This document shows, one piece after another, positions 1-59,716 of a stretch of 59,716 nucleotides of DNA. The notes beneath the pieces were generated by a model. That model made no database searches. It saw only the letters and a program-made list of their open reading frames with translations, and was not told the origin of the DNA. The DNA comes from a virus (taxonomy: Duplodnaviria > Caudoviricetes). Both the position numbers and the translations under genes were made by a program. Each line of letters begins with the position of its first letter. Positions within the stretch are counted from its first letter, which is position 1. The stretch spans positions 1-59,716 of IMG/VR virus record IMGVR_UViG_3300046804_002051. One strand, given 5' to 3'.

Positions 1-52
1 TATCACCATCTAGTACTCCACCAGCACCATACTTTTTCATTTTAGTTTTCAT
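1..52 (-). CDS. 5' end of a gene running off the left edge (MKTKMKKYGAGGVLDGD...), probable virion protein
   Basis: ATG at 52, 12 nt downstream of the stop of 65..1084; frame open to the edge; not in ORF track. Confidence 0.6.
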   Translation of the reverse strand, partial: MKTKMKKYGAGGVLDGD

Positions 53-64
53 TTTTATTTAAAT

Positions 65-1084
65 TTAAGTGTTCCAATATTTCTCACAGGAAAGTATTAA
101 GTCTTTAAGAATGTCCTCATTTAAAGGATTTTTTAAGTGCTCAATAACATCAGATACATTTCTTCCAAGTAAACTATTTGTCTTAGAATGATAAATATAT
201 CCATCCGGCTTATTTATAATATACTTAAAAAAACTGGAATCTTTAACAATTGATTTAATTTTTAATGATTCCATATCTAAATTAACTGCATCATTAAATG
301 TTTTTGCTGCTCTTTCTTTGTTAGATTCAGCTCCTTCACCAGCAATGTATTTATCCATGTTTTCATAGATAACATCTAGTGGAGTAGACTTTCTATACTG
401 AGAACTATTAGCATCTACAACTTTTGCAATGTAGAACAATTTAGTACTATTTTTATCATATAGTTTCTGTAATTCTGAGTAAGCTTTGTTACGAAGTTTT
501 TTGTACTCTGTTCTTACCATTACAGTTTCTTCTTCCTTATCTAGGTAGAATTTAGGTGGAACTGCTTTTGATCTTGCATCATCAAAACTTTTTGCAATCA
601 TTGCAAAACCTCCTGCTTCAATTGCATGAAGTTTAATTCTATCAAATGGTTTAATTGGATCAAGATATACTGGTTCATTACCACATGACATTTCTATCTT
701 ATTCCAAAATTCTGAATTATCTGGTTTAAGAAGTTTTACTTTATTCCAGAAGTCTTTATCTTCTACATCAATAATATTAGCAGCTAGTTCTTTTTCTAAT
801 TCAGCTACTGCACTTCTTATCTCTTTAATTCTTGCTTCTCTGGTATCAGCATCAAGTAATTTAATTTCAGGAGCAAACTCATTTAAACCTGTAATGTATC
901 TTATTACTCCATTGAGTTCAAGACATGCAAGTTGTTCATTATGTGTTACTCCGTCAAATAGACTCATACCATATTCTTCTAGCCCCATATTAGTGGCTTG
1001 TTTGTCAAAGTAAGGTCTGATAGCAATGTTTGTTTTTTTAATGCTACCTACTCCTACTTCTACCATTGTAAATTGTGTTTCCAT
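65..1084 (-). CDS. conserved crAss-like capsid-module protein following the MCP (crAssphage gene-75-like)
   Basis: 339-aa ORF directly downstream of MCP in the TerL-portal-scaffold-MCP block; identity inferred from synteny. Confidence 0.55.
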   Translation of the reverse strand: METQFTMVEVGVGSIKKTNIAIRPYFDKQATNMGLEEYGMSLFDGVTHNEQLACLELNGVIRYITGLNEFAPEIKLLDADTREARIKEIRSAVAELEKELAANIIDVEDKDFWNKVKLLKPDNSEFWNKIEMSCGNEPVYLDPIKPFDRIKLHAIEAGGFAMIAKSFDDARSKAVPPKFYLDKEEETVMVRTEYKKLRNKAYSELQKLYDKNSTKLFYIAKVVDANSSQYRKSTPLDVIYENMDKYIAGEGAESNKERAAKTFNDAVNLDMESLKIKSIVKDSSFFKYIINKPDGYIYHSKTNSLLGRNVSDVIEHLKNPLNEDILKDLILSCEKYWNT

Positions 1085-1123
1085 GTTGGTTTTTATTTTG
1101 TTGGTTATTAATTTTTAAAATTT

Positions 1124-1156
1124 AAAAAAGGGAGGAGTTACCCCCTCCCTATTTTT
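1124..1156 (-). terminator. intrinsic terminator after MCP
   Basis: AGGGAGG/CCTCCCT stem (1129-1135/1144-1150) flanked by A and T tracts. Confidence 0.75.
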
Positions 1157-1170
1157 ATATATATGATGGA

Positions 1171-2790
1171 TTAGAACGAGCCACCAGTTACTGGGTTTCT
1201 CATAACAATCTTCAATACCTTAGTAGGGTCTTTAACCCAGATTGCAGGCATTGTTTGAGACATCATTACTCGGTATCCATTGAACTGTCCAGAAGACTGG
1301 AATCCTTGGGTACGACCCATATAGTCCATAGTACCATTTTGATACCACCATTTCAATTGATTATCCCAAGACAATTTCAATAAGTAGATATTGTCATTAG
1401 TGTTATCAGTGATATCAAAGATAATGAATGAGTAAGAAGATAATGGGAAACCATCAATGATTGGGTTCTCAATATCATTTGTATGGATATTGTCAAATGC
1501 AGGGTTCAATACAAACTTAACATTTGCCAAGAATGGAATTACATATGAAGTATAAGCAAATCCAAAGTTCAAGTCCATACCTTTACCAGTGATAGCACCA
1601 ATATCAGCAGCCTGAATCAATAGACCAGAAGCAACTGCTTCTCTCTTAATAGCTTCATTTACCATTCTCATTCCACCCATACCAGTTTGAACAATCAAAG
1701 ATCTTTTTGGATCTGGACCTTGGAACTCAACCTTACCATTGAAGAAGTTGTAGATTTCTCCACGGAACAAATCAAGAGTAAAGTTATTTTTGTTGTATAC
1801 TCTTTTGAAAGAGTTATCCAACTGTCTCCAAAGACCCACAGATAATCTGATATCATCTGGACCATCTTGACGTACTCTACCTCCTTGTCCCCACATTAAG
1901 TAAGTCTCAATGTCAGTTGCTACTTTAGTTAAGTGAGCTGCTTCCATTTGAGTCAAGAAAGTTCTAGATAAGTCACCGTTATCAAATGCACGTTTAACTT
2001 TATCTTTACCCATGATTTTGATCATATCATCTAATGAAGATATAGAAGGATCTTGAGTATTTTTATCGAATGATCTCCAGATCTCAGTTACAGGAACTGT
2101 ACCATCTGCATTCATTCCACCTTTGATCATCAAGTCTGCACGAGATGAGATAGAATAATGTACGTGAGCTTCAGCACCACCAACAAAGTTATAGAATTCA
2201 CGGAATCCTGTTCTTGTTGTAATGTCTGAGAATCTTTCACCATATTCTCCACGGGCAGAACCTTTTCTAAAGATTTTTGTACCGTTGGTCAAATATTTTG
2301 AATCAAGATATTTAAAGTTGTCGTTGTTTACCAACTGTACAGTATAGATGTATCCATCTCCTACAGGAAGAATATCTTCATCTGTAATGTACATCTCAAC
2401 TCCGTTATATTTGTCATAAGTGATAATATCACCATGTCCAAACTCACGTCTGTTAAGTTTAATACGGAAGGTAGAACCATCTGTACCTTTATACTCTAAA
2501 TTTGGTTCAATGTCTTCAATGATGTATGGAAGATCTACAGATACAGGAGTCTGCCATCTGTACTCTCCACGAGCATTGTCAACCATGATTACATTTTTAC
2601 CACCAAAGCTAGACATTTGGTAAAGAGGCATTTCCACCTTCTGAGCCATTGCCCATAGGTCTACTGGACCAAGGTCCATTGGTTCTGCATCCTTCAACAT
2701 GTTAACCAAGTGGTAAGAGTCTACGTGTGAACTTGCCTGGTAGGCTGTATCCCGTAGAAAGATACCATTGTTTAAAACTGGAGTTGCCAT
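1171..2790 (-). CDS. major capsid protein (crAss-like, HK97 fold)
   Basis: 539 aa; third gene after TerL (TerL-portal-scaffold-MCP); followed by a terminator; sequence style of crAss-like MCPs. Confidence 0.85.
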   Translation of the reverse strand: MATPVLNNGIFLRDTAYQASSHVDSYHLVNMLKDAEPMDLGPVDLWAMAQKVEMPLYQMSSFGGKNVIMVDNARGEYRWQTPVSVDLPYIIEDIEPNLEYKGTDGSTFRIKLNRREFGHGDIITYDKYNGVEMYITDEDILPVGDGYIYTVQLVNNDNFKYLDSKYLTNGTKIFRKGSARGEYGERFSDITTRTGFREFYNFVGGAEAHVHYSISSRADLMIKGGMNADGTVPVTEIWRSFDKNTQDPSISSLDDMIKIMGKDKVKRAFDNGDLSRTFLTQMEAAHLTKVATDIETYLMWGQGGRVRQDGPDDIRLSVGLWRQLDNSFKRVYNKNNFTLDLFRGEIYNFFNGKVEFQGPDPKRSLIVQTGMGGMRMVNEAIKREAVASGLLIQAADIGAITGKGMDLNFGFAYTSYVIPFLANVKFVLNPAFDNIHTNDIENPIIDGFPLSSYSFIIFDITDNTNDNIYLLKLSWDNQLKWWYQNGTMDYMGRTQGFQSSGQFNGYRVMMSQTMPAIWVKDPTKVLKIVMRNPVTGGSF

Positions 2791-2820
2791 TTTTATTTGT
2801 TTTTAAATTGTTACTATTTA

Positions 2821-4080
2821 TTAAAATCTTCTAAACATATTTCCCTTAGAAAGTTTTCTAGGTTGTGATGTTGAAGAAGGTCTTCTTGGTTCATCATCAT
2901 ACTGATTATTTACAGAAGAATTAATTTTTCTTGATTCCTCTGTTTTTAATTGTCTGACTGTTTTTTCTACTGCTGCTTTACTTCCTTGTTCTCTTACTCT
3001 GTTTTTGTATCCATTTGGATCAGCAAGTAACCAAAGTGCTTCTGCAATTAGGTCATGTCTTGGTTCTACAAACTGATACTTCTCTAATAAGTGACCAAGT
3101 AAGTTAGTTGGTTTTCCTGAAATAGAAGGATAGTTTGGTTGTACTAGTCCGGAGAATAATAAACCTTGAACTTTTCTATCTAATTTAAGACCACCAATTG
3201 TTCCATTAGCAAGAGTATTGTAAACATTTTCTTGATATGCTTTTGCTTGTTCAGCTTGCATATTTCTTCGATGTTCTTGTTCTGCTAGTTGTCTTGCAAC
3301 AATTTCTTCTTGCATTGCATCTAACTTAGGTTTAAATTGATTAGCCTTTTGTTCAAGTCTGTTAAGATCTTTCCAGTCTTGAATTTCAGATTCAATTTCT
3401 TCAGGAGTTCCAAATTGAGTAGCATATAAATATTGTCTTGCAATTTCAGCTTGATCATATTCATCAGTTGGATCAAGTTGTCTCATTTCTTCTACATGAG
3501 CTAAAGTTCTAAATAAACCTTTAAGATCTTGTCCACCATCAGCTACATATTTAGCTGCAACTTGAAGTTCTTCTGGTAATGATTGAAAAAACTCTCTTGG
3601 AGTATTTTCTCTAATTTGATTTTCTCTTTCTTGAAAGTTAGCTTCAAATAACTCTCTGAAATCTTTAGTAGTATATTCTTCTAATGGTTTGTCATCATCA
3701 AAAGGAATAAGTGTACCTTCTTCAATCATTTTAGTTGCTAAATCAGCAAGACCAGATTTATCTACTTTAGGTCTTCCTTTATTACCAGCTTCTTCTTCTT
3801 GAGAAATAAGATTGTCAAGTTCATTGATAGTTTCTTGAACTTCTGTTTTTTTCTCTTGAGCTTGTTGTCTTTCCTCTACAGTAGCAGTAGGATTGTCAAA
3901 GAACGATGTATCAACTGTTTCTTTATGAAACATTGATTTTGGTTTTTCTTCTTCACCTTGTGGGAGCATAACATTTTCTGCTCCGGGCATTCCAAAGATC
4001 TCATCAATATTTACATCTACCTGTTCTACCGTTGTAGAATCTTGGACCTGATTTTCAGGATTTGTGTTGGTTGTATCCAT
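2821..4080 (-). CDS. putative scaffolding/capsid assembly protein (crAssphage gene-77-like)
   Basis: acidic, coiled-coil-rich 419 aa between portal and MCP. Confidence 0.6.
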   Translation of the reverse strand: MDTTNTNPENQVQDSTTVEQVDVNIDEIFGMPGAENVMLPQGEEEKPKSMFHKETVDTSFFDNPTATVEERQQAQEKKTEVQETINELDNLISQEEEAGNKGRPKVDKSGLADLATKMIEEGTLIPFDDDKPLEEYTTKDFRELFEANFQERENQIRENTPREFFQSLPEELQVAAKYVADGGQDLKGLFRTLAHVEEMRQLDPTDEYDQAEIARQYLYATQFGTPEEIESEIQDWKDLNRLEQKANQFKPKLDAMQEEIVARQLAEQEHRRNMQAEQAKAYQENVYNTLANGTIGGLKLDRKVQGLLFSGLVQPNYPSISGKPTNLLGHLLEKYQFVEPRHDLIAEALWLLADPNGYKNRVREQGSKAAVEKTVRQLKTEESRKINSSVNNQYDDEPRRPSSTSQPRKLSKGNMFRRF

Positions 4081-4102
4081 GTTGTTGGTTTTTATTTATA
4101 TA

Positions 4103-4115
4103 TCAATATACAAAA
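4103..4115 (-). promoter_or_regulatory. putative late promoter (TTTTGTATATTGA) for the scaffold/MCP operon
   Basis: variant of the TTTTTTGTATATTATA motif at 13801 and 19901. Confidence 0.5.
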
Positions 4116-4173
4116 TAAACTTGATAAATTTAAAGAACTAAGAAAAAAAATTGTAATATATAGCTAACTAATA

Positions 4174-6915
4174 TTATTCTTTCTTAGGTTTTATATCAAA
4201 TTTGTTTTTATTTTCTTGTGCAATCTGTAATTGTTTGTTAGCAATCTCTTTCTGAGCTTGGATTTTTTCTCTTTCTAATTGACCTTTTTGATTTTCAATG
4301 ACCATTCTATTTGCTTCTTTTTCTCTTTGTAAACCAGTTTGTTCTTGATATTCTTGAGTATCTCTAATATCTTTCATTGCTTCTTTAAAGTCAGACTCCT
4401 GATTTTGATTAATGTCAGCCATAGAACCATATCCAGCAGCTCTAATTTCTGCAACAAGAACATCTCTTTGTCTATCTTTCTCTTTTTCAGCTGCAGTAGC
4501 ATCAATCTTCATTTGTTCAATTTCTTGTTGTTTTTGAAGTTGTTCTTGTTGCATTTGCTGTGCTTGTTGTTGCTCTTGTTGTTTTTCTTGTTGTTGTCTT
4601 TGTTCTGCTCCTTTAAGAACTGTATTAAGAGCAGCAATAGAATCAGACTGAATAACTTTACCAAGATCATAAATACTTGCACCAGTAGTATTATTTTGAA
4701 CAGCCATTTGTTTTAACTGTTCTAAGATAGCTCTGTGATTTGCATTTGTACTTATTGAAATATTAAGATCTCTAAGTAAAAGATCAGTTCCATTAATTTC
4801 AAAATTTACTTTTTCATCTGCTGATGTTACATAACTTAATCTTGCTGATGGTTTGGTAGAATGATAATATTGAGATAGATCAGTTCTCATTTGATGTACT
4901 CTTGGCATCAAATAATCACAGTGTTGTATGAAATACATTTCTGTTTGTGCATAGGATGCTTGCATTGCTTGCTCTACTCCAGTTGCAGTGGTTTGAGATA
5001 ATTGTTGACCCATCCTTTGAGGATTTACACCTATTACCTCATATGCTTGTTGTTTAAAGTAATTTGCAAGTTGAATTCTTGACATAAGTCTGTTAGTTTG
5101 TTCTAAGTCAAGTTTTTGAAAATGAGAAAAGTTTAATGCATTTTCTGTATTTGTTATAGATGTATCTAAAGGTAGCATCTGAAAATTCTTCATTGCTACA
5201 TAAGCTTTAGCTAAATTACCTTTACCCCAATCTTCTCCTAATGAATGTCTAGGTAAAGAATTTTGATCAAGCATAATTACAGTTCCAAGTTCATCTACTA
5301 GTATATCTGCAATTTGATTATTGACAATGTTATATCCAATTTGGTATGGTTTCATTAAGTCAATTAATGCAGTAGATTTAGTATTTCTATCTGAGAATAC
5401 AGATCCTTCTACCGGTAATTTACAACCATATAAACTTGAATCTCCTTTAAATTGAAACTTAAGTGGACCAATATGGTTTCTATCTATACCAATATAGATA
5501 GGAGAAAATCCACCTGGGTTATTCATTCCCCAGAATGAAGGAACATTTGGACCAATCTTAACTCCACCCCAAACTTCATTAATCCATATCCAATCTATAT
5601 GTTCTCCAAATAATAAATTATCTTTTGTTTTATTTTTGAAAAGTCTTGTATCATAAATTGGCTTATCAGTAATTTGGTAATCTTCAGATATGATTTCATT
5701 TGTTACTTCTCCTTCTTCAGTAATCTTAGTTAAGTGACCAATTTTACGTTGAGATTTCCAATAAGCAGTAGTTACTCTAAGTAAATAGGCAGTTCCTTGA
5801 TCATAGTAATCTTCTCCTTCTGCTAAGATTTGAGTAATAATATCTGAACCATCAAGAATATTACCTGACATAAATGAAGTATACTGTCTATATGCAAGAG
5901 AAGGCATATTAGTATTCCATTCATGAGATTTAGTACCATCATAAAAAGTTCCATCATTTTGTAAACCACCAATATTATAACCAGCTGATCTTATAGGATA
6001 AACTGATTCAAGTGCTTTATGTTGTTCTTCTGTAAGAACATGTCCAAATTTATCTATAACATCTGATACAGTAAACATATCAGTTTTACCTACCCAGTTA
6101 CCTTGAGATATATATCTAATATCTGGAGACTTATGATAAAAAGTAAGTACAGGGTTCCATAATTCTACATCATAGTCATCTTCTAACATTCTAAAATGCC
6201 AGTATTCTCTATCTGTAATTAACATATCACGGAATGCCCTTTCTTCTAGTTCATCTATTCTAAATCTTTCTACATCAACTTTATGCTGATGTTCAGCCCA
6301 TTGTTCAATCATAGAACGATAATCTTTTTTAAAGAATTGTTCAATTTCAGGTAAGGACTTTAAATTATCTGGAGATAGTTGTTGTTGTGCTTCTTCTGAA
6401 TCAGGATCTAGTCCTTGCTCTAACATTGCTGCTAACATTTTTGTTTGAGCATCAGCCATTAATGTTTGTTCTACTTGTACTCTTTTTTGTTCAAGCATTT
6501 CATTATAAGAAAAATCATCAACAGCTCTATAAGTTAATCTAGTTGACCTTTTAGCAAATTCAGCTACTAAAACATTAATAACATTTGGAATGATTGGATA
6601 AAACTTAAGTTCTAATGCTGAAACATCTTCTTTTGTTAGTAGTTCTACAACATCTCTCATTTCATTGTCTTCTTCAACAATGTAATCAGTTCTATCAATT
6701 ATACCTTTTGCCAACTTATAATTTTTCATAAGTCTTCTGGCATTTCTTCTAATTTGTTTAAGACCTTGCCACTCTAACCAATCCAAATTCCATGCTGCCC
6801 ATTCTTCTGTTTTATCTTTTTTAGGTAAAAACTGTAATGGTTGAGTTATACTACCTAACCTATTTTGTTCAGTTTTAGCACCTTTCTTAGCCTGTAATGC
6901 GTTGTATATTTGCAT
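4174..6915 (-). CDS. portal protein
   Basis: 913 aa immediately downstream of TerL; YPIIPNVINVLVAE and Q-rich C-terminal coiled coil typical of crAss-like portals. Confidence 0.85.
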   Translation of the reverse strand: MQIYNALQAKKGAKTEQNRLGSITQPLQFLPKKDKTEEWAAWNLDWLEWQGLKQIRRNARRLMKNYKLAKGIIDRTDYIVEEDNEMRDVVELLTKEDVSALELKFYPIIPNVINVLVAEFAKRSTRLTYRAVDDFSYNEMLEQKRVQVEQTLMADAQTKMLAAMLEQGLDPDSEEAQQQLSPDNLKSLPEIEQFFKKDYRSMIEQWAEHQHKVDVERFRIDELEERAFRDMLITDREYWHFRMLEDDYDVELWNPVLTFYHKSPDIRYISQGNWVGKTDMFTVSDVIDKFGHVLTEEQHKALESVYPIRSAGYNIGGLQNDGTFYDGTKSHEWNTNMPSLAYRQYTSFMSGNILDGSDIITQILAEGEDYYDQGTAYLLRVTTAYWKSQRKIGHLTKITEEGEVTNEIISEDYQITDKPIYDTRLFKNKTKDNLLFGEHIDWIWINEVWGGVKIGPNVPSFWGMNNPGGFSPIYIGIDRNHIGPLKFQFKGDSSLYGCKLPVEGSVFSDRNTKSTALIDLMKPYQIGYNIVNNQIADILVDELGTVIMLDQNSLPRHSLGEDWGKGNLAKAYVAMKNFQMLPLDTSITNTENALNFSHFQKLDLEQTNRLMSRIQLANYFKQQAYEVIGVNPQRMGQQLSQTTATGVEQAMQASYAQTEMYFIQHCDYLMPRVHQMRTDLSQYYHSTKPSARLSYVTSADEKVNFEINGTDLLLRDLNISISTNANHRAILEQLKQMAVQNNTTGASIYDLGKVIQSDSIAALNTVLKGAEQRQQQEKQQEQQQAQQMQQEQLQKQQEIEQMKIDATAAEKEKDRQRDVLVAEIRAAGYGSMADINQNQESDFKEAMKDIRDTQEYQEQTGLQREKEANRMVIENQKGQLEREKIQAQKEIANKQLQIAQENKNKFDIKPKKE

Positions 6916-6920
6916 AACTC

Positions 6921-9131
6921 TTATTTAATATTTTTAAATGCAGATCTTTTAAACCCACTCATAGTATTTTTCATACTATTATTTCCCATATGTCTAAATG
7001 GGCTCTTATTTAATTTAAACAAATTTTCTGACTTTTGCAAGTTTTTAGCCGTATCATCCATAATTGTTCTTTTAGAATAACCAATATTTGATTGTTGGAT
7101 TCTCATAAATGCAACAAGTGCAGCAAATGAAACTAGTCTATCCACATTGACTCCATCAGCATATTCTCTCATTTCTTTAATTAACATTGGGTCAGGAATT
7201 CTTTCTATTCCATATGTGGTTCTAACTACTGTTCCATCTGGTTTTAATTCTTGATCTAATTCTTCTTTAGTATATTCTATAGCATAACTAAGAAGATGTG
7301 CTTTGAAAAGAGTTCCTGTATTCTTCCATCCATATTCCTGGAATACATTATTATTAGACCCTAAATCTTTTAAGAACATAATTTGACTCTTAGGTACTAG
7401 ATATCTTTGTTTTCTTCTTTGAATCATATACTGAATAAATAATGATATGTTGTTTTCTACAAGAGTCCATGCATTATACCACTCAATAATAAGTTCTAGT
7501 TGATGATGTGTTCTGTTTATGTCATCATATCTACCACACCAGGCTGCTACAATCTTACCTTGTTCAATATATGTTTCAGTCTCGGAGCCAGTATGTTTAG
7601 TTACTTCAATAGGGGACTTCATTATATAGATGGAGCATAAGGATTCTGAGGTAGTAGTTTTACCTTCACCTACGGGGTCAACAGATGCATAGTATGTTCT
7701 AAATTCAGGATTTGCAATTGGTCTTTCCCAAACAACAAGACATCCTGTTTTATCTTCTGTCTTTTTGTTTATTGGAAATTCCATGATCGGTCTTTTGTTA
7801 CTCTTAGTAACTACCGGTTTTCCATCTACATCAGTAGATATATCTAGATACTCAAAACCATATTCTTTTTCTTCTATTCTTCTTTCTTGTGCAGCCAGAA
7901 GATGTGGAGGGAATACTGATACAGTTCTATAAGCAAATGCTTCTTTAATATTTCTTGGATGCTGAGATATCCTTAACTGGTAATCTTCTGGAGATAACTC
8001 ATCTTTCCATTGTTTAAACTGTTCTTCTAATGCTATTGATGCTTCTTCTACAAGTGAATTACCATACACATCAATATGTGGGGGCATAGACCATTGTTCA
8101 GGAATAAATAAACCTGACAAACCTGTAGTACCTTTTTCATCAATAAGATCTGTTTCTACTGCATAGATATCTTTAGATGTAGGATTAAGAATCATATCTT
8201 TTAGAGGATTACACTGAGACAAGTCACCCACAGATCCTGCAGCTATGAACATACCTGTAGTAATTAAACCGGATCTCATAGCAGGTCTCATATACTCATA
8301 GGTCTGATCCATCTTAGGTGCAATCCCAGCCTCTTCATGAAAAAAGTACTTAACCGGACCCCCTACACCATTTGTTGGATCTTTCTCAAATGACATACCT
8401 TGTATAGTACCTTTAAGACCGACTTCTGTTTTTCTATCACCTTTTCTTACTTCAATCTTTTGTTGCCACATCATTACTTTATCCGGAGACATTGGACGGT
8501 ACCATGCAGTATGTTCATTTAAGAATGCTGCATATTCCTGTAAAAATTTCCAGGATCCTTTTTCATTAATGTAGTCTTTAAGACTAGCACCCATCTTTAA
8601 AGTTACCCCGGCCTCAAACCATTGTTGGTTTATAAATTTACCCATATGAAAATATGAGGATGCAATCTGACGTTTCTTTAGAATTGCAGCATGTTTATAA
8701 GAAAGTTCTGCAAGTAATTCATAAAGTGCCATATGATACTGGGCATCCCTAATTTTGGCAAAACCAAATTTTTGAATCTCTTTATCAAAGATTGGTAAAA
8801 AGTTTAACCACATGTAGTATTCTCTACATACAAACCAAGTTAAATCTCCATCTTTTATAATAATACCTTTACGACATTTAACTTTCTGATCATCCCAATA
8901 ATTTATGTAGTCTCTAGATTTGTAGGGAGATGTACAATATACTCCATCTTTTTTAAATTTTTCTGACTCTGAAATAAATACTTCATTGGTAGTTTTATTG
9001 AAGTTGTACTTTCCAGGTTCTTTAAAAATATCATTGAGTATAAAGTTTTTGAAGTCCTCTCTGGATTCAAAACTTGTGGTTGTCCACTTTCCGTTTTCAT
9101 AGGTTGGTATGTCTTGATAAATTTCACTCAT
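6921..9131 (-). CDS. terL: terminase large subunit
   Basis: ATPase motifs LKKRQIASS and FFHEEAG; nuclease domain ASVDPV ... NVDRLVS. Confidence 0.9.
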   Translation of the reverse strand: MSEIYQDIPTYENGKWTTTSFESREDFKNFILNDIFKEPGKYNFNKTTNEVFISESEKFKKDGVYCTSPYKSRDYINYWDDQKVKCRKGIIIKDGDLTWFVCREYYMWLNFLPIFDKEIQKFGFAKIRDAQYHMALYELLAELSYKHAAILKKRQIASSYFHMGKFINQQWFEAGVTLKMGASLKDYINEKGSWKFLQEYAAFLNEHTAWYRPMSPDKVMMWQQKIEVRKGDRKTEVGLKGTIQGMSFEKDPTNGVGGPVKYFFHEEAGIAPKMDQTYEYMRPAMRSGLITTGMFIAAGSVGDLSQCNPLKDMILNPTSKDIYAVETDLIDEKGTTGLSGLFIPEQWSMPPHIDVYGNSLVEEASIALEEQFKQWKDELSPEDYQLRISQHPRNIKEAFAYRTVSVFPPHLLAAQERRIEEKEYGFEYLDISTDVDGKPVVTKSNKRPIMEFPINKKTEDKTGCLVVWERPIANPEFRTYYASVDPVGEGKTTTSESLCSIYIMKSPIEVTKHTGSETETYIEQGKIVAAWCGRYDDINRTHHQLELIIEWYNAWTLVENNISLFIQYMIQRRKQRYLVPKSQIMFLKDLGSNNNVFQEYGWKNTGTLFKAHLLSYAIEYTKEELDQELKPDGTVVRTTYGIERIPDPMLIKEMREYADGVNVDRLVSFAALVAFMRIQQSNIGYSKRTIMDDTAKNLQKSENLFKLNKSPFRHMGNNSMKNTMSGFKRSAFKNIK

Positions 9132-9649
9132 TACATGTCATATGCTAATCCTTGTCCACCTCTAACTCTACTTGATTGTTCTTCTTGAAGATCTTTATAT
9201 GCACCTTTAAATGATGCTCTAATGGATTCATAATTCTTAGCTGCAGCAATTAAAGAGTTCATATTACCATCACGTCCGTGTGTGATAGGAGTCGTTTCCA
9301 TATATCTTGCTAATCTATCCAACATAGATGATATACCTTTATATGCTCTGGATGTTGGTGTTTCATACATCCTTTGACAAAACTGTAAGGCTGTATGGAT
9401 TGTATCATCTTCAGTAGAGAAGTCTGCCTCGATTTGTTGTAAGATTATATGTTCTTTATCTACATCTGGTGTAAAGAAAAATGGATTAAGATCCGGATTA
9501 GGACAAGACATATAGAATAAATACAGATAAATTTTAAGATACTCATCTGGATATTCATCCATAATATCTTTAAGAGCTTTTAATGTATAACAATGTTCAG
9601 TAGGAATTACTACTCCATTCTGAACATCAAATAGTTTTGTTAAAATCAT
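9131..9649 (-). CDS. helical protein coupled to TerL, candidate terminase small subunit
   Basis: 172 aa; stop overlaps the TerL start; function inferred from position only. Confidence 0.4.
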   Translation of the reverse strand: MILTKLFDVQNGVVIPTEHCYTLKALKDIMDEYPDEYLKIYLYLFYMSCPNPDLNPFFFTPDVDKEHIILQQIEADFSTEDDTIHTALQFCQRMYETPTSRAYKGISSMLDRLARYMETTPITHGRDGNMNSLIAAAKNYESIRASFKGAYKDLQEEQSSRVRGGQGLAYDM

Positions 9650-10476
9650 TTCTTTTTAATTTTATGTCTGTTATCACTAAGGTAGTGAATAATTGCCATT
9701 ACTTCATCTACTAAATAAGGTACTGCAATTGGTATAACTTCTTTTAAAACAGGATCTCCATTTTCATCTAGCTTAGTTACTGGATATCCCCAATTATCTT
9801 CTCTCTCAACTTCAAATACTATATGATGAATAATAATTCTTCCTGGTTTAAGTTTTGGGTTATGCTTAAGTATAATATACATATAAATACTCAACTGTAA
9901 AGCATAATGATAAAAGTTACAATCATCTAAATTATCTACAGGAGGTGTCATCTTATCTGATATACCTTCCCAGTTAACATAAGATTCTTTTTTGATTTCT
10001 TTGTTAGTCTTGTAGTCAATGATATTTACTTTACCATTGACTACTTCAACTAAGTCTGATTGTCCACAGATACCGGCTGATCTTAAATAGACCATATGTT
10101 CTGGATACACGCCTGGTTCTAGTTTTTGTAATGGAGCAATTTTTACTCCATCTTTTAATTCTGTAGGTTTAAATATAGGTACAGTAACACCTTCTCTTTC
10201 AATTGAAGCTAAAGAACATAAGTCAGATTCTCTTTGGTTATGGTACCATGTGCCAAGAGTTGTAGACCTATCTCCTTCATTGGTCCATATTTGTTGTATA
10301 ATAACAGGATCTATACCAAACCATTTAGAGTTTTTGTTTTTGGTTACTTTTTCTGCAGTTTTCTTTGCATCAAAAGGTTTTTTAAAATGGGAAACAAGTG
10401 TAGTTACACTTATCCAATCAATGTTACTGTCATCTAGACTTTTATAACTATGATCATTTGCATTAAATACAATCAT
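9646..10476 (-). CDS. PD-(D/E)XK (RecB/Cas4-like) nuclease
   Basis: SVTT ... GTWYH ... GQSDLV ... IIDYKT ... YALQLSIY motifs. Confidence 0.85.
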   Translation of the reverse strand: MIVFNANDHSYKSLDDSNIDWISVTTLVSHFKKPFDAKKTAEKVTKNKNSKWFGIDPVIIQQIWTNEGDRSTTLGTWYHNQRESDLCSLASIEREGVTVPIFKPTELKDGVKIAPLQKLEPGVYPEHMVYLRSAGICGQSDLVEVVNGKVNIIDYKTNKEIKKESYVNWEGISDKMTPPVDNLDDCNFYHYALQLSIYMYIILKHNPKLKPGRIIIHHIVFEVEREDNWGYPVTKLDENGDPVLKEVIPIAVPYLVDEVMAIIHYLSDNRHKIKKK

Positions 10477-10479
10477 ACT

Positions 10480-10779
10480 TTATTCTTTAAGATTACCTAA
10501 TGCATCTTCTTCCTCTACTGTAGCAATGGCATCCCATTTACCAATAGGACAATCAGATGCAAGTGATCTAGTTTTAAAACTTAGTGAACATCCACATTCA
10601 TTACAACATGGGGCCGTACCTTTTACAGCACACTTCTTTCCTTTGTGTTCACATTCATCACAGATAGAATATCTGAGTCTAGCAATTTCTTCTACAGTCT
10701 CATCTCTGATAACACTATTGGTTATCCCCTCCAGAATCTGTTTCCGGTTTTGCCAAATTAATTTGAGAGTATTTTTCAT
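10480..10779 (-). CDS. small Cys-rich zinc-binding protein
   Basis: RYSICDEC ... CNECGC ... CPIGKW. Confidence 0.7.
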   Translation of the reverse strand: MKNTLKLIWQNRKQILEGITNSVIRDETVEEIARLRYSICDECEHKGKKCAVKGTAPCCNECGCSLSFKTRSLASDCPIGKWDAIATVEEEDALGNLKE

Positions 10780-11125
10780 CTTTAAATGTTTTACGTTTTA
10801 ATAATTCTTCTTCTGCTTTAGAATGAATTTGGTTTAAAAGTTCTAGTTTCTCTTCTACACTTTTTTTATTATGATAAGCACCAAAAGTTGAAGTATCGTG
10901 ATTATCTAAAACTTTTTCATAATGAGGTATTGCTTTTTTTACTTTCTGTATTTTAATTACAAAGTGACCAAGACCATCTACATTTATTCTTAAATCACTT
11001 AAGCTACTCATTTTTTTTCTTAATGTTTTATAGTAGTTTTCTATTAAACTTTCTACTAAATCTTCAGAGACATCAAACTCTTCTGTTATTTCTTTGTATA
11101 AACTATTTGCTTTCTTCGGTATCAT
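10715..11125 (-). CDS. HU/IHF-like DNA-binding protein
   Basis: two N-terminal helices followed by RINVDGLGHFVIK, resembling the HU I.GFG.F motif. Confidence 0.55.
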   Translation of the reverse strand: MIPKKANSLYKEITEEFDVSEDLVESLIENYYKTLRKKMSSLSDLRINVDGLGHFVIKIQKVKKAIPHYEKVLDNHDTSTFGAYHNKKSVEEKLELLNQIHSKAEEELLKRKTFKDEKYSQINLAKPETDSGGDNQ

Positions 11126-11483
11126 GTCCTAAAAATTTATAGTCCAATAATATAGAACCTTCTGTTTGAACTTTTAAATTTGGATTAAGCATGATTAGTT
11201 TTTTATTACTTGAATCCTTAATTACAAGTCCACTTTTCTCAGCTTTATTTATACTGTTTCTAACAGTTTGTGGAGATTTGAATATCCAATCTTCTTCTGA
11301 AGATGCATCAAGACAAAAATTACTTAGCTCAATTGGTTGATTAAAACTCAATAATGTAAGACAGTCAAGATCAGATTCACTCATTGTTATACGGTTAATA
11401 TAACAATGAGTTAAAATCTGAAATTTTACAATATCCCATTTGGGCATTCTAACTTTTTTCTGTACTTGATTAACAAGTGCCAT
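11103..11483 (-). CDS. winged-helix DNA-binding protein (RepL/MarR-like)
   Basis: SPQTVRNSINKAEKSGLVIK ... IMLNPN recognition helix plus wing. Confidence 0.6.
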   Translation of the reverse strand: MALVNQVQKKVRMPKWDIVKFQILTHCYINRITMSESDLDCLTLLSFNQPIELSNFCLDASSEEDWIFKSPQTVRNSINKAEKSGLVIKDSSNKKLIMLNPNLKVQTEGSILLDYKFLGHDTEESK

Positions 11484-11812
11484 TAACCTCTTTTTAATTT
11501 TTTACCTGTAGCAGGTGCTGATGCTTCAGGTTTTTGTACAGGTCTTGGTGGTACTACTGAATCTTGTCTAAGATCTTCTCTTTCATCTTCATCATCTAGA
11601 TCAGGACCTTGAGCAGCAGCCATCATACCAGCATAATTTAACTGCATAGTTGCTCTTTTATATCTTGCTTCTTCAATCTCAGTTAATAATTTTTCATACT
11701 TAGATTGTGCTTCAAGATATGGAAGAGATTTTTCATAAAATTGTTTCATTTCATCTCTTCTTGCATCTAATTCTTCAGGAGTTAGTTGCTCCTCATTTTG
11801 TTGGTTTTTCAT
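11483..11812 (-). CDS. hypothetical coiled-coil protein
   Basis: 109-aa ORF, first gene behind the promoter at 11836. Confidence 0.7.
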   Translation of the reverse strand: MKNQQNEEQLTPEELDARRDEMKQFYEKSLPYLEAQSKYEKLLTEIEEARYKRATMQLNYAGMMAAAQGPDLDDEDEREDLRQDSVVPPRPVQKPEASAPATGKKLKRG

Positions 11813-11835
11813 AATATTATTTATTAAAATTTAAA

Positions 11836-11843
11836 CAAATATA
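11836..11843 (-). promoter_or_regulatory. Bacteroidota sigma-70 -7 element (TATATTTG)
   Basis: matches TAnnTTTG; lies between a terminator and the start at 11812. Confidence 0.65.
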
Positions 11844-11874
11844 CAAGAAAAGTTTAAACTAGAAATATTTAAAC

Positions 11875-11908
11875 AAAAAAAATCCAGGCATAGAAAGTAC
11901 CTGGATTA
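11875..11908 (-). terminator. intrinsic terminator after the lysis cassette
   Basis: ATCCAGG/CCTGGAT stem followed by a long T run on the minus strand. Confidence 0.8.
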
Positions 11909-11925
11909 TAGTAGTTAGGATGTAT

Positions 11926-12084
11926 TTATCTATTTTTAATTGTAAAATTTAAAATAGTAAGTAGGTAAAATTCTCTTGATAAATCTAATTCTAGTGAAAA
12001 TAAGTCTAAACTAGATATTCTCAATCTTATCATCAACTTATCCCACTGCTTTCTTGAACTATTCCAGTTGTTTCTTAGTTTCAT
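11926..12084 (-). CDS. small 52-aa protein after the endolysin (MKLRNNWNSSRKQWDKLMIRLRISSLDLFSLELDLSREFYLLTILNFTIKNR)
   Basis: translated by hand; starts 1 nt after the endolysin stop and ends before the terminator. Confidence 0.65.
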   Translation of the reverse strand: MKLRNNWNSSRKQWDKLMIRLRISSLDLFSLELDLSREFYLLTILNFTIKNR

Positions 12085-12085
12085 A

Positions 12086-12964
12086 CTACAAACTTAATAA
12101 CATATCAATTAAATCTGGATGAGGATACATATCTACTTTACCTCTAATTACATTAGTATGTGTATATAATCCTGGAGTTTTATTAGCTTTATCAAGATCT
12201 AATATATCAAATCCATCGGCTCCTTTAGCTTTTACCCATTCTACTAAACCTACTCTAGGATCAATATTATATTTTTCAGCTATAAATAGTATCCAGTTTT
12301 TAAGATTAGTTAACTGTGCTTCTGAATAATTATGCCAAAATTGAAATCCACGGAAAGGTTTAGCTAACTTAATTATTTGAGCTGGATCAGCCGGAGTATT
12401 TACATAAGTCTTACCATTAACTATCTGACCCATACAACATACTTCAATAGCTACAGAATTTCTATGCATAACAGAATTACCTGTACCTGTATGCCAACCA
12501 TATCCTCCTTCTGGAAAACATTGAATTAGTTCTCCATCATATTGTTTAGATTTATTATCTACAGACTGTCCTCCTAAAATATATTCTGTAGCTACATTAC
12601 CTCTGTCATCTCTTGCCCACATATCTGCAACTTGATAAGGATTTGGTCCTCCTGCAGTATGATGTAAAAATATCCATTGCTTTTTTACAGGACCAGGAAA
12701 ATATGTTCCTACTGGCATATAATGTTTCTTTATTTCCAGTGCTCTAGATACTTCTAAATTCTCAGCATTATCTGTATTTAGAATACCCATATGTGCCCAA
12801 GTTTTTGGTCCCACTATACCATCTGCTACTAAACCATTTTTCTTTTGATATGCCTTAACTGCAGATTCTGTTTTAGGACCAAAGTCTCCATCTATAGTAA
12901 TTTTTAAAAATTCTTGCAAAGTTTTTACTGATTCTCCTTTGCTACCTTTTTTTAGTACTATCAT
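12086..12964 (-). CDS. endolysin: peptidoglycan-binding domain plus N-acetylmuramoyl-L-alanine amidase (Amidase_2)
   Basis: LKKGSKG ... DGDFGPKT ... DGIVGPKTW PG-binding domain; LHHTAG, WH, SVAIE, THT ... KVD amidase motifs. Confidence 0.9.
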   Translation of the reverse strand: MIVLKKGSKGESVKTLQEFLKITIDGDFGPKTESAVKAYQKKNGLVADGIVGPKTWAHMGILNTDNAENLEVSRALEIKKHYMPVGTYFPGPVKKQWIFLHHTAGGPNPYQVADMWARDDRGNVATEYILGGQSVDNKSKQYDGELIQCFPEGGYGWHTGTGNSVMHRNSVAIEVCCMGQIVNGKTYVNTPADPAQIIKLAKPFRGFQFWHNYSEAQLTNLKNWILFIAEKYNIDPRVGLVEWVKAKGADGFDILDLDKANKTPGLYTHTNVIRGKVDMYPHPDLIDMLLSL

Positions 12965-13263
12965 TTTTTATTAAATTTTTTAGTATAAAACTTTGCAAGC
13001 CATGTTCCAACTCTTTTAAGTGCTGAAGTTTTTGCATCAACAGTAACTTCAGTTCCTTCTTCTGTTTTTGTAACATGTACATCTAGTTTTTCACTGTCAA
13101 GTACAAACTCTTTTTTCTCTTCATCCTTATTGAGTTCTACATCAACTTTAGGTGTGTCAACTTTTACATTAACTTTTTTGCCTTCTTTCTTTGCTTTGAC
13201 TTTTACTTTTTTAGTCTTTACTTCTACTTCAAAGTCTTCTACTTTTTTAGTTTTCTTTGCCAT
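12961..13263 (-). CDS. Lys/Val-rich hypothetical protein in the lysis cassette
   Basis: 100-aa ORF overlapping both neighbours. Confidence 0.65.
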   Translation of the reverse strand: MAKKTKKVEDFEVEVKTKKVKVKAKKEGKKVNVKVDTPKVDVELNKDEEKKEFVLDSEKLDVHVTKTEEGTEVTVDAKTSALKRVGTWLAKFYTKKFNKK

Positions 13264-13507
13264 TATTTTGTTTTTTAGTTATTACTTCGTCAAGATCCTT
13301 GTAATCTTCTACTGTTAATTGGGATAAAGTAGCTGCTACTGTTCCTGCAGTTACTAAATAACCAGCTACTGTAACTACTGCTGCTGGTAATGTTATTGGA
13401 GCTGCTATTACTACCCCTGCTGCTGCACCTACTGCAATAGCTACTTTCTGTACTTTTTTCCAGAACTTTGGAGTTGGAGTCTTCCATCTTTTCTTTAAAT
13501 TATTCAT
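13247..13507 (-). CDS. putative holin
   Basis: basic N-terminus (TPKFWKKV) followed by two Ala/Val-rich hydrophobic helices; upstream of endolysin. Confidence 0.65.
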   Translation of the reverse strand: MNNLKKRWKTPTPKFWKKVQKVAIAVGAAAGVVIAAPITLPAAVVTVAGYLVTAGTVAATLSQLTVEDYKDLDEVITKKQNNGKEN

Positions 13508-13775
13508 GTCTATTATTTATTATAAATAGTTTTACTGCATCTGATAATTCACTTACATTCTTTGCTAAGTTTTTAATCTCAAGCTGTGTAAGTTCTTGTA
13601 GTGCTTGATATTTAATTTGATTCTCTTGTTGTACTAGTTCTATTTTACCTTTTAATTTTCCTTGTTCTTCTGTGTTTTTTCTAACATCAGAGTGAATCAT
13701 TTTTAAAAAGTATCCAAATATAGCAAAAACTAAACTTGCAATAAAAATTATAAGAGTCATTATCCAACTTTCCAT
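13500..13775 (-). CDS. membrane-anchored coiled-coil protein (holin/antiholin-like)
   Basis: one N-terminal TM helix plus coiled coil; first gene of the lysis cassette. Confidence 0.55.
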   Translation of the reverse strand: MESWIMTLIIFIASLVFAIFGYFLKMIHSDVRKNTEEQGKLKGKIELVQQENQIKYQALQELTQLEIKNLAKNVSELSDAVKLFIINNRHE

Positions 13776-13800
13776 TTTTTTTAAAATTATAAATATATAT

Positions 13801-13816
13801 TATAATATACAAAAAA
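13801..13816 (-). promoter_or_regulatory. putative late promoter TTTTTTGTATATTATA (lysis operon)
   Basis: 16-bp exact repeat of 19901-19916; both lie about 25 nt upstream of an operon start. Confidence 0.6.
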
Positions 13817-13855
13817 TAAATGAAACTACAATAGGATACTATGTATTTTTACGTA

Positions 13856-15271
13856 TTAAACTAAGTCTCCTTCAAGCAACCAAGAATTGGTTCCTATTTT
13901 AGTTAAAGTTACAACTCCATAAGGACTATCAATTCCATTTAAACTACTTCTTGAATTAAGTATTACTCCTGAACTTGGTATTACATAAACAACAGTTGAA
14001 CCAATATTTGTAATTTTAAAAACTGAACCAATAGCAATTGGTGATGTAAAATTTGTAGGTAGTACTATATCACCCGAAATATTTACATCTTGTACTATTA
14101 AAAAATTTCTAAGTGTTTCATTTAAAGTTAAACCTGTATCAGTTCCATTATTATAAATTTGGATTTGACCAGTAGCTTCAAAACTAAGATCAATTTGATT
14201 GCTTATTGTATTATTAATACTAGTTACAATAAGTCCGTTACCACTATTAAAATTAAGTTTAGATGTTGAACCTACAGGAATAGTATTATCTAATATATCT
14301 ATAGTAGCTGTATTTATTTGAGGGCCAAATCCTGATTGAAACTTAATATCATCAAGAGCATATCTATCAAATCCTGGAGCAAATGTATTGGCTGTAGCAC
14401 CAGTCATTAAAAATCTTACACTTGTAATTGTTGTAATCCCAAGATTTCCAAAGGCATTTGTAGGAATTGAAACTAACTGCCAGTTATTAATACTGTTCAT
14501 ACCCAATCCCCAGTTTGTTGCATTAACAGCTCCAATAAGTGTTGTATTATTATAAAGAGCTACAAGTATATTTCTAGCAGGTAGTGCTACAGGTAAATAA
14601 ACTCTAAATGTTAAAAATGTAAATGTACTTCTAGAAATACTTCCTGATGGTTTAGTATATCTTACAAACTTAAGATTATAACTATTAGGATAGGATGGAG
14701 CTGTAACTAATGTAGATTCTAAACCTTGAAAAGGTGGAAATGTAGTGCTTGTAAAAACAGCAGATAAAGAAGGTACAGCTCCTGCAGTAAATTGCTGTAG
14801 CCAATCTGGACTTGAGCCTTCTCTGTAGACAAATTCATTTGTAATGGTTGGAGTTGTTGCACCGGCACCTACTAATACATATTGAACTAGTACATAGTTT
14901 TCATCTATAGCTGGTGTAAGTGGATTTACTGCTGGGGTTCCTAAAATTACTGAAACTACTCCAGCCTCATTTACTACAATAGCATCAAATCTATTATTAC
15001 TAGGATCACCTGAAGATAAAGTTATATTTTGAGCAAGTGCTGAAAATTCTACTCCTGCAATTTGATATACAAGAGCTGATACATTAAATACCATTCCTGT
15101 TCCTGACCAAGAAGCTCCTCCAGATATTAATAAGTTGGCATTGCCAGGATTATTAATATTTGCAAGATCCAACATAGTTGCAAATGCATTAGTTGCAGAA
15201 GGATGTGATAAACTAGTGGTTGCTGCATCATATACATCACCAGGTAAATTTCTATTTATGTTAGTTGCCAT
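13856..15271 (-). CDS. tail fibre/receptor-binding protein with a carbohydrate-binding-like beta-sandwich
   Basis: NWQLVSIP ... ITSVRF ... YALDDIKF (CBM-like) and phage fibre C-terminus ...TLTKIGTNSWLLEGDL. Confidence 0.6.
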   Translation of the reverse strand: MATNINRNLPGDVYDAATTSLSHPSATNAFATMLDLANINNPGNANLLISGGASWSGTGMVFNVSALVYQIAGVEFSALAQNITLSSGDPSNNRFDAIVVNEAGVVSVILGTPAVNPLTPAIDENYVLVQYVLVGAGATTPTITNEFVYREGSSPDWLQQFTAGAVPSLSAVFTSTTFPPFQGLESTLVTAPSYPNSYNLKFVRYTKPSGSISRSTFTFLTFRVYLPVALPARNILVALYNNTTLIGAVNATNWGLGMNSINNWQLVSIPTNAFGNLGITTITSVRFLMTGATANTFAPGFDRYALDDIKFQSGFGPQINTATIDILDNTIPVGSTSKLNFNSGNGLIVTSINNTISNQIDLSFEATGQIQIYNNGTDTGLTLNETLRNFLIVQDVNISGDIVLPTNFTSPIAIGSVFKITNIGSTVVYVIPSSGVILNSRSSLNGIDSPYGVVTLTKIGTNSWLLEGDLV

Positions 15272-15783
15272 TATTTTACTCTATTTATTGTTGCTATTAC
15301 AGAAGGAATTGATGGTAATGGTGCAACTGTTGTATTTCTAAGTAATTCTATAGAAGCTGCACTTGCTTGCCACATGATTTGAACATTACTTCCTGCATTC
15401 ATTTGAGTAAAGAAATTCCAAGCTGCCACCAACAAGTCACCATTATTTGCTAATGTGAGGGTTGTGTTACTATCCGGAACATCTACTCCATTTACTCTAA
15501 ACCAGATATAAATCTGAGTTGCTCCTCCACCTGCTGTTTTATGTAATTGAGCAGAGAAGGTAATATTATAAACTCCTGTTTGAGTTACTGTAATTTGAGT
15601 AGGTTTACCAAAAGTATCATTTACAACAGATACACCATTTGTTGCAACTGGATCTACACTATCAAATTGCATTGCTTTTTCAGTAGATACTCCTGTTGTT
15701 TGTGTAGTAGTATCAAAGAATGAACCAGTTGCTAACTGATTTAATACGGCTTGAGCATTATCAGTATGTATTGTTGTACTCAT
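15271..15783 (-). CDS. C1q/BclA-C-like trimeric beta-sandwich fibre-head protein
   Basis: ITVTQTGVYNITFSAQL ... IYIWFRVNGVDVPDS. Confidence 0.65.
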   Translation of the reverse strand: MSTTIHTDNAQAVLNQLATGSFFDTTTQTTGVSTEKAMQFDSVDPVATNGVSVVNDTFGKPTQITVTQTGVYNITFSAQLHKTAGGGATQIYIWFRVNGVDVPDSNTTLTLANNGDLLVAAWNFFTQMNAGSNVQIMWQASAASIELLRNTTVAPLPSIPSVIATINRVK

Positions 15784-15787
15784 TATT

Positions 15788-16627
15788 TTATGATATCCAA
15801 GTAATTACAAAAGTAGTTCCTGAAGCATCATATGCTAAACTACCTAATGTATTATTTAGAGCACCCCCATCAAAATTAATTGTTACACCTGCAGGTAATG
15901 ATTGACCTGCTCCTACTAATCCTGCAGAAGAACCAACATTTGCAATAGAGAAACTAAATGCATTTGCTGGTGTAGATCCTATACCTACAGCTGTTATAAC
16001 ATTTGGAGTTCTAACTGCTGCTGTAAGTTTAGTATTTACTGCAGCTAAAGTAACTTCTGTTGCTGCTCCAGTAGGAAGAGATACTGTACCTGTAATGTTG
16101 TTAATATTCCATGTACCTGATTGAGATGCTGGTACAGCTGTTTGATTTGATGCAATAACTACAGGCATTGAATTTGCCATTGTAGTCTGTCCTAATGCAT
16201 TTGGTGTTCCTGCATTAATAGATACTAGGTTAGATGTATAAGATACAATCTGTGCTAAATAACTATTTGGATTAATGTATGAAATTGGAGCTACCGGAGT
16301 ACCTGGAGTATTTGATCCTGCTAAGAAATAAACAGGAGGATCAAAAGTTCCTGTAGCCGGATTCCATATTCTTACTTCTAACCAGTTAACACCTGCATTA
16401 TCTACTACTAAGAATGCTTCAAAATCAGAACCATTCTGAATAGCTGTAAGAATTTGTAACAATAAAGGTTCAACTTGATCTGTATTATTATCAATCTCTT
16501 GAAGAATATCAGCAGCCAGTTTTAGTTGATCACAAGCACATTGTTGACCATACAACATCTTTAGTTGCCAAGGGAAATTATTACCTTGTAAACCACTATT
16601 TTTTAAATTTCCTATACTATTTGACAT
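15788..16627 (-). CDS. putative tail/fibre structural protein
   Basis: A/G/T/S/N-rich; GQTTMANSMPVVIASNQ and LPTGAATE motifs typical of phage fibres. Confidence 0.5.
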   Translation of the reverse strand: MSNSIGNLKNSGLQGNNFPWQLKMLYGQQCACDQLKLAADILQEIDNNTDQVEPLLLQILTAIQNGSDFEAFLVVDNAGVNWLEVRIWNPATGTFDPPVYFLAGSNTPGTPVAPISYINPNSYLAQIVSYTSNLVSINAGTPNALGQTTMANSMPVVIASNQTAVPASQSGTWNINNITGTVSLPTGAATEVTLAAVNTKLTAAVRTPNVITAVGIGSTPANAFSFSIANVGSSAGLVGAGQSLPAGVTINFDGGALNNTLGSLAYDASGTTFVITWIS

Positions 16628-16631
16628 AGTC

Positions 16632-16781
16632 TTATATTTTATTTGTTTCTACATCTTTAGGAGGGAATAGTACTGCAAGTGCTTGTACAATAAATGCTGC
16701 ATCTTGTAGTGTATACACTCCTTTTTTAAATCCCTGATCTAAAGCTTGATTTAAGATTTCAATTGCTTGTTCTTTTGTCAT
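16632..16781 (-). CDS. small 49-aa protein (MTKEQAIEILNQALDQGFKKGVYTLQDAAFIVQALAVLFPPKDVETNKI), possible fibre chaperone
   Basis: translated by hand; ATGA overlap with the upstream gene; fills the gap exactly. Confidence 0.7.
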   Translation of the reverse strand: MTKEQAIEILNQALDQGFKKGVYTLQDAAFIVQALAVLFPPKDVETNKI

Positions 16782-16996
16782 ACTGTGCCTAGTTCAGTTT
16801 TTTGTTTTTTAGTTAAAATGTTAGTAAACCAATCTTGTGTTAATACATATCTTACATGTTGTTGGTTAACATCTAACATTTTTGTTTCTTCTTCACTTAA
16901 TGTTTCTTTAGCTTTTAATTCATTAATTAAATTAAAACTATCATAAGTAGCTGATACCATTTTTTCTACTCTTTCTTGAGATATTTCTAGTTCCAT
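16778..16996 (-). CDS. hypothetical protein, possible fibre chaperone
   Basis: 72-aa ORF downstream of a fibre gene. Confidence 0.6.
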   Translation of the reverse strand: MELEISQERVEKMVSATYDSFNLINELKAKETLSEEETKMLDVNQQHVRYVLTQDWFTNILTKKQKTELGTV

Positions 16997-17006
16997 GTTT
17001 TAATTA

Positions 17007-18047
17007 TTAAATTACTAATAAAGGAATTTTATAGTTTGCACCATTAATTCTTACAGTCCAAGTTCTATTAGGAGTTATAGTTTCTGTAGTTATAGCACCA
17101 GCATTTGTAAATGCAGATCCTACTACAAATTGATTATTTGCTGTTGCTGTAGCTTCTCTACCTAAAAGTACACATCCACTATAATTTGAACATGCTGTTG
17201 CCCACCCTATTGCAGTATTATTATTACCAACTGAATTACCACTTAAAGCAAATTGACCAACAGCTACATTATTATATCCTATAGTATTTTGACCTAAAGC
17301 ACTATCACCAATTGCTGTATTTGAACTACCTGATGTATTATTTGATAAAACATTAGCACCAATACCTGTATTTGCAGAACCAAATGTATTAAGTGATAAT
17401 GATCCACTACCAACAGCTGTGTTAGTACTTCCACTATTAATAAGTTGTAAAGAATTATGACCTATAGCTGTATTTTCACTACTTGAATTACCTGTAAACA
17501 TTGCAGTATTTCCAATTGCCGTGTTTTTTGAGCCTGTTGTATTACTTAGTAATGCACTTGTACCAATAGCAGTATTATTATTACCTGAAGAATTTGAACG
17601 TAAAGCAGACTGACCAAATGCAGTATTACTATTACCAGATGTAGTATTCCATAGAGTTAAATATCCAAAACCAGTATTACCACTTCCTGAGGTACGGCTT
17701 TTTAAAACACCTTCTCCAAATCCAGTATTTGTAATTTCATTACCTAAACCATTATTCCAAACTGTTTTTTCAGTGAGATTATATTCAAGATGAGGAATCT
17801 GTGTTTGATAAATAGGAATGTTTAATACTCCACCAGCAAATGTAGAAGCTCCACCAGTACCTATTGTAGTAACAGATAAATTACCTAACTGATTTTCTAA
17901 GTCTTTAAATGTAATTGCAGACGGTTGATAATCAGATCTATTTGTAGTATCTCTTACACCAATTGGTATTAAATCATTAGGAGCTAATGTTTTTTTAATC
18001 TTTTTGGTTTTAAATAAACTAAAAAAGTTATTTATATTATTTAGCAT
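17007..18047 (-). CDS. tail fibre/spike with 14-aa NTAIG repeats (trimeric autotransporter head-like beta-solenoid)
   Basis: about a dozen xNTA(I/V/F)GxxALxxNxxG repeats. Confidence 0.75.
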   Translation of the reverse strand: MLNNINNFFSLFKTKKIKKTLAPNDLIPIGVRDTTNRSDYQPSAITFKDLENQLGNLSVTTIGTGGASTFAGGVLNIPIYQTQIPHLEYNLTEKTVWNNGLGNEITNTGFGEGVLKSRTSGSGNTGFGYLTLWNTTSGNSNTAFGQSALRSNSSGNNNTAIGTSALLSNTTGSKNTAIGNTAMFTGNSSSENTAIGHNSLQLINSGSTNTAVGSGSLSLNTFGSANTGIGANVLSNNTSGSSNTAIGDSALGQNTIGYNNVAVGQFALSGNSVGNNNTAIGWATACSNYSGCVLLGREATATANNQFVVGSAFTNAGAITTETITPNRTWTVRINGANYKIPLLVI

Positions 18048-18053
18048 GAGTTC

Positions 18054-18365
18054 TTATTTTTTTCGAATAAATGGTACTATCTCTACTGTAAATTCTTTTT
18101 CTTTAGTTTCAGGATTATCTACTATAATAAATGTACCTGCTGGTACTCCTGCTTTGGCAGCATCTGCTGCATAGCTCCATATACCATTTGCTAGTAAACC
18201 TTTAACTAATCTAGTTAACTCAACTGCTTTTGCTTCAGGTTTTGAATTATACTCACCTGTTAAGTATACTGCTGGAGTAATGTTTCTTACATTAAATCCT
18301 ACACTTGCTTTTTCTATTCCAGGTACTTCTGGTTTTACGTCAATTGGTTGTTTTACATCTGCCAT
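18054..18365 (-). CDS. hypothetical virion-associated protein
   Basis: 103 aa; AADAAKAGVPAG motif resembles the neighbouring gene. Confidence 0.55.
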   Translation of the reverse strand: MADVKQPIDVKPEVPGIEKASVGFNVRNITPAVYLTGEYNSKPEAKAVELTRLVKGLLANGIWSYAADAAKAGVPAGTFIIVDNPETKEKEFTVEIVPFIRKK

Positions 18366-18381
18366 GATTTCTAATTTTTAT

Positions 18382-18582
18382 TTATTTTACAATTTTTACT
18401 GTTCCATCTGGAGTACTGTATAGTTCTCCAGGTTTTAATCCTGCAGCACATGCTGCAGCATTGTCAGGGAATTCCCTTCTAATGTTTGCTAAGAGTGCAT
18501 TAAGATGCCCAAACTTAGCAGGTGCCATATCATTATCTGTCTTTAGATATGGATCTGGAGATACTGGAAAAAACTTTACCAT
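18382..18582 (-). CDS. small virion-associated protein
   Basis: FPDNAAACAAGLKPGELYSTPDGTVKIV resembles a motif of phage fibre ends. Confidence 0.55.
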   Translation of the reverse strand: MVKFFPVSPDPYLKTDNDMAPAKFGHLNALLANIRREFPDNAAACAAGLKPGELYSTPDGTVKIVK

Positions 18583-18785
18583 TATGCTTTTTGTTTAGTT
18601 GATAATTGTGCTTTTTCTTTTGCACTTTTAAAAAACTTTTCTGCTAGTATATTACTTTTTTCAAGTCTACTCTCTTGCCCTAGTGTGGCAACAGCAGTAA
18701 CTCCTTGTTGTATTAAACTTTCATATCTTTCTTGAAGTAAAGAATCTTTGAAGATTCGATTTACTTTTACTTTTACATCTGACAT
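18582..18785 (-). CDS. hypothetical protein
   Basis: 67-aa ORF translationally coupled to the next gene. Confidence 0.6.
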   Translation of the reverse strand: MSDVKVKVNRIFKDSLLQERYESLIQQGVTAVATLGQESRLEKSNILAEKFFKSAKEKAQLSTKQKA

Positions 18786-18796
18786 AAGTTCTAATT

Positions 18797-19450
18797 TTAA
18801 AGTGATGTTGTAAATTCTAAGTTGATTGACTCATCCACAAAGATATCATATTCAAATGCAACATTTCCATAAATATCTCCTGCAGCTGATGTACTACCTA
18901 CAGCAAGATACAGTTCAATAGAACCCGGTGTTGTGTTATAGTCTTCCATAATTGTACAGAATTCTGCATTTACAGTACCACCAGCTGTATCTGAAAACAT
19001 TGCTCCATCAGATAATCCAGTTTGTAACCAGTTACCTGTAACATCATCAAATGCTTCTACTGATCCAGATACTCTCCATGGAAAATCTCCATTCAAAGGT
19101 ACATTTGCCGATACAGTACCTATATACCAAAACTGAAAATTAGTACCTACTGCAATCTTACCAGATATCTTGTATGATTTAAGAGTAACTTCATTTCCAA
19201 AAAAGAAACTCTCACCAGAAATAGTATTCACAGTTTCTTTCATTGTTGGAACCAATACATAATCAAAAGGATATGCAAATAAAGTAGACTTTAAATGAGC
19301 ATCAAGAAAGTCTTCTCTTGTGATAGCACCAGTAACAAATCTGTCATCTCTCTTTTGAGTTGCTACACCAACAGCAACTAATGATTTTCTAGGTGCTGAT
19401 TTAAGAACCCTTTTTCCCTTTATCCAAGAAATAAAATTTAAAATATCCAT
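18797..19450 (-). CDS. putative fibre/decoration protein sharing its N-terminal domain with 17007..18047
   Basis: N-termini align: NFxSxxKxK ... LxxxGV ... R ... AITxxD. Confidence 0.55.
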   Translation of the reverse strand: MDILNFISWIKGKRVLKSAPRKSLVAVGVATQKRDDRFVTGAITREDFLDAHLKSTLFAYPFDYVLVPTMKETVNTISGESFFFGNEVTLKSYKISGKIAVGTNFQFWYIGTVSANVPLNGDFPWRVSGSVEAFDDVTGNWLQTGLSDGAMFSDTAGGTVNAEFCTIMEDYNTTPGSIELYLAVGSTSAAGDIYGNVAFEYDIFVDESINLEFTTSL

Positions 19451-19468
19451 GATTATTTACTTATAAGG

Positions 19469-19876
19469 TTAACAATAGTCCATTCCATAGAATGCAGTTC
19501 CATCATATAAGAAAGGAATAGCTGTAGTTCCTTCATCTACACCATGATCTGATGGTGGTGAATCTGGACCACAGTTATTAAAGTTAAGATCTCCTGAAGC
19601 AGTAATTTGATATCCACTACTTGTACTTGAGAAAGTCAAATATAACTTATCTCCAAGTCTGTTTTTTACTGAAACCACATTTAGAGTAAAGTCAACTTGA
19701 ATATCTCCTTCAAATTTTACAATTGTTTCTGGAGCTGATAAGTAAAGATTAACTGTTTCCCCTGGAGTTGTAGGTACTGGAAGAGTAATTACTTTTCTTG
19801 AACTTCTAATAAATTCAAACACGGACCTGTTAAGGTATTGCCACATGTAAATTAGTGGTGATTTATATTCTTTCAT
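19469..19876 (-). CDS. hypothetical beta-rich protein, possibly structural
   Basis: 135 aa; first gene behind the late promoter at 19901. Confidence 0.55.
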   Translation of the reverse strand: MKEYKSPLIYMWQYLNRSVFEFIRSSRKVITLPVPTTPGETVNLYLSAPETIVKFEGDIQVDFTLNVVSVKNRLGDKLYLTFSSTSSGYQITASGDLNFNNCGPDSPPSDHGVDEGTTAIPFLYDGTAFYGMDYC

Positions 19877-19900
19877 CTTTTATATTTAAGACATTAATAC

Positions 19901-19916
19901 TATAATATACAAAAAA
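19901..19916 (-). promoter_or_regulatory. putative late promoter TTTTTTGTATATTATA (fibre operon)
   Basis: exact repeat of 13801-13816. Confidence 0.6.
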
Positions 19917-19982
19917 TTTTTGAATAAAAAAAATCCCTAGAAAAAAATTTCTAAGTATCTTTTCGTTTGGAGAGTTATAGAG

Positions 19983-20180
19983 TTAAAACATAAGTCCCAT
20001 AAAAAATGCAATGAATAACATTACAATCAAAGTTATATTGGAGTATTTTCTACCTTCTGGATCATCTTCCCACACATTAGACATCTTATTATATATAGGT
20101 TTATTCATAGCTGCATTCACTAAGAATAAAAATCCTAGTGCACACAATCCTATTATAAACATAATACCTTTAACCATCAT
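19983..20180 (-). CDS. small two-TM membrane protein
   Basis: two hydrophobic helices. Confidence 0.65.
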   Translation of the reverse strand: MMVKGIMFIIGLCALGFLFLVNAAMNKPIYNKMSNVWEDDPEGRKYSNITLIVMLFIAFFMGLMF

Positions 20181-20548
20181 AATGAGTTAATTCTTTTTTG
20201 TAAATATACTAAAGCTTTTTGTAAATCCTCCTTTTCAGTCAATTTATTTTTTTTACCTGCTCTAGCAACATACTTAATCACATTACCTAGATAGAAGTCT
20301 TTATCAAGTCCCCAGGCTTCTAACACCTCAAATACTTCATAAGGATTATCCACACCACCGTAGTAACTTGGTCTTGGTCCTTCATCTAGTTTTACAACTC
20401 TTTTACTCCAGTCTACTTCTGCTGCTGTAGGGCAAGGATTGGTAGTAATACTAGTATCTTTTCCATAAACATCCTTGACCATATCTGCATATGGAGAGTA
20501 TTTATCACCTGGACTTGGAGTATATGTATTATAATTTTTACTTTTCAT
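20177..20548 (-). CDS. DUF3310-family protein
   Basis: PSYYGG ... FYLGNVIKYVARAGKK ... EDLQKALVYL. Confidence 0.85.
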   Translation of the reverse strand: MKSKNYNTYTPSPGDKYSPYADMVKDVYGKDTSITTNPCPTAAEVDWSKRVVKLDEGPRPSYYGGVDNPYEVFEVLEAWGLDKDFYLGNVIKYVARAGKKNKLTEKEDLQKALVYLQKRINSL

Positions 20549-20551
20549 AGC

Positions 20552-20845
20552 TTACCATACTATAATTACATCACCTTCATTAAGAACAAGTTTGATAGAA
20601 CCATCAATGTCAATTCTCTCTACAGTCTCCATGTTTAATGATGATGTTCTTACATATACTTGATCTCCTTCTTGTACTTCTTCTACTTTATCTCCTATGG
20701 CATAAACAGTAAGTTTACTCCAGAGCTTTGCAGCTTCCTGCATCATTGCCTCTTCATCTTTTGCAGATAGTTCAATACTAGACTTTTTTCTTTCAGGTAC
20801 ACTTAACAGAATAGTCCTGCCTCTTAGTTTTTTAAATGGTTTCAT
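20552..20845 (-). CDS. GroES/Cpn10-like co-chaperonin
   Basis: KLRGRTILL ... SSIEL ... VYAIGDKVEEVQEGDQVYV ... LVLNEGDVI matches the Cpn10 pattern. Confidence 0.75.
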   Translation of the reverse strand: MKPFKKLRGRTILLSVPERKKSSIELSAKDEEAMMQEAAKLWSKLTVYAIGDKVEEVQEGDQVYVRTSSLNMETVERIDIDGSIKLVLNEGDVIIVW

Positions 20846-20865
20846 TATTTGTTGGTTTTAAAAAT

Positions 20866-21180
20866 TTACGCATCATAACTTTTAGACTTATCTTTTCCCT
20901 TATTCCTTAGATCATAAATAGGAAGTTCTGGTTGAATCAATAAATCCATTTTGATTTTTTCTAGCAGTCCAATCACTGCAAAATTTTCATAGGCCTTTTC
21001 ACCTAGATGTACTTCTATCCCATTATCGGTTTCCATCAAGGATAGAATAACTTTACTTTCTGACATGTTTATTTTTTTAAGGAGCTCATCATATACCATT
21101 CTAGCCTCTAAGTTAGAGTCTGTTCTTTCTGCAACAAACAACCATAACTTTTTTTGCTGATCAGTCATTTCATATAACAA
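20866..21180 (-). CDS. hypothetical protein
   Basis: ORF behind the promoter at 21194; true start may be the in-frame ATG at 21168. Confidence 0.6.
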   Translation of the reverse strand: MLYEMTDQQKKLWLFVAERTDSNLEARMVYDELLKKINMSESKVILSLMETDNGIEVHLGEKAYENFAVIGLLEKIKMDLLIQPELPIYDLRNKGKDKSKSYDA

Positions 21181-21193
21181 ACTTTGTGGAGAA

Positions 21194-21201
21194 CAAATAT
21201 A
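21194..21201 (-). promoter_or_regulatory. Bacteroidota -7 element TATATTTG
   Basis: TAnnTTTG consensus. Confidence 0.65.
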
Positions 21202-21222
21202 TAAATTTTTTTTGTTTAAACT

Positions 21223-21248
21223 AAAAACCCCAGAAAAATTTCCAGGGT
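21223..21248 (-). terminator. intrinsic terminator
   Basis: ACCCTGGAAA/TTTCTGGGGT stem plus T run on the minus strand. Confidence 0.7.
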
Positions 21249-21299
21249 CTCTAGCTTATTAATCAATAAAACTTAATATGAACTTGGTAAAGGTAATAA

Positions 21300-21743
21300 T
21301 TATTTTTTAAAGAATCCTTTTTTAGGTTCTTCTTTTTTATTAAACCCTAACTTCTCTATAATCTTGTTAGCCTCTTCTTCAGCATAAGCAAGGATCTCTT
21401 CTTCTTTATTCTTTACATCCCAGTTATGAAGTAATAAAGACAAGTGTCCGGTCTCATGCATAACTGCAGTACACTTCTCTGTCAAACTGTACCTACTAAA
21501 GGTACCAATGTTAATAAATAGAAAAGGTTTGTACGGTGCCTTCCCAGTCAACTTCTTATCTGCTGGATCATAGTTAGTCCACCCATAAATATAAACCCCA
21601 TTACCTTTAGTCTTATCAACTTCTTCTGCCTTGGCATCTTTAAGATTCAACCCGTGCATCTCATCCACACCATAGTAGTCAAAGATCTCTGTAGCATCCT
21701 TACCTGCTAAGAGAACATATTTACCCATGTCAAACTTTTTCAT
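21300..21743 (-). CDS. putative zincin metalloprotease-like protein
   Basis: AVMHETGH (HExxH) followed by EEEILAY as a candidate third ligand. Confidence 0.55.
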   Translation of the reverse strand: MKKFDMGKYVLLAGKDATEIFDYYGVDEMHGLNLKDAKAEEVDKTKGNGVYIYGWTNYDPADKKLTGKAPYKPFLFINIGTFSRYSLTEKCTAVMHETGHLSLLLHNWDVKNKEEEILAYAEEEANKIIEKLGFNKKEEPKKGFFKK

Positions 21744-21747
21744 AAAG

Positions 21748-21755
21748 CAAATATA
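21748..21755 (-). promoter_or_regulatory. Bacteroidota -7 element TATATTTG, 4 nt before the ATG (likely leaderless mRNA)
   Basis: TATATTTG-CTTT-ATG. Confidence 0.65.
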
Positions 21756-21756
21756 T

Positions 21757-21937
21757 AAAAAAACCCAGACAGTACTTCTTGATCAGAGAAACTTATCTGG
21801 GGTAGATCTTGGTTATACAAACTTAGGTACCTCAGTCTGATTTCCCAGTATCTAAAAAGTCCAGGACTAGTGAGCAGATCTAACGGTATGCTTCCCTGGA
21901 TCTAGACCTGTGTCTATCCCAACACAGGGGGGCTATG
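21757..21937 (-). ncRNA. candidate structured small RNA (about 180 nt) between promoter TATCTTTG (21941-21948) and a terminator hairpin (21757-21801)
   Basis: no ORF; stems CCTGTGT/ACACAGG, TCCAGG/CCTGGA and CCCAGA/TCTGGG plus T7. Confidence 0.45.
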
Positions 21938-21950
21938 ATGCAAAGATAAA

Positions 21951-22025
21951 CAAAACCCCGGTACATTACTACCAGGGTCTGTCTGAGTAAATAAACTTCT
22001 TATGCAAGAAACTTCTACAAATATA
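21951..22025 (-). ncRNA. candidate tiny transcript: promoter TATATTTG (22018-22025), about 35 nt, then terminator (21951-21978)
   Basis: 9-bp stem ACCCTGGTA/TACCGGGGT plus TTTG; no ORF. Confidence 0.35.
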
Positions 22026-22069
22026 AAAATTTTTTTTGGAATTTAAAATCTTGTAAATAAGAGAATGTG

Positions 22070-22205
22070 ATGACCCCCTAGTCAGAGCCACCCCGGCCGT
22101 GTCACAGCTGGGGGTACCCCCCATCTCTTCCTACAGGGTGTCTCTGGTCTGACTAAGAAAAAACTTTTTTCCTGTGCCAGAGAAAAAACTTTTGTCAAGT
22201 CAGAC
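22070..22205. repeat. GC-rich palindromic/inverted-repeat island at the strand switch (candidate genome-terminus junction or origin)
   Basis: GGGGGTACCCCC palindrome 22110-22121; TAGTCAGA/TCTGACTA inverted repeat; AGAAAAAACTTTT direct repeat at 22156 and 22181. Confidence 0.55.
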
Positions 22206-22207
22206 TG

Positions 22208-22224
22208 TGGCTAACCCATCAACT
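22208..22224 (+). promoter_or_regulatory. early promoter candidate P1 (GCTAACCC motif)
   Basis: GCTAACCC-n3/4-ACT motif repeated at 22525 and 23089. Confidence 0.5.
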
Positions 22225-22243
22225 GCATACAAAATAAATTTGT

Positions 22244-22486
22244 ATGAAAGATCAACTTCCAACTCAGTCAGCTCTGGTGAGCATCCTTCCTTTGAAGTCT
22301 CATGACTTCCTTTATGGTATAAAGAAAGTCAACACGGAATCCTGGTTGCCCAGAATTCCTAAAGCCGTTGTCAAAGATCTTATCCAATCTCCTGGATTGT
22401 ATAACATCATTTACCGGCTTTACAAGAATGCAGCTGGATATGAATCCATCTACATTCAATCAGCACAACAGATTGTGACCAAATAA
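22244..22486 (+). CDS. first early gene, hypothetical 80 aa
   Basis: between P1 and a terminator; A-rich leader. Confidence 0.6.
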   Translation: MKDQLPTQSALVSILPLKSHDFLYGIKKVNTESWLPRIPKAVVKDLIQSPGLYNIIYRLYKNAAGYESIYIQSAQQIVTK

Positions 22487-22502
22487 GGTCACATCTGTTT
22501 TG
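22468..22502 (+). terminator. hairpin terminator
   Basis: ACAGAT(T)GTGACC/GGTCACATCTGT plus T run. Confidence 0.7.
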
Positions 22503-22514
22503 CTTTTTCATTTT

Positions 22515-22539
22515 CCCTCTTTTGGCTAACCCTTAACTT
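22515..22539 (+). promoter_or_regulatory. early promoter candidate P2
   Basis: CCCTCTTTTGGCTAACCCTTAACTT. Confidence 0.55.
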
Positions 22540-22579
22540 ATCTTGATAATAATTATTCATTAACTAAAATTTAAACATT

Positions 22580-23017
22580 ATGAAAGCAGTTTATGCAGGA
22601 AATTACATCCGTAAAGAAGGGGAACAAAAAGGTAAAACTTTTCACATTTACACCATTAAGGGTACAGTGGAAGAAATTAAACAGTATATTAATTCCCCGC
22701 AATTTAAACAGTATCCAAGAAAGTCTGCAACAGGTGAACCACAGTTGCATACAATGTATATGGATGCATTTAGAGATGAGTTGCCATTGTATCTTAAACA
22801 AGATGGAAACTTTACATTGGATCAATCTGAAACAAGAAAAGATGTTGCAAGATTGGAAATGTTAGAACAAACAAGTAGTGTTCTAGCAAGTGCATTTGCA
22901 AACAGATTAGCAGACAAAGTATTTGGTGCAGGTAAAGTATCAAGCAGTACTGCAAATTCATTCATACCAGAACCTGTAGCAACAGGTGATGATGCAACAT
23001 TGAATGAAGATTTGTAA
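22580..23017 (+). CDS. early hypothetical protein with acidic C-terminus
   Basis: 145 aa; has its own promoter and terminator. Confidence 0.75.
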   Translation: MKAVYAGNYIRKEGEQKGKTFHIYTIKGTVEEIKQYINSPQFKQYPRKSATGEPQLHTMYMDAFRDELPLYLKQDGNFTLDQSETRKDVARLEMLEQTSSVLASAFANRLADKVFGAGKVSSSTANSFIPEPVATGDDATLNEDL

Positions 23018-23032
23018 GCATTAATGATGAGT

Positions 23033-23064
23033 GAGTAGGACTTAGGTCCTACTCTTCATTTTTT
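23033..23064 (+). terminator. intrinsic terminator
   Basis: GAGTAGGAC-TTAG-GTCCTACTC plus T-rich tail. Confidence 0.75.
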
Positions 23065-23077
23065 AGTAATTATTTCA

Positions 23078-23103
23078 CCCTCTTTTTTGCTAACCCTTTA
23101 CTT
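23078..23103 (+). promoter_or_regulatory. early promoter candidate P3
   Basis: CCCTCTTTTTTGCTAACCCTTTACTT. Confidence 0.55.
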
Positions 23104-23178
23104 TAATTGGGAAATAATGCTACTGCATTATTTTGATTTTTTTAGTAAATAGTATATGTCTACAGCATTAGTAATGAT

Positions 23179-23370
23179 TACTCAATACTCAATAACATTT
23201 ACTAGAAATATAATATTATATATTTATTATACAGTGTGTGCATACTCAACATAGAAACTATTATTATATATTCTACAAATGTGTGCACGGAAAACTGTAA
23301 ATATAAGTGTGAGAATGTTATTGAGTATTACTCTCTTCCTAGTTTCTTAGGTAGAAGAACTACTCAATAA
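23179..23370. repeat. five TACTCAA heptamers in an AT-rich ORF-free region
   Basis: 23179, 23186, 23243, 23361 (+) and 23321 (inverted). Confidence 0.55.
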
Positions 23371-23432
23371 TTATAATATTATATATTACTATTAATTAAT
23401 TAATATAGCTAACTTTTAAAACAAATATAAAT

Positions 23433-23714
23433 ATGAAAACAAAAATTTATGATTCATTTGTAATAGGCATTGTAGTAGGTGCTCTATCATTCTGTATAAT
23501 ACAAGTTATACTTGGTTATGCATATGCAAGTTCAGTATCAAAGACTCCGGAAAAGGTATCAAAAGACTGGACAGATGTTGGTGGTAACATTGACATAGAA
23601 TATTATCTAGAAGTAAGCGAAGATAGTATTTGGATTGAGAATACTCAATCACATAGAGTATATGGTGGTACATATACTCAATTAGATTCATTAGTAACAA
23701 TTGATAACCAATAA
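23433..23714 (+). CDS. membrane-anchored hypothetical protein
   Basis: N-terminal TM helix. Confidence 0.65.
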   Translation: MKTKIYDSFVIGIVVGALSFCIIQVILGYAYASSVSKTPEKVSKDWTDVGGNIDIEYYLEVSEDSIWIENTQSHRVYGGTYTQLDSLVTIDNQ

Positions 23715-23727
23715 ATAATTAAATAAT

Positions 23728-23961
23728 ATGAATGCAACTATGATTCAACACAGAGAGTATGTAGATCAACTACATACAGCAGAACAAAAGATTAATACTA
23801 GTCTTATTAAGTATGCAGAACAATTCTTCGGGAAAAGATTGTCAACAAAAGAAACTAATGATTTAATAGCTATGGATGTCTATGACAAAATATGGTTATT
23901 AGATCAATACAAGTTTGAAGTTAACTATGTTAAAGAACCTGACTTATGTAACTTGTATTAA
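23728..23961 (+). CDS. hypothetical protein
   Basis: 77-aa ORF in operon context. Confidence 0.65.
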   Translation: MNATMIQHREYVDQLHTAEQKINTSLIKYAEQFFGKRLSTKETNDLIAMDVYDKIWLLDQYKFEVNYVKEPDLCNLY

Positions 23962-23966
23962 TTTAT

Positions 23967-23994
23967 TATCCTGAGTATGATATAAAACTGCTCA
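23967..23994 (+). ncRNA. small intergenic H-type pseudoknot motif
   Basis: TATC/GATA stem; loop TGAGTA pairs with downstream TGCTCA. Confidence 0.35.
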
Positions 23995-24026
23995 TTATTA
24001 ACTTATAGAAACTTAATTTAAAACTT

Positions 24027-24359
24027 ATGAAAAACTTAAAATTTATAAAAGAAAAAGACAACAAATGGTATGTTGATTTACCTGAATGGACAGGTGATAA
24101 AGCTGATTTAGAAATGGTGTGTGGTGCTGATAGATTACTCGATTATCTATCTAACAAAGGAGATAAAGTTGATACACTAGTATTTGAAGAACCAGTTGAT
24201 GATAGTATTATCCTAACTAAAAGATGGGATATCTATGGTGGTGCTGATTACAGTGTTCAAAATTGTCCGGGTGTTGAGTATGCTTGGTTATGTAAAGTAA
24301 CAAAGTTTGTTTATGATGGTAATTTACCAGAAAAATTATATGTAAAACTTGCGTCATGA
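24027..24359 (+). CDS. conserved phage hypothetical protein (DUF6717-like)
   Basis: WYVDLPEW ... LEMVCGADRLLD ... WLCKVTKFV. Confidence 0.55.
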   Translation: MKNLKFIKEKDNKWYVDLPEWTGDKADLEMVCGADRLLDYLSNKGDKVDTLVFEEPVDDSIILTKRWDIYGGADYSVQNCPGVEYAWLCKVTKFVYDGNLPEKLYVKLAS

Positions 24360-24434
24360 CAGAAATTATAATTATGTTATTATCAGTAGCTCTTGTGTGG
24401 TCACAGAGCTACTTAAACCAAAAAAAATAAAGAA

Positions 24435-24755
24435 ATGATAGTAGAAATTAACTCCGAAAATTACAAAGAGATTATATCTCAAACTGATAAACCTGTATTA
24501 GTAGACTTTTATGCTGATTGGTGTGGACCGTGCAAAATGTTACATCCAGTAATGGAAAAACTTGCTGAAGAATTTGCAGATACTGTAATAATTGCAAAAG
24601 CTAATGTAGAAGATAATAGAGATATGGGTGTAGAATATGGTATTATGAGTATTCCTGCAGTTATTATTTTTAACAAGGGAGAAATGATTGGTAGTAAAAT
24701 GATTGGTGTAAAACCAAAAGATGATTATGCAAATGTCTTAAAAGAATTAGTATGA
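24435..24755 (+). CDS. trxA: thioredoxin
   Basis: VLVDFYADWCGPCK active site; YGIMSIP. Confidence 0.95.
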   Translation: MIVEINSENYKEIISQTDKPVLVDFYADWCGPCKMLHPVMEKLAEEFADTVIIAKANVEDNRDMGVEYGIMSIPAVIIFNKGEMIGSKMIGVKPKDDYANVLKELV

Positions 24756-24994
24756 GAATAAAAAAATTAGAACAAAGAAAAGATCAATTGCTTGATGATT
24801 TGTATATGTTACATTTTGCTGAACCTAGTCCAGAACTATATATGCAAAAAAGACATGAGATTGAGCATGAGATTGCTTGTATTGAAGAAGGAATTGAGAT
24901 TGAAAAGAAAATGTTACCATTCAAATACATGTTGTATGGGTTCATTATGATTGCAATTGGATTATTAATGTGGGCATATGCCGTAAGTAAATGA
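24752..24994 (+). CDS. coiled-coil protein with C-terminal TM helix
   Basis: 80 aa; ATGA overlap. Confidence 0.65.
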   Translation: MRIKKLEQRKDQLLDDLYMLHFAEPSPELYMQKRHEIEHEIACIEEGIEIEKKMLPFKYMLYGFIMIAIGLLMWAYAVSK

Positions 24995-25000
24995 TTAATT

Positions 25001-25225
25001 ATGAAAGAAAAAGTAAATGCAAAGTTTTTAAAACTAGCTCTAGATTTAATGAATGACCAACAGCTTAAATATTTTGCTGATGAAATAGAAGATAGAATGG
25101 ATTATCTTAAAACAAAATTAATAGAAGATGCTAATCAAGAATCTTCAATTGAAATTAAAGAAGAATATGCTGCACTTAAACAAATACGTGGCAAATTTAT
25201 TGTTGATTTAAATATTATATCATGA
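25001..25225 (+). CDS. hypothetical protein
   Basis: 74-aa ORF. Confidence 0.6.
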   Translation: MKEKVNAKFLKLALDLMNDQQLKYFADEIEDRMDYLKTKLIEDANQESSIEIKEEYAALKQIRGKFIVDLNIIS

Positions 25226-25503
25226 AAAAACTGATTATGATTATTGCGGTTATGATTACTGGAGTTGGTTACTCACAAAAATTACCAAACTTTCTCTCTA
25301 GGTCAGAGAAAAGATTCGTGCAGAATGTAATTGAAATAAAAGGTAATAATCCTGTTGAGATTACAAAAAGAAATGATTCACATATTGTGTTAGAATTTAC
25401 TGATGCAATGTATGTACTCAAACCAAATGGTTATGTTGGTGAGATGTGGATTCTTGAAGATGAAGACTGGATACGTCTTCCTTCAGAAGAAGAATGTTAT
25501 TAA
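25222..25503 (+). CDS. exported protein with Sec signal peptide
   Basis: MKKLIMIIAVMITGVGYS|Q (Bacteroidota Q-rule). Confidence 0.65.
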   Translation: MKKLIMIIAVMITGVGYSQKLPNFLSRSEKRFVQNVIEIKGNNPVEITKRNDSHIVLEFTDAMYVLKPNGYVGEMWILEDEDWIRLPSEEECY

Positions 25504-25509
25504 CTTGTT

Positions 25510-25583
25510 AGTCCTGTAGCTCAGGTGGATAGAGCAACTGCCTTCTAAGCAGTAGGTCCTTGGTTCGAATCCAAGTGGGACTA
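25510..25583 (+). tRNA. tRNA-Arg (anticodon UCU)
   Basis: acceptor AGTCCTG/TGGGACT; D arm GCTC..GAGC; anticodon arm ACTGC-CTTCTAA-GCAGT; T arm CTTGG-TTCGAAT-CCAAG; no encoded CCA. Confidence 0.92.
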
Positions 25584-25609
25584 CTAATTTTATTGTTTAA
25601 TTTAAATTT

Positions 25610-25945
25610 ATGATTATGAAATGGTTAGGAAAAATGTTTAAGAAAAAACAGAAAGTTTATAATGTTCCAGGAAAATATAAACTTTTAATTATTGATGATG
25701 AAGCAGAATTGCTACATGAAAATCTTGGTATTATAAGTCCAAGAGCTGAAGAACTTTTAAAAGCATGTATGGATTCATTTGAAGATAACAAACGTGTACA
25801 TACTGCATTAGCAGAAATAGTAGACAAATGTTGTCATACTAATGAAATTGTATTTGCTACTCTTATGATGTCTAAAATCATTGAAAGAAATGAGCAAAAG
25901 AATAGATTACATGATATGTTAAAAGATATGTTTGGCCGTGGATGA
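25610..25945 (+). CDS. hypothetical protein
   Basis: 111-aa ORF. Confidence 0.65.
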   Translation: MIMKWLGKMFKKKQKVYNVPGKYKLLIIDDEAELLHENLGIISPRAEELLKACMDSFEDNKRVHTALAEIVDKCCHTNEIVFATLMMSKIIERNEQKNRLHDMLKDMFGRG

Positions 25946-26159
25946 TATAGTAATATTTGAGTCTGTCTTGGGATTTAATCTCAAGGCAGACATTAGAGAT
26001 GCAAATGGTAACTTGATAAAACCAGGAGTAAAAAGCTCAGTAATACCAAAAGAACTTCCAATAAGAATTTCTACTAAAATTACTGATAGAAGCTTTTTTA
26101 CTCATTTTAATGATGAGTTACTAAGTAAAATAAGACAACACAGAAGATTAACTGATTAA
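25932..26159 (+). CDS. hypothetical protein
   Basis: 75-aa ORF filling the gap; start uncertain. Confidence 0.5.
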   Translation: MAVDDIVIFESVLGFNLKADIRDANGNLIKPGVKSSVIPKELPIRISTKITDRSFFTHFNDELLSKIRQHRRLTD

Positions 26160-26161
26160 TT

Positions 26162-26581
26162 ATGAGAATAAGTGTTAACTATGATGATACTGATGTAGCA
26201 AAAGCACTCAGTAAGATCATCAAAGATTCTAATTCTGAGGAGTTTGTTAAGTTATTTACTCCTATGATATGTAGTAGCTCTCAGACATGTAATCACTTTT
26301 TTAAATTAATGTTGGGTAATAAACTACCTGATGTTATACCTAATGGTACTTTATGCAAAGTAAATGTAGCTAATCTTGGATATGGTGTTAATAGAGATGC
26401 TATTAAAGAGAAATTTGCTGATGATGATGACAAAGTTGTTGTTACTATAAAAGAATTTAGAGGATATCATGAATATAGTGAATATCATATTGAGTACACT
26501 AATGTTTTAGACAATGGTGCTACAAAAAGAGATACTACCTATGTTCAAGCAAGAGATTTAGAAATTATAGAAGAGTTTTAA
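26162..26581 (+). CDS. hypothetical protein
   Basis: 139-aa ORF. Confidence 0.7.
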   Translation: MRISVNYDDTDVAKALSKIIKDSNSEEFVKLFTPMICSSSQTCNHFFKLMLGNKLPDVIPNGTLCKVNVANLGYGVNRDAIKEKFADDDDKVVVTIKEFRGYHEYSEYHIEYTNVLDNGATKRDTTYVQARDLEIIEEF

Positions 26582-26623
26582 GATAGTATATCTGTTGATA
26601 TGCTTTTCCTGACCAAATGATAT

Positions 26624-26645
26624 GGGGAGAGAAATCTCCCCTTTT
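26624..26645 (+). terminator. intrinsic terminator
   Basis: GGGGAGA-GAAA-TCTCCCC plus TTTT. Confidence 0.8.
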
Positions 26646-26731
26646 CATTGTTAGCTATATATTGCTAAATATTATTTGTTTAAATAAACAACATCTTAAT
26701 AAATGATATATATTTATCTGCATATTTATTT

Positions 26732-27013
26732 ATGCCGGTAATGCAATATCAACTCCCTAACGGGAAAGTAGTTCATCTCTCTATAGAAGAGTACCTTGAT
26801 CTTACAGATGAAGATATACAGTACCTCATGTCAATTGACTATGGTGAACATATTAGAGATCCTTTTACTGGTTCTGCTGTAGAAAGCAATAAAAAAGAAA
26901 AATATTATGACTTTGATTTCATCCCAATGGATGATGACGAGTTAAATGATATCATATCTGATGATACACCATTTGATGATATCATTGATTTATCTGATAA
27001 TTTGGATATGTAG
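26732..27013 (+). CDS. very acidic small protein
   Basis: 25 D/E in 93 aa. Confidence 0.7.
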   Translation: MPVMQYQLPNGKVVHLSIEEYLDLTDEDIQYLMSIDYGEHIRDPFTGSAVESNKKEKYYDFDFIPMDDDELNDIISDDTPFDDIIDLSDNLDM

Positions 27014-27120
27014 TTTATAGTCCGGAATTTAAACTACCAACTACCCTTAACGTGAGTAATTAAGGATTTAGTATACACTCAACAATCAATTTATTTATTA
27101 ATTATTTAAAACTTAAAGTT

Positions 27121-27600
27121 ATGAACTCTAAAGTAGTTATTTTGGCTGATGAAACAACAGGAGCTGTTGTAAATGTATCACAAAACAATCCTGAGTATGG
27201 ATTTATTCGTGTACAACAAGTAAGAACAATGATTGATGACAATGGTTTCTTACGTAGAAAACCTGTATCTGCATTGATTCCTGGTACATTAGCTGAGTTA
27301 AAAGAGTCTGGTTTCTTTGCTGGACAACAGTTAGATGGTAAAATTGTAGTAGAAGAATCTCTTGAGCCATTCAATGAGAAAACTCCAGAAAGAGATCTTA
27401 AAGTAGCTGGAGAAACAGGTATTGTATGTACATTAGGTGGATTACCTATCTACAGAAGAACTAAATTTTCTTTTGATGCAAATGGTGCAGATACTTTAAT
27501 TAAACATGATAATGTTGAAGAGTTACGTGCAGCATATGCTAAAGGTAAATCTTCTGCAATTCGTCCAAATATAAGTGAAGACTTTTCAATTGGAGGATAG
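27121..27600 (+). CDS. hypothetical beta-rich protein, possibly ssDNA-binding (OB-like)
   Basis: 159 aa; followed by a strong terminator; fold is a guess. Confidence 0.45.
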   Translation: MNSKVVILADETTGAVVNVSQNNPEYGFIRVQQVRTMIDDNGFLRRKPVSALIPGTLAELKESGFFAGQQLDGKIVVEESLEPFNEKTPERDLKVAGETGIVCTLGGLPIYRRTKFSFDANGADTLIKHDNVEELRAAYAKGKSSAIRPNISEDFSIGG

Positions 27601-27617
27601 TATTTATTAGTTAGTTA

Positions 27618-27647
27618 AGAGAGGGACATTCGTGTCCCTCTCTATTT
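27618..27647 (+). terminator. intrinsic terminator
   Basis: 11-bp stem AGAGAGGGACA-TTCG-TGTCCCTCTCT. Confidence 0.8.
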
Positions 27648-27663
27648 ATGAATGTAAAATTGT

Positions 27664-28152
27664 ATGATTAAAATGGAAAAGTTAAAACAACAGGTAAGAG
27701 ATTACCAATTATCTGCAGGTAAAATGTACATGCAGTATGAACAAGACAAGTATTCTGTATATCAGAACTATTTGTATAAGAGAGCATTATATGGTCTAGA
27801 TGCTCTAACTCCACAAGAACTTTCTACAATGTGTAGCAAGAAGAAACAAAGAATACTTAATGTGTATAAGAAATCACAAGCTGTATTAAATACACATAAA
27901 CAGAAACTTACTATTGAATACACCAATAGGATTTTTACTACTTTGTTTCCAAAAGCTAAATTGACAAAAGAACTTGTTACTATCAATGATATAGATGAAA
28001 AGTTCAAGAATACTTTAACTTTTAAAGATTTAAACATTGATAAAGATCAAATTATTAGTATCTTTATAGCCGAAGGTATACTACCTAAAAACTTTTTAAG
28101 TTTAAAAGAAGCACCGGTTAGTCTACCTCAGCTTAAAAATCAAAGAGTATGA
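27664..28152 (+). CDS. hypothetical protein
   Basis: 162-aa ORF. Confidence 0.7.
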   Translation: MIKMEKLKQQVRDYQLSAGKMYMQYEQDKYSVYQNYLYKRALYGLDALTPQELSTMCSKKKQRILNVYKKSQAVLNTHKQKLTIEYTNRIFTTLFPKAKLTKELVTINDIDEKFKNTLTFKDLNIDKDQIISIFIAEGILPKNFLSLKEAPVSLPQLKNQRV

Positions 28153-28430
28153 GAACATTTTATGACATTAGAGAATTATCTCCAGCAAGAGAAAGATGGA
28201 GACCGCTAGAAGTAAAAGTTTTGTTAAGTAGTAAAAAGAAGTATTTAATTAAAGTTATTACAGCAGAAGATAAAAGATCTGGTGATTTAATAAACAAGTA
28301 TATTGTCTGTCCAAAAGATAATTTTCTTGATAAAGATCTTCACATTACTGAAAGTTTTTGGAGTGCTTTAAAGAATTTTCTTTTTAAGAAAGTAAATAAG
28401 TATCCTGAGTTTCCAGAAGAATTACTATGA
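28149..28430 (+). CDS. hypothetical protein
   Basis: 93 aa; ATGA overlaps on both sides. Confidence 0.65.
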   Translation: MRTFYDIRELSPARERWRPLEVKVLLSSKKKYLIKVITAEDKRSGDLINKYIVCPKDNFLDKDLHITESFWSALKNFLFKKVNKYPEFPEELL

Positions 28431-28831
28431 AACTTAAAATCTGTGATGGTTGTCAGAAAGAGACTGTCATTTGGAAGAACCACGAGGGATTCAAATACTG
28501 TAAATATTGTTGGAGTTGCCAAAAAGCCATTGATAATAACAGTTCACAGAAACCAACTGATTATAAAATCCCTCTGGTTTCTTCTAAACGTAAAAAGAAA
28601 GACCAGGAGTATCTTAAATTAAGAGAAAGATATCTAACACAAAATCATTTATGTATGGTAAAGGTAAATGGTTGTACCAATGGTGCAACTGATGTTCATC
28701 ACACATATGCAGGTAGTAATAGAGATGCTTTTTACTTAGTTCAGAGCACTTGGTTGGCTGTCTGTAGAAATTGTCATGATTGGATTCATGCTCATCCTAC
28801 AGAAGCAAGAACAATGAATTGGTTAAAATAA
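28427..28831 (+). CDS. HNH endonuclease with N-terminal Zn ribbon
   Basis: CDGC ... CKYC; C ... C ... ATDVHH ... WLAVCRNCHDWIH. Confidence 0.8.
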   Translation: MKLKICDGCQKETVIWKNHEGFKYCKYCWSCQKAIDNNSSQKPTDYKIPLVSSKRKKKDQEYLKLRERYLTQNHLCMVKVNGCTNGATDVHHTYAGSNRDAFYLVQSTWLAVCRNCHDWIHAHPTEARTMNWLK

Positions 28832-28835
28832 ACTT

Positions 28836-29942
28836 ATGGAGACATTATTGACAAAAGATGAGGTTCAATTAGAAGCATTAGCAGCAACTGATGGAAAAAG
28901 AAGATGTAGTGTAGTTTTAGGTACTGGTGTAGGAAAGACTCTGGTGGGTCTCAATCATATAGAACGTAATACTACTCCATTGATGAAAGTTCTTATTGTT
29001 GCTCCGAAAAGATCAATTTTTCAATCATGGAAAGATGATGCTGTAAAATTTGATAAAGAATATTTGTTAGGTAGAATGGTGTTTACTACTTATTTAAGTC
29101 TGAATAAACATAATCCTCATGACTATAATGCTGTCTATTTAGATGAAGCTCATAGTTTGTTGGATAGTCACCGTGGATTCTTACAGTTGTATGCTGGTAA
29201 GATTCTTGGCTTGACTGGTACTCCACCTAAACGTGGATATTCAGAGAAAGGTAAGTTGTTAAATGAATTCTGTCCTGTAGTATATACATTCAAAGCAGAT
29301 GATGCTGTAGAGAATAAAATACTAAATGATTATCAGATTGTTGTGCACCAGATAAGATTATCTAAAGAGAAAAACTATCCGGTAAACATGTCTGGTAAAC
29401 AATTTATGACTGATGAAGAATCAAACTATACATATTGGTCTAGAAGAATTGATGTAGGATCTGGAAACATGCACATGCTCAGAGTAATGAGAATGAAAGC
29501 AATGATGGAATATCCTAGTAAAGAGAAATATACTAAAATACTAATGGATAGTATTAGTACTAAATGTATTGTCTTTGCTAATACTCAAGCTCAAGCTGAT
29601 AGATTGTGTAGTCATAGCTATCATAGTGGTAATAAAGAGTCTGAAGATAACTTGATGTTATTTAAAGAAGGAAAAATTAATAAACTCTCAACTGTACTGC
29701 AGTTGAATGAAGGTGTAAATATTCCTAATCTTAGACAAGGTATTATTATGCATGCATATGGTAATGAGAGAAAGTCAAGTCAAAGAATTGGTCGTTTATT
29801 AAGACTTAATCCAGATGAAAAAGCTATTGTTCACATACTATGTTATGTAGATACAATAGATGAGAAATGGGTTAAAGAATCATTAGAAGGATTTGATCAG
29901 AGTAAAGTAATGTGGAAAGATTTTGGGGTTAAATTAGATTAA
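28836..29942 (+). CDS. superfamily 2 DEAH helicase (UvsW/ResIII-like)
   Basis: GTGVGKT, LDEAH, GLTGTP, LNEGVNIP, QRIGRLLR. Confidence 0.92.
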   Translation: METLLTKDEVQLEALAATDGKRRCSVVLGTGVGKTLVGLNHIERNTTPLMKVLIVAPKRSIFQSWKDDAVKFDKEYLLGRMVFTTYLSLNKHNPHDYNAVYLDEAHSLLDSHRGFLQLYAGKILGLTGTPPKRGYSEKGKLLNEFCPVVYTFKADDAVENKILNDYQIVVHQIRLSKEKNYPVNMSGKQFMTDEESNYTYWSRRIDVGSGNMHMLRVMRMKAMMEYPSKEKYTKILMDSISTKCIVFANTQAQADRLCSHSYHSGNKESEDNLMLFKEGKINKLSTVLQLNEGVNIPNLRQGIIMHAYGNERKSSQRIGRLLRLNPDEKAIVHILCYVDTIDEKWVKESLEGFDQSKVMWKDFGVKLD

Positions 29943-29971
29943 CCTCATAATTTTTCGTATATTAGAATTAT

Positions 29972-30226
29972 ATGGAAGATACTAGAACACATAAGTTAGT
30001 ACTGTATAATGATGATATTCATAGTTTTTTATATGTGGTTGCATGTCTTATAAAATATTGTAAACATGAACCATTACAAGCTGAACAATGTGCACTTATA
30101 ACTCATAATAAAGGTAAATGTTCTGTCAAATCTGGTGATTTTTTAGATTTATTAGAAATTAAAACTGAACTAGAAAGATTAGATTTGTTGACAGAAATTG
30201 AAGCCTATGAAAGTTATATGCATTGA
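29972..30226 (+). CDS. clpS: ClpS N-degron adaptor
   Basis: LVLYNDDIHSFLYV ... EQCALITHNKGKCSVKSG, Bacteroidota-type ClpS core. Confidence 0.88.
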   Translation: MEDTRTHKLVLYNDDIHSFLYVVACLIKYCKHEPLQAEQCALITHNKGKCSVKSGDFLDLLEIKTELERLDLLTEIEAYESYMH

Positions 30227-30473
30227 CTCCAGTAATAAACCATCAAAAATATCATCTGACGAATGGATACAAGAAGGTGTAACATACACTGTTGTAGAAG
30301 TTGTCAATATGGGTTTACAACCAGGTAAACTGGGAGTCAGATTAAAAGAAGTAAACCTAACTGAGAAATCTTTTCCTTATGAATACTATGATGCCACAAG
30401 GTTTATACCTATTGAAGGTCTCGTAGCCCATTCTATGGAAAAAGAAAAAGAAGTAGAACTTGATTTAGTTTAA
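30198..30473 (+). CDS. hypothetical protein (SH3-like)
   Basis: KVICID ... EGVTYTV ... YDATRF; start probably the later ATG (MKVICID). Confidence 0.6.
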   Translation: MKPMKVICIDSSNKPSKISSDEWIQEGVTYTVVEVVNMGLQPGKLGVRLKEVNLTEKSFPYEYYDATRFIPIEGLVAHSMEKEKEVELDLV

Positions 30474-30474
30474 T

Positions 30475-30912
30475 ATGGAAGAGTACACTAAAGAAGATGT
30501 ACTTGAAGCTCTATCTAAAATTATTGTAAAATCACGTAAAAGAGTTTTAGTAGATCAAAGAAGTTATCTTATTGGTATTTTGGCATATAGATTTATATTA
30601 TCTGAACATACTATTGCAAAGCTTACAGGTCATAAAAGACATACTGTTAATTATAATAAAAAGCTTGCTATAGACTTTTGTAAAGATAAATCATATATGC
30701 AAAATGTATATGTATATGCCCAAATGTTTCCATTTGACTTTAGTGTAATTGAAAAAGAATCCAAAAGTGATAGATCTATAAGAGTAGAATTAGATCTTGA
30801 TAAAAAACTATTTAATAAACTAAAAGCAGTTGGAGCTATAAAAGGTCATGATGACATAAGAGTTACAATTAAGTTTTTCTTAGAAAAAAGTTTAACAATA
30901 TGGGAAGAATGA
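30475..30912 (+). CDS. putative DNA-binding protein: DnaA-C-like HTH plus C-terminal RHH-like segment
   Basis: RSYLIGIL ... SEHTIAKLTGHKRHTV; RVELDLDKKLFNKLK ... IKFFLE. Confidence 0.45.
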   Translation: MEEYTKEDVLEALSKIIVKSRKRVLVDQRSYLIGILAYRFILSEHTIAKLTGHKRHTVNYNKKLAIDFCKDKSYMQNVYVYAQMFPFDFSVIEKESKSDRSIRVELDLDKKLFNKLKAVGAIKGHDDIRVTIKFFLEKSLTIWEE

Positions 30913-31160
30913 AAGAAGTCTGTATTCAGATTATGAATGAAAATGAGGGAATACCGGAAGGTATGACTATAGCAGATGTTGCTAGAATGAAAGAATTAGA
31001 AATATATAATTGGGAAGAGTATGAAAGATACCAAGAAAGGACAAGATTACAACAGTATCAACAAGAAAATACAGGAGAGGTTGGAAAGACTGAACAAGTC
31101 AGCAAAAAATTCTCCTCGTGGTATGGTAAAGCAAGAGAAAATAAAAACAGTGAACAATGA
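30900..31160 (+). CDS. hypothetical protein
   Basis: 86-aa ORF. Confidence 0.6.
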   Translation: MGRMKEVCIQIMNENEGIPEGMTIADVARMKELEIYNWEEYERYQERTRLQQYQQENTGEVGKTEQVSKKFSSWYGKARENKNSEQ

Positions 31161-31609
31161 AGAAGGTGATTAATTTATTAGGAGCAATACTAATTACAGG
31201 AAGTATTACTGCTCAGTGGACATATAAAGTTAGTAATAATGGTTTTGATGACCCATATAAAATTGCATATACAGAAGTAAATAATAATGCATTTTTAAAA
31301 ATGGAAAATGTAGATAGTTCTATTGTACTTTATGTACAAGGTGGATACTATTGTGATGAAAAACCAACAGTTGATGTTGTTTTTGTTGTAAACGGAACAG
31401 ATAAAAAATATAAGTTTATAGGTAATAAATCTCAAGATAACAGTACTGTATTTATTTCATGGTATTTTGATCTTTATTCAGATGCTGTAGTAGATTTTAA
31501 AGCTGCATCAAGTATAAGAATTAGAATAAATGAAAGTTTTTGTACATCAGAAATATACAACTTTAATATGGGTAACAGCAAAGCTGCTTATGATTTCATG
31601 ATTAAATAA
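31157..31609 (+). CDS. exported/periplasmic protein with Sec signal peptide
   Basis: MKKVINLLGAILITGSITA|QW; beta-rich mature part. Confidence 0.7.
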   Translation: MKKVINLLGAILITGSITAQWTYKVSNNGFDDPYKIAYTEVNNNAFLKMENVDSSIVLYVQGGYYCDEKPTVDVVFVVNGTDKKYKFIGNKSQDNSTVFISWYFDLYSDAVVDFKAASSIRIRINESFCTSEIYNFNMGNSKAAYDFMIK

Positions 31610-31803
31610 TGAAACATTTTATTAAATATCTAGTGGTATGGATAAGTCAAAACTTATCTATACCATTTTGGATGGTGGGTCATGTACATCTGACAGTAAA
31701 TGTTTATGAAGATATCTATGAGATATTAGCATCATTTGGAATGAATATCATTGTTGCTGTAGGATTTATTATTGATTATCGGGACCAAAGAAAAAATAAG
31801 TAA
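31609..31803 (+). CDS. small membrane protein
   Basis: 64 aa; hydrophobic segments. Confidence 0.6.
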   Translation: MKHFIKYLVVWISQNLSIPFWMVGHVHLTVNVYEDIYEILASFGMNIIVAVGFIIDYRDQRKNK

Positions 31804-31821
31804 CCTTTAAATCAGAATAAG

Positions 31822-31905
31822 ATGATGATTGGAATTGTATTTCTATTATTAGGACTTATTACAGGTCTTATAATAGGTTATAATATTATGAAAAATGGTA
31901 ATTGA
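31822..31905 (+). CDS. 27-aa single-TM micropeptide (MMIGIVFLLLGLITGLIIGYNIMKNGN)
   Basis: translated by hand; overlaps the next start. Confidence 0.45.
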   Translation: MMIGIVFLLLGLITGLIIGYNIMKNGN

Positions 31906-32761
31906 AAAAGTTACTAGAAAATCCATGATTATAAGACCATCAGGCCGTAGTACTGATTTTATCAGTCCAAGCTTTGGTCATGGCTGTTTGTATAACTGTA
32001 CTTACTGTTATATGAAAAGACATAAGCCGGAAGGATTATCTGTAGCAACTAATACTATGGATATCCTGACAGAGATTAATTCACATGCTTATTTTTCTAC
32101 TGTAGAGAAACCAAATCAGACGGGAGAGTATGTAACTTATGATATCTCTTGTAATGAAGACTTTGCTTTACATGCTAAATATCATGACTGGAAGACAATC
32201 TTTAAGTTTTTTAGAGAGCATCCTCTTGCTATGGGTTCATTTGCTACTAAGTATGTAAATGCAGATTTGCTTGAACTTAATCCAGAAGGTAAGATTAGAG
32301 TAAGATTTAGTCTAATGCCGGAGAAATGGAGAAAAATACTTGAACCTAATACAAGTTCTATTGATTTAAGATTGAATGCTGTACCAAGATTTATTGATGC
32401 AGGTTATGAAGTTCATCTTAACTTTAGTCCTATAATAGTTCATGACAATTGGTTAACTGAATATGAGTTTTTATTTCATTTGATTAATAGACATGCTCAT
32501 TTTAATAATTGGAATAATGATGCTGTCAAAGCTGAAGTAATATTTCTTACTCATAATGAACAGAAACATCTGTATAATCTAGAGAATAAACTTCCAGGAG
32601 AAGAATTACTTTGGGTACCCAAAATACAAGAAACTAAAACTTCTCAGTATGGTGGAGCTAATCTTAGGTATGAACACAATAGGAAAGCAGATTACATCAA
32701 ACAGTGGACTAAATTGCATGATGAACATATTCCTTGGAATACAATTAGGTATATATTTTAA
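31895..32761 (+). CDS. spore photoproduct lyase-like radical SAM protein
   Basis: GCLYNCTYCY, DISCNED (SplB second-Cys region), FATK, RVRFSL, GYEVHLNFSPII. Confidence 0.8.
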   Translation: MVIEKVTRKSMIIRPSGRSTDFISPSFGHGCLYNCTYCYMKRHKPEGLSVATNTMDILTEINSHAYFSTVEKPNQTGEYVTYDISCNEDFALHAKYHDWKTIFKFFREHPLAMGSFATKYVNADLLELNPEGKIRVRFSLMPEKWRKILEPNTSSIDLRLNAVPRFIDAGYEVHLNFSPIIVHDNWLTEYEFLFHLINRHAHFNNWNNDAVKAEVIFLTHNEQKHLYNLENKLPGEELLWVPKIQETKTSQYGGANLRYEHNRKADYIKQWTKLHDEHIPWNTIRYIF

Positions 32762-32772
32762 ATTAAAATAAA

Positions 32773-33057
32773 ATGGAAGAAAAAATAACAAATGAAACAT
32801 TAATTCAAAATAGTTGGGTTAATGAGGGTATTAGTTACTCTAAAGATTGGAATGGATCAAGATATAGATTGTTTTTATCCCACAATTATGGAGTAGATGG
32901 TAATTATTTTATAAAGCTTCAACAAGATTTAAGTGATCATTCTCCTTCAATAAACATAAACTGTTTAACAATGAGAGATTTGGAATCATTACAAGCATTA
33001 TTTCATAGAGCAACTGCTTTGGATGTAATGAAAGATGTCATGAGAAATTATCTTTAA
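32773..33057 (+). CDS. hypothetical protein
   Basis: 94-aa ORF. Confidence 0.65.
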   Translation: MEEKITNETLIQNSWVNEGISYSKDWNGSRYRLFLSHNYGVDGNYFIKLQQDLSDHSPSININCLTMRDLESLQALFHRATALDVMKDVMRNYL

Positions 33058-33061
33058 ATGT

Positions 33062-33340
33062 ATGACACTCAGAGATACAGAACTTATAGGTAAAAAGCTT
33101 GTAAAGTATGGATTCTATAGATCTAATACTGATCATCAAAATTATAGACTTCCTAAAGTTGAAGGTACTATAGAGGTGCAGTTTAAAAGATTTGGAAATG
33201 TTTGGTTTGCTTTAATACTTCATGAAATAGATCTACATACTAAAGTTAAATTTGATGGTCATCAAGCTACATTTACTCCAGAAGATTTAGTAGAAGAACA
33301 TAAGAAATTACAAGCAATGTTTAAATTTTTAAGATCATGA
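33062..33340 (+). CDS. hypothetical protein
   Basis: 92-aa ORF. Confidence 0.65.
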   Translation: MTLRDTELIGKKLVKYGFYRSNTDHQNYRLPKVEGTIEVQFKRFGNVWFALILHEIDLHTKVKFDGHQATFTPEDLVEEHKKLQAMFKFLRS

Positions 33341-33744
33341 TAAAAACATTTAAGGATCCTAAAATCATGGCAATGATTAGGAATATTTGTAAGGAACATT
33401 GGGAAGTTGCAAAACCAAGTGATAGCAATATTGGATATTTATGGTATATGTATGCAGCAGGCACCAAAGTAGGAACATTCAGACCATTTATTTTTCTTGC
33501 AGAATTAAACTTGTTAGTTAAAACAGGTTACATTACTGCAGTAGAGAAAGATAATATGATTGTGATGTTGGATAGTTCAGATGAAGATAATGCTCATGTA
33601 CTTGCATATTCTATACTTACATTAAGAAAAAGTAGAATAGAGGATTTAGGATTATGGACTACTGATAATGATAAATACAGTGAAATTGATTATATTAGAG
33701 ATATTATTAATACTCAAATGTTTGTAGGACAATGGCAGAAATAA
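33337..33744 (+). CDS. hypothetical protein carrying the MLxSxDxDN motif
   Basis: MLDSSDEDNAHVLA, shared with 43029 and 45868. Confidence 0.65.
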   Translation: MIKTFKDPKIMAMIRNICKEHWEVAKPSDSNIGYLWYMYAAGTKVGTFRPFIFLAELNLLVKTGYITAVEKDNMIVMLDSSDEDNAHVLAYSILTLRKSRIEDLGLWTTDNDKYSEIDYIRDIINTQMFVGQWQK

Positions 33745-33956
33745 TTTTAAAATTCCAAGAAGATGAACTTGATGATGCTAGAACTGCATTAGATGGTTAT
33801 AAATGGAAGGGTGCTATGTGGGATCTTGATCAATGGCTTAGAGGTGAGATAAAGTATAATGAAAAATTATCTGCAGAAACAGATAGAGCTTATCAAGCTG
33901 TTAGAGATAAGATCCGGGAAATTTTAAATGATGACAACCTAAATATAGAATCATGA
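33732..33956 (+). CDS. conserved-looking phage hypothetical protein
   Basis: ALDGYKWKGAMWDLDQWLRGEIKY. Confidence 0.65.
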   Translation: MAEIILKFQEDELDDARTALDGYKWKGAMWDLDQWLRGEIKYNEKLSAETDRAYQAVRDKIREILNDDNLNIES

Positions 33957-34045
33957 AAGAGTTAGTTGAAATTGTTGATGTACTTTGTGTTACAGTAGTA
34001 GTACTATTTTTTATGTATGGTGTTTATAAAGTATTAATGGATTAG
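33953..34045 (+). CDS. 30-aa single-TM micropeptide
   Basis: MKELVEIVDVLCVTVVVLFFMYGVYKVLMD; ATGA overlap; fills the gap. Confidence 0.5.
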   Translation: MKELVEIVDVLCVTVVVLFFMYGVYKVLMD

Positions 34046-34046
34046 T

Positions 34047-34229
34047 ATGGAATGTATTAAATGCGGAGCTCCGGCAACTAAAAGGTATAGTCCTGATCTT
34101 GATATCAAAGGTATAGGAATGTGTGCTGAGCATACAGATGAGATTATGATAGATCTTATGGTAGCTCAGTTTGATAAAAGAGGCTGGGAGAAGTTTGAGA
34201 AAAAGTATTTACCTAAAAAAGATAAGTAA
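34047..34229 (+). CDS. small Zn-finger protein
   Basis: CIKC ... CAEH. Confidence 0.6.
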   Translation: MECIKCGAPATKRYSPDLDIKGIGMCAEHTDEIMIDLMVAQFDKRGWEKFEKKYLPKKDK

Positions 34230-34324
34230 TGGAATTTGTAATTGGAGCAGTTATAGTAGTTATAATTGCAGGTTTAATAATTTATAACTTAAAAGATGAA
34301 AACTATCATAACTGGGATGATTGA
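34229..34324 (+). CDS. 31-aa single-TM micropeptide
   Basis: MEFVIGAVIVVIIAGLIIYNLKDENYHNWDD; TAATG coupling. Confidence 0.5.
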   Translation: MEFVIGAVIVVIIAGLIIYNLKDENYHNWDD

Positions 34325-34374
34325 TTGTATGTTTACAGCCATCATCAGTATTGTTTATAGAAATATTGATTAAT

Positions 34375-35274
34375 ATGATAACTGTAGAAGTATTATCTAA
34401 AAAATTAAATATTGCTGACATAAGAACTGTTAAGCAAATACTAGCAAATAAAGAACTTTCTGAAGAAATTGCAAAAAGAGATGTAATATCTGAAAGAAAG
34501 TTGGTGGAGGAATATCAAATTCCTCAGAGCCATTTAAGAAATCTGAAACAAAAAAATAAAATATCTTATTTCTGTACTACAGGTGAATTAAATAAAAGTA
34601 GTAGAGGATCTAAAGCTTATTATTTTGTAGATGAAGTTCAAGAAATATTTGGATATAATATTAAGTATAACAAATCATTAGTATTTAAGCATAACATATT
34701 TAATAAACTAATGGTAGATTTATCTAAGGAGTTTTGTACAAATAGGGAATCCAGATTATTAGAAATGTTACTTGTACAAAATCTATCAGTAGAAGAAATT
34801 GCTTATGAAGAAGGTGTGGGTGTTGTTAGAGCAAATGATATGATTAATAAAGCTCATAGAAGAGTACTTAGTAAGATTTATAGTCTTAAAAAAATGTTTG
34901 CTGAATGGCCTAATGAACTAGCTTATAAAACTGAAAATCAGTTACTTAAAAAACAAAATACAGAATTGTATCATAAGTTTTTAAGAAATAAAAAAAACAA
35001 AGAAGCTAAAGATTATTTGTCTCAAGATGCTGTTCAACACTTTATTAAATATGGATATGATCTTAAAGATTTAGATAAACCTATTATAGATTTTGATTTA
35101 TCTGTAAGAGCTCTTAATGGGTTAAAAAGTATAGAAATTGAAAAGCTTGAAGACTTGCTATCTTATAGTAAACATGATCTTTATTGTATAAGGAATATGG
35201 GTGATAAGAGTATAAGAGAAATCTGTGATTGGTTAGAAGATACTTATAATTGGAAATTAAAAATTAAGAATTAA
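34375..35274 (+). CDS. transcription regulator: excisionase-like HTH + sigma70 region-4-like HTH + RNA polymerase alpha-CTD
   Basis: C-terminal FDLSVRALNGLKSIEIEKLEDLL ... IRNMGDKSIREI is an alpha-CTD; TNRESRLLEM ... SVEEIA is sigma4-like; ATG at 34375 preferred to TTG at 34321. Confidence 0.75.
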   Translation: MITVEVLSKKLNIADIRTVKQILANKELSEEIAKRDVISERKLVEEYQIPQSHLRNLKQKNKISYFCTTGELNKSSRGSKAYYFVDEVQEIFGYNIKYNKSLVFKHNIFNKLMVDLSKEFCTNRESRLLEMLLVQNLSVEEIAYEEGVGVVRANDMINKAHRRVLSKIYSLKKMFAEWPNELAYKTENQLLKKQNTELYHKFLRNKKNKEAKDYLSQDAVQHFIKYGYDLKDLDKPIIDFDLSVRALNGLKSIEIEKLEDLLSYSKHDLYCIRNMGDKSIREICDWLEDTYNWKLKIKN

Positions 35275-35278
35275 TGAG

Positions 35279-35530
35279 ATGACAGAACAAGAATTAATAG
35301 ATCTTGGCTTTGATAGAGTAGATATACTTGATGATGAAAGCCAAAATGGATATGATTACTATTACTATCATAAAGAGTTATGTTCTGGAGTACTTTTACA
35401 TAGTACAGATAATATTGATGTTGTAGGTGATAAATGGGCTTTAAAATCATTTGAGATTCCGGCATTAAATATTATAGATAAAGAACATTATGATCATTTT
35501 CTTGAAATAATGAACAATATAACTTGTTAA
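35279..35530 (+). CDS. hypothetical protein
   Basis: 83 aa; MTEQELIDLGF phage-type start. Confidence 0.65.
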   Translation: MTEQELIDLGFDRVDILDDESQNGYDYYYYHKELCSGVLLHSTDNIDVVGDKWALKSFEIPALNIIDKEHYDHFLEIMNNITC

Positions 35531-35886
35531 GTATGTTTAGTGGAAAGTTTATAAAGAAAGATGGCAAACTTGTATTTGCTCATCCTCAAGACAAACTGTC
35601 TTATGAAATCTTTCTAGAAAAGATACCAGAAGGTCAAAAAGTAGATATGTATTTAGATCTGGCAAATACAGATCATAGTAAAGCACAACTTGCAAAAGTA
35701 CATGCTTGTATTAGAGAATTAGCAAAAGAATCTGGTTACACTTTTGATGAAATGAAACTTGTAGTAAAACAAGCTTCAGGACTTGAAGGTAAGTCTTTTG
35801 CAGATTGTAGTAAAGATGATTTGATGTTAGCTATAGAAGCTTGTATACAAATAGGTAAAGAACAATTTAATCTTTCTCTGGAGTAG
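35524..35886 (+). CDS. NinB/Orf-like recombination mediator
   Basis: SKAQLAKVHACIRELAKESGYTFDEMK ... SFADCSKDDL; start probably ATG at 35533. Confidence 0.55.
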   Translation: MLSMFSGKFIKKDGKLVFAHPQDKLSYEIFLEKIPEGQKVDMYLDLANTDHSKAQLAKVHACIRELAKESGYTFDEMKLVVKQASGLEGKSFADCSKDDLMLAIEACIQIGKEQFNLSLE

Positions 35887-36184
35887 GGTCCACATAACCT
35901 TCATCACCAGGTTCAAGAAGTTCTTTTTCTGTATATACTTTTTGTTCAGTAGCTTGTCTTTCTATTTCAGCAATAACAAGAATAATAGTATAAAAGGCAC
36001 GTTCCATTTCAGTCATGTCTTCATACTTTTGAGAAGTTATTTGTTTGATATATTCAGCACCTTTATCTTCAACATTTAAATGTTTAAGAAGAGTTATAGA
36101 AGCTGCTTTAGCCATCAAATAAAAACTTTTATTGACTTTGATGTCTAATAATACATCATCGTTTAATTCTTTTACTTTAATCAT
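35867..36184 (-). CDS. hypothetical protein, lone antisense gene
   Basis: fills a gap lacking any plus-strand ORF; own TATTTTTG promoter element at 36200-36207. Confidence 0.65.
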   Translation of the reverse strand: MIKVKELNDDVLLDIKVNKSFYLMAKAASITLLKHLNVEDKGAEYIKQITSQKYEDMTEMERAFYTIILVIAEIERQATEQKVYTEKELLEPGDEGYVDPTPEKD

Positions 36185-36216
36185 TGTACTAATTTTTATC
36201 AAAAATAAATAAAAAA

Positions 36217-36915
36217 ATGAATCTAGAAGAAATTAAACAAAAAATGTTTGATAAACTTGAACCTAGTGGCTGGGGTAGAATTTTTAAATCTTTTATATTT
36301 AGTAGTGAGTTTGATGATATACTCAAAAAACTATATACTCTAAGTCAAGAAGATAAGAGATTTACTCCACCACTAAAACAAGTATTTAGGGCCTTTGAAG
36401 AATGTCCGTATAATAAATTACAAGTGGTAATAGTGGGTCAGGATCCATATCCACAGTTAGGAGTTGCTGATGGTATTGCATTTAGTTGTGGTAACACCAA
36501 TAAACTTCAACCAAGTCTTAGATATATCTTAGAAGAAGTAAACAGAACAGTTTATAATGGTCATTCTGTAAGTGAAGATGTAAATCTTGCAAGATGGTCA
36601 AATCAAGGTATATTGATGCTTAATACAGCTCTTACAGTTGAAGTAGGTAAAATAGGTAGTCATTATGATATATGGAAACCATTTACTGCTTATCTGTTAG
36701 ATTATTTAAATAACTATAATCCCGGATTAATTTATGTGTACATGGGTAAAAAAGCTGAAGAATGGTCTGAACTTACTACCAATACTGACTATAGGTTTAC
36801 TGTTAAACATCCTGCTTCTGCTGCTTATAACGGCTCTAAATGGGATAGTAATGATATTTTTATTAAAGTATCTACTATAGTAACTAATACAAGTGGTAAT
36901 ATAATAACATGGTAG
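36217..36915 (+). CDS. ung: uracil-DNA glycosylase (family 1)
   Basis: VVIVGQDPYP, ADGIAFS, LMLNTALTV, HPAS. Confidence 0.95.
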   Translation: MNLEEIKQKMFDKLEPSGWGRIFKSFIFSSEFDDILKKLYTLSQEDKRFTPPLKQVFRAFEECPYNKLQVVIVGQDPYPQLGVADGIAFSCGNTNKLQPSLRYILEEVNRTVYNGHSVSEDVNLARWSNQGILMLNTALTVEVGKIGSHYDIWKPFTAYLLDYLNNYNPGLIYVYMGKKAEEWSELTTNTDYRFTVKHPASAAYNGSKWDSNDIFIKVSTIVTNTSGNIITW

Positions 36916-36916
36916 T

Positions 36917-37504
36917 ATGACAGAGATCTTTACTAAAGTAATTCAGAATGGTTTAACACCAAATTCTTTTTATGTTTTATACTGTATTAAGGAAAAAATA
37001 GTACCTCATAATTCAATTAACAAAGCACTTGAGTGCAAAAGGCTGCATATGGATCAGTGGTTGTCAGAATCCTTGGAATTGACAGATAAAAGCATTATCT
37101 TTATGGCAGAAATTGATGGATATTTTAAGAAATCCAAGAAGAAAACTTCTAAAGATTTAATGGGGCATAATTTTATGCAAAACATAGAGGCATATGTGAA
37201 CATATTTCCTAATAAGAAACTATCCTCTGGTAAATATGCAAGAGTTCCTGCTAAAAATCTTGAGAATGCATTTAGATGGTTCTTTGATACCTTCAATTAT
37301 AGTTGGGAAACTATCTTTTTAGCTACTCAAAAGTATGTTTTAGAATATGAATCTAAAAACTATGAATACATGAGAAACTCTCAATATTTTTTGAGAAAAC
37401 AAAATGTAGACAAAAGTTGGGATTCTGACTTAGCAACTTATTGTGAATATCTAAATGATAATCCTGATGAAGATAAAGATGTATTTAGTGAGTTAATTGT
37501 ATAA
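36917..37504 (+). CDS. putative replication initiator/helicase loader
   Basis: 195 aa directly upstream of DnaB; function inferred from position. Confidence 0.4.
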   Translation: MTEIFTKVIQNGLTPNSFYVLYCIKEKIVPHNSINKALECKRLHMDQWLSESLELTDKSIIFMAEIDGYFKKSKKKTSKDLMGHNFMQNIEAYVNIFPNKKLSSGKYARVPAKNLENAFRWFFDTFNYSWETIFLATQKYVLEYESKNYEYMRNSQYFLRKQNVDKSWDSDLATYCEYLNDNPDEDKDVFSELIV

Positions 37505-37522
37505 TTTAAATTTTTAAAGTTT

Positions 37523-38530
37523 ATGGGAAAACTATTCAATGGTGCTAGACATCTGTTACCAGTAAGTGAAAGAGATAGTCTTGAAAAGGGTCTCTACAAA
37601 ATGAAGGCAAAAAGAGAAGGTAAAATACCTGCACTAATAAGTGCTTGGCCAAAATTTAATGATGCTTTTTGTGATGGACTTGAGTGGAGAACTATAACAG
37701 TTGTTGGTGCACGTCCTGGCACAGGTAAGACACTTTTTATGGAACAGTTAGTGTCTGACATCATTGCAAAAAATCCTGACCAAGAGTTCAGGGTATTAAA
37801 ATTTCAGATGGAAATGGTTGATGAAACCAGTGCTATTAGAAAATTTGGTCTGATTACAGGTGCTGATTACAATACATTAATGAGTAAAGACGGCAAGTTA
37901 GTTGACAAAAAATTATTTGAAAAGTGTGTAGAATACTACAAATCAACTATTAATAATGATTTAATTAATGTCATCTACGATACATGTACTGTCAATGAAA
38001 TGTGTGCTACAATTCATTATGAGTTGGAAAGATACAAGAAAGAAGATGGTACTTATCCTAACATGCTTGTTACAATAGATCACTCTGCTCTATTTAAAAA
38101 TGATGTAGGACAGAAAGACAAGTTTGATATGCTAGGTGCATTGGGTGAAGCCTTGACCTATATGAAGAAAAATTATCCTGTAGCATTTGTTGTCCTAAGT
38201 CAGTTAAATAGAAATATAGATGATACTAAGAGACAAGTAGAAGCCACTTATGGTAATTATGTATTAGATTCTGACATTTATGGTTCTGATGCTTTATTAC
38301 AACATGCTGATGTAGTTATTGGTATTAATAAACCTTCTATCAGAAGAATAAAGAAATATGGTCCTGAGAAGTTCCTAATTGAAGATCCGGATACCTTAGT
38401 GTTCCACTTCCTGAAGTCACGTAATGGTCTTACAAGAATCAGTTTCTTTAAACTAGATAGAGCTACTATGAGAATAGTAGAGATACCAACTCCTGCTAGG
38501 GAGACTACACAGAAAATCCAAGTAAATTAA
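37523..38530 (+). CDS. dnaB: DnaB-like replicative helicase
   Basis: GARPGTGKT, FQMEM, TIDH, LSQLNR, GSDALLQHAD, KSRNG. Confidence 0.92.
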   Translation: MGKLFNGARHLLPVSERDSLEKGLYKMKAKREGKIPALISAWPKFNDAFCDGLEWRTITVVGARPGTGKTLFMEQLVSDIIAKNPDQEFRVLKFQMEMVDETSAIRKFGLITGADYNTLMSKDGKLVDKKLFEKCVEYYKSTINNDLINVIYDTCTVNEMCATIHYELERYKKEDGTYPNMLVTIDHSALFKNDVGQKDKFDMLGALGEALTYMKKNYPVAFVVLSQLNRNIDDTKRQVEATYGNYVLDSDIYGSDALLQHADVVIGINKPSIRRIKKYGPEKFLIEDPDTLVFHFLKSRNGLTRISFFKLDRATMRIVEIPTPARETTQKIQVN

Positions 38531-38536
38531 TAAATT

Positions 38537-39217
38537 ATGAATAATAACAATTTAAGAAAAGAAAAAGAAAGAGAGTTCTATATGCAGCATATGGACACTT
38601 TCAAAGCAATTGGATTAGCAGATCCATTCTTTACAATTAAAACTGCTTTCTTTAAGAAAGGTAAGTTTGGTAAACAGTGTCAATTCTTTGAGTGGGAGTT
38701 GAAGAAAGGTGAGGATATCTACATTGAGTTCTATGAGAACGTGTATGATGGCTCTGGAAGAAACACTGATATTGTTCCAGGAATGGAAGGTAGACCATTG
38801 TTTAAGTTAAAGTACAATCCTTTTTATCATGAGGAGTATGATGTTACAGAAACTGTTGATGCAGATGGAAAAGTAGATAGAAAATATCTAGTTTCTCTTG
38901 GTGAGATGGTTGCTGTTCTTCCTACTGGACAAGAGATTAGCTATGCTCTTTATGAAAAGAGAAAAGAAGAATCTAAACTTGAGGTTCCTGCATTACAACA
39001 ATCATTGAGTGTATTTCCAGATTTTGAGGCAGAGTATGCTCCTAAAGTAGAGGAAATTGAAATTGATGTACCTGCTGTAGAAGAAAATACAGAATTTACT
39101 GGAGGTTCTTTAGCAAACATATCTTTAAAAGATTTTGCAGCAATCATGCTTGTAAAACCTGTAAGTGATAAGAAATGGTTGAATGATTTAATAATTGAAT
39201 CAAGAAAAGACTTATGA
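38537..39217 (+). CDS. hypothetical replication-module protein
   Basis: 226 aa between DnaB and the ATPase. Confidence 0.7.
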   Translation: MNNNNLRKEKEREFYMQHMDTFKAIGLADPFFTIKTAFFKKGKFGKQCQFFEWELKKGEDIYIEFYENVYDGSGRNTDIVPGMEGRPLFKLKYNPFYHEEYDVTETVDADGKVDRKYLVSLGEMVAVLPTGQEISYALYEKRKEESKLEVPALQQSLSVFPDFEAEYAPKVEEIEIDVPAVEENTEFTGGSLANISLKDFAAIMLVKPVSDKKWLNDLIIESRKDL

Positions 39218-39933
39218 GTATAGTACTTCCAACTAAAAAAGTCAAAGCAGAAAGACAGAATCCTAAAAGAATTGTGATCTATTCTAAGCCAAAGACTGGT
39301 AAAACAACTGCATATGCAGGTCTTGATGACAATCTGATTATTGATTTAGAGAACGGTACTGATTATGTTGAAGCTCTTAAAGTTAAAGTAAGTAATCTAC
39401 AAGAACTTTTGGATACTGGTAAAGCAATCAAAGCTGCAGGTAATCCATACAAGTTTATTACTATTGATACTGTAACTGCATTAGAAGATATGATAATGCC
39501 GTTAGCTGTAAAACTTTACAGAGGAACTGCAATGGGTAAAAACTATGATGGAGACAATGTAACTACTCTTCCAAATGGTGCAGGTTATCTATATATTAGA
39601 CAAGCCTTCTTTCAGGTTTTAGATTTTATTGATACCTTAGCACCTACAATCATTCTATCTGGTCATATTAAAGATAAGGTAGTTGATGATAAAGGAGAGA
39701 TGGTCATGTCTGCAAACATAGACCTGACGGGTAAGATCAAATCATTAATTTGTGCAAATGCAGATGCTATTGGGTATATGTACCGAAAAGGTAACAAAAC
39801 TATTTTGTCTTTTAAGACTAATGAAGAGGTTACTTGTGGTGCAAGACCTGAGCATTTACGTAATGAAGAAATAGTAATTACTGAGATGATTGATGGTGTT
39901 CTAAAGACATCATGGGAAAAAGTTTTTGTTTAA
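39214..39933 (+). CDS. AAA_24/Sak4-like P-loop ATPase (recombinase)
   Basis: YSKPKTGKTT, IDLENG, ITIDTVT, LSGH, ADAIGY. Confidence 0.8.
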   Translation: MSIVLPTKKVKAERQNPKRIVIYSKPKTGKTTAYAGLDDNLIIDLENGTDYVEALKVKVSNLQELLDTGKAIKAAGNPYKFITIDTVTALEDMIMPLAVKLYRGTAMGKNYDGDNVTTLPNGAGYLYIRQAFFQVLDFIDTLAPTIILSGHIKDKVVDDKGEMVMSANIDLTGKIKSLICANADAIGYMYRKGNKTILSFKTNEEVTCGARPEHLRNEEIVITEMIDGVLKTSWEKVFV

Positions 39934-39953
39934 TAATTAAAAAGTAAAATAAA

Positions 39954-40637
39954 ATGGCGTTAAGTACAGAAGATCTTGGTACCGGTGGATCCGGCCTACC
40001 AAAAACAATTAGTCCAGGTAACAAAGTATTGAAAATTAACAATGTAGAACTGGAAGAGTTTAAATTCATTGATAATGCATATCATTTGATCTTGCATGTA
40101 GAAACTGAACCAATTGAAGGTTTTGAAGGTTTTGCTCTTGATAAAGACAATCCTGATAAAGGACATTATGCTGGTCAAATTGGTAGAGTTAAAGCTTCTC
40201 AGTATGCATTTGCAGATGGTGAAACTAAATCTGGTATTAAAATCCAAAGAGACAGATCTATTTTGATCTTTTTACAGAATCTTTGTAAGACTTTGGGTAT
40301 TAATGACTGGATGCAAGCTCAACATAACAAACACAATACTATTGAAGATTTTGTAGATGCATTTAATGCTACTGCACCTATCAAAGATAAGTATCTGGAA
40401 TTCTGTATTGCAGGTAAAGAGTATGTAGGTAAAACAGGTTATACTAATTATGACATGTGGTTGCCAAAAGCAGAAAAAGGTAAGTATGCATTTGGTGAAA
40501 TAGAAGAAGGTAAAGTAATTAGATATGATGAAAAAATTCATCTTAAGAAATTAGAAAACAAAGAAGTTTCTAAATTTGGTGATGATGATGATTTTTCAAC
40601 ATCAAACAAAACCTCAACTGATTTCTCTCTAGACTAA
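39954..40637 (+). CDS. putative ssDNA-binding protein
   Basis: follows Sak4-like ATPase; acidic tail ending DFSLD. Confidence 0.5.
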   Translation: MALSTEDLGTGGSGLPKTISPGNKVLKINNVELEEFKFIDNAYHLILHVETEPIEGFEGFALDKDNPDKGHYAGQIGRVKASQYAFADGETKSGIKIQRDRSILIFLQNLCKTLGINDWMQAQHNKHNTIEDFVDAFNATAPIKDKYLEFCIAGKEYVGKTGYTNYDMWLPKAEKGKYAFGEIEEGKVIRYDEKIHLKKLENKEVSKFGDDDDFSTSNKTSTDFSLD

Positions 40638-40645
40638 AAAAATAG

Positions 40646-40679
40646 TTAGGGGGAATCAATAGGGGTTCCCCCTAATTTT
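40646..40679 (+). terminator. intrinsic terminator
   Basis: TTAGGGGGAATC/GGTTCCCCCTAA plus TTTT. Confidence 0.75.
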
Positions 40680-40691
40680 AAATTTTAGAGT

Positions 40692-41672
40692 ATGATTTCC
40701 ACAACAACTATTGTTTCTGATTTAAACGATGTACCCAGAGAATGGGTCTTTGAACACTACCTGAAACTTACTGAAAGATTATCAGGACAGAGTCTTAAAA
40801 TCAAATCTATTTTCAGTACTAGAGATAAAGTTCCATCTATGTGTATTTATACAGATAGCCGGGGTCACTATAAGTTTAAAGATTTTTCTTCAGGCTATGG
40901 TGGTGATGGACTTAATCTTGTAATGCATTTGTATAACCTAGAAAGTAGAGGTAAAGCTTCTTTTAGAATAATGGAAGACTATGCTGTTTATATTTCTAAT
41001 AATACATATGTTCCTATTGCATATAAACCACAGAGTAAGTATGTAGTTTCTGATTATGAAATGAGACACTGGAATACACTAGATCAAGGATATTGGAGAA
41101 ATTTCAAGTTATCCTCTTCTATTTTAGAAGGTCACAATGTCTATCCTTTGTCATTTTATACAATGATTAAAGAAGATGATGAGGGTCGTATTCTAGATAC
41201 TGTACATATCAAAGCTAATTTTATTTATGGTTATTTTCGGGAAGATGGTACACTGTATAAAATCTATACTCCAAAGAACAAAGATAACAAGTTTATTAAA
41301 GTACATGATTACATACAAGGTTCTGATCAACTTGAGTTTAAATCTAAGTATCTGATTATTACTTCATCTCTGAAAGATCTAATGTGTTTTAAAAAATTGG
41401 GAATATCAGGTATTGAAACTATTGCTCCAGATAGTGAGAATAGTGTGGTACCAGAAAATTTTATGAGACCTCTTCTAGATAAGTATCAAAAGATCATTGT
41501 ATTGTTTGATAATGATGAGCCTGGACTAAAGTCTGCTCAGAAGTATAAAAACAAATATGGTTTTGAGTATATAAATTTAGATATGTCTAAAGATTTGTCA
41601 GATTCAGTAAAAGACTTTGGTGTTGAAGCTGTCAGAGATAAACTATTCCCATTATTAAAACAAGCATTATGA
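40692..41672 (+). CDS. DNA primase (TOPRIM)
   Basis: FKDFSSG; IITSSLKDLM; SEN; LFDNDEPG; KDLSD. Confidence 0.85.
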   Translation: MISTTTIVSDLNDVPREWVFEHYLKLTERLSGQSLKIKSIFSTRDKVPSMCIYTDSRGHYKFKDFSSGYGGDGLNLVMHLYNLESRGKASFRIMEDYAVYISNNTYVPIAYKPQSKYVVSDYEMRHWNTLDQGYWRNFKLSSSILEGHNVYPLSFYTMIKEDDEGRILDTVHIKANFIYGYFREDGTLYKIYTPKNKDNKFIKVHDYIQGSDQLEFKSKYLIITSSLKDLMCFKKLGISGIETIAPDSENSVVPENFMRPLLDKYQKIIVLFDNDEPGLKSAQKYKNKYGFEYINLDMSKDLSDSVKDFGVEAVRDKLFPLLKQAL

Positions 41673-42094
41673 GTTGGACCTATAAAGGAAAACAATTTGA
41701 GGAATTAGATATTCCTGCAGGAGCCGTAGGGTTTATTTATATTATGACTGCTATCATAGATGGTAAATCAGTTGCTTACATAGGAAAGAAGAACTTCTTT
41801 GCTAATATCAAGAGACCTCTTGGTAAAAAAGCACTGGCCATGTCTACTGATAAAAGGTTAAAAAAGTACAAGCGGGAACTGAAACCTGACTTTATGAGAT
41901 ATTACAGTAGTAATAAAGTTCTTAAAGATGCTCACAAAGCTGGAGTACCTATCAAAAGAGAAATTCTTAGGATATGTAGTACTCAGATGGAGCTCACATA
42001 TCAGGAGACTAAACATCAGTTCTTGTATGAAGTACTTGAGAAAGAAGAATTCCTAAATGGAAATATTCTAGGTAGGTTTTACAAAATCAAATAA
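41669..42094 (+). CDS. GIY-YIG nuclease (T4 endonuclease II/Seg-like)
   Basis: GFIYIMT ... AYIGKK ... YYSS ... KREIL ... E ... NGNI. Confidence 0.75.
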   Translation: MSWTYKGKQFEELDIPAGAVGFIYIMTAIIDGKSVAYIGKKNFFANIKRPLGKKALAMSTDKRLKKYKRELKPDFMRYYSSNKVLKDAHKAGVPIKREILRICSTQMELTYQETKHQFLYEVLEKEEFLNGNILGRFYKIK

Positions 42095-42095
42095 T

Positions 42096-42500
42096 ATGAC
42101 AGAATTAGAATTAACAAGCCTCCTATTTAGGTTGGCTGATTTTGGTATTACAGGTGTTAAAGTAAAATATGATGGTGGAGGAGACTCAGGTGCCATAGAA
42201 TGGATAGGTTATACAAAAAAACCTTGTGAAACTCCAGAAGATGTAGATGATAATGTAGAAGATTGGGCAGATGAATGGAATTTAGCAAAACTTGATCAAG
42301 ATCTTTATTATGAAATTGAAAAATTTTCAGAATCTAAACTTCTTGATGAAATAGAAGATTGGTGGAATAATGAAGGTGGTTGGGGAGAATTGTCTATTTG
42401 TGTTCCTTCAGGTAAATATCAAATTACTAATAATATTAGAATTACTGATCATGAAACATATAATCATGAAGGTAGTATTCTAGATAAAGCAGAAGAGTAA
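42096..42500 (+). CDS. DUF6878-like protein
   Basis: VKYDGGGDSGAIE ... WWNNEGGWGEL. Confidence 0.65.
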   Translation: MTELELTSLLFRLADFGITGVKVKYDGGGDSGAIEWIGYTKKPCETPEDVDDNVEDWADEWNLAKLDQDLYYEIEKFSESKLLDEIEDWWNNEGGWGELSICVPSGKYQITNNIRITDHETYNHEGSILDKAEE

Positions 42501-42682
42501 TGGAAGATTTTGAAAGATGGTTAATTGATGAGTTGGAAACTCAAACATTAACAGATGAGTTAAAAGATGAAATACTTGAAAGAGTAAGAGAATTGCATGA
42601 AGATGCTCAGAGTGAAGGATATAGTGAGGGATATAGTGAAGCTAAACATGAAATTATTGATCACATAACATACAAAATGTAA
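42500..42682 (+). CDS. small acidic protein
   Basis: 19 D/E in 60 aa; EGYSEGYSE repeat. Confidence 0.6.
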   Translation: MEDFERWLIDELETQTLTDELKDEILERVRELHEDAQSEGYSEGYSEAKHEIIDHITYKM

Positions 42683-43029
42683 TGGCACATCCTTGGCAAC
42701 ATGCAAAATCATCAGTTAAGAAGTTTGGAGGGTCTCCTGTAGATTATCTAGCAATACATAACTGGTTTGATGAAACTAAGGCCTGGGTAGGTCATAGTAT
42801 GCACAGAATGTTTAGACATCATAGTGAAGGTATATTTGAATGTGAGCAAAGATTTGGTATGGTAATTACCAACTCTGATGGTAAAGATGTATATGTAAGA
42901 TATGTTGGTGAGCAGCATGTCAAGGAAGATTGTAATAATTATATCCCTACTGCAAAAGAATGGATAGATATGATTGAATCTGGTAAGCCTGAGAAATGGG
43001 CAATAAAAACATTAAAAATTGAAGACTGA
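42682..43029 (+). CDS. DUF6915-like His-rich protein
   Basis: MAHPWQHAKSS ... IHNWFDETK ... HRMFRHHSEG ... EQHVKED. Confidence 0.7.
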   Translation: MAHPWQHAKSSVKKFGGSPVDYLAIHNWFDETKAWVGHSMHRMFRHHSEGIFECEQRFGMVITNSDGKDVYVRYVGEQHVKEDCNNYIPTAKEWIDMIESGKPEKWAIKTLKIED

Positions 43030-43436
43030 TGATTTTTAACAAAGAAGAAACAAAAAACTTAATTATGATGCTTCAATCTCAAGATGCAGACAATCATGTT
43101 GTTGCATTTGAGGCATTGAAAAATGTAGATTTTAAAAAGTATATAGGAGAGCTATTAGTACTTTATAAGTTTGGTGGACATACATTAAACAATTGGCAAG
43201 TAAACTGTAAAAAAGCAGCTACCAAACTAGATAAGATCTTAGATCAAAGTACACTTAGTAGTCCTAAAACTTTAGCCTTAATTACACAACACAAAGGTTC
43301 TAAAGCTTCGGTTGAGCTATTTATGGAATTCTTTATTAGAGATATGTCAAGGATGTTAGAATCCATTGGCTATCCTACAGATAAATTTGAAATAAACATT
43401 AAATTTAAAGATGATGGACAAACAACAGAGTCTTAG
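43029..43436 (+). CDS. hypothetical helical protein with MLxSxDxDN motif
   Basis: MLQSQDADNHVVA; overlaps the vWA gene. Confidence 0.65.
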   Translation: MIFNKEETKNLIMMLQSQDADNHVVAFEALKNVDFKKYIGELLVLYKFGGHTLNNWQVNCKKAATKLDKILDQSTLSSPKTLALITQHKGSKASVELFMEFFIRDMSRMLESIGYPTDKFEINIKFKDDGQTTES

Positions 43437-44592
43437 TAAAATTGGTAAAGAGCTAATGTTGAAAGAGCCCTTTTATGGGTTCTTTCTTATTGCTCTAAAT
43501 AAAATCTGGGGTAATAAGATACCAACTGCCGGGGTTAGTAAGAATGGTATTAATTATCAGCTCTTTATTAATACTGAATTTTGGGAAAGTCTTAGTGATA
43601 ACCACAGACTTGGATTATTGAAACATGAATTGCTTCATATTGCATTTGGACATCTTACAACTTTCTTTAAGTTTAGTGATAAGAGACTTGCAAATGTTGC
43701 AATGGATATGGAAATCAATCAGTATATATCTAAAGAATGGCTACCAGAAGGTGGTATTGATATAGATAATTATGAAGATCTTAATCTTGAAAGAAAAGCA
43801 GGTTGTAGATATTATTATGACAAGCTAAAAGAACTTCAGGATAAAAAGAAACAGAACGGTACTTGTGGAAATCAACCTATGGATAATTTGTTGGATGCTA
43901 TAGAAAATGGTGAGACAGATGATCATGCAACATGGGAAGAGTTTGAAGACATGACGGAAGCTGAGAAAAAGTTAATTGAGAAACAATTACAGAAAGTTCT
44001 TGGTGATGCTAAAGATCAGACTATTAAGAAGAAAGGTAATGTTCCTGGAGAGATTGAAGCAGTAATTATTATAGAAGAAGTTACTAAACAAAAATTTAAT
44101 TGGCGGAATCATATCAGAAGATTTACAGGTGTAAGTACAAAAGTATTTACTAAGAAAATCAGAAGAAAAGAGAACCGTAGATTTAGTGACAATCCGGGTC
44201 TAAAAGTAAAAATGAGACAACATATGTTGTTGGCCATAGATACTTCAGGATCTGTAAGTGATAATGAGCTCAAAGAATTTATGAGTGAAATCTATCACAT
44301 CTATAAATGTGGTGTAGACATTACTGTAGTACAATGTGATACAAGAATCAGATCAATTGAACCTTACAAAGGTAAATTTGAGATGGCTATACAAGGTAGA
44401 GGTGGAACTGAATTTGATCCCGTCCTAGAATATTTTAATGCAAACCTGAAGAAATATACAAGCCTGGTGTATTTTACTGATGGAGAATGTGGTTATTCTG
44501 TAAAACCTAGAGGTAATACTCTATGGGTTTTGTCAGAACAATCTTATATGAATGAAGAGTTACCGGGTAAAGTTATTAAATTAGAATTATAA
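43411..44592 (+). CDS. metallopeptidase-vWA protein (DUF2201 type)
   Basis: LKHELLH, NVAMDMEINQ, AIDTSGS (MIDAS), GRGGTEF, YFTDG. Confidence 0.88.
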   Translation: MMDKQQSLSKIGKELMLKEPFYGFFLIALNKIWGNKIPTAGVSKNGINYQLFINTEFWESLSDNHRLGLLKHELLHIAFGHLTTFFKFSDKRLANVAMDMEINQYISKEWLPEGGIDIDNYEDLNLERKAGCRYYYDKLKELQDKKKQNGTCGNQPMDNLLDAIENGETDDHATWEEFEDMTEAEKKLIEKQLQKVLGDAKDQTIKKKGNVPGEIEAVIIIEEVTKQKFNWRNHIRRFTGVSTKVFTKKIRRKENRRFSDNPGLKVKMRQHMLLAIDTSGSVSDNELKEFMSEIYHIYKCGVDITVVQCDTRIRSIEPYKGKFEMAIQGRGGTEFDPVLEYFNANLKKYTSLVYFTDGECGYSVKPRGNTLWVLSEQSYMNEELPGKVIKLEL

Positions 44593-44603
44593 AAATTAGT
44601 GTT

Positions 44604-45773
44604 ATGAGTCAAGTACAATTAAATGTTAATGAGTTAAAGGATTTTATTAAACATATGGTTAAGAATAACCAGCATATTCAGTCTGAAGGTAAAGTACCTG
44701 TGGCTATTAATATTGAAGGTGATGCAGGTTTGGGTAAAACTTCTGCTATCATGCAGTTAGGTAAAGAAATGAACATGGATGTTGTAAAGCTGAATTTATC
44801 TCAGCTGGAAGAATTAGGTGACTTAGTTGGGTTTCCTGTAAAAGAATTTCAGATACAAAATGCAGAAGGTAAAACCAAATGGATTGGTGAGGCACAAGTA
44901 AATATGGCTCTTCATAAAGGGTTTAAAGTTGTTGGAAAGAGAATGTCCCATGCTGCTCCTGAGTGGATACAAGGTAAAGGTGAAGGTGGTTTCTTGATTC
45001 TTGATGACTATACTCGTGCCGATGCAAGATTTATGCAGGCAACTATGGAAATCTTAGATAGACAAGAATATGTTTCTTGGAAGCTACCTAAGAATTGGCA
45101 TGTTATCTTGACTACTAATCCAGACAATGGTGACTATAATGTAACTAGTCTTGACGTAGCTCAGAAAACAAGATTTATCTCTGTTGAGTTAAAGTATGAT
45201 TCTGATGTTTGGGCTAAGTGGGCAGAAAAAGCAAACATAGATGGTAGATGTATTAACTTTATGTTGATGCATCCAGAATTGGTTAACCAAAGAGTTAATC
45301 CAAGATCTATCACTACATTCTTTAATGCTATTAGTTCTGTACCTAAGTTTGAAGATAGCCTACCACTAATTCAGATGATTGGTGAGGGTTCTGTTGGTGT
45401 AGACTTTAGTTCAATGTTTACTATGTTCATTAACAATAAACTTGACCGAATTATTAGTCCTGAAGACATCTTGACCAAAGATGAGCAGTATGTTATGAAC
45501 TCTCTTACTAATGCAGTAGGAAAAGATGATGAGTTCCGTGCTGATATATCTAGTGTCATTGCAACAAGGGTAATTAACTATTCTCTTGCTTTGGCTGACA
45601 AAGGTTCAGTTGGTAAACCAATCATTGACAGGATAGCTAAACTTACTACTGATTGTGCAGCATTCACTGATGACCTTAGATACTATATGGTCAAAGAGAT
45701 TGTCAACGGTAATAAAGTTAAGTTTAGTCAGTTGATGATGAATCAAGACGTGGTGAAGATGGCTGTAAAATAA
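44604..45773 (+). CDS. MoxR-like AAA+ ATPase
   Basis: EGDAGLGKT, LILDDYTRA, LTTNP, TRF, NPRS. Confidence 0.88.
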   Translation: MSQVQLNVNELKDFIKHMVKNNQHIQSEGKVPVAINIEGDAGLGKTSAIMQLGKEMNMDVVKLNLSQLEELGDLVGFPVKEFQIQNAEGKTKWIGEAQVNMALHKGFKVVGKRMSHAAPEWIQGKGEGGFLILDDYTRADARFMQATMEILDRQEYVSWKLPKNWHVILTTNPDNGDYNVTSLDVAQKTRFISVELKYDSDVWAKWAEKANIDGRCINFMLMHPELVNQRVNPRSITTFFNAISSVPKFEDSLPLIQMIGEGSVGVDFSSMFTMFINNKLDRIISPEDILTKDEQYVMNSLTNAVGKDDEFRADISSVIATRVINYSLALADKGSVGKPIIDRIAKLTTDCAAFTDDLRYYMVKEIVNGNKVKFSQLMMNQDVVKMAVK

Positions 45774-45829
45774 GTCAACATAGAAGGGTTCCCCTTTAAA
45801 AAAACACTAGTCTAATTAAAAACAATGAT

Positions 45830-45855
45830 AAGGGGAGGTAATACTCCCCTTTATT
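45830..45855 (+). terminator. hairpin terminator
   Basis: AAGGGGAG/CTCCCCTT plus T-rich tail. Confidence 0.65.
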
Positions 45856-45867
45856 AAATTTTAAAAT

Positions 45868-47220
45868 ATGAAAACATACTTGCATATTTTTGATATAGAA
45901 GCAGATGATAACGAGCTAATCATAAAGGTAGAACCTTTATATTGTGCTGAAGGAAGTGCATATTCATTTAATGTTACTCCTAATGATTATAATCCTACAA
46001 AAGGAGATAAATTGTATTTTCTACCAGGGGTTAATATTCCCAGAGTAAAACTTAAAGACTTGTCTCTACAACACGGTATTAAAACTGTAAGAGATGTAGA
46101 CCAAGCAACACATGTCTTTGTTGGTAAGAATACTAAAGATAAGATTGTAAATGGTCATTGGTATTATACAATGAATACTTCAGCTCTTAGAGCTATTCTT
46201 AATGATCCTGAGCTTGTAATGGATGATTATTATAAAGAAAATCTTACACAGGCTTTAGAGTTTTATACAGAACCAATTGTTATTGTAGATTATCATTCAG
46301 CAAGTGAATTAAGAAATTCAGAACTACCATTTGTAAAAAGATATATGATTGGTAATTTATCTAGATCATCAACTATATTTTATACTGTAGATGATGATCA
46401 CAAAGATTTATTTCCGGGTATTTTGAATCTAGAGCTTTATGATGAAAGTAAATTACTTAAACATATTAATGGTGATGATGCTGCTACTATAGATGAGACT
46501 ATGTTTCTGCAGATTTCTGATATGTTTAAGAGCTCAGATCAAGACAATCATATTCTTGCAATGGAGATTATGGCCAATTGTAATTATATTGACAGCCTCC
46601 TATATATAGAGATGTTGTTTGAAAAATATGAAAATCAGATGTATAGTTGTCATACTAAAAACCATGTGAATTTCAAGTCTTTACTTAGCTTTTTAGGTAA
46701 AAAGAGAACATACATGAATACTAGCATTGATGATGTTGTCAAGTCTCTTATAAATAAAGGAGTATTTGATATAGACAAAGTAAATGTCATTATGAAATAT
46801 TATGGTGAAGCAATTGCCAATCAAGGAGGTACTGATTATTTTGAAGTAAAAAGTTTAACTCTTAGTGAAGAAGCTGCAAAACTACTCAATACTAACTATG
46901 TTCATCAGACCTTCCCAGATTTTATTCCTGAAAGTGGTATAGAGGTTCCTGAAATACATGGAAACCTTGATGATTTAAACTGTGCAGAAATCATTTCTGC
47001 AGATTTGCCAGGGGAAAATGATGATGATATTATTTCTGATGAAGACATAGAAGAAGCATTTACTAGAATTGAGAGAAATGAACTCAAGTCAGAGTTAATA
47101 GCATTAGAAGAGGAAAAACAGGGTCCTAAAATAGAGACAAATAAAGAACCTGAGCCTGAAGAGGAAATAGATAATAATCAAACAACACAAACTAAAGATG
47201 ATGACTTTGAATGGTTCTGA
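45868..47220 (+). CDS. hypothetical protein with BRCT-like N-terminal segment, MFxSxDxDN motif and acidic tail
   Basis: KLYFLPG ... RVKLKDL ... GIKTVRDVDQATHVFVG; MFKSSDQDNHILA. Confidence 0.55.
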   Translation: MKTYLHIFDIEADDNELIIKVEPLYCAEGSAYSFNVTPNDYNPTKGDKLYFLPGVNIPRVKLKDLSLQHGIKTVRDVDQATHVFVGKNTKDKIVNGHWYYTMNTSALRAILNDPELVMDDYYKENLTQALEFYTEPIVIVDYHSASELRNSELPFVKRYMIGNLSRSSTIFYTVDDDHKDLFPGILNLELYDESKLLKHINGDDAATIDETMFLQISDMFKSSDQDNHILAMEIMANCNYIDSLLYIEMLFEKYENQMYSCHTKNHVNFKSLLSFLGKKRTYMNTSIDDVVKSLINKGVFDIDKVNVIMKYYGEAIANQGGTDYFEVKSLTLSEEAAKLLNTNYVHQTFPDFIPESGIEVPEIHGNLDDLNCAEIISADLPGENDDDIISDEDIEEAFTRIERNELKSELIALEEEKQGPKIETNKEPEPEEEIDNNQTTQTKDDDFEWF

Positions 47221-48211
47221 TGAGATGGAGAAATTCTATCAGAAGAAATTTTATTTTAGTTACAGTGGGTTGAATAAATTACTTTATTCTCCCGCAGCAT
47301 TCTATAATCATTATGTGCTCAACCAGAGAGAAGACAGTACAGACCCTCACCTTGTAGGAGGTAGGGTCTTGCACTGCCTTTTATTTGATCCTGAGAAGTA
47401 TGATGATTACTTTGTATCACTGCCGGGAAAACTTCCAAGTGATAATCCAAAGAAAATTATTGATAATATTTTTAGAATTCATCTTGGATATTCAAATAAT
47501 TCATTAATTTTGGAAGACTACTCAACAGATATACTCACACAGCTACTTACAGCAAATCTTTATCAGAATCTTAAAACAGATCAACAACGACTTGATAAGA
47601 TACTTACTGATGACCACAAAGAGTATTTTGAATTCCTTAAGAAAAGTCTAGACAAAACAGTAGTAGATGAACCTACTTTGAATGGCTGCAAAGCACAGGT
47701 TGAAATACTAAAATCTAATAGTGATGTAAGAGAACTATTAGCACTAGACTTAAACAAGGAAGACACTCACATTGAGACCCATAATGAGTTGCATATTAAG
47801 GTCGATCATGAGCAATTACCTTTTGGTTTACATGGAGTACTTGACAATGTTGTTATTGATAAAGAGGCAAAGATAATTTTTATCAATGACCTCAAAACAA
47901 CTGGTAAGTCTATCCAAGATTTCCCTGATGCAGTAGAATATTACAAGTATTGGATTCAAGCTGTAATATATGGTATTCTTGCTTCAGATAAATTTTTGAA
48001 AGACAGACCAGACAAAGATGACTGGGAAGTTCAAGTAACCTTCATTGTAATTGACAAATACAATTTAGTTTATCCTTTCCAAGTCTCAAAAGAAACAATG
48101 AGTCAGTGGAAAAGTGATTTCGGACAAGTTTTAAGAATTGCTAGATGGCATTATAAAAACAAAAGATATGATCTACCATATGACTTAGCAGTAGGTAATA
48201 TTAAATTGTAG
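47198..48211 (+). CDS. RecE/ExoVIII-like PD-(D/E)XK exonuclease
   Basis: FSYSGL, GRVLHCLL, GVLDNV, INDLKTT, YWIQAVIY; start may be a later ATG (MEKFY). Confidence 0.8.
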   Translation: MMTLNGSDEMEKFYQKKFYFSYSGLNKLLYSPAAFYNHYVLNQREDSTDPHLVGGRVLHCLLFDPEKYDDYFVSLPGKLPSDNPKKIIDNIFRIHLGYSNNSLILEDYSTDILTQLLTANLYQNLKTDQQRLDKILTDDHKEYFEFLKKSLDKTVVDEPTLNGCKAQVEILKSNSDVRELLALDLNKEDTHIETHNELHIKVDHEQLPFGLHGVLDNVVIDKEAKIIFINDLKTTGKSIQDFPDAVEYYKYWIQAVIYGILASDKFLKDRPDKDDWEVQVTFIVIDKYNLVYPFQVSKETMSQWKSDFGQVLRIARWHYKNKRYDLPYDLAVGNIKL

Positions 48212-48216
48212 ATTTT

Positions 48217-48813
48217 ATGGCTTTAAATTCTGTTTATAGGAAGTACTTTCAAAAGTCCAAGGTGTTTTTATATCCGATCTTGGGCATTAAAAGAGGTGTA
48301 AGTGTTGTTCCAATTGAAACTTATGTAAGTTGGAAAGGATATTACAACTCTGAGGATATGAAATTAATATGTGTTTATGATGTAAGAACAGATGACGAGT
48401 ATAAACAATTTGAAAAGAATGTTTTACTTAATCATAACAGACTAAATGACTATGTAAAAGTAGGTAATCAAGCAGTTCTTACATTTGATATGGCTGATTT
48501 AGGGGATGACTGGTTCCATTTTATAAATGGAAGATACAGTAAAATAAGTATGAATTTAAAGCAAAAAATCCTTAACTTTTTTGACAAATACAGTGGTAAT
48601 TATGCTTATATGCACAGTTATTTAATACCTGAAAAGTATTTTAGTAATTATGCAGAAATTTTGGGTGTAGAACCAGAAATGTTAATGCAAGTGGGAGAGT
48701 TATGTACTAAGCCTGATGTGGAAAAAGAAACTTTATTTCTAGAACCTGCAGACTTAGGTGATCTAAGTGAAAATAAATTATTAAATTTGTCAAAACCAAC
48801 AGAAAATGAATGA
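48217..48813 (+). CDS. hypothetical protein
   Basis: 198-aa ORF. Confidence 0.7.
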   Translation: MALNSVYRKYFQKSKVFLYPILGIKRGVSVVPIETYVSWKGYYNSEDMKLICVYDVRTDDEYKQFEKNVLLNHNRLNDYVKVGNQAVLTFDMADLGDDWFHFINGRYSKISMNLKQKILNFFDKYSGNYAYMHSYLIPEKYFSNYAEILGVEPEMLMQVGELCTKPDVEKETLFLEPADLGDLSENKLLNLSKPTENE

Positions 48814-49159
48814 ATCAATGATGTTAGTTCAGGCCACATGGCAAGAACAACAAACCTTTAGACTGATCCCTATTAAAGATGAATGCCCATATGTGGAATG
48901 TATCTTCGATCCAGGGACAAAAGTATTTGTAATTATCTCTAAAATTAAGAAGACATCTCTTCACATGCTTCCTAAACTTGATGAATATGGTCAAGCTGTA
49001 TCAGGAACAAAAGGTATGAAACAAGAGAGACACAAGATTGAAGTGTTTCAAGAGTTTTATGTAGAAGATGCTTCTGCTATTGAAGAATTAATCAAAACTT
49101 TTGCAGTAAATGCAAAGAAGTTTGATTATAAGAAGTTTATGTCTTCGGAGCCTGCATAA
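48806..49159 (+). CDS. hypothetical protein
   Basis: 117 aa; upstream TAAATTTG promoter element at 48782. Confidence 0.7.
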   Translation: MNESMMLVQATWQEQQTFRLIPIKDECPYVECIFDPGTKVFVIISKIKKTSLHMLPKLDEYGQAVSGTKGMKQERHKIEVFQEFYVEDASAIEELIKTFAVNAKKFDYKKFMSSEPA

Positions 49160-49176
49160 ACATTTGCAATTAGTTT

Positions 49177-49210
49177 AAAAAGAGGGTGGGTACCAAGCAC
49201 CCTCTTTTTT
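49177..49210 (+). terminator. intrinsic terminator
   Basis: AAAAAGAGGGTG/CACCCTCTTTTT. Confidence 0.8.
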
Positions 49211-49249
49211 ATTTATTAAATGGGGGAACAGCTTAACTGAACTTATGGT

Positions 49250-51148
49250 ATGAGAACACATTGGGTAATGGACTACGAAACTCTTAGTAATTGTTTTGTA
49301 GCAGTCTTTGAAGACGTAAAGTCTGAACACACAGAAGTATTTGTTTGTCACGAATCCAGAAATGATATATTAGAACTAGTTACTTTTCTAGAAAGAAACG
49401 TGACCCTTAATGAGTGGCATGTTAGTTTTAATGGTCTTGCATTTGACAGCCAGATTACTGAACATATTCTCCGGAATAAAGAGCAATTACTAGAACAAGA
49501 TGGTGATACAATTGCTAGATTTCTGTATGACAAATCACAGTCAGTTATTGGTAGATCTCGAGACGGAGAATTTCCTGAATTTGGTTCTAGAGACTTAAGT
49601 ATTAGACAGATTGATATATTTAAACTCAATCACTGGGACAACCCAGCAAAAAGATCTAGTCTTAAATGGATTCAGTATACAATGGATTGGAAAAACATTA
49701 TGGACATGCCAATTCATCACAGTTTCCATGTAGTAGAATCTGAGATAGAAATGATTATTAAGTATTGTATTAATGATGTGAGATCTACTAAACAGATCAT
49801 GCATCTGAGTAAAGAACAAATTAATCTGAGGAGAGCTCTTACAGAAGAATATGACATAGATTTGTTCTCGGCCTCTGAGCCAAGAATATCTAAAGAGTTA
49901 TTTCTTCATTTCTTGAGTAACTCTACTAGAATTAGAAAGTCTCAATTAAGACAGATGAGAACTAGTAGAGAGCAGATTATATTTAAGGATATTATTCTAC
50001 CTTATATTAGCTTTGAGACAGCAACATTTCAAAATCTTTTAAAGAAGTTTGAAGGTGTTGTATTGTATCCTGGCCAAACAAAAGGTGGATTTAAATATTC
50101 TGTCCAATATAAAGGAGTTAAAACTGATTATGGTCTTGGTGGTATCCATGGTGCTAGAGCAAGTAAAGTTTATAATGCAACTGAAGATATGGTTATTATG
50201 ACTTCAGATGTTACAAGTTTTTATCCTAATCTAGCTATCAGAAATGGATGGGCACCAGCACATTTACCTAAAGAAGAATTTTGTGAACAATATGAATGGT
50301 TTTTTGAAGAAAGAAAAAAGATCCCAAAATCAGATCCACGTAATTATGTATACAAGATTATTTTGAATTCAACTTATGGACTCAGCAATGATGAGAACAG
50401 CTTCCTATATGATCCACAGTTTACTATGAGTATAACTATCAATGGTCAGTTATCTTTGACTATGTTGTATGAGATGATTTGTGAAGGTATACCCGGAGCA
50501 ATTCCTCTAATGCAGAATACAGATGGTCTTGAGACAATGATACCTAGAGAGTATGTAGACAAGTATATGGAGATTTGTAAAATATGGGAAGGTATTACTA
50601 AACTAGAACTAGAACATGATACATATTCTAAGTTAGTTCTTGGTGATGTCAATAACTATATTGCTGTTACTGAAAAAGGTAAATCCAAATGTAAAGGTAG
50701 ATTTGAGTATGATAATCTAGCCCTTCATAAAAACAAAAGCTTTTTGATTATTCCTAAAGCACTACATGCATATTTTGTTGAAGGTGTTAAACCTGAAAAG
50801 TTTATAAAAGAAAATCTAAACATTTTTGATTTTTGTGGTGGTGTCAAGATAAAAGGAGATTGGACATTTACAGAACGTAAAATAGAACTTGGAGAGTATA
50901 GTGAAGAAAAACTCCAAGAAACTATTAGGTATTATATCTCTAAACAGGGCTCTAAAATTATTAAGAAACATAACAGTGACGGGAGAGAGATACAGGTTGA
51001 GGCCGGTAGATGGTTGCAGAAACTTCTTATAAATTATGAAGATAAACCATTTGAAGAATATGATATTAATTATGATTATTATCTAGAGAAGATTAGAAAA
51101 GAAATAGAATCTCTAGATCCAAGTACAAATCAATTAAGTTTATTTTAA
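49250..51148 (+). CDS. polB: DNA polymerase family B with 3'-5' exonuclease
   Basis: DYET, SFNGLAFD, YCINDV (exo); SDVTSFYP, KIILNSTYG, QNTDG, NNY (pol). Confidence 0.93.
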   Translation: MRTHWVMDYETLSNCFVAVFEDVKSEHTEVFVCHESRNDILELVTFLERNVTLNEWHVSFNGLAFDSQITEHILRNKEQLLEQDGDTIARFLYDKSQSVIGRSRDGEFPEFGSRDLSIRQIDIFKLNHWDNPAKRSSLKWIQYTMDWKNIMDMPIHHSFHVVESEIEMIIKYCINDVRSTKQIMHLSKEQINLRRALTEEYDIDLFSASEPRISKELFLHFLSNSTRIRKSQLRQMRTSREQIIFKDIILPYISFETATFQNLLKKFEGVVLYPGQTKGGFKYSVQYKGVKTDYGLGGIHGARASKVYNATEDMVIMTSDVTSFYPNLAIRNGWAPAHLPKEEFCEQYEWFFEERKKIPKSDPRNYVYKIILNSTYGLSNDENSFLYDPQFTMSITINGQLSLTMLYEMICEGIPGAIPLMQNTDGLETMIPREYVDKYMEICKIWEGITKLELEHDTYSKLVLGDVNNYIAVTEKGKSKCKGRFEYDNLALHKNKSFLIIPKALHAYFVEGVKPEKFIKENLNIFDFCGGVKIKGDWTFTERKIELGEYSEEKLQETIRYYISKQGSKIIKKHNSDGREIQVEAGRWLQKLLINYEDKPFEEYDINYDYYLEKIRKEIESLDPSTNQLSLF

Positions 51149-51150
51149 TT

Positions 51151-52371
51151 ATGCCAAAGAAAATACAAAACACAACAAAGGCACATTTAGTAAGTGTGCC
51201 TTTACCAAATCATGCTGCTACTTATACTGTTATAAGTCACCAGTTTGTAATTGATTATGCTTACCAATCCCTTGCTGCTGCAGGATTTGGGATTGTAGAT
51301 GAGGAGTACAGATGTACTGCCGATGGACAGATTGCCCAGGGAATTTATAAACTAAACTTTAATAATGACCCTGAGTTGTCAATGATGTTTGCTTGGACAA
51401 ACAGTTATAATAAACAAGTAAAGTTTAAATGTGTAGTTGGTGCTTATATAAACAATAGTGGTTCTGTTATGATTTCTGGAGAAGTTGGTAGCTGGGTTAG
51501 AAAACATACAGGTACTGCAGATACAGAGACAAAAGATACTATTGATCAGTATATTACTAATGCACATATGTATTATACTCAATTGTGTTCTGATAAAGCT
51601 GCTATGCAAACAGTAACCTTAAATAGGAGGAAACAGTCTCAATTACTTGGTGTTCTATTTGCTGAGTATGAGATTCTTACTACTGAGCAGGCTAGTATGA
51701 TTAGAGATCAAATGAAAAGACCACAACAAGTATTTGCTAATACTGATAGTTTATGGGCCTTCTATAACTTTGTAACTAATGCATTACAGTCATCACATCC
51801 TAAGACTTGGATGGAAGACCAAAGAATCTTGCATTACTTTATAGGGACAATTTGTGACTTTAGTCAACCAGTTCAACCAGTTGTTACACAAATACCTCTT
51901 ATCCCAGTTGTAGATCCTTTATATGCAGATCCAAATCAAACTAATATTCTTGATCAGATTGCTGATATAGAAGCAGACCAAATGGATGAAGATGTTAGAT
52001 ATGCTGCAGCTGAAGAAGATGTATTAACTGAAGATGGTATTGAAGTTACAGAAGAGGAATTACCATGGGATAATGATGAAGTAGTAGGTTACACTGATCC
52101 GGACGGCAATACTTTTGAGGCACCCATAGTAGATAAAACATTTACTGAAGAAGTTACTGAAGCTATAGGTCAAAAGTTTGAAACTGATGCTGAAGAATTA
52201 GTATGGGGTAAAGAAGTTAAAATTGATACAATTGATCTTAATGAAACTACTAAACAAGCAGTAATAGTAGAAGAGAACTTAGACGATGCTTTTGCTGAAG
52301 AAGACAACTTTGATCTAGACTTTACAGACGATACTGAAGAAGATAAGGATTCAATTCCTGACTTCTTTTAG
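51151..52371 (+). CDS. DUF932-like protein with long acidic tail
   Basis: YTVISH ... NSYNKQ ... RKHTG ... SLWAFYNFVTNAL; D/E-rich C-terminus ending IPDFF. Confidence 0.6.
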   Translation: MPKKIQNTTKAHLVSVPLPNHAATYTVISHQFVIDYAYQSLAAAGFGIVDEEYRCTADGQIAQGIYKLNFNNDPELSMMFAWTNSYNKQVKFKCVVGAYINNSGSVMISGEVGSWVRKHTGTADTETKDTIDQYITNAHMYYTQLCSDKAAMQTVTLNRRKQSQLLGVLFAEYEILTTEQASMIRDQMKRPQQVFANTDSLWAFYNFVTNALQSSHPKTWMEDQRILHYFIGTICDFSQPVQPVVTQIPLIPVVDPLYADPNQTNILDQIADIEADQMDEDVRYAAAEEDVLTEDGIEVTEEELPWDNDEVVGYTDPDGNTFEAPIVDKTFTEEVTEAIGQKFETDAEELVWGKEVKIDTIDLNETTKQAVIVEENLDDAFAEEDNFDLDFTDDTEEDKDSIPDFF

Positions 52372-52390
52372 TGATGAATAATTATCAATC

Positions 52391-52422
52391 AAGGGGGTAG
52401 CTTCGGCTATCCCCTTTTTTTT
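52391..52422 (+). terminator. intrinsic terminator
   Basis: AAGGGGGTAGC-TTCG-GCTATCCCCTT plus T run. Confidence 0.85.
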
Positions 52423-52436
52423 CTTAACTTAGTATT

Positions 52437-52859
52437 ATGGAAAAACAATTACAAGCAGTGGCAGAGTTCCACAAAGCATTTGGTCAAAAAGATGGTAAAT
52501 GGCCACAACTATTACCAACCTCAGAGTTTGATCTGAGACATACTCTTATGAAAGAAGAGAATGATGAATACTTAGAAGCATGTTATAACAAATCACTAGT
52601 AGAAATTGCTGATGCATTAGGGGACCAGTTATACATTTTATGTGGTACAATTCTTAAACACGGTATGCAACATATTATACTTGATGTATTCAATGAAATT
52701 CAAGCAAGTAATATGAGTAAGTTAGGTGATGATGGTAAACCTGTTCTTAGAGAAGATGGGAAGATTCTTAAAGGACCTGGATATTTTAGACCAGATTTAA
52801 GTAAGTTTATTAAAGTTGAGACAGATGCATCCAGTAACATTCAGGAAAGCAATGATTGA
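52437..52859 (+). CDS. MazG-like NTP pyrophosphohydrolase (PRA-PH family)
   Basis: VAEFHKAFG, EENDE, EIADALGD, SNMSK, REDGKILK. Confidence 0.88.
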   Translation: MEKQLQAVAEFHKAFGQKDGKWPQLLPTSEFDLRHTLMKEENDEYLEACYNKSLVEIADALGDQLYILCGTILKHGMQHIILDVFNEIQASNMSKLGDDGKPVLREDGKILKGPGYFRPDLSKFIKVETDASSNIQESND

Positions 52860-52998
52860 AGCATACCTTGCAGGTGCAGCTTCTATAGTTGAATCAGGAT
52901 CACATGAGTATCCTTCTAAAGAAGAAGCCAAAGATTGGTTTGATAATGAATATGGAACACAACAGTCAGAAGAATGTGACTGCTGTGAAGAAGATTAA
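52816..52998 (+). CDS. small hypothetical protein
   Basis: 60 aa; true start probably MHPVT. Confidence 0.55.
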   Translation: MRQMHPVTFRKAMIEAYLAGAASIVESGSHEYPSKEEAKDWFDNEYGTQQSEECDCCEED

Positions 52999-53000
52999 AT

Positions 53001-53030
53001 GGGAGAGCCTTCGGGTTCTCCCTTTTTTTT
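53001..53030 (+). terminator. terminator at the convergence of the two transcription blocks
   Basis: GGGAGAGCC-TTCG-GGTTCTCCC plus T8. Confidence 0.85.
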
Positions 53031-53169
53031 ACCGTCCTTGTGCTCTATAAGTCTTTTTATAGTTCTTACTATTTTTAGACTTAGAAGTCTTTGTTTTAGC
53101 ATGCACTCCTGGTCTTGATACCTTTGGTTTAATGTATGCTTTTACTGTTGATGTTGTTGTCTTTGCCAT
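53029..53169 (-). CDS. 46-aa highly basic peptide (MAKTTTSTVKAYIKPKVSRPGVHAKTKTSKSKNSKNYKKTYRAQGR)
   Basis: translated by hand; starts 1 nt after the stop of the giant gene; no acidic residues. Confidence 0.75.
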   Translation of the reverse strand: MAKTTTSTVKAYIKPKVSRPGVHAKTKTSKSKNSKNYKKTYRAQGR

Positions 53170-53170
53170 T

Positions 53171-56100
53171 TTAATTTCCTTTAGCTTGGTTTTTAAACTG
53201 ATTTTCAAATGATGTTACTGGATCTCCAGTAGAGCCAGTAAATCCTACTGCTTTTCCTAATTTATTCCATAATTTTAAATCTCCTTTCTCTTTCCATGAG
53301 TAAGGACCTGTGTCACGTTTATATCTATCCATTTCAGAGAAAGTAACAAAATCTAATACATCTCCAAAGATATCAATATAAAGAACAATAGTATTATACC
53401 ATGCACTTGTTGTTTGAGTTAGCATTTTTGTATAATCATCTGCTCCAAAATTTACTCCTTTTATAGATGGAAGTGGAACAAAGGCAGAGGTTTCTGCTTG
53501 TACACCCATCATTAATAATAACATGTGATTTGACATAAATCCATATGTATTAAAAGTATCTTGATTAATTGCACCGGATTTACCTCTTAGTTTTTTCCAT
53601 TTTTCATCATCATCTGGATCAAATCCAAATATCATTAGACCCAACAATGCAAGACCAATTGCAAAGAATGCTTCAGTAGAAAGTTTTCTAACTGCAGTTT
53701 TTTCTTGATCTGTGAGATAATTATAATTTCTAAAACCTGATTTTAATGTCTTTAACATTGCTTGAAATGCTGTAATATAAAATCCTTTTCCATATGATGT
53801 AGTTGCCCAATCATATCTCTCACCACCTCGTGTCCAACCAATAGTTTTGGAATCAAATCCGAATCTATTCATCAACATAGGAGTAAACCATTTTCTCATG
53901 AAGAAGAACATTCTATAGAGAAGTAGTTTATTACCTTCAGGTTGACCCATTTCATCATAAGCTCCAAACAATTTACGGGACGTACCTTGTATTCTATTTT
54001 TTAATCCCATAAATAACTCTGACTTAGATATAATAAGTTCTTGACCATCTTCAAGCTGCACTTCAGATTTAATTCTGTTCTTAGCTTTTAATTCTTCTAC
54101 AGGAATATAATATTTCTTAGCAATACTTTCAAGACTTTCACCTTTGGTATATTCATGATATACTGGTAAGTTACTCCATCCTGGATGTATACCCGGTTTC
54201 AATCTGATGATACCTTCTTCATCTTTTTCCCAAGCTTCAATATATCTTAAAGTCTTTTTAGAACCATCACTCATAACTTGTTCTACTTTTTGACCATACA
54301 TGAAGGCTCCAAATAAAGACATTGCAACTTGCATCTCACCAAACTTTCTGTGCATGTACATCCACTCCATATTAACAAGATCTTTTATCATAGATCTTTC
54401 TACTTCTCTACCAAATTCATCTTTAGTTTTGAAGTTAGGATCAAAAATTTGTACAAGTTGAGTTGATATGGCTCCAGGTCCAGTTTGGTAAATACCTTTT
54501 GTACTCCATTCTAACATAGCTTTTTCTGCCCAAGGTCTTGCTAATGCAATATCTTTAAGATTTATAAACTCGGCACCTGAACCTTCAATAATTAACTGTA
54601 CATATGCACCATACTTGTTTTTTAAATCTGATGGAAGATTGACAGCTAATGAACCTCTGGCTGATAAACCTTGTATTGTATTTACCCATTTACTAAATTG
54701 TGGATGAGTTTCTTCAATACCCTCAACCATTTTACCATGATATTCTCTTTCAATAAGTGATTTAACTTGACCAAGACGGTTGTTAGTTGCAAATTTTTTC
54801 TTTGCAAATGTTAGAGCTCCTTTTAAACTATAAATATTTTTATCAAACTTTTCTAAGTCTTTTGGAGCATTATCAGGATCTTCTAATGTATCTAGTATGG
54901 AATTAACAAGAGGTAAACTCTCTAAGAGTTTTCCCTGTGTCTGAATAGACAATGCATACTTAAACAGACCCTGGAATATATCAGCATCTTGATTTTCTAT
55001 TTCAAGATTATAAATACCAGATACTGGAATATAACTAATTTGATTACCATCAAGATCCGTATTAACTAAGTTATTATTTGGATCATAGTTAAACTCATTA
55101 GCAAGTGCATACTTATCAGATGTTCTTTCAGAGTCTGTAACTGATCTACCAATTAACTGTTTAGTCCATTCTTTAATGTTACTTCCAATTTCAGAAAATC
55201 TAGAACCATAACTTGCTTTTTGTAATGATTGCCAGATATCTCCTTTTTTAATTGAATATCTTGGCATGTCAAGGTAGAGTTTACTATAGTTACTCATACC
55301 TTTCTGATTCTGTAGATGATATTCTTTGATTGCTTCGAGTAATTCAAACTCTGCAGAGTTACTTGCTTGCATTTGAAAATATCTCTCATTCATAAATCTA
55401 TTATCCTTAGCACTGTATTTTTGGCCAGGTTGGAACATTCTTGGTAGCCATTGATTTTTATTATCAACATATTTACCAACGTAATCTTCTTTAGAAGCAG
55501 CAAAAGGAATTGTTCTATATTGATCTTTAACTTCATATCTTGAATGTCTAGCATTTGGAACACCCATTAAAACAACTTCATTACCTTCTCTATCAAGAAT
55601 TTTTGTAAACTTAATATAACTTGAGTCTCTTGGAATTGCTACACTATTTGCTTTTGTTCTTTTATATTTTGGAACATAACCTCTTGATTTTTTATCATAT
55701 ACATTAATTGTATAATGATTAAGATTAAACCATTCTTTAAATCCTTCATCAGCATCTAATATATCTTGAAACTCATCAGAGTTAATATACTCATCAATTT
55801 CATCTGCATCAAGTTCTTTAATGTTTTGTTTAGATAAATTATAGTTTAATGCTTCTATGTAATGTGTAGTAGGTAAATTTTCAGTAAGCTCAGATAATTC
55901 AGAAAATATTTCTTGTATTCTTGCAGCATCTGCAGGATTAATACCTTCTTTTTCCTGCATATCTAATAGATAAAAATATCTTCTAGATTCTGCAGAACCA
56001 GCTTGTAATAATCCTTTTCTTGCCTTATATGATAATTCATTTAACTCCTCGGCATCTTCTTTAGAGAGACCGGTGGACATATCATATTGAAACTTGAAGT

Positions 56101-59100
56101 CTGCAATAGCTTGTTCTGTATCTTTAATTTTTTCAAGTCTTGTTTTACCCATAGCAGCACTATCAGGTTCACCTTGTTCATCTCGATAGCTATATATTAA
56201 GTCATTTATTGTTTGGAATGCTGCGGCAACATCAAATCTAGATTTTGCAACTTCATTCATTTTTGCTTGAAGTTCTCTTAATTCAGTAATTAATCCAATT
56301 CTAGAGTTCCAATATTCTTCATCAAACTCCATTCTGAGGTTTTGTCTTCTCCATTTCTCAAGTTCAGTTCTAAATTCTGCTGATCCAGGGAAAATATTTT
56401 TAGTTGCAAGTCCATCTACAAATTCATTGTAAGCACTCTGTAACATACCTTCAATCGGTCTCCATTCATAGAATCCTTTTGTAGCTGCTCTATGTTCTAA
56501 TAGAACTTTAGCAATACTTAGGTCATATACATTTCTAGATGGGTCATCTATTTTAGGTGTACCATCTTCATATGTCAGTGAATACAACTGTTGGAACTCT
56601 CTAAATGCAGCTTGTATAGTAGAATACTTTTCAAATCTTTCAAGCTCATTTTCCATGGAGTTTACCAAGTTATTAAAAGCTTGAAGTTTTTGTTTTCTTA
56701 CATAGTATGCTAATTGACCTACCTCAGAGTTTTTAAAGATATCATCCTTCTCATAGAACTCAGGAACAAACTCCTGCCACATGTAATCTTTTTTAAATTC
56801 ATCAAACTCCATTTGAGCTTGAGCAATTTTATTGACATCTTCTGTTTTCTTTGCTTCATCTAAGTTATACTCTAACAAGTCATAATGATATCTATAGTTT
56901 TTAAAAGCACCAAGATAACTCCATACTTCTTTTTCAACCGGTTTACCAGTTTGTTTATCAACCCAGAATACTTTGTCTTTGAATCCCATCTTCTCTCTCA
57001 TTGCAATGGAATTCATTTTGCTAAAGCCTACTTTAGGTAATAGTTTTTCAAGCTTACCTCTAAACTTCATAGACTGTTCCCAAACTAAATTCTGCACCTG
57101 AGTCTTTTCATTCTGAATAAACATAGCTAATGGACCCACTATAACATCATTACTAGAACTATATGATTCTAACCATCTATTAAACCAGGTAACATCATGA
57201 GCTCCTCCAGTAAGTGCAGCTTTAATCTTATCTTCATCAACAACCATCTCTTTATATTCTTTCAAGAAACCACTTAGGACATCTGAAGGAACACCTTTTT
57301 GTATTAATGCATTTACATCTTCTTCAGTAAGTTTTTGCTCAACTACTTTGTTATATAAATCATTTACTTCACGTTCTAATTGTTCTGTTGGAAATGTTTG
57401 TTTTAAAGCAATACCTAAATTAGTACGAAGTCTATCCTGAACATACTTAGACATATATCCAGTAATTTCTACATAAAACTGAACATTATTATTTTTTAGA
57501 ATTGTAGCAATGTTTGTATTGATTCTAGTAATATTCAGTACTATTTCATTTAAAGTTTTATAGAATGGATTAGTAGTATCTACAAATCCTCCTTCTAATG
57601 TCAATGCCTCATCAATTTCTTGTATCATTTTTAACCAAGCCTTTGAATTAGATTTATAAAGCATCAACAATGCAATAGTACTTCTGTTATTAATGTTAGC
57701 TTTAGCAAGTTTAGATATATCCATCAACATGTTCTTTGTCATACTGTTGATTGTATCCAAACTATTTACCAGTGCAGTAGCTCTTTGAAGATCTACATCT
57801 AGTTCTTCTTTAGCACTATCTAATGCATTTTGTATGAGTTCATTTTCAGACTTACCTTCAATATTTGCATCTAAGTTCTCTCTTAAAGTTCTTACAACAT
57901 CACGGATATATCTATTAGTACCTTTTTCAAATATTGATTCTTTCAATAATTTTCTAGATGCTTTGTCTCCTTTAAATGCTTCAACTTCAGATAATATTCT
58001 TTTAGTTGTTTCAAATGTACTTCTAACAACTTTTTGCATAGACTCTTTATTAGAAAACTTGTTTAGTTCCCGGGCTCGTTCAACAACTTCTCTGGAAAAC
58101 ATTGCAAGGTCTTCTTCATTTACTCTATCTGTTTTAAAGTCAAAGTCTTTATCCAAGAGCATATCTGCCATCTCCTCTAATGAAGTATCCACATCTAACT
58201 TGGCTACATCTATTTTATTACCAAATAGTTTTCTAAAGAACTGTTTGATTGCAGCGAGAAGTTTATTCATAAAGTTTTTATACCCTTCAGTTTCAATGTC
58301 ATTATTGATTCTGTTAAGAGCCTTTAACTGCATTGCATATGCTAATACTTCTTCCTTAAATAGATCTGAGTTTTCTTCAAGTTCTGGATAGTTGTTTACT
58401 ACATAGTAATAGATACCCTGACCTTCTTCAGTAGAGATTGCTTGATTGTAGAGATTCTGAAATAGGATGTTGTTGGTCTGTCTCAATGCGTTCAAGACCG
58501 GGTGTGAGAATTCGTGTAGTACAGTTCTCACATTAACATTATCTCCTACTACATAAACTGTACCTGCATAGTAAAATGCTGGTTCTCCGTTATACTTAAC
58601 TGGTCTGTTCTTTAAAATATCTGCAGCTTGTTCAGCTGTTACGTTTCTGAATTGTGTATTAGTACTGAGTGATAATCTTTGAGCAAGTACTTCGGCAATT
58701 TCTTTTGATCTTTGATCTTGTAATTGTTCAAGATTAACATTCATAAATAATACTCCATTGATTTCTTGAAGAGTAGGATCTATTTTAGATTCTATTATCT
58801 CTTCCTCAGATTCAACAGGAAGATCTCTCATCATCATTGGTTGATCAGGTCTGGCGTTAAATAACTGCTGGAGTCTTTCAAAGAGTTGGACGTTAGGTTC
58901 AGCTCTTAATATTCTTACCTTAGCATCTCTATAGTAAGTTGATCTATATGGATCAATATGTTCGGACATGTTTACACTAAATAGTTTATTACCATTAGTT
59001 TCAAGACCGTACTTTAACTCTGCTGCAGCAGTGAGTTTATCATTTAATTCATCAAATAATTCTTCATTGATGATTCTTCTGATATCATCAGTTGCTCCTT

Positions 59101-59146
59101 TTTTTTCTAGATACTTTATAGAGTTTATTTTTACGTCACAAACCAT
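53171..59146 (-). CDS. giant virion cargo/ejection protein with zincin HExxH, LysM domain and C-terminal TM helix
   Basis: 1991 aa; VLHEFSH ... EEVLA; YTKGESLESIAKKYYIPVEELKAKNRI ... GQELII (LysM); AFFAIGLALLGLMIFGF. Confidence 0.75.
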   Translation of the reverse strand: MVCDVKINSIKYLEKKGATDDIRRIINEELFDELNDKLTAAAELKYGLETNGNKLFSVNMSEHIDPYRSTYYRDAKVRILRAEPNVQLFERLQQLFNARPDQPMMMRDLPVESEEEIIESKIDPTLQEINGVLFMNVNLEQLQDQRSKEIAEVLAQRLSLSTNTQFRNVTAEQAADILKNRPVKYNGEPAFYYAGTVYVVGDNVNVRTVLHEFSHPVLNALRQTNNILFQNLYNQAISTEEGQGIYYYVVNNYPELEENSDLFKEEVLAYAMQLKALNRINNDIETEGYKNFMNKLLAAIKQFFRKLFGNKIDVAKLDVDTSLEEMADMLLDKDFDFKTDRVNEEDLAMFSREVVERARELNKFSNKESMQKVVRSTFETTKRILSEVEAFKGDKASRKLLKESIFEKGTNRYIRDVVRTLRENLDANIEGKSENELIQNALDSAKEELDVDLQRATALVNSLDTINSMTKNMLMDISKLAKANINNRSTIALLMLYKSNSKAWLKMIQEIDEALTLEGGFVDTTNPFYKTLNEIVLNITRINTNIATILKNNNVQFYVEITGYMSKYVQDRLRTNLGIALKQTFPTEQLEREVNDLYNKVVEQKLTEEDVNALIQKGVPSDVLSGFLKEYKEMVVDEDKIKAALTGGAHDVTWFNRWLESYSSSNDVIVGPLAMFIQNEKTQVQNLVWEQSMKFRGKLEKLLPKVGFSKMNSIAMREKMGFKDKVFWVDKQTGKPVEKEVWSYLGAFKNYRYHYDLLEYNLDEAKKTEDVNKIAQAQMEFDEFKKDYMWQEFVPEFYEKDDIFKNSEVGQLAYYVRKQKLQAFNNLVNSMENELERFEKYSTIQAAFREFQQLYSLTYEDGTPKIDDPSRNVYDLSIAKVLLEHRAATKGFYEWRPIEGMLQSAYNEFVDGLATKNIFPGSAEFRTELEKWRRQNLRMEFDEEYWNSRIGLITELRELQAKMNEVAKSRFDVAAAFQTINDLIYSYRDEQGEPDSAAMGKTRLEKIKDTEQAIADFKFQYDMSTGLSKEDAEELNELSYKARKGLLQAGSAESRRYFYLLDMQEKEGINPADAARIQEIFSELSELTENLPTTHYIEALNYNLSKQNIKELDADEIDEYINSDEFQDILDADEGFKEWFNLNHYTINVYDKKSRGYVPKYKRTKANSVAIPRDSSYIKFTKILDREGNEVVLMGVPNARHSRYEVKDQYRTIPFAASKEDYVGKYVDNKNQWLPRMFQPGQKYSAKDNRFMNERYFQMQASNSAEFELLEAIKEYHLQNQKGMSNYSKLYLDMPRYSIKKGDIWQSLQKASYGSRFSEIGSNIKEWTKQLIGRSVTDSERTSDKYALANEFNYDPNNNLVNTDLDGNQISYIPVSGIYNLEIENQDADIFQGLFKYALSIQTQGKLLESLPLVNSILDTLEDPDNAPKDLEKFDKNIYSLKGALTFAKKKFATNNRLGQVKSLIEREYHGKMVEGIEETHPQFSKWVNTIQGLSARGSLAVNLPSDLKNKYGAYVQLIIEGSGAEFINLKDIALARPWAEKAMLEWSTKGIYQTGPGAISTQLVQIFDPNFKTKDEFGREVERSMIKDLVNMEWMYMHRKFGEMQVAMSLFGAFMYGQKVEQVMSDGSKKTLRYIEAWEKDEEGIIRLKPGIHPGWSNLPVYHEYTKGESLESIAKKYYIPVEELKAKNRIKSEVQLEDGQELIISKSELFMGLKNRIQGTSRKLFGAYDEMGQPEGNKLLLYRMFFFMRKWFTPMLMNRFGFDSKTIGWTRGGERYDWATTSYGKGFYITAFQAMLKTLKSGFRNYNYLTDQEKTAVRKLSTEAFFAIGLALLGLMIFGFDPDDDEKWKKLRGKSGAINQDTFNTYGFMSNHMLLLMMGVQAETSAFVPLPSIKGVNFGADDYTKMLTQTTSAWYNTIVLYIDIFGDVLDFVTFSEMDRYKRDTGPYSWKEKGDLKLWNKLGKAVGFTGSTGDPVTSFENQFKNQAKGN

Positions 59147-59147
59147 A

Positions 59148-59716
59148 TTACGAACATTTAAATGGATCTTCTTCTAATTCCAATTGCATTAATATTTCTT
59201 CATCTGAGATTCCTTGACTAGAACTAACAGCTTCTCTTACCTGGTCATATTTTGTTGATCCAGGATTGATATAACCAAACTCTTCAAATAATCTCTTACT
59301 TAAATATACGAATAATTCTTGAGGCATGGTGTTAGGATCACCAAAACCATACTCAGGAAATGCAAGTTTACCATCTTTTTCTTGAATTTGTTTCAGTATA
59401 TTTATTCTTTTCTCCCAAATATTTTTAAGTGTCTGATATTGATCTGGAGTAATATCTATCTTTTTACCATTTACAACACTTGCAAACAAATTAGTTGGAA
59501 AGTTAACTGACATATCTCCTACTTCTGTCATAAAGTAAGCAGAACCTCCAAGATTTCTACCTGCAGCAATTTGCTCAGGTTTAATTTCATAAATACTGAT
59601 ATTATGTACAAAGACTACATCCGGGTTATTTTTACCTAGATTTAAATAGTATGTTGCATTCTTAGCATTTGTATCATTATATGAATATACATTTGGATTA
59701 TCAGTAGTTTTAAGAC
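59148..59716 (-). CDS. 3' end of a longer gene entering from the right edge (probably another giant cargo protein, possibly the virion RNA polymerase)
   Basis: frame of the 127-aa ORF stays open to the window edge (...LGKNNPDVVFVHNISIYEIKPEQIAAGRNLGGSAYF-MTEV...). Confidence 0.65.
   Translation of the reverse strand, partial: LKTTDNPNVYSYNDTNAKNATYYLNLGKNNPDVVFVHNISIYEIKPEQIAAGRNLGGSAYFMTEVGDMSVNFPTNLFASVVNGKKIDITPDQYQTLKNIWEKRINILKQIQEKDGKLAFPEYGFGDPNTMPQELFVYLSKRLFEEFGYINPGSTKYDQVREAVSSSQGISDEEILMQLELEEDPFKCS

Follow-up and report, generated by a model that had tools for sequence, protein, structure and literature searches.

A conserved helical hairpin in three phage proteins, two of which flank a MoxR/metallopeptidase-vWA gene pair

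The motif, its carriers and the genes between them

The window, i.e. the whole stretch of DNA that was analysed, comprises 59,716 bases. The regular expression M[LF].S.D.DN, run on its six-frame translation, gave three matches and none elsewhere, each in a real gene on the plus strand: MLDSSDEDNAHVLA begins at 33565 within the gene at 33337-33744 (protein A135), MLQSQDADNHVVA at 43068 within the gene at 43029-43436 (B135), and MFKSSDQDNHILA at 46522 within the gene at 45868-47220 (C450). Thus all three strings lay where the original prediction had placed them. The looser pattern S.D.DN added one match in the six-frame translation of the window, at 37077 on the minus strand, opposite the gene at 36917-37504. 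A 40-column HMM of the segment found the three genes with E values of 1e-20 to 1e-22 (next-best ORF, 0.07), and the profile of alignment A7 had the same three sites as its sole matches in the record. Judged from the sequence, this threefold occurrence is far beyond chance.

Conservation in homologs had been set beforehand as a test of the original prediction. Among the homologs listed, the strict motif was kept in 347 of 360 (C450, 120/120; B135, 116/120; A135, 111/120); the sharing of the motif by three proteins is real. S and D are invariant in all carrier families in alignment A7. In the B135 superfamily, evaluated with 123 full-length representatives of clusters at 50% identity, the motif supplied the well-occupied columns with the highest information (S 97.6%, M 94%, D 93%, N 85%).

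A135 (33337..33744, plus strand) is a 135-residue orphan protein recognised from its ORF and sequence. Its hairpin module, as we call the segment around the motif, spans residues ~67-107 (DNA 33535-33657, plus strand; motif from 33565). No Pfam or PHROG family matched A135, and 131 homologs were found at E<=1e-3 among 136 scored.

B135 (43029..43436, plus strand), also of 135 residues, is all-helical, with seven helices in its AlphaFold model (pLDDT 87.6), the first two of which form the hairpin module (DNA 43038-43157, plus strand; motif at 43068). Its start codon is overlapped by the stop codon of a DUF6915 gene (42682..43029, plus strand; Pfam DUF6915, 4.4e-40), which precedes B135 in 69 of 80 related loci, and its 3' end overlaps the start of the vWA gene by 26 nt. 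The B135 superfamily comprises 246 cluster representatives at E<=1e-3.

That B135 and C450 flank a metallopeptidase-vWA gene of the DUF2201_N/DUF2201 type and a MoxR gene, as had been claimed, agrees with the Pfam and PHROG matches. The metallopeptidase-vWA protein (43411..44592, plus strand) is of the N4 gp25 type and has both HExxH and a full MIDAS; it matches Pfam DUF2201 (6.2e-17), DUF2201_N (2.6e-13) and phrog_1314 (4.6e-68), and in 30 sequences H72, E73, H76, D277, S279, S281 and D357 are invariant and T333 is kept in at least 90%. The MoxR-like AAA+ ATPase (44604..45773, plus strand) is of the N4 gp24 type (phrog_1297, 2.4e-34); its matches to Pfam AAA_3, AAA and AAA_5 are all below the cut-offs of these models. 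Of 64 relatives, 50 have GDAGLGKT as Walker A. Walker B is hhhhDD, not DE, in 56 of the 64, and this exchange may slow ATP turnover.

A terminator-like G+C hairpin with a T-rich tail, found by inspection of the sequence and by scan, follows the MoxR stop and precedes the C450 start (45830..45851, plus strand). C450 itself (45868..47220, plus strand) is a multidomain protein of 450 residues (AlphaFold pLDDT 73.8). A BRCT-like region assigned from structure matches (residues ~42-203, DNA 45991-46476, plus strand) is followed by a helical domain (residues ~205-320, DNA 46480-46827, plus strand) that opens with the hairpin module (DNA 46492-46611, plus strand; motif at 46522), and by a disordered acidic tail (residues 342-450, DNA 46891-47217, plus strand; pLDDT below 50 from 342) that ends in FxWF, with F447, W449 and F450 invariant. 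This acidic, aromatic-ended tail recalls the acidic C-terminal tails of SSB and T7 gp2.5. The end of C450 overlaps by 23 nt the start of a PD-(D/E)XK exonuclease gene (47198..48211, plus strand; Pfam PDDEXK_1, 5.4e-10; phrog_412, 3.7e-21), and the two genes overlap in all 74 loci that have both.

The carriers had been described as otherwise unrelated. For A135 this stands: it has only the hairpin (~24-26 columns) in common with the B135 and C450 families. For B135 and C450 it does not, since they are paralogous over a whole domain. Profile-profile comparison with hhalign aligned B135 with C450 residues 215-317 (probability 86.5%, E 4.5e-6, 95 columns), the family HMMs cross-matched in divergent relatives (A3 on B135-like proteins, E 1e-5 to 3e-8; A1 on C450-like proteins, 6e-8), and the AlphaFold models show seven helices each in identical order. 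By these three lines of evidence B135 duplicates, as a separate protein, the helical domain in the centre of C450.

Fold and distribution of the hairpin

The original prediction had spoken of a HEAT-like helical hairpin, and AlphaFold models, structure matches and profile matches back a hairpin of the HEAT/armadillo type. In the models of B135 and C450 the motif makes the turn in a helix-turn-helix hairpin, with S, D and N at the end of helix 1 and in the first turn of helix 2. ARM/HEAT proteins match C450 residues 202-284 at Z 5-6, the closest named clusters in the ESM Atlas are HEAT_2, HEAT_PBS and Arm, and in designed armadillo-repeat proteins the module profile finds one match in each 42-residue repeat, every time by way of the same LLxSxDxE residues. 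The Pfam Arm and HEAT models gave no match to the hairpin proteins at E<=1. We read the module as one solitary armadillo/HEAT-type unit of ~30 residues, laid out as a hydrophobic helix, M-[LF]-x-S-x-D-x-[DE]-N, and a helix with a conserved Ala.

The module profile gave 22 matches in five of five complete or near-complete relatives of 112-126 kb. Ten of these lie in ORFs outside the three families: ORFs of 82-119 aa have the module at their C-terminal end, ORFs of 262 and 347 aa have it internally, and a 546-aa Dda-like helicase (phrog_325, 5.4e-80) bears it at the N-terminus. A further family of ~110-137-aa proteins has the module at its end in at least 12 loci. The presence of a ~30-residue hairpin at the ends of other proteins in these ~120-kb relatives makes it a portable module, and in this respect the claim that the hairpin is reusable held, with the Dda-like helicase and small proteins among its bearers. 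Most extra carriers have no recognisable function. The three carriers of the window sit in the early/replication arm, with helicase, primase, SSB-like, UDG and polymerase genes nearby.

Gene order and the possible partner of the hairpin

Even in very divergent relatives the order B135, zincin-vWA, MoxR, C450, exonuclease is fixed. Of 80 loci found via C450, all 80 had MoxR, 79 had vWA and 73 had B135, and B135 overlapped the vWA start in 66 of the 73. Divergent B135-like genes (26-34% mutual identity) immediately precede vWA in 13 of 15 loci, the remaining two terminating at the B135-like gene itself, and a module-bearing C450-like gene follows MoxR in all eight divergent loci that extend that far. 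The gap between MoxR and C450 is 40-100 nt in 79 of the 80 close loci, and these ORFs touch or overlap in divergent relatives. In the same divergent loci vWA and MoxR were matched at E values of 1e-130 to 1e-200 whereas B135 and C450 reached 1e-10 to 1e-40, a difference that a fixed engine served by rapidly evolving adaptors would be expected to show.

The carriers found all come from a single uncultured phage lineage, which has the entire primase-to-exonuclease block in common. Co-occurrence is therefore inseparable from descent, and the conserved order may be inheritance, not function. Within the lineage no complete genome with the module but without the pair, or with the pair but without the module, was found; the two records without vWA are 57-62% complete. 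A135 and most extra carriers lie kilobases away from the pair. C450, set off from MoxR by the terminator-like hairpin in the subgroup of the window, is coupled to the exonuclease gene instead, which also speaks against a tie to the pair. The B135 and C450 hairpins of one genome showed no co-variation: of 80 such pairs, 76 keep the difference of ML versus MF, and at the second acidic position the pairs are D/D in 47, E/D in 28 and other in 5.

A tentative interpretation, somewhat short of an even chance in our estimate, is that the hairpin is a lineage-specific coupling adaptor comparable to the effector-associated domains (EADs), the small, mostly alpha-helical coupling domains of bacterial ternary MoxR-vWA systems (PMC7159879). 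In B135 and C450 it forms the first two helices of a common helical domain of ~110 residues; in A135, and in the Dda-like helicase and small coiled-coil proteins of complete relatives, the hairpin alone is grafted onto the N- or C-terminus. Such a portable protein-protein coupling module could link a set of early and replication proteins with a single shared partner, the likeliest hub being a machine of the N4 gp24/gp25 type, i.e. the MoxR AAA+ ATPase with its zincin-vWA adaptor and intact MIDAS. In every relative examined B135, upstream, is translationally coupled to this machine and C450 lies downstream of it; the two could be its variable "third component", with the hairpin acting as EADs do. 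If the hairpin binds, it could do so by hairpin-to-hairpin contact or by its acidic turn reaching the MIDAS metal. We infer that it probably mediates binding of some kind; that its partner is the MoxR/vWA pair is considerably more doubtful. The role of a docking or client tag for MoxR-vWA, as originally predicted, is hinted at by its sole basis, the gene neighbourhood, which is strictly kept within one lineage. If true, this would be a tagging system for the phage MoxR-vWA machine.

Alternatively, and rather unlikely, the motif could be nothing but the structural signature of a well-packed armadillo/HEAT-type helix-turn-helix, without a common partner. B135 and C450 would then share it because they are paralogs, the other carriers including A135 would have gained it through small duplications or convergence on one capping solution, and its position beside MoxR/vWA would be the inherited order of a conserved replication module. 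The ARM/HEAT structural neighbours with HEAT_2/Arm nearest in the ESM Atlas, the LLxSxDxE match at every designed repeat, the synteny of the entire block and the hairpins that do not co-vary all agree with this; capping and packing could explain much of the conservation, since the invariant S, D and N sit at the helix-helix turn of the models and match the designed-armadillo consensus. Yet purely structural turns usually accept swaps among S, T, D, N and G, and here S and M are the best-kept columns although the family drifted to ~25-35% identity. Moreover, the ~30-residue unit stands alone at the ends of proteins that are not related, a setting in which two helices cannot make up a repeat stack, and convergence on nine ordered positions in at least ten families of one lineage is unlikely.

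It is also unlikely that the hairpin tags proteins for a replisome or recombination hub independent of MoxR/vWA. C450 would be the scaffold, with its BRCT-like domain, helical domain and acidic tail with aromatic C-terminus, and contact would be made from hairpin to hairpin or from hairpin to helical domain, unless the hub is a host protein. Residues 42-204 of C450 are aligned in 17 of 50 structure-match rows, 13 of which name BRCT (Z 3.0-4.9). The disordered tail with its invariant FxWF end, the constant overlap with the exonuclease gene, the helicase among the extra carriers and the location of the three window carriers fit a hub of this kind, as does the terminator-like hairpin, which separates C450 from MoxR in the subgroup of the window. 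However, the minimal carrier B135 has its coupling with the vWA gene rather than with a replication enzyme, C450 resembles BRCT domains weakly, with no Pfam BRCT match in 31 family members at E<=1, and the functions of most extra carriers are not recognisable.

In MoxR partners such as CbbO, the MIDAS site makes contact with an acidic client residue. A client tag or degron, in which the acidic turn S-x-D-x-[DE]-N is a ligand of the vWA MIDAS metal and tagged early proteins are unfolded by MoxR and cleaved by the fused zincin for timed removal or maturation, would suit the invariant acidic residues in an exposed turn, the invariant or nearly invariant MIDAS (DxSxS, T, D) and HExxH, and the peptidolytic processing that Iyer et al. 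proposed for the phage pair (PMC7824862), but it is very improbable: in B135 and C450 the hairpin makes up the first two helices of a folded domain and is thereby buried, five of five other phages have the pair without such a tag, and the DD of Walker B may mean slow turnover.

Comparison with known systems

Like the BRCT scaffolds of DNA repair (XRCC1, Rad4/TopBP1, Brc1, Mdb1), with which it aligns over 64-80 residues, C450 is built like a scaffold from several domains and is encoded among genes of DNA metabolism; unlike in these, the likeness is by structure only and an insertion lies inside the domain. With armadillo/HEAT repeats the hairpin shares the helix-turn-helix geometry and the spacing of the junction in designed armadillo repeats, but the phage carriers hold one motif copy per protein without a tandem array, in several of them as a solitary unit at a terminus.

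The system had been called undescribed. For the pair itself this is not so: N4 gp24/gp25, MoxR and metallopeptidase-vWA, belong as a pair to the core gene set of the N4-like phages (PMC4193335, Table 3). For jumbo phages of group 2.2 Iyer et al. (2021) describe the pair as chaperone and co-chaperone (PMC7824862). The MoxR and vWA genes of the window are members of these families (PHROGs 1297 and 1314), adjacent and in a replication/middle-gene region. In LUZ7, Vibrio D517, Moorella MTATph1 and PBS1 the order is ATPase then vWA, whereas in the window it is vWA then ATPase. The flanking hairpin proteins were found only in the lineage of the window: the module is absent at E<=0.01 from five of five whole records with the pair (these four and Alteromonas AD45-P4). 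In other phages the pair adjoins Dda-like or DNA helicase genes, which fits the tag-bearing Dda-like helicase here, and in LUZ7 and Vibrio D517 it adjoins DNA polymerase genes.

The comparison with the EADs extends as far as the description by Kaur, Burroughs, Iyer and Aravind (2020, eLife 9:e52696; PMC7159879), where an EAD occurs once on a MoxR-vWA core component and again on other proteins, at their N- or C-terminal ends, and where homotypic contact is predicted only. The systems described there are bacterial conflict islands, not phage systems; their vWA proteins carry C-terminal effectors instead of an N-terminal zincin, and their VMAP-C or iSTAND component is absent here. The phage unit is an armadillo-type hairpin of ~30 residues, and whereas EAD copies tend to be closest to their neighbours, the neighbouring B135 and C450 hairpins are not each other's closest relatives. 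In both, however, a small non-enzymatic alpha-helical unit has one copy beside the MoxR-vWA pair and extra copies at the termini of proteins encoded nearby or elsewhere in the genome, and in both the engine is well conserved while the accessory components are quick to diverge.

The shared motif and the proteins that carry it

The motif M[LF]xSxDx[DE]N is real and well beyond chance. It lies in three long + strand ORFs, encoding A135 (135 aa, 33337-33744), B135 (135 aa, 43029-43436) and C450 (450 aa, 45868-47220), at exactly the positions named in the original prediction. In a six-frame translation of the window, M[LF].S.D.DN matched three times. An HMM of the 40-column segment found the three genes with E-values of about 1e-20 to 1e-22, the next match in the window having an E-value of 0.07. 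A7, a profile of 27 segments of the ~30-residue helix-turn-helix module around the motif, matched the same three places and none else in the record. When the three proteins were compared pairwise with BLASTP, the 18-32 aligned residues all lay around the motif. No Pfam or PHROG family was found for A135, B135 or C450.

Metagenomic homologs at E<=1e-3 numbered 1,848 among 8,000 scored for C450, 307 of 311 for B135 and 131 of 136 for A135. The motif proved to be conserved in them: among the matches listed, its strict form was present in 120/120 C450, 116/120 B135 and 111/120 A135 homologs. A search of 1.84 billion cluster representatives with A1, the profile of the B135 alignment, yielded 246 proteins at E<=1e-3, nearly all 125-150 aa long. 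Across 123 full-length representatives of the B135 family, the most informative well-occupied columns were those of the motif, with S at 97.6%, M at 94%, D at 93% and N at 85%; these outrank the later Trp, Ala and Gly-Tyr. The motif is the best-conserved part of this family. Throughout the carrier families S and D never vary, and at least 90% keep N.

The three proteins had been taken to be otherwise unrelated. For A135 this is correct, as it has just 23-26 columns, the hairpin only, in common with B135 or C450. B135 and C450, by contrast, are paralogs over a shared domain. Profile-profile comparison aligned B135 residues 10-107 with C450 residues 215-317 (probability 86.5%, E 4.5e-6, 95 columns). 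Among divergent relatives the two HMMs match across families: that of C450 found B135-like proteins at E 1e-5 to 3e-8, and that of B135 found C450-like proteins at 6e-8. The AlphaFold models agree, with helices at 5-16, 20-30, 35-49, 53-59, 61-71, 78-87 and 92-112 in B135 (pLDDT 87.6) and at 210-221, 225-237, 244-260, 262-265, 267-276, 287-296 and 302-318 in C450 (pLDDT 73.8, good to about residue 340). Together these results indicate that B135 is a stand-alone copy of the C450 central domain.

The module is also reusable, as had been proposed, since in relatives it also occurs in ORFs that belong to none of the three families. A7 found 22 matches in five of five relatives of 112-126 kb. Twelve of these were B135-, C450- or A135-like; the other ten lay at the C-terminal end of 82-119-aa ORFs, internally in ORFs of 262 and 347 aa, and in a Dda-like helicase. 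In the latter, a 546-aa ORF, the hairpin occupies residues 30-50, and the rest of the protein matches SF1 helicases of the Dda-like kind (Pfam AAA_19 4.1e-23, phrog_325 5.4e-80). A scan of IMG/VR with a degenerate DNA pattern revealed a family of ~110-137-aa proteins ending in the module, at no fewer than 12 loci. The scan gave at least 120 stretches; of 80 loci retrieved from it, 73 carried the module by HMM and seven were chance matches. Among 16 loci from the longest contigs, 14 had any HMM match, all with families of this lineage. Within +-10 kb of C450 or A135 (160 loci) the carriers belonged to the three families only. In what full-text literature searches on crAss-like phages, HEAT repeats and phage MoxR-vWA systems returned, no description of the hairpin or of its companions B135 and C450 was found.

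Fold of the hairpin

In the models of B135 and C450 the motif joins two helices, taking in the last part of the first, a turn of three residues and the beginning of the second. A structure comparison independent of Foldseek aligned C450 residues 202-284 with AP-1/AP-2/AP-3, beta-catenin, importins, a VHS domain and further ARM/HEAT proteins (Z 5.0-6.0, rmsd 2.4-3.6, 60-84 aligned residues), Z-scores of a size that is common for helical models by arrangement alone. The matches of B135 were weaker and mixed, with RapI at the top (Z 5.0) and ARM proteins at Z 3.6-4.5 (residues 1-77). Searched against PDB sequences, A7 matched two designed armadillo proteins, 4rv1_A (E 1.8e-8) and 4hxt_A (5.4e-5), through the stretch LVKLLTSTDSE of every 42-residue repeat; single stretches score weakly, at 2-4 bits. 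These matches show the LLxSxDxE-type junction motif of armadillo repeats. In the ESM Atlas the nearest named clusters to B135 were HEAT_2, HEAT_PBS and Arm (scores 0.91-0.93), which is a lead rather than proof; A135 had no usable match there.

Several other searches for this fold were negative. Pfam Arm, HEAT, HEAT_2 and HEAT_PBS gave no match at E<=1 in the three window proteins, 31 C450 relatives and 42 divergent B135 relatives. Foldseek against the PDB returned nothing at E<=1e-3 for the B135 and C450 models, and PDB sequence-profile searches gave no match for A3 (the C450 HMM) and one each, at E>1, for A1 and A2. Tandem repetition of the unit was not found in the window, where each carrier has one significant module.

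The HEAT-like hairpin of the original prediction is upheld by the helix-turn-helix models and by the matches of A7 to designed armadillo proteins; the structure matches to ARM/HEAT proteins are compatible with it. The module is a solitary armadillo/HEAT-type hairpin that resembles one repeat unit. Because Pfam Arm and HEAT do not match and the motif occurs once per protein, we withhold formal membership in these families.

The invariant residues sit where the two helices meet, and their conservation could in part reflect helix capping. We regard a purely structural explanation of the motif as a tentative possibility. We consider it fairly probable that the hairpin is an interaction module with a common partner.

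Some other assignments were discarded. An EF-hand reading of S-x-D-x-D-N...E fails, since in the models helix 2 already begins near position 4 of the supposed loop and the Glu at position 12 is missing in A135 and in the divergent B135 relatives. JGI names B135 relatives 'DNA-directed RNA polymerase subunit F', which Pfam does not back up, and Sigma70_r1_1 matched only 4/42 B135 relatives (best E 0.0014); we treat both as noise. The match of A7 to STAM1 (3f1i_S, E 0.052) is attributed to chance.

The MoxR/vWA pair and its neighbourhood

B135 and C450 flank a metallopeptidase-vWA gene (43411-44592, +; DUF2201_N/DUF2201, Pfam above cut-off) and the gene of a MoxR-like AAA+ ATPase (44604-45773, +; phrog_1297 2.4e-34; Pfam AAA_3 0.0017 and AAA_5 0.019, both below cut-offs). 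The former encodes a DUF2201_N HExxH metallopeptidase (zincin) fused to a DUF2201 MIDAS vWA, the architecture of N4 gp25, and both the HExxH and the full MIDAS (D277, S279, S281, T333, D357) are conserved in 30 sequences. By tblastn the vWA protein is present in 274 phage records. The MoxR protein has an intact Walker A; its Walker B reads hhhhDD instead of the usual DE in 56/64 relatives, from which it may be a slow or regulated ATPase.

All 80 loci found via C450 contained MoxR, 79 contained vWA and 73 B135, in constant order and strand; many of these loci end inside the block. B135-like genes with a mutual identity of 26-34% lie directly upstream of vWA in 13/15 loci, the other two ending there, and in divergent relatives a module-bearing C450-like gene follows MoxR in 8/8 loci reaching that far. 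Across the same loci vWA and MoxR gave E-values of 1e-130 to 1e-200, as against 1e-10 to 1e-40 for B135 and C450. The pattern is that of a fixed engine with fast-evolving companions. The companions also occur in tandem: two B135-like genes at L083 (5103-5973) and L246 (1420-2258), and two C450-like genes at L090 (8935-11206).

B135 overlaps the start of vWA in 66/73 loci. In the other 7/73 (L019, L029, L010, L032, L070, L071, L074) 820-1,300 extra bases separate the two genes, which may represent an inserted mobile gene. In the window's subgroup a hairpin rich in G+C and followed by a T-rich tail (45830-45851) lies between MoxR and C450; in divergent relatives the MoxR and C450-like ORFs abut. 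This hairpin is one of two similar G+C-rich hairpins (AGGGG...CCCCT) with T-rich tails, the other at 40644-40677, both at gene-block boundaries of the replication arm. C450 overlaps the PD-(D/E)XK exonuclease gene (47198-48211, +) in 74/74 loci.

The record, from an uncultured virus, is linear, with 59,716 bases, about 50% complete according to CheckV and without a terminal repeat; relatives with terminal repeats measure 112-126 kb. On the - strand it encodes a crAss-type major capsid protein (1171-2790; Pfam Crass_capsid 1.5e-30). A 1,991-aa protein (53171-59146, -), whose sole Pfam match is one LysM, lies next to this capsid gene; in size it is reminiscent of the RNA polymerases that crAss-like and N4-like phages package in their virions. 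The - strand structural arm also contains a 47-nt AT-rich direct repeat sharing TATAATATACAAAAAAT (13778-13824 and 19878-19924, both intergenic), which may be a phage promoter motif. The + strand early/replication arm encodes an SF2 helicase, UDG, a DnaB-like helicase, an AAA_24 ATPase, a Toprim primase, GIY-YIG and a family B polymerase. The early region includes a radical-SAM protein of the spore-photoproduct-lyase family (31895-32761, +; Pfam SPL 5.2e-24). A 317-aa protein (34321-35274, +) ends in the C-terminal domain of the bacterial RNA polymerase alpha subunit (Pfam RNA_pol_A_CTD 2.6e-17, residues 248-306); it might serve the phage as a decoy for factors that bind the alpha-CTD, or recruit them. 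The whole block of GIY, DUF6878, DUF6915, B135, vWA, MoxR, C450 and exonuclease is found on L309, a contig of 117,852 bases that was binned with a Chitinophagaceae MAG, which gives a weak hint at a Bacteroidota host. In the GenBank phage collection, from which records of this genome or close to it are possibly absent, blastn with 43029-47220 and tblastn with C450 both found nothing.

Possible partners and comparison with known systems

The neighbourhood suggests the MoxR/vWA machine as the common partner of the hairpin, and we regard this as a tentative possibility. Every carrier found belongs to one lineage, and thus the synteny may be a matter of inheritance. The link is further weakened by other phages that have the pair: at E<=0.01, A7 found no module anywhere in the full-length records of five of them (LUZ7, Alteromonas AD45-P4, Vibrio D517, Moorella MTATph1 and PBS1), while the same search matched five of five relatives. 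In the window's subgroup the hairpin at 45830-45851 splits MoxR from C450, which overlaps the exonuclease gene instead. Likewise, the module hairpins of B135 and C450 have family-specific forms (ML vs MF in 76/80 loci) and show no within-genome co-variation at the D/E position. A complex prediction of B135 (A1, residues 1-127) with the full zincin-vWA (alignment A6) and Mg scored 0.01 against a mark of 0.32, a result that does not bear on binding either way.

The partner of the hairpin may instead be a replisome or recombination hub, a reading that we consider slightly less probable and that several features of C450 and its neighbours favour. In a second-look structure comparison, 17/50 rows aligned with C450 residues 42-204 and 13 of them name BRCT domains (Z 3.0-4.9; best Mdb1 4.9, Brc1 4.3, XRCC1 3.6); Pfam BRCT had no match at E<=1 in 31 C450 relatives. 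The evidence that this region is BRCT-like is weak but consistent. Residues 342-450 are predicted to be disordered and acidic, a linker of about 100 residues ending in an invariant FxWF (F-[ED]-W-F, 47206-47217), which looks like a separate docking tail. Acidic tails with an aromatic end are also known from SSB and T7 gp2.5. Taken with the coupling to the exonuclease and the hairpin-tagged helicase, these features of C450 suggest that the proteins act in DNA metabolism. The ATPase-vWA pair itself adjoins a helicase gene, Dda-like or DNA helicase, in LUZ7, Vibrio D517 and Moorella MTATph1, with a DNA polymerase gene following in LUZ7 and Vibrio D517.

If the MoxR/vWA machine were the partner, the hairpin might be an address label for a machine of the N4 gp24/gp25 type, in which MoxR and the zincin remodel or clip tagged early proteins. 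This seems a rather remote prospect to us. The invariant acidic turn would engage the MIDAS of the vWA, or the helical domain of B135 and C450 would capture the hairpins of other proteins. The MoxR ATPase and the fused zincin could then remodel or clip the Dda-like helicase, the BRCT-like scaffold and the small coiled-coil proteins. If true, the label would amount to a first code of client recognition, and with it a first functional handle, for a pair that belongs to the conserved core of N4-like phages and that many jumbo and marine phages also possess. In this lineage two fast-evolving companions are tied to the pair, and a helicase and other early proteins share a short, mutable tag; these provide concrete candidate partners. 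Whether or not the pair is its hub, a solitary armadillo-type hairpin of ~30 residues in ten or more phage protein families would be a compact natural docking unit.

The original prediction called this an undescribed phage protein-remodelling system. For the pair this does not apply. In N4-like phages, gp24 and gp25 (vWFA) of N4 count among the core genes and are middle transcripts (PMC4193335), and Iyer et al. report a MoxR and metallopeptidase-vWA pair in group 2.2 jumbo phages, for which they proposed a role in virion assembly with proteolytic processing (PMC7824862).

The closest parallel to the module comes from the bacterial MoxR-vWA ternary systems and their effector-associated domains (EADs), which, as described by Kaur et al. 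(PMC7159879), likewise combine a fixed engine with fast-evolving companions. By this analogy, B135 and C450 would be true components of the MoxR/vWA machine. Similar to an EAD, the module is a small, non-enzymatic, helical unit, found on the two proteins flanking the pair and at the termini of other proteins. Homotypic EAD-EAD contact is itself a prediction (PMC7159879). Unlike EADs, the adjacent copies of B135 and C450 are not each other's closest, as their ML and MF forms and the lack of D/E co-variation show. Three elements of types known before come together here, namely a unit of the armadillo type, a putative coupling like that by EADs, and the pair N4 gp24/gp25.
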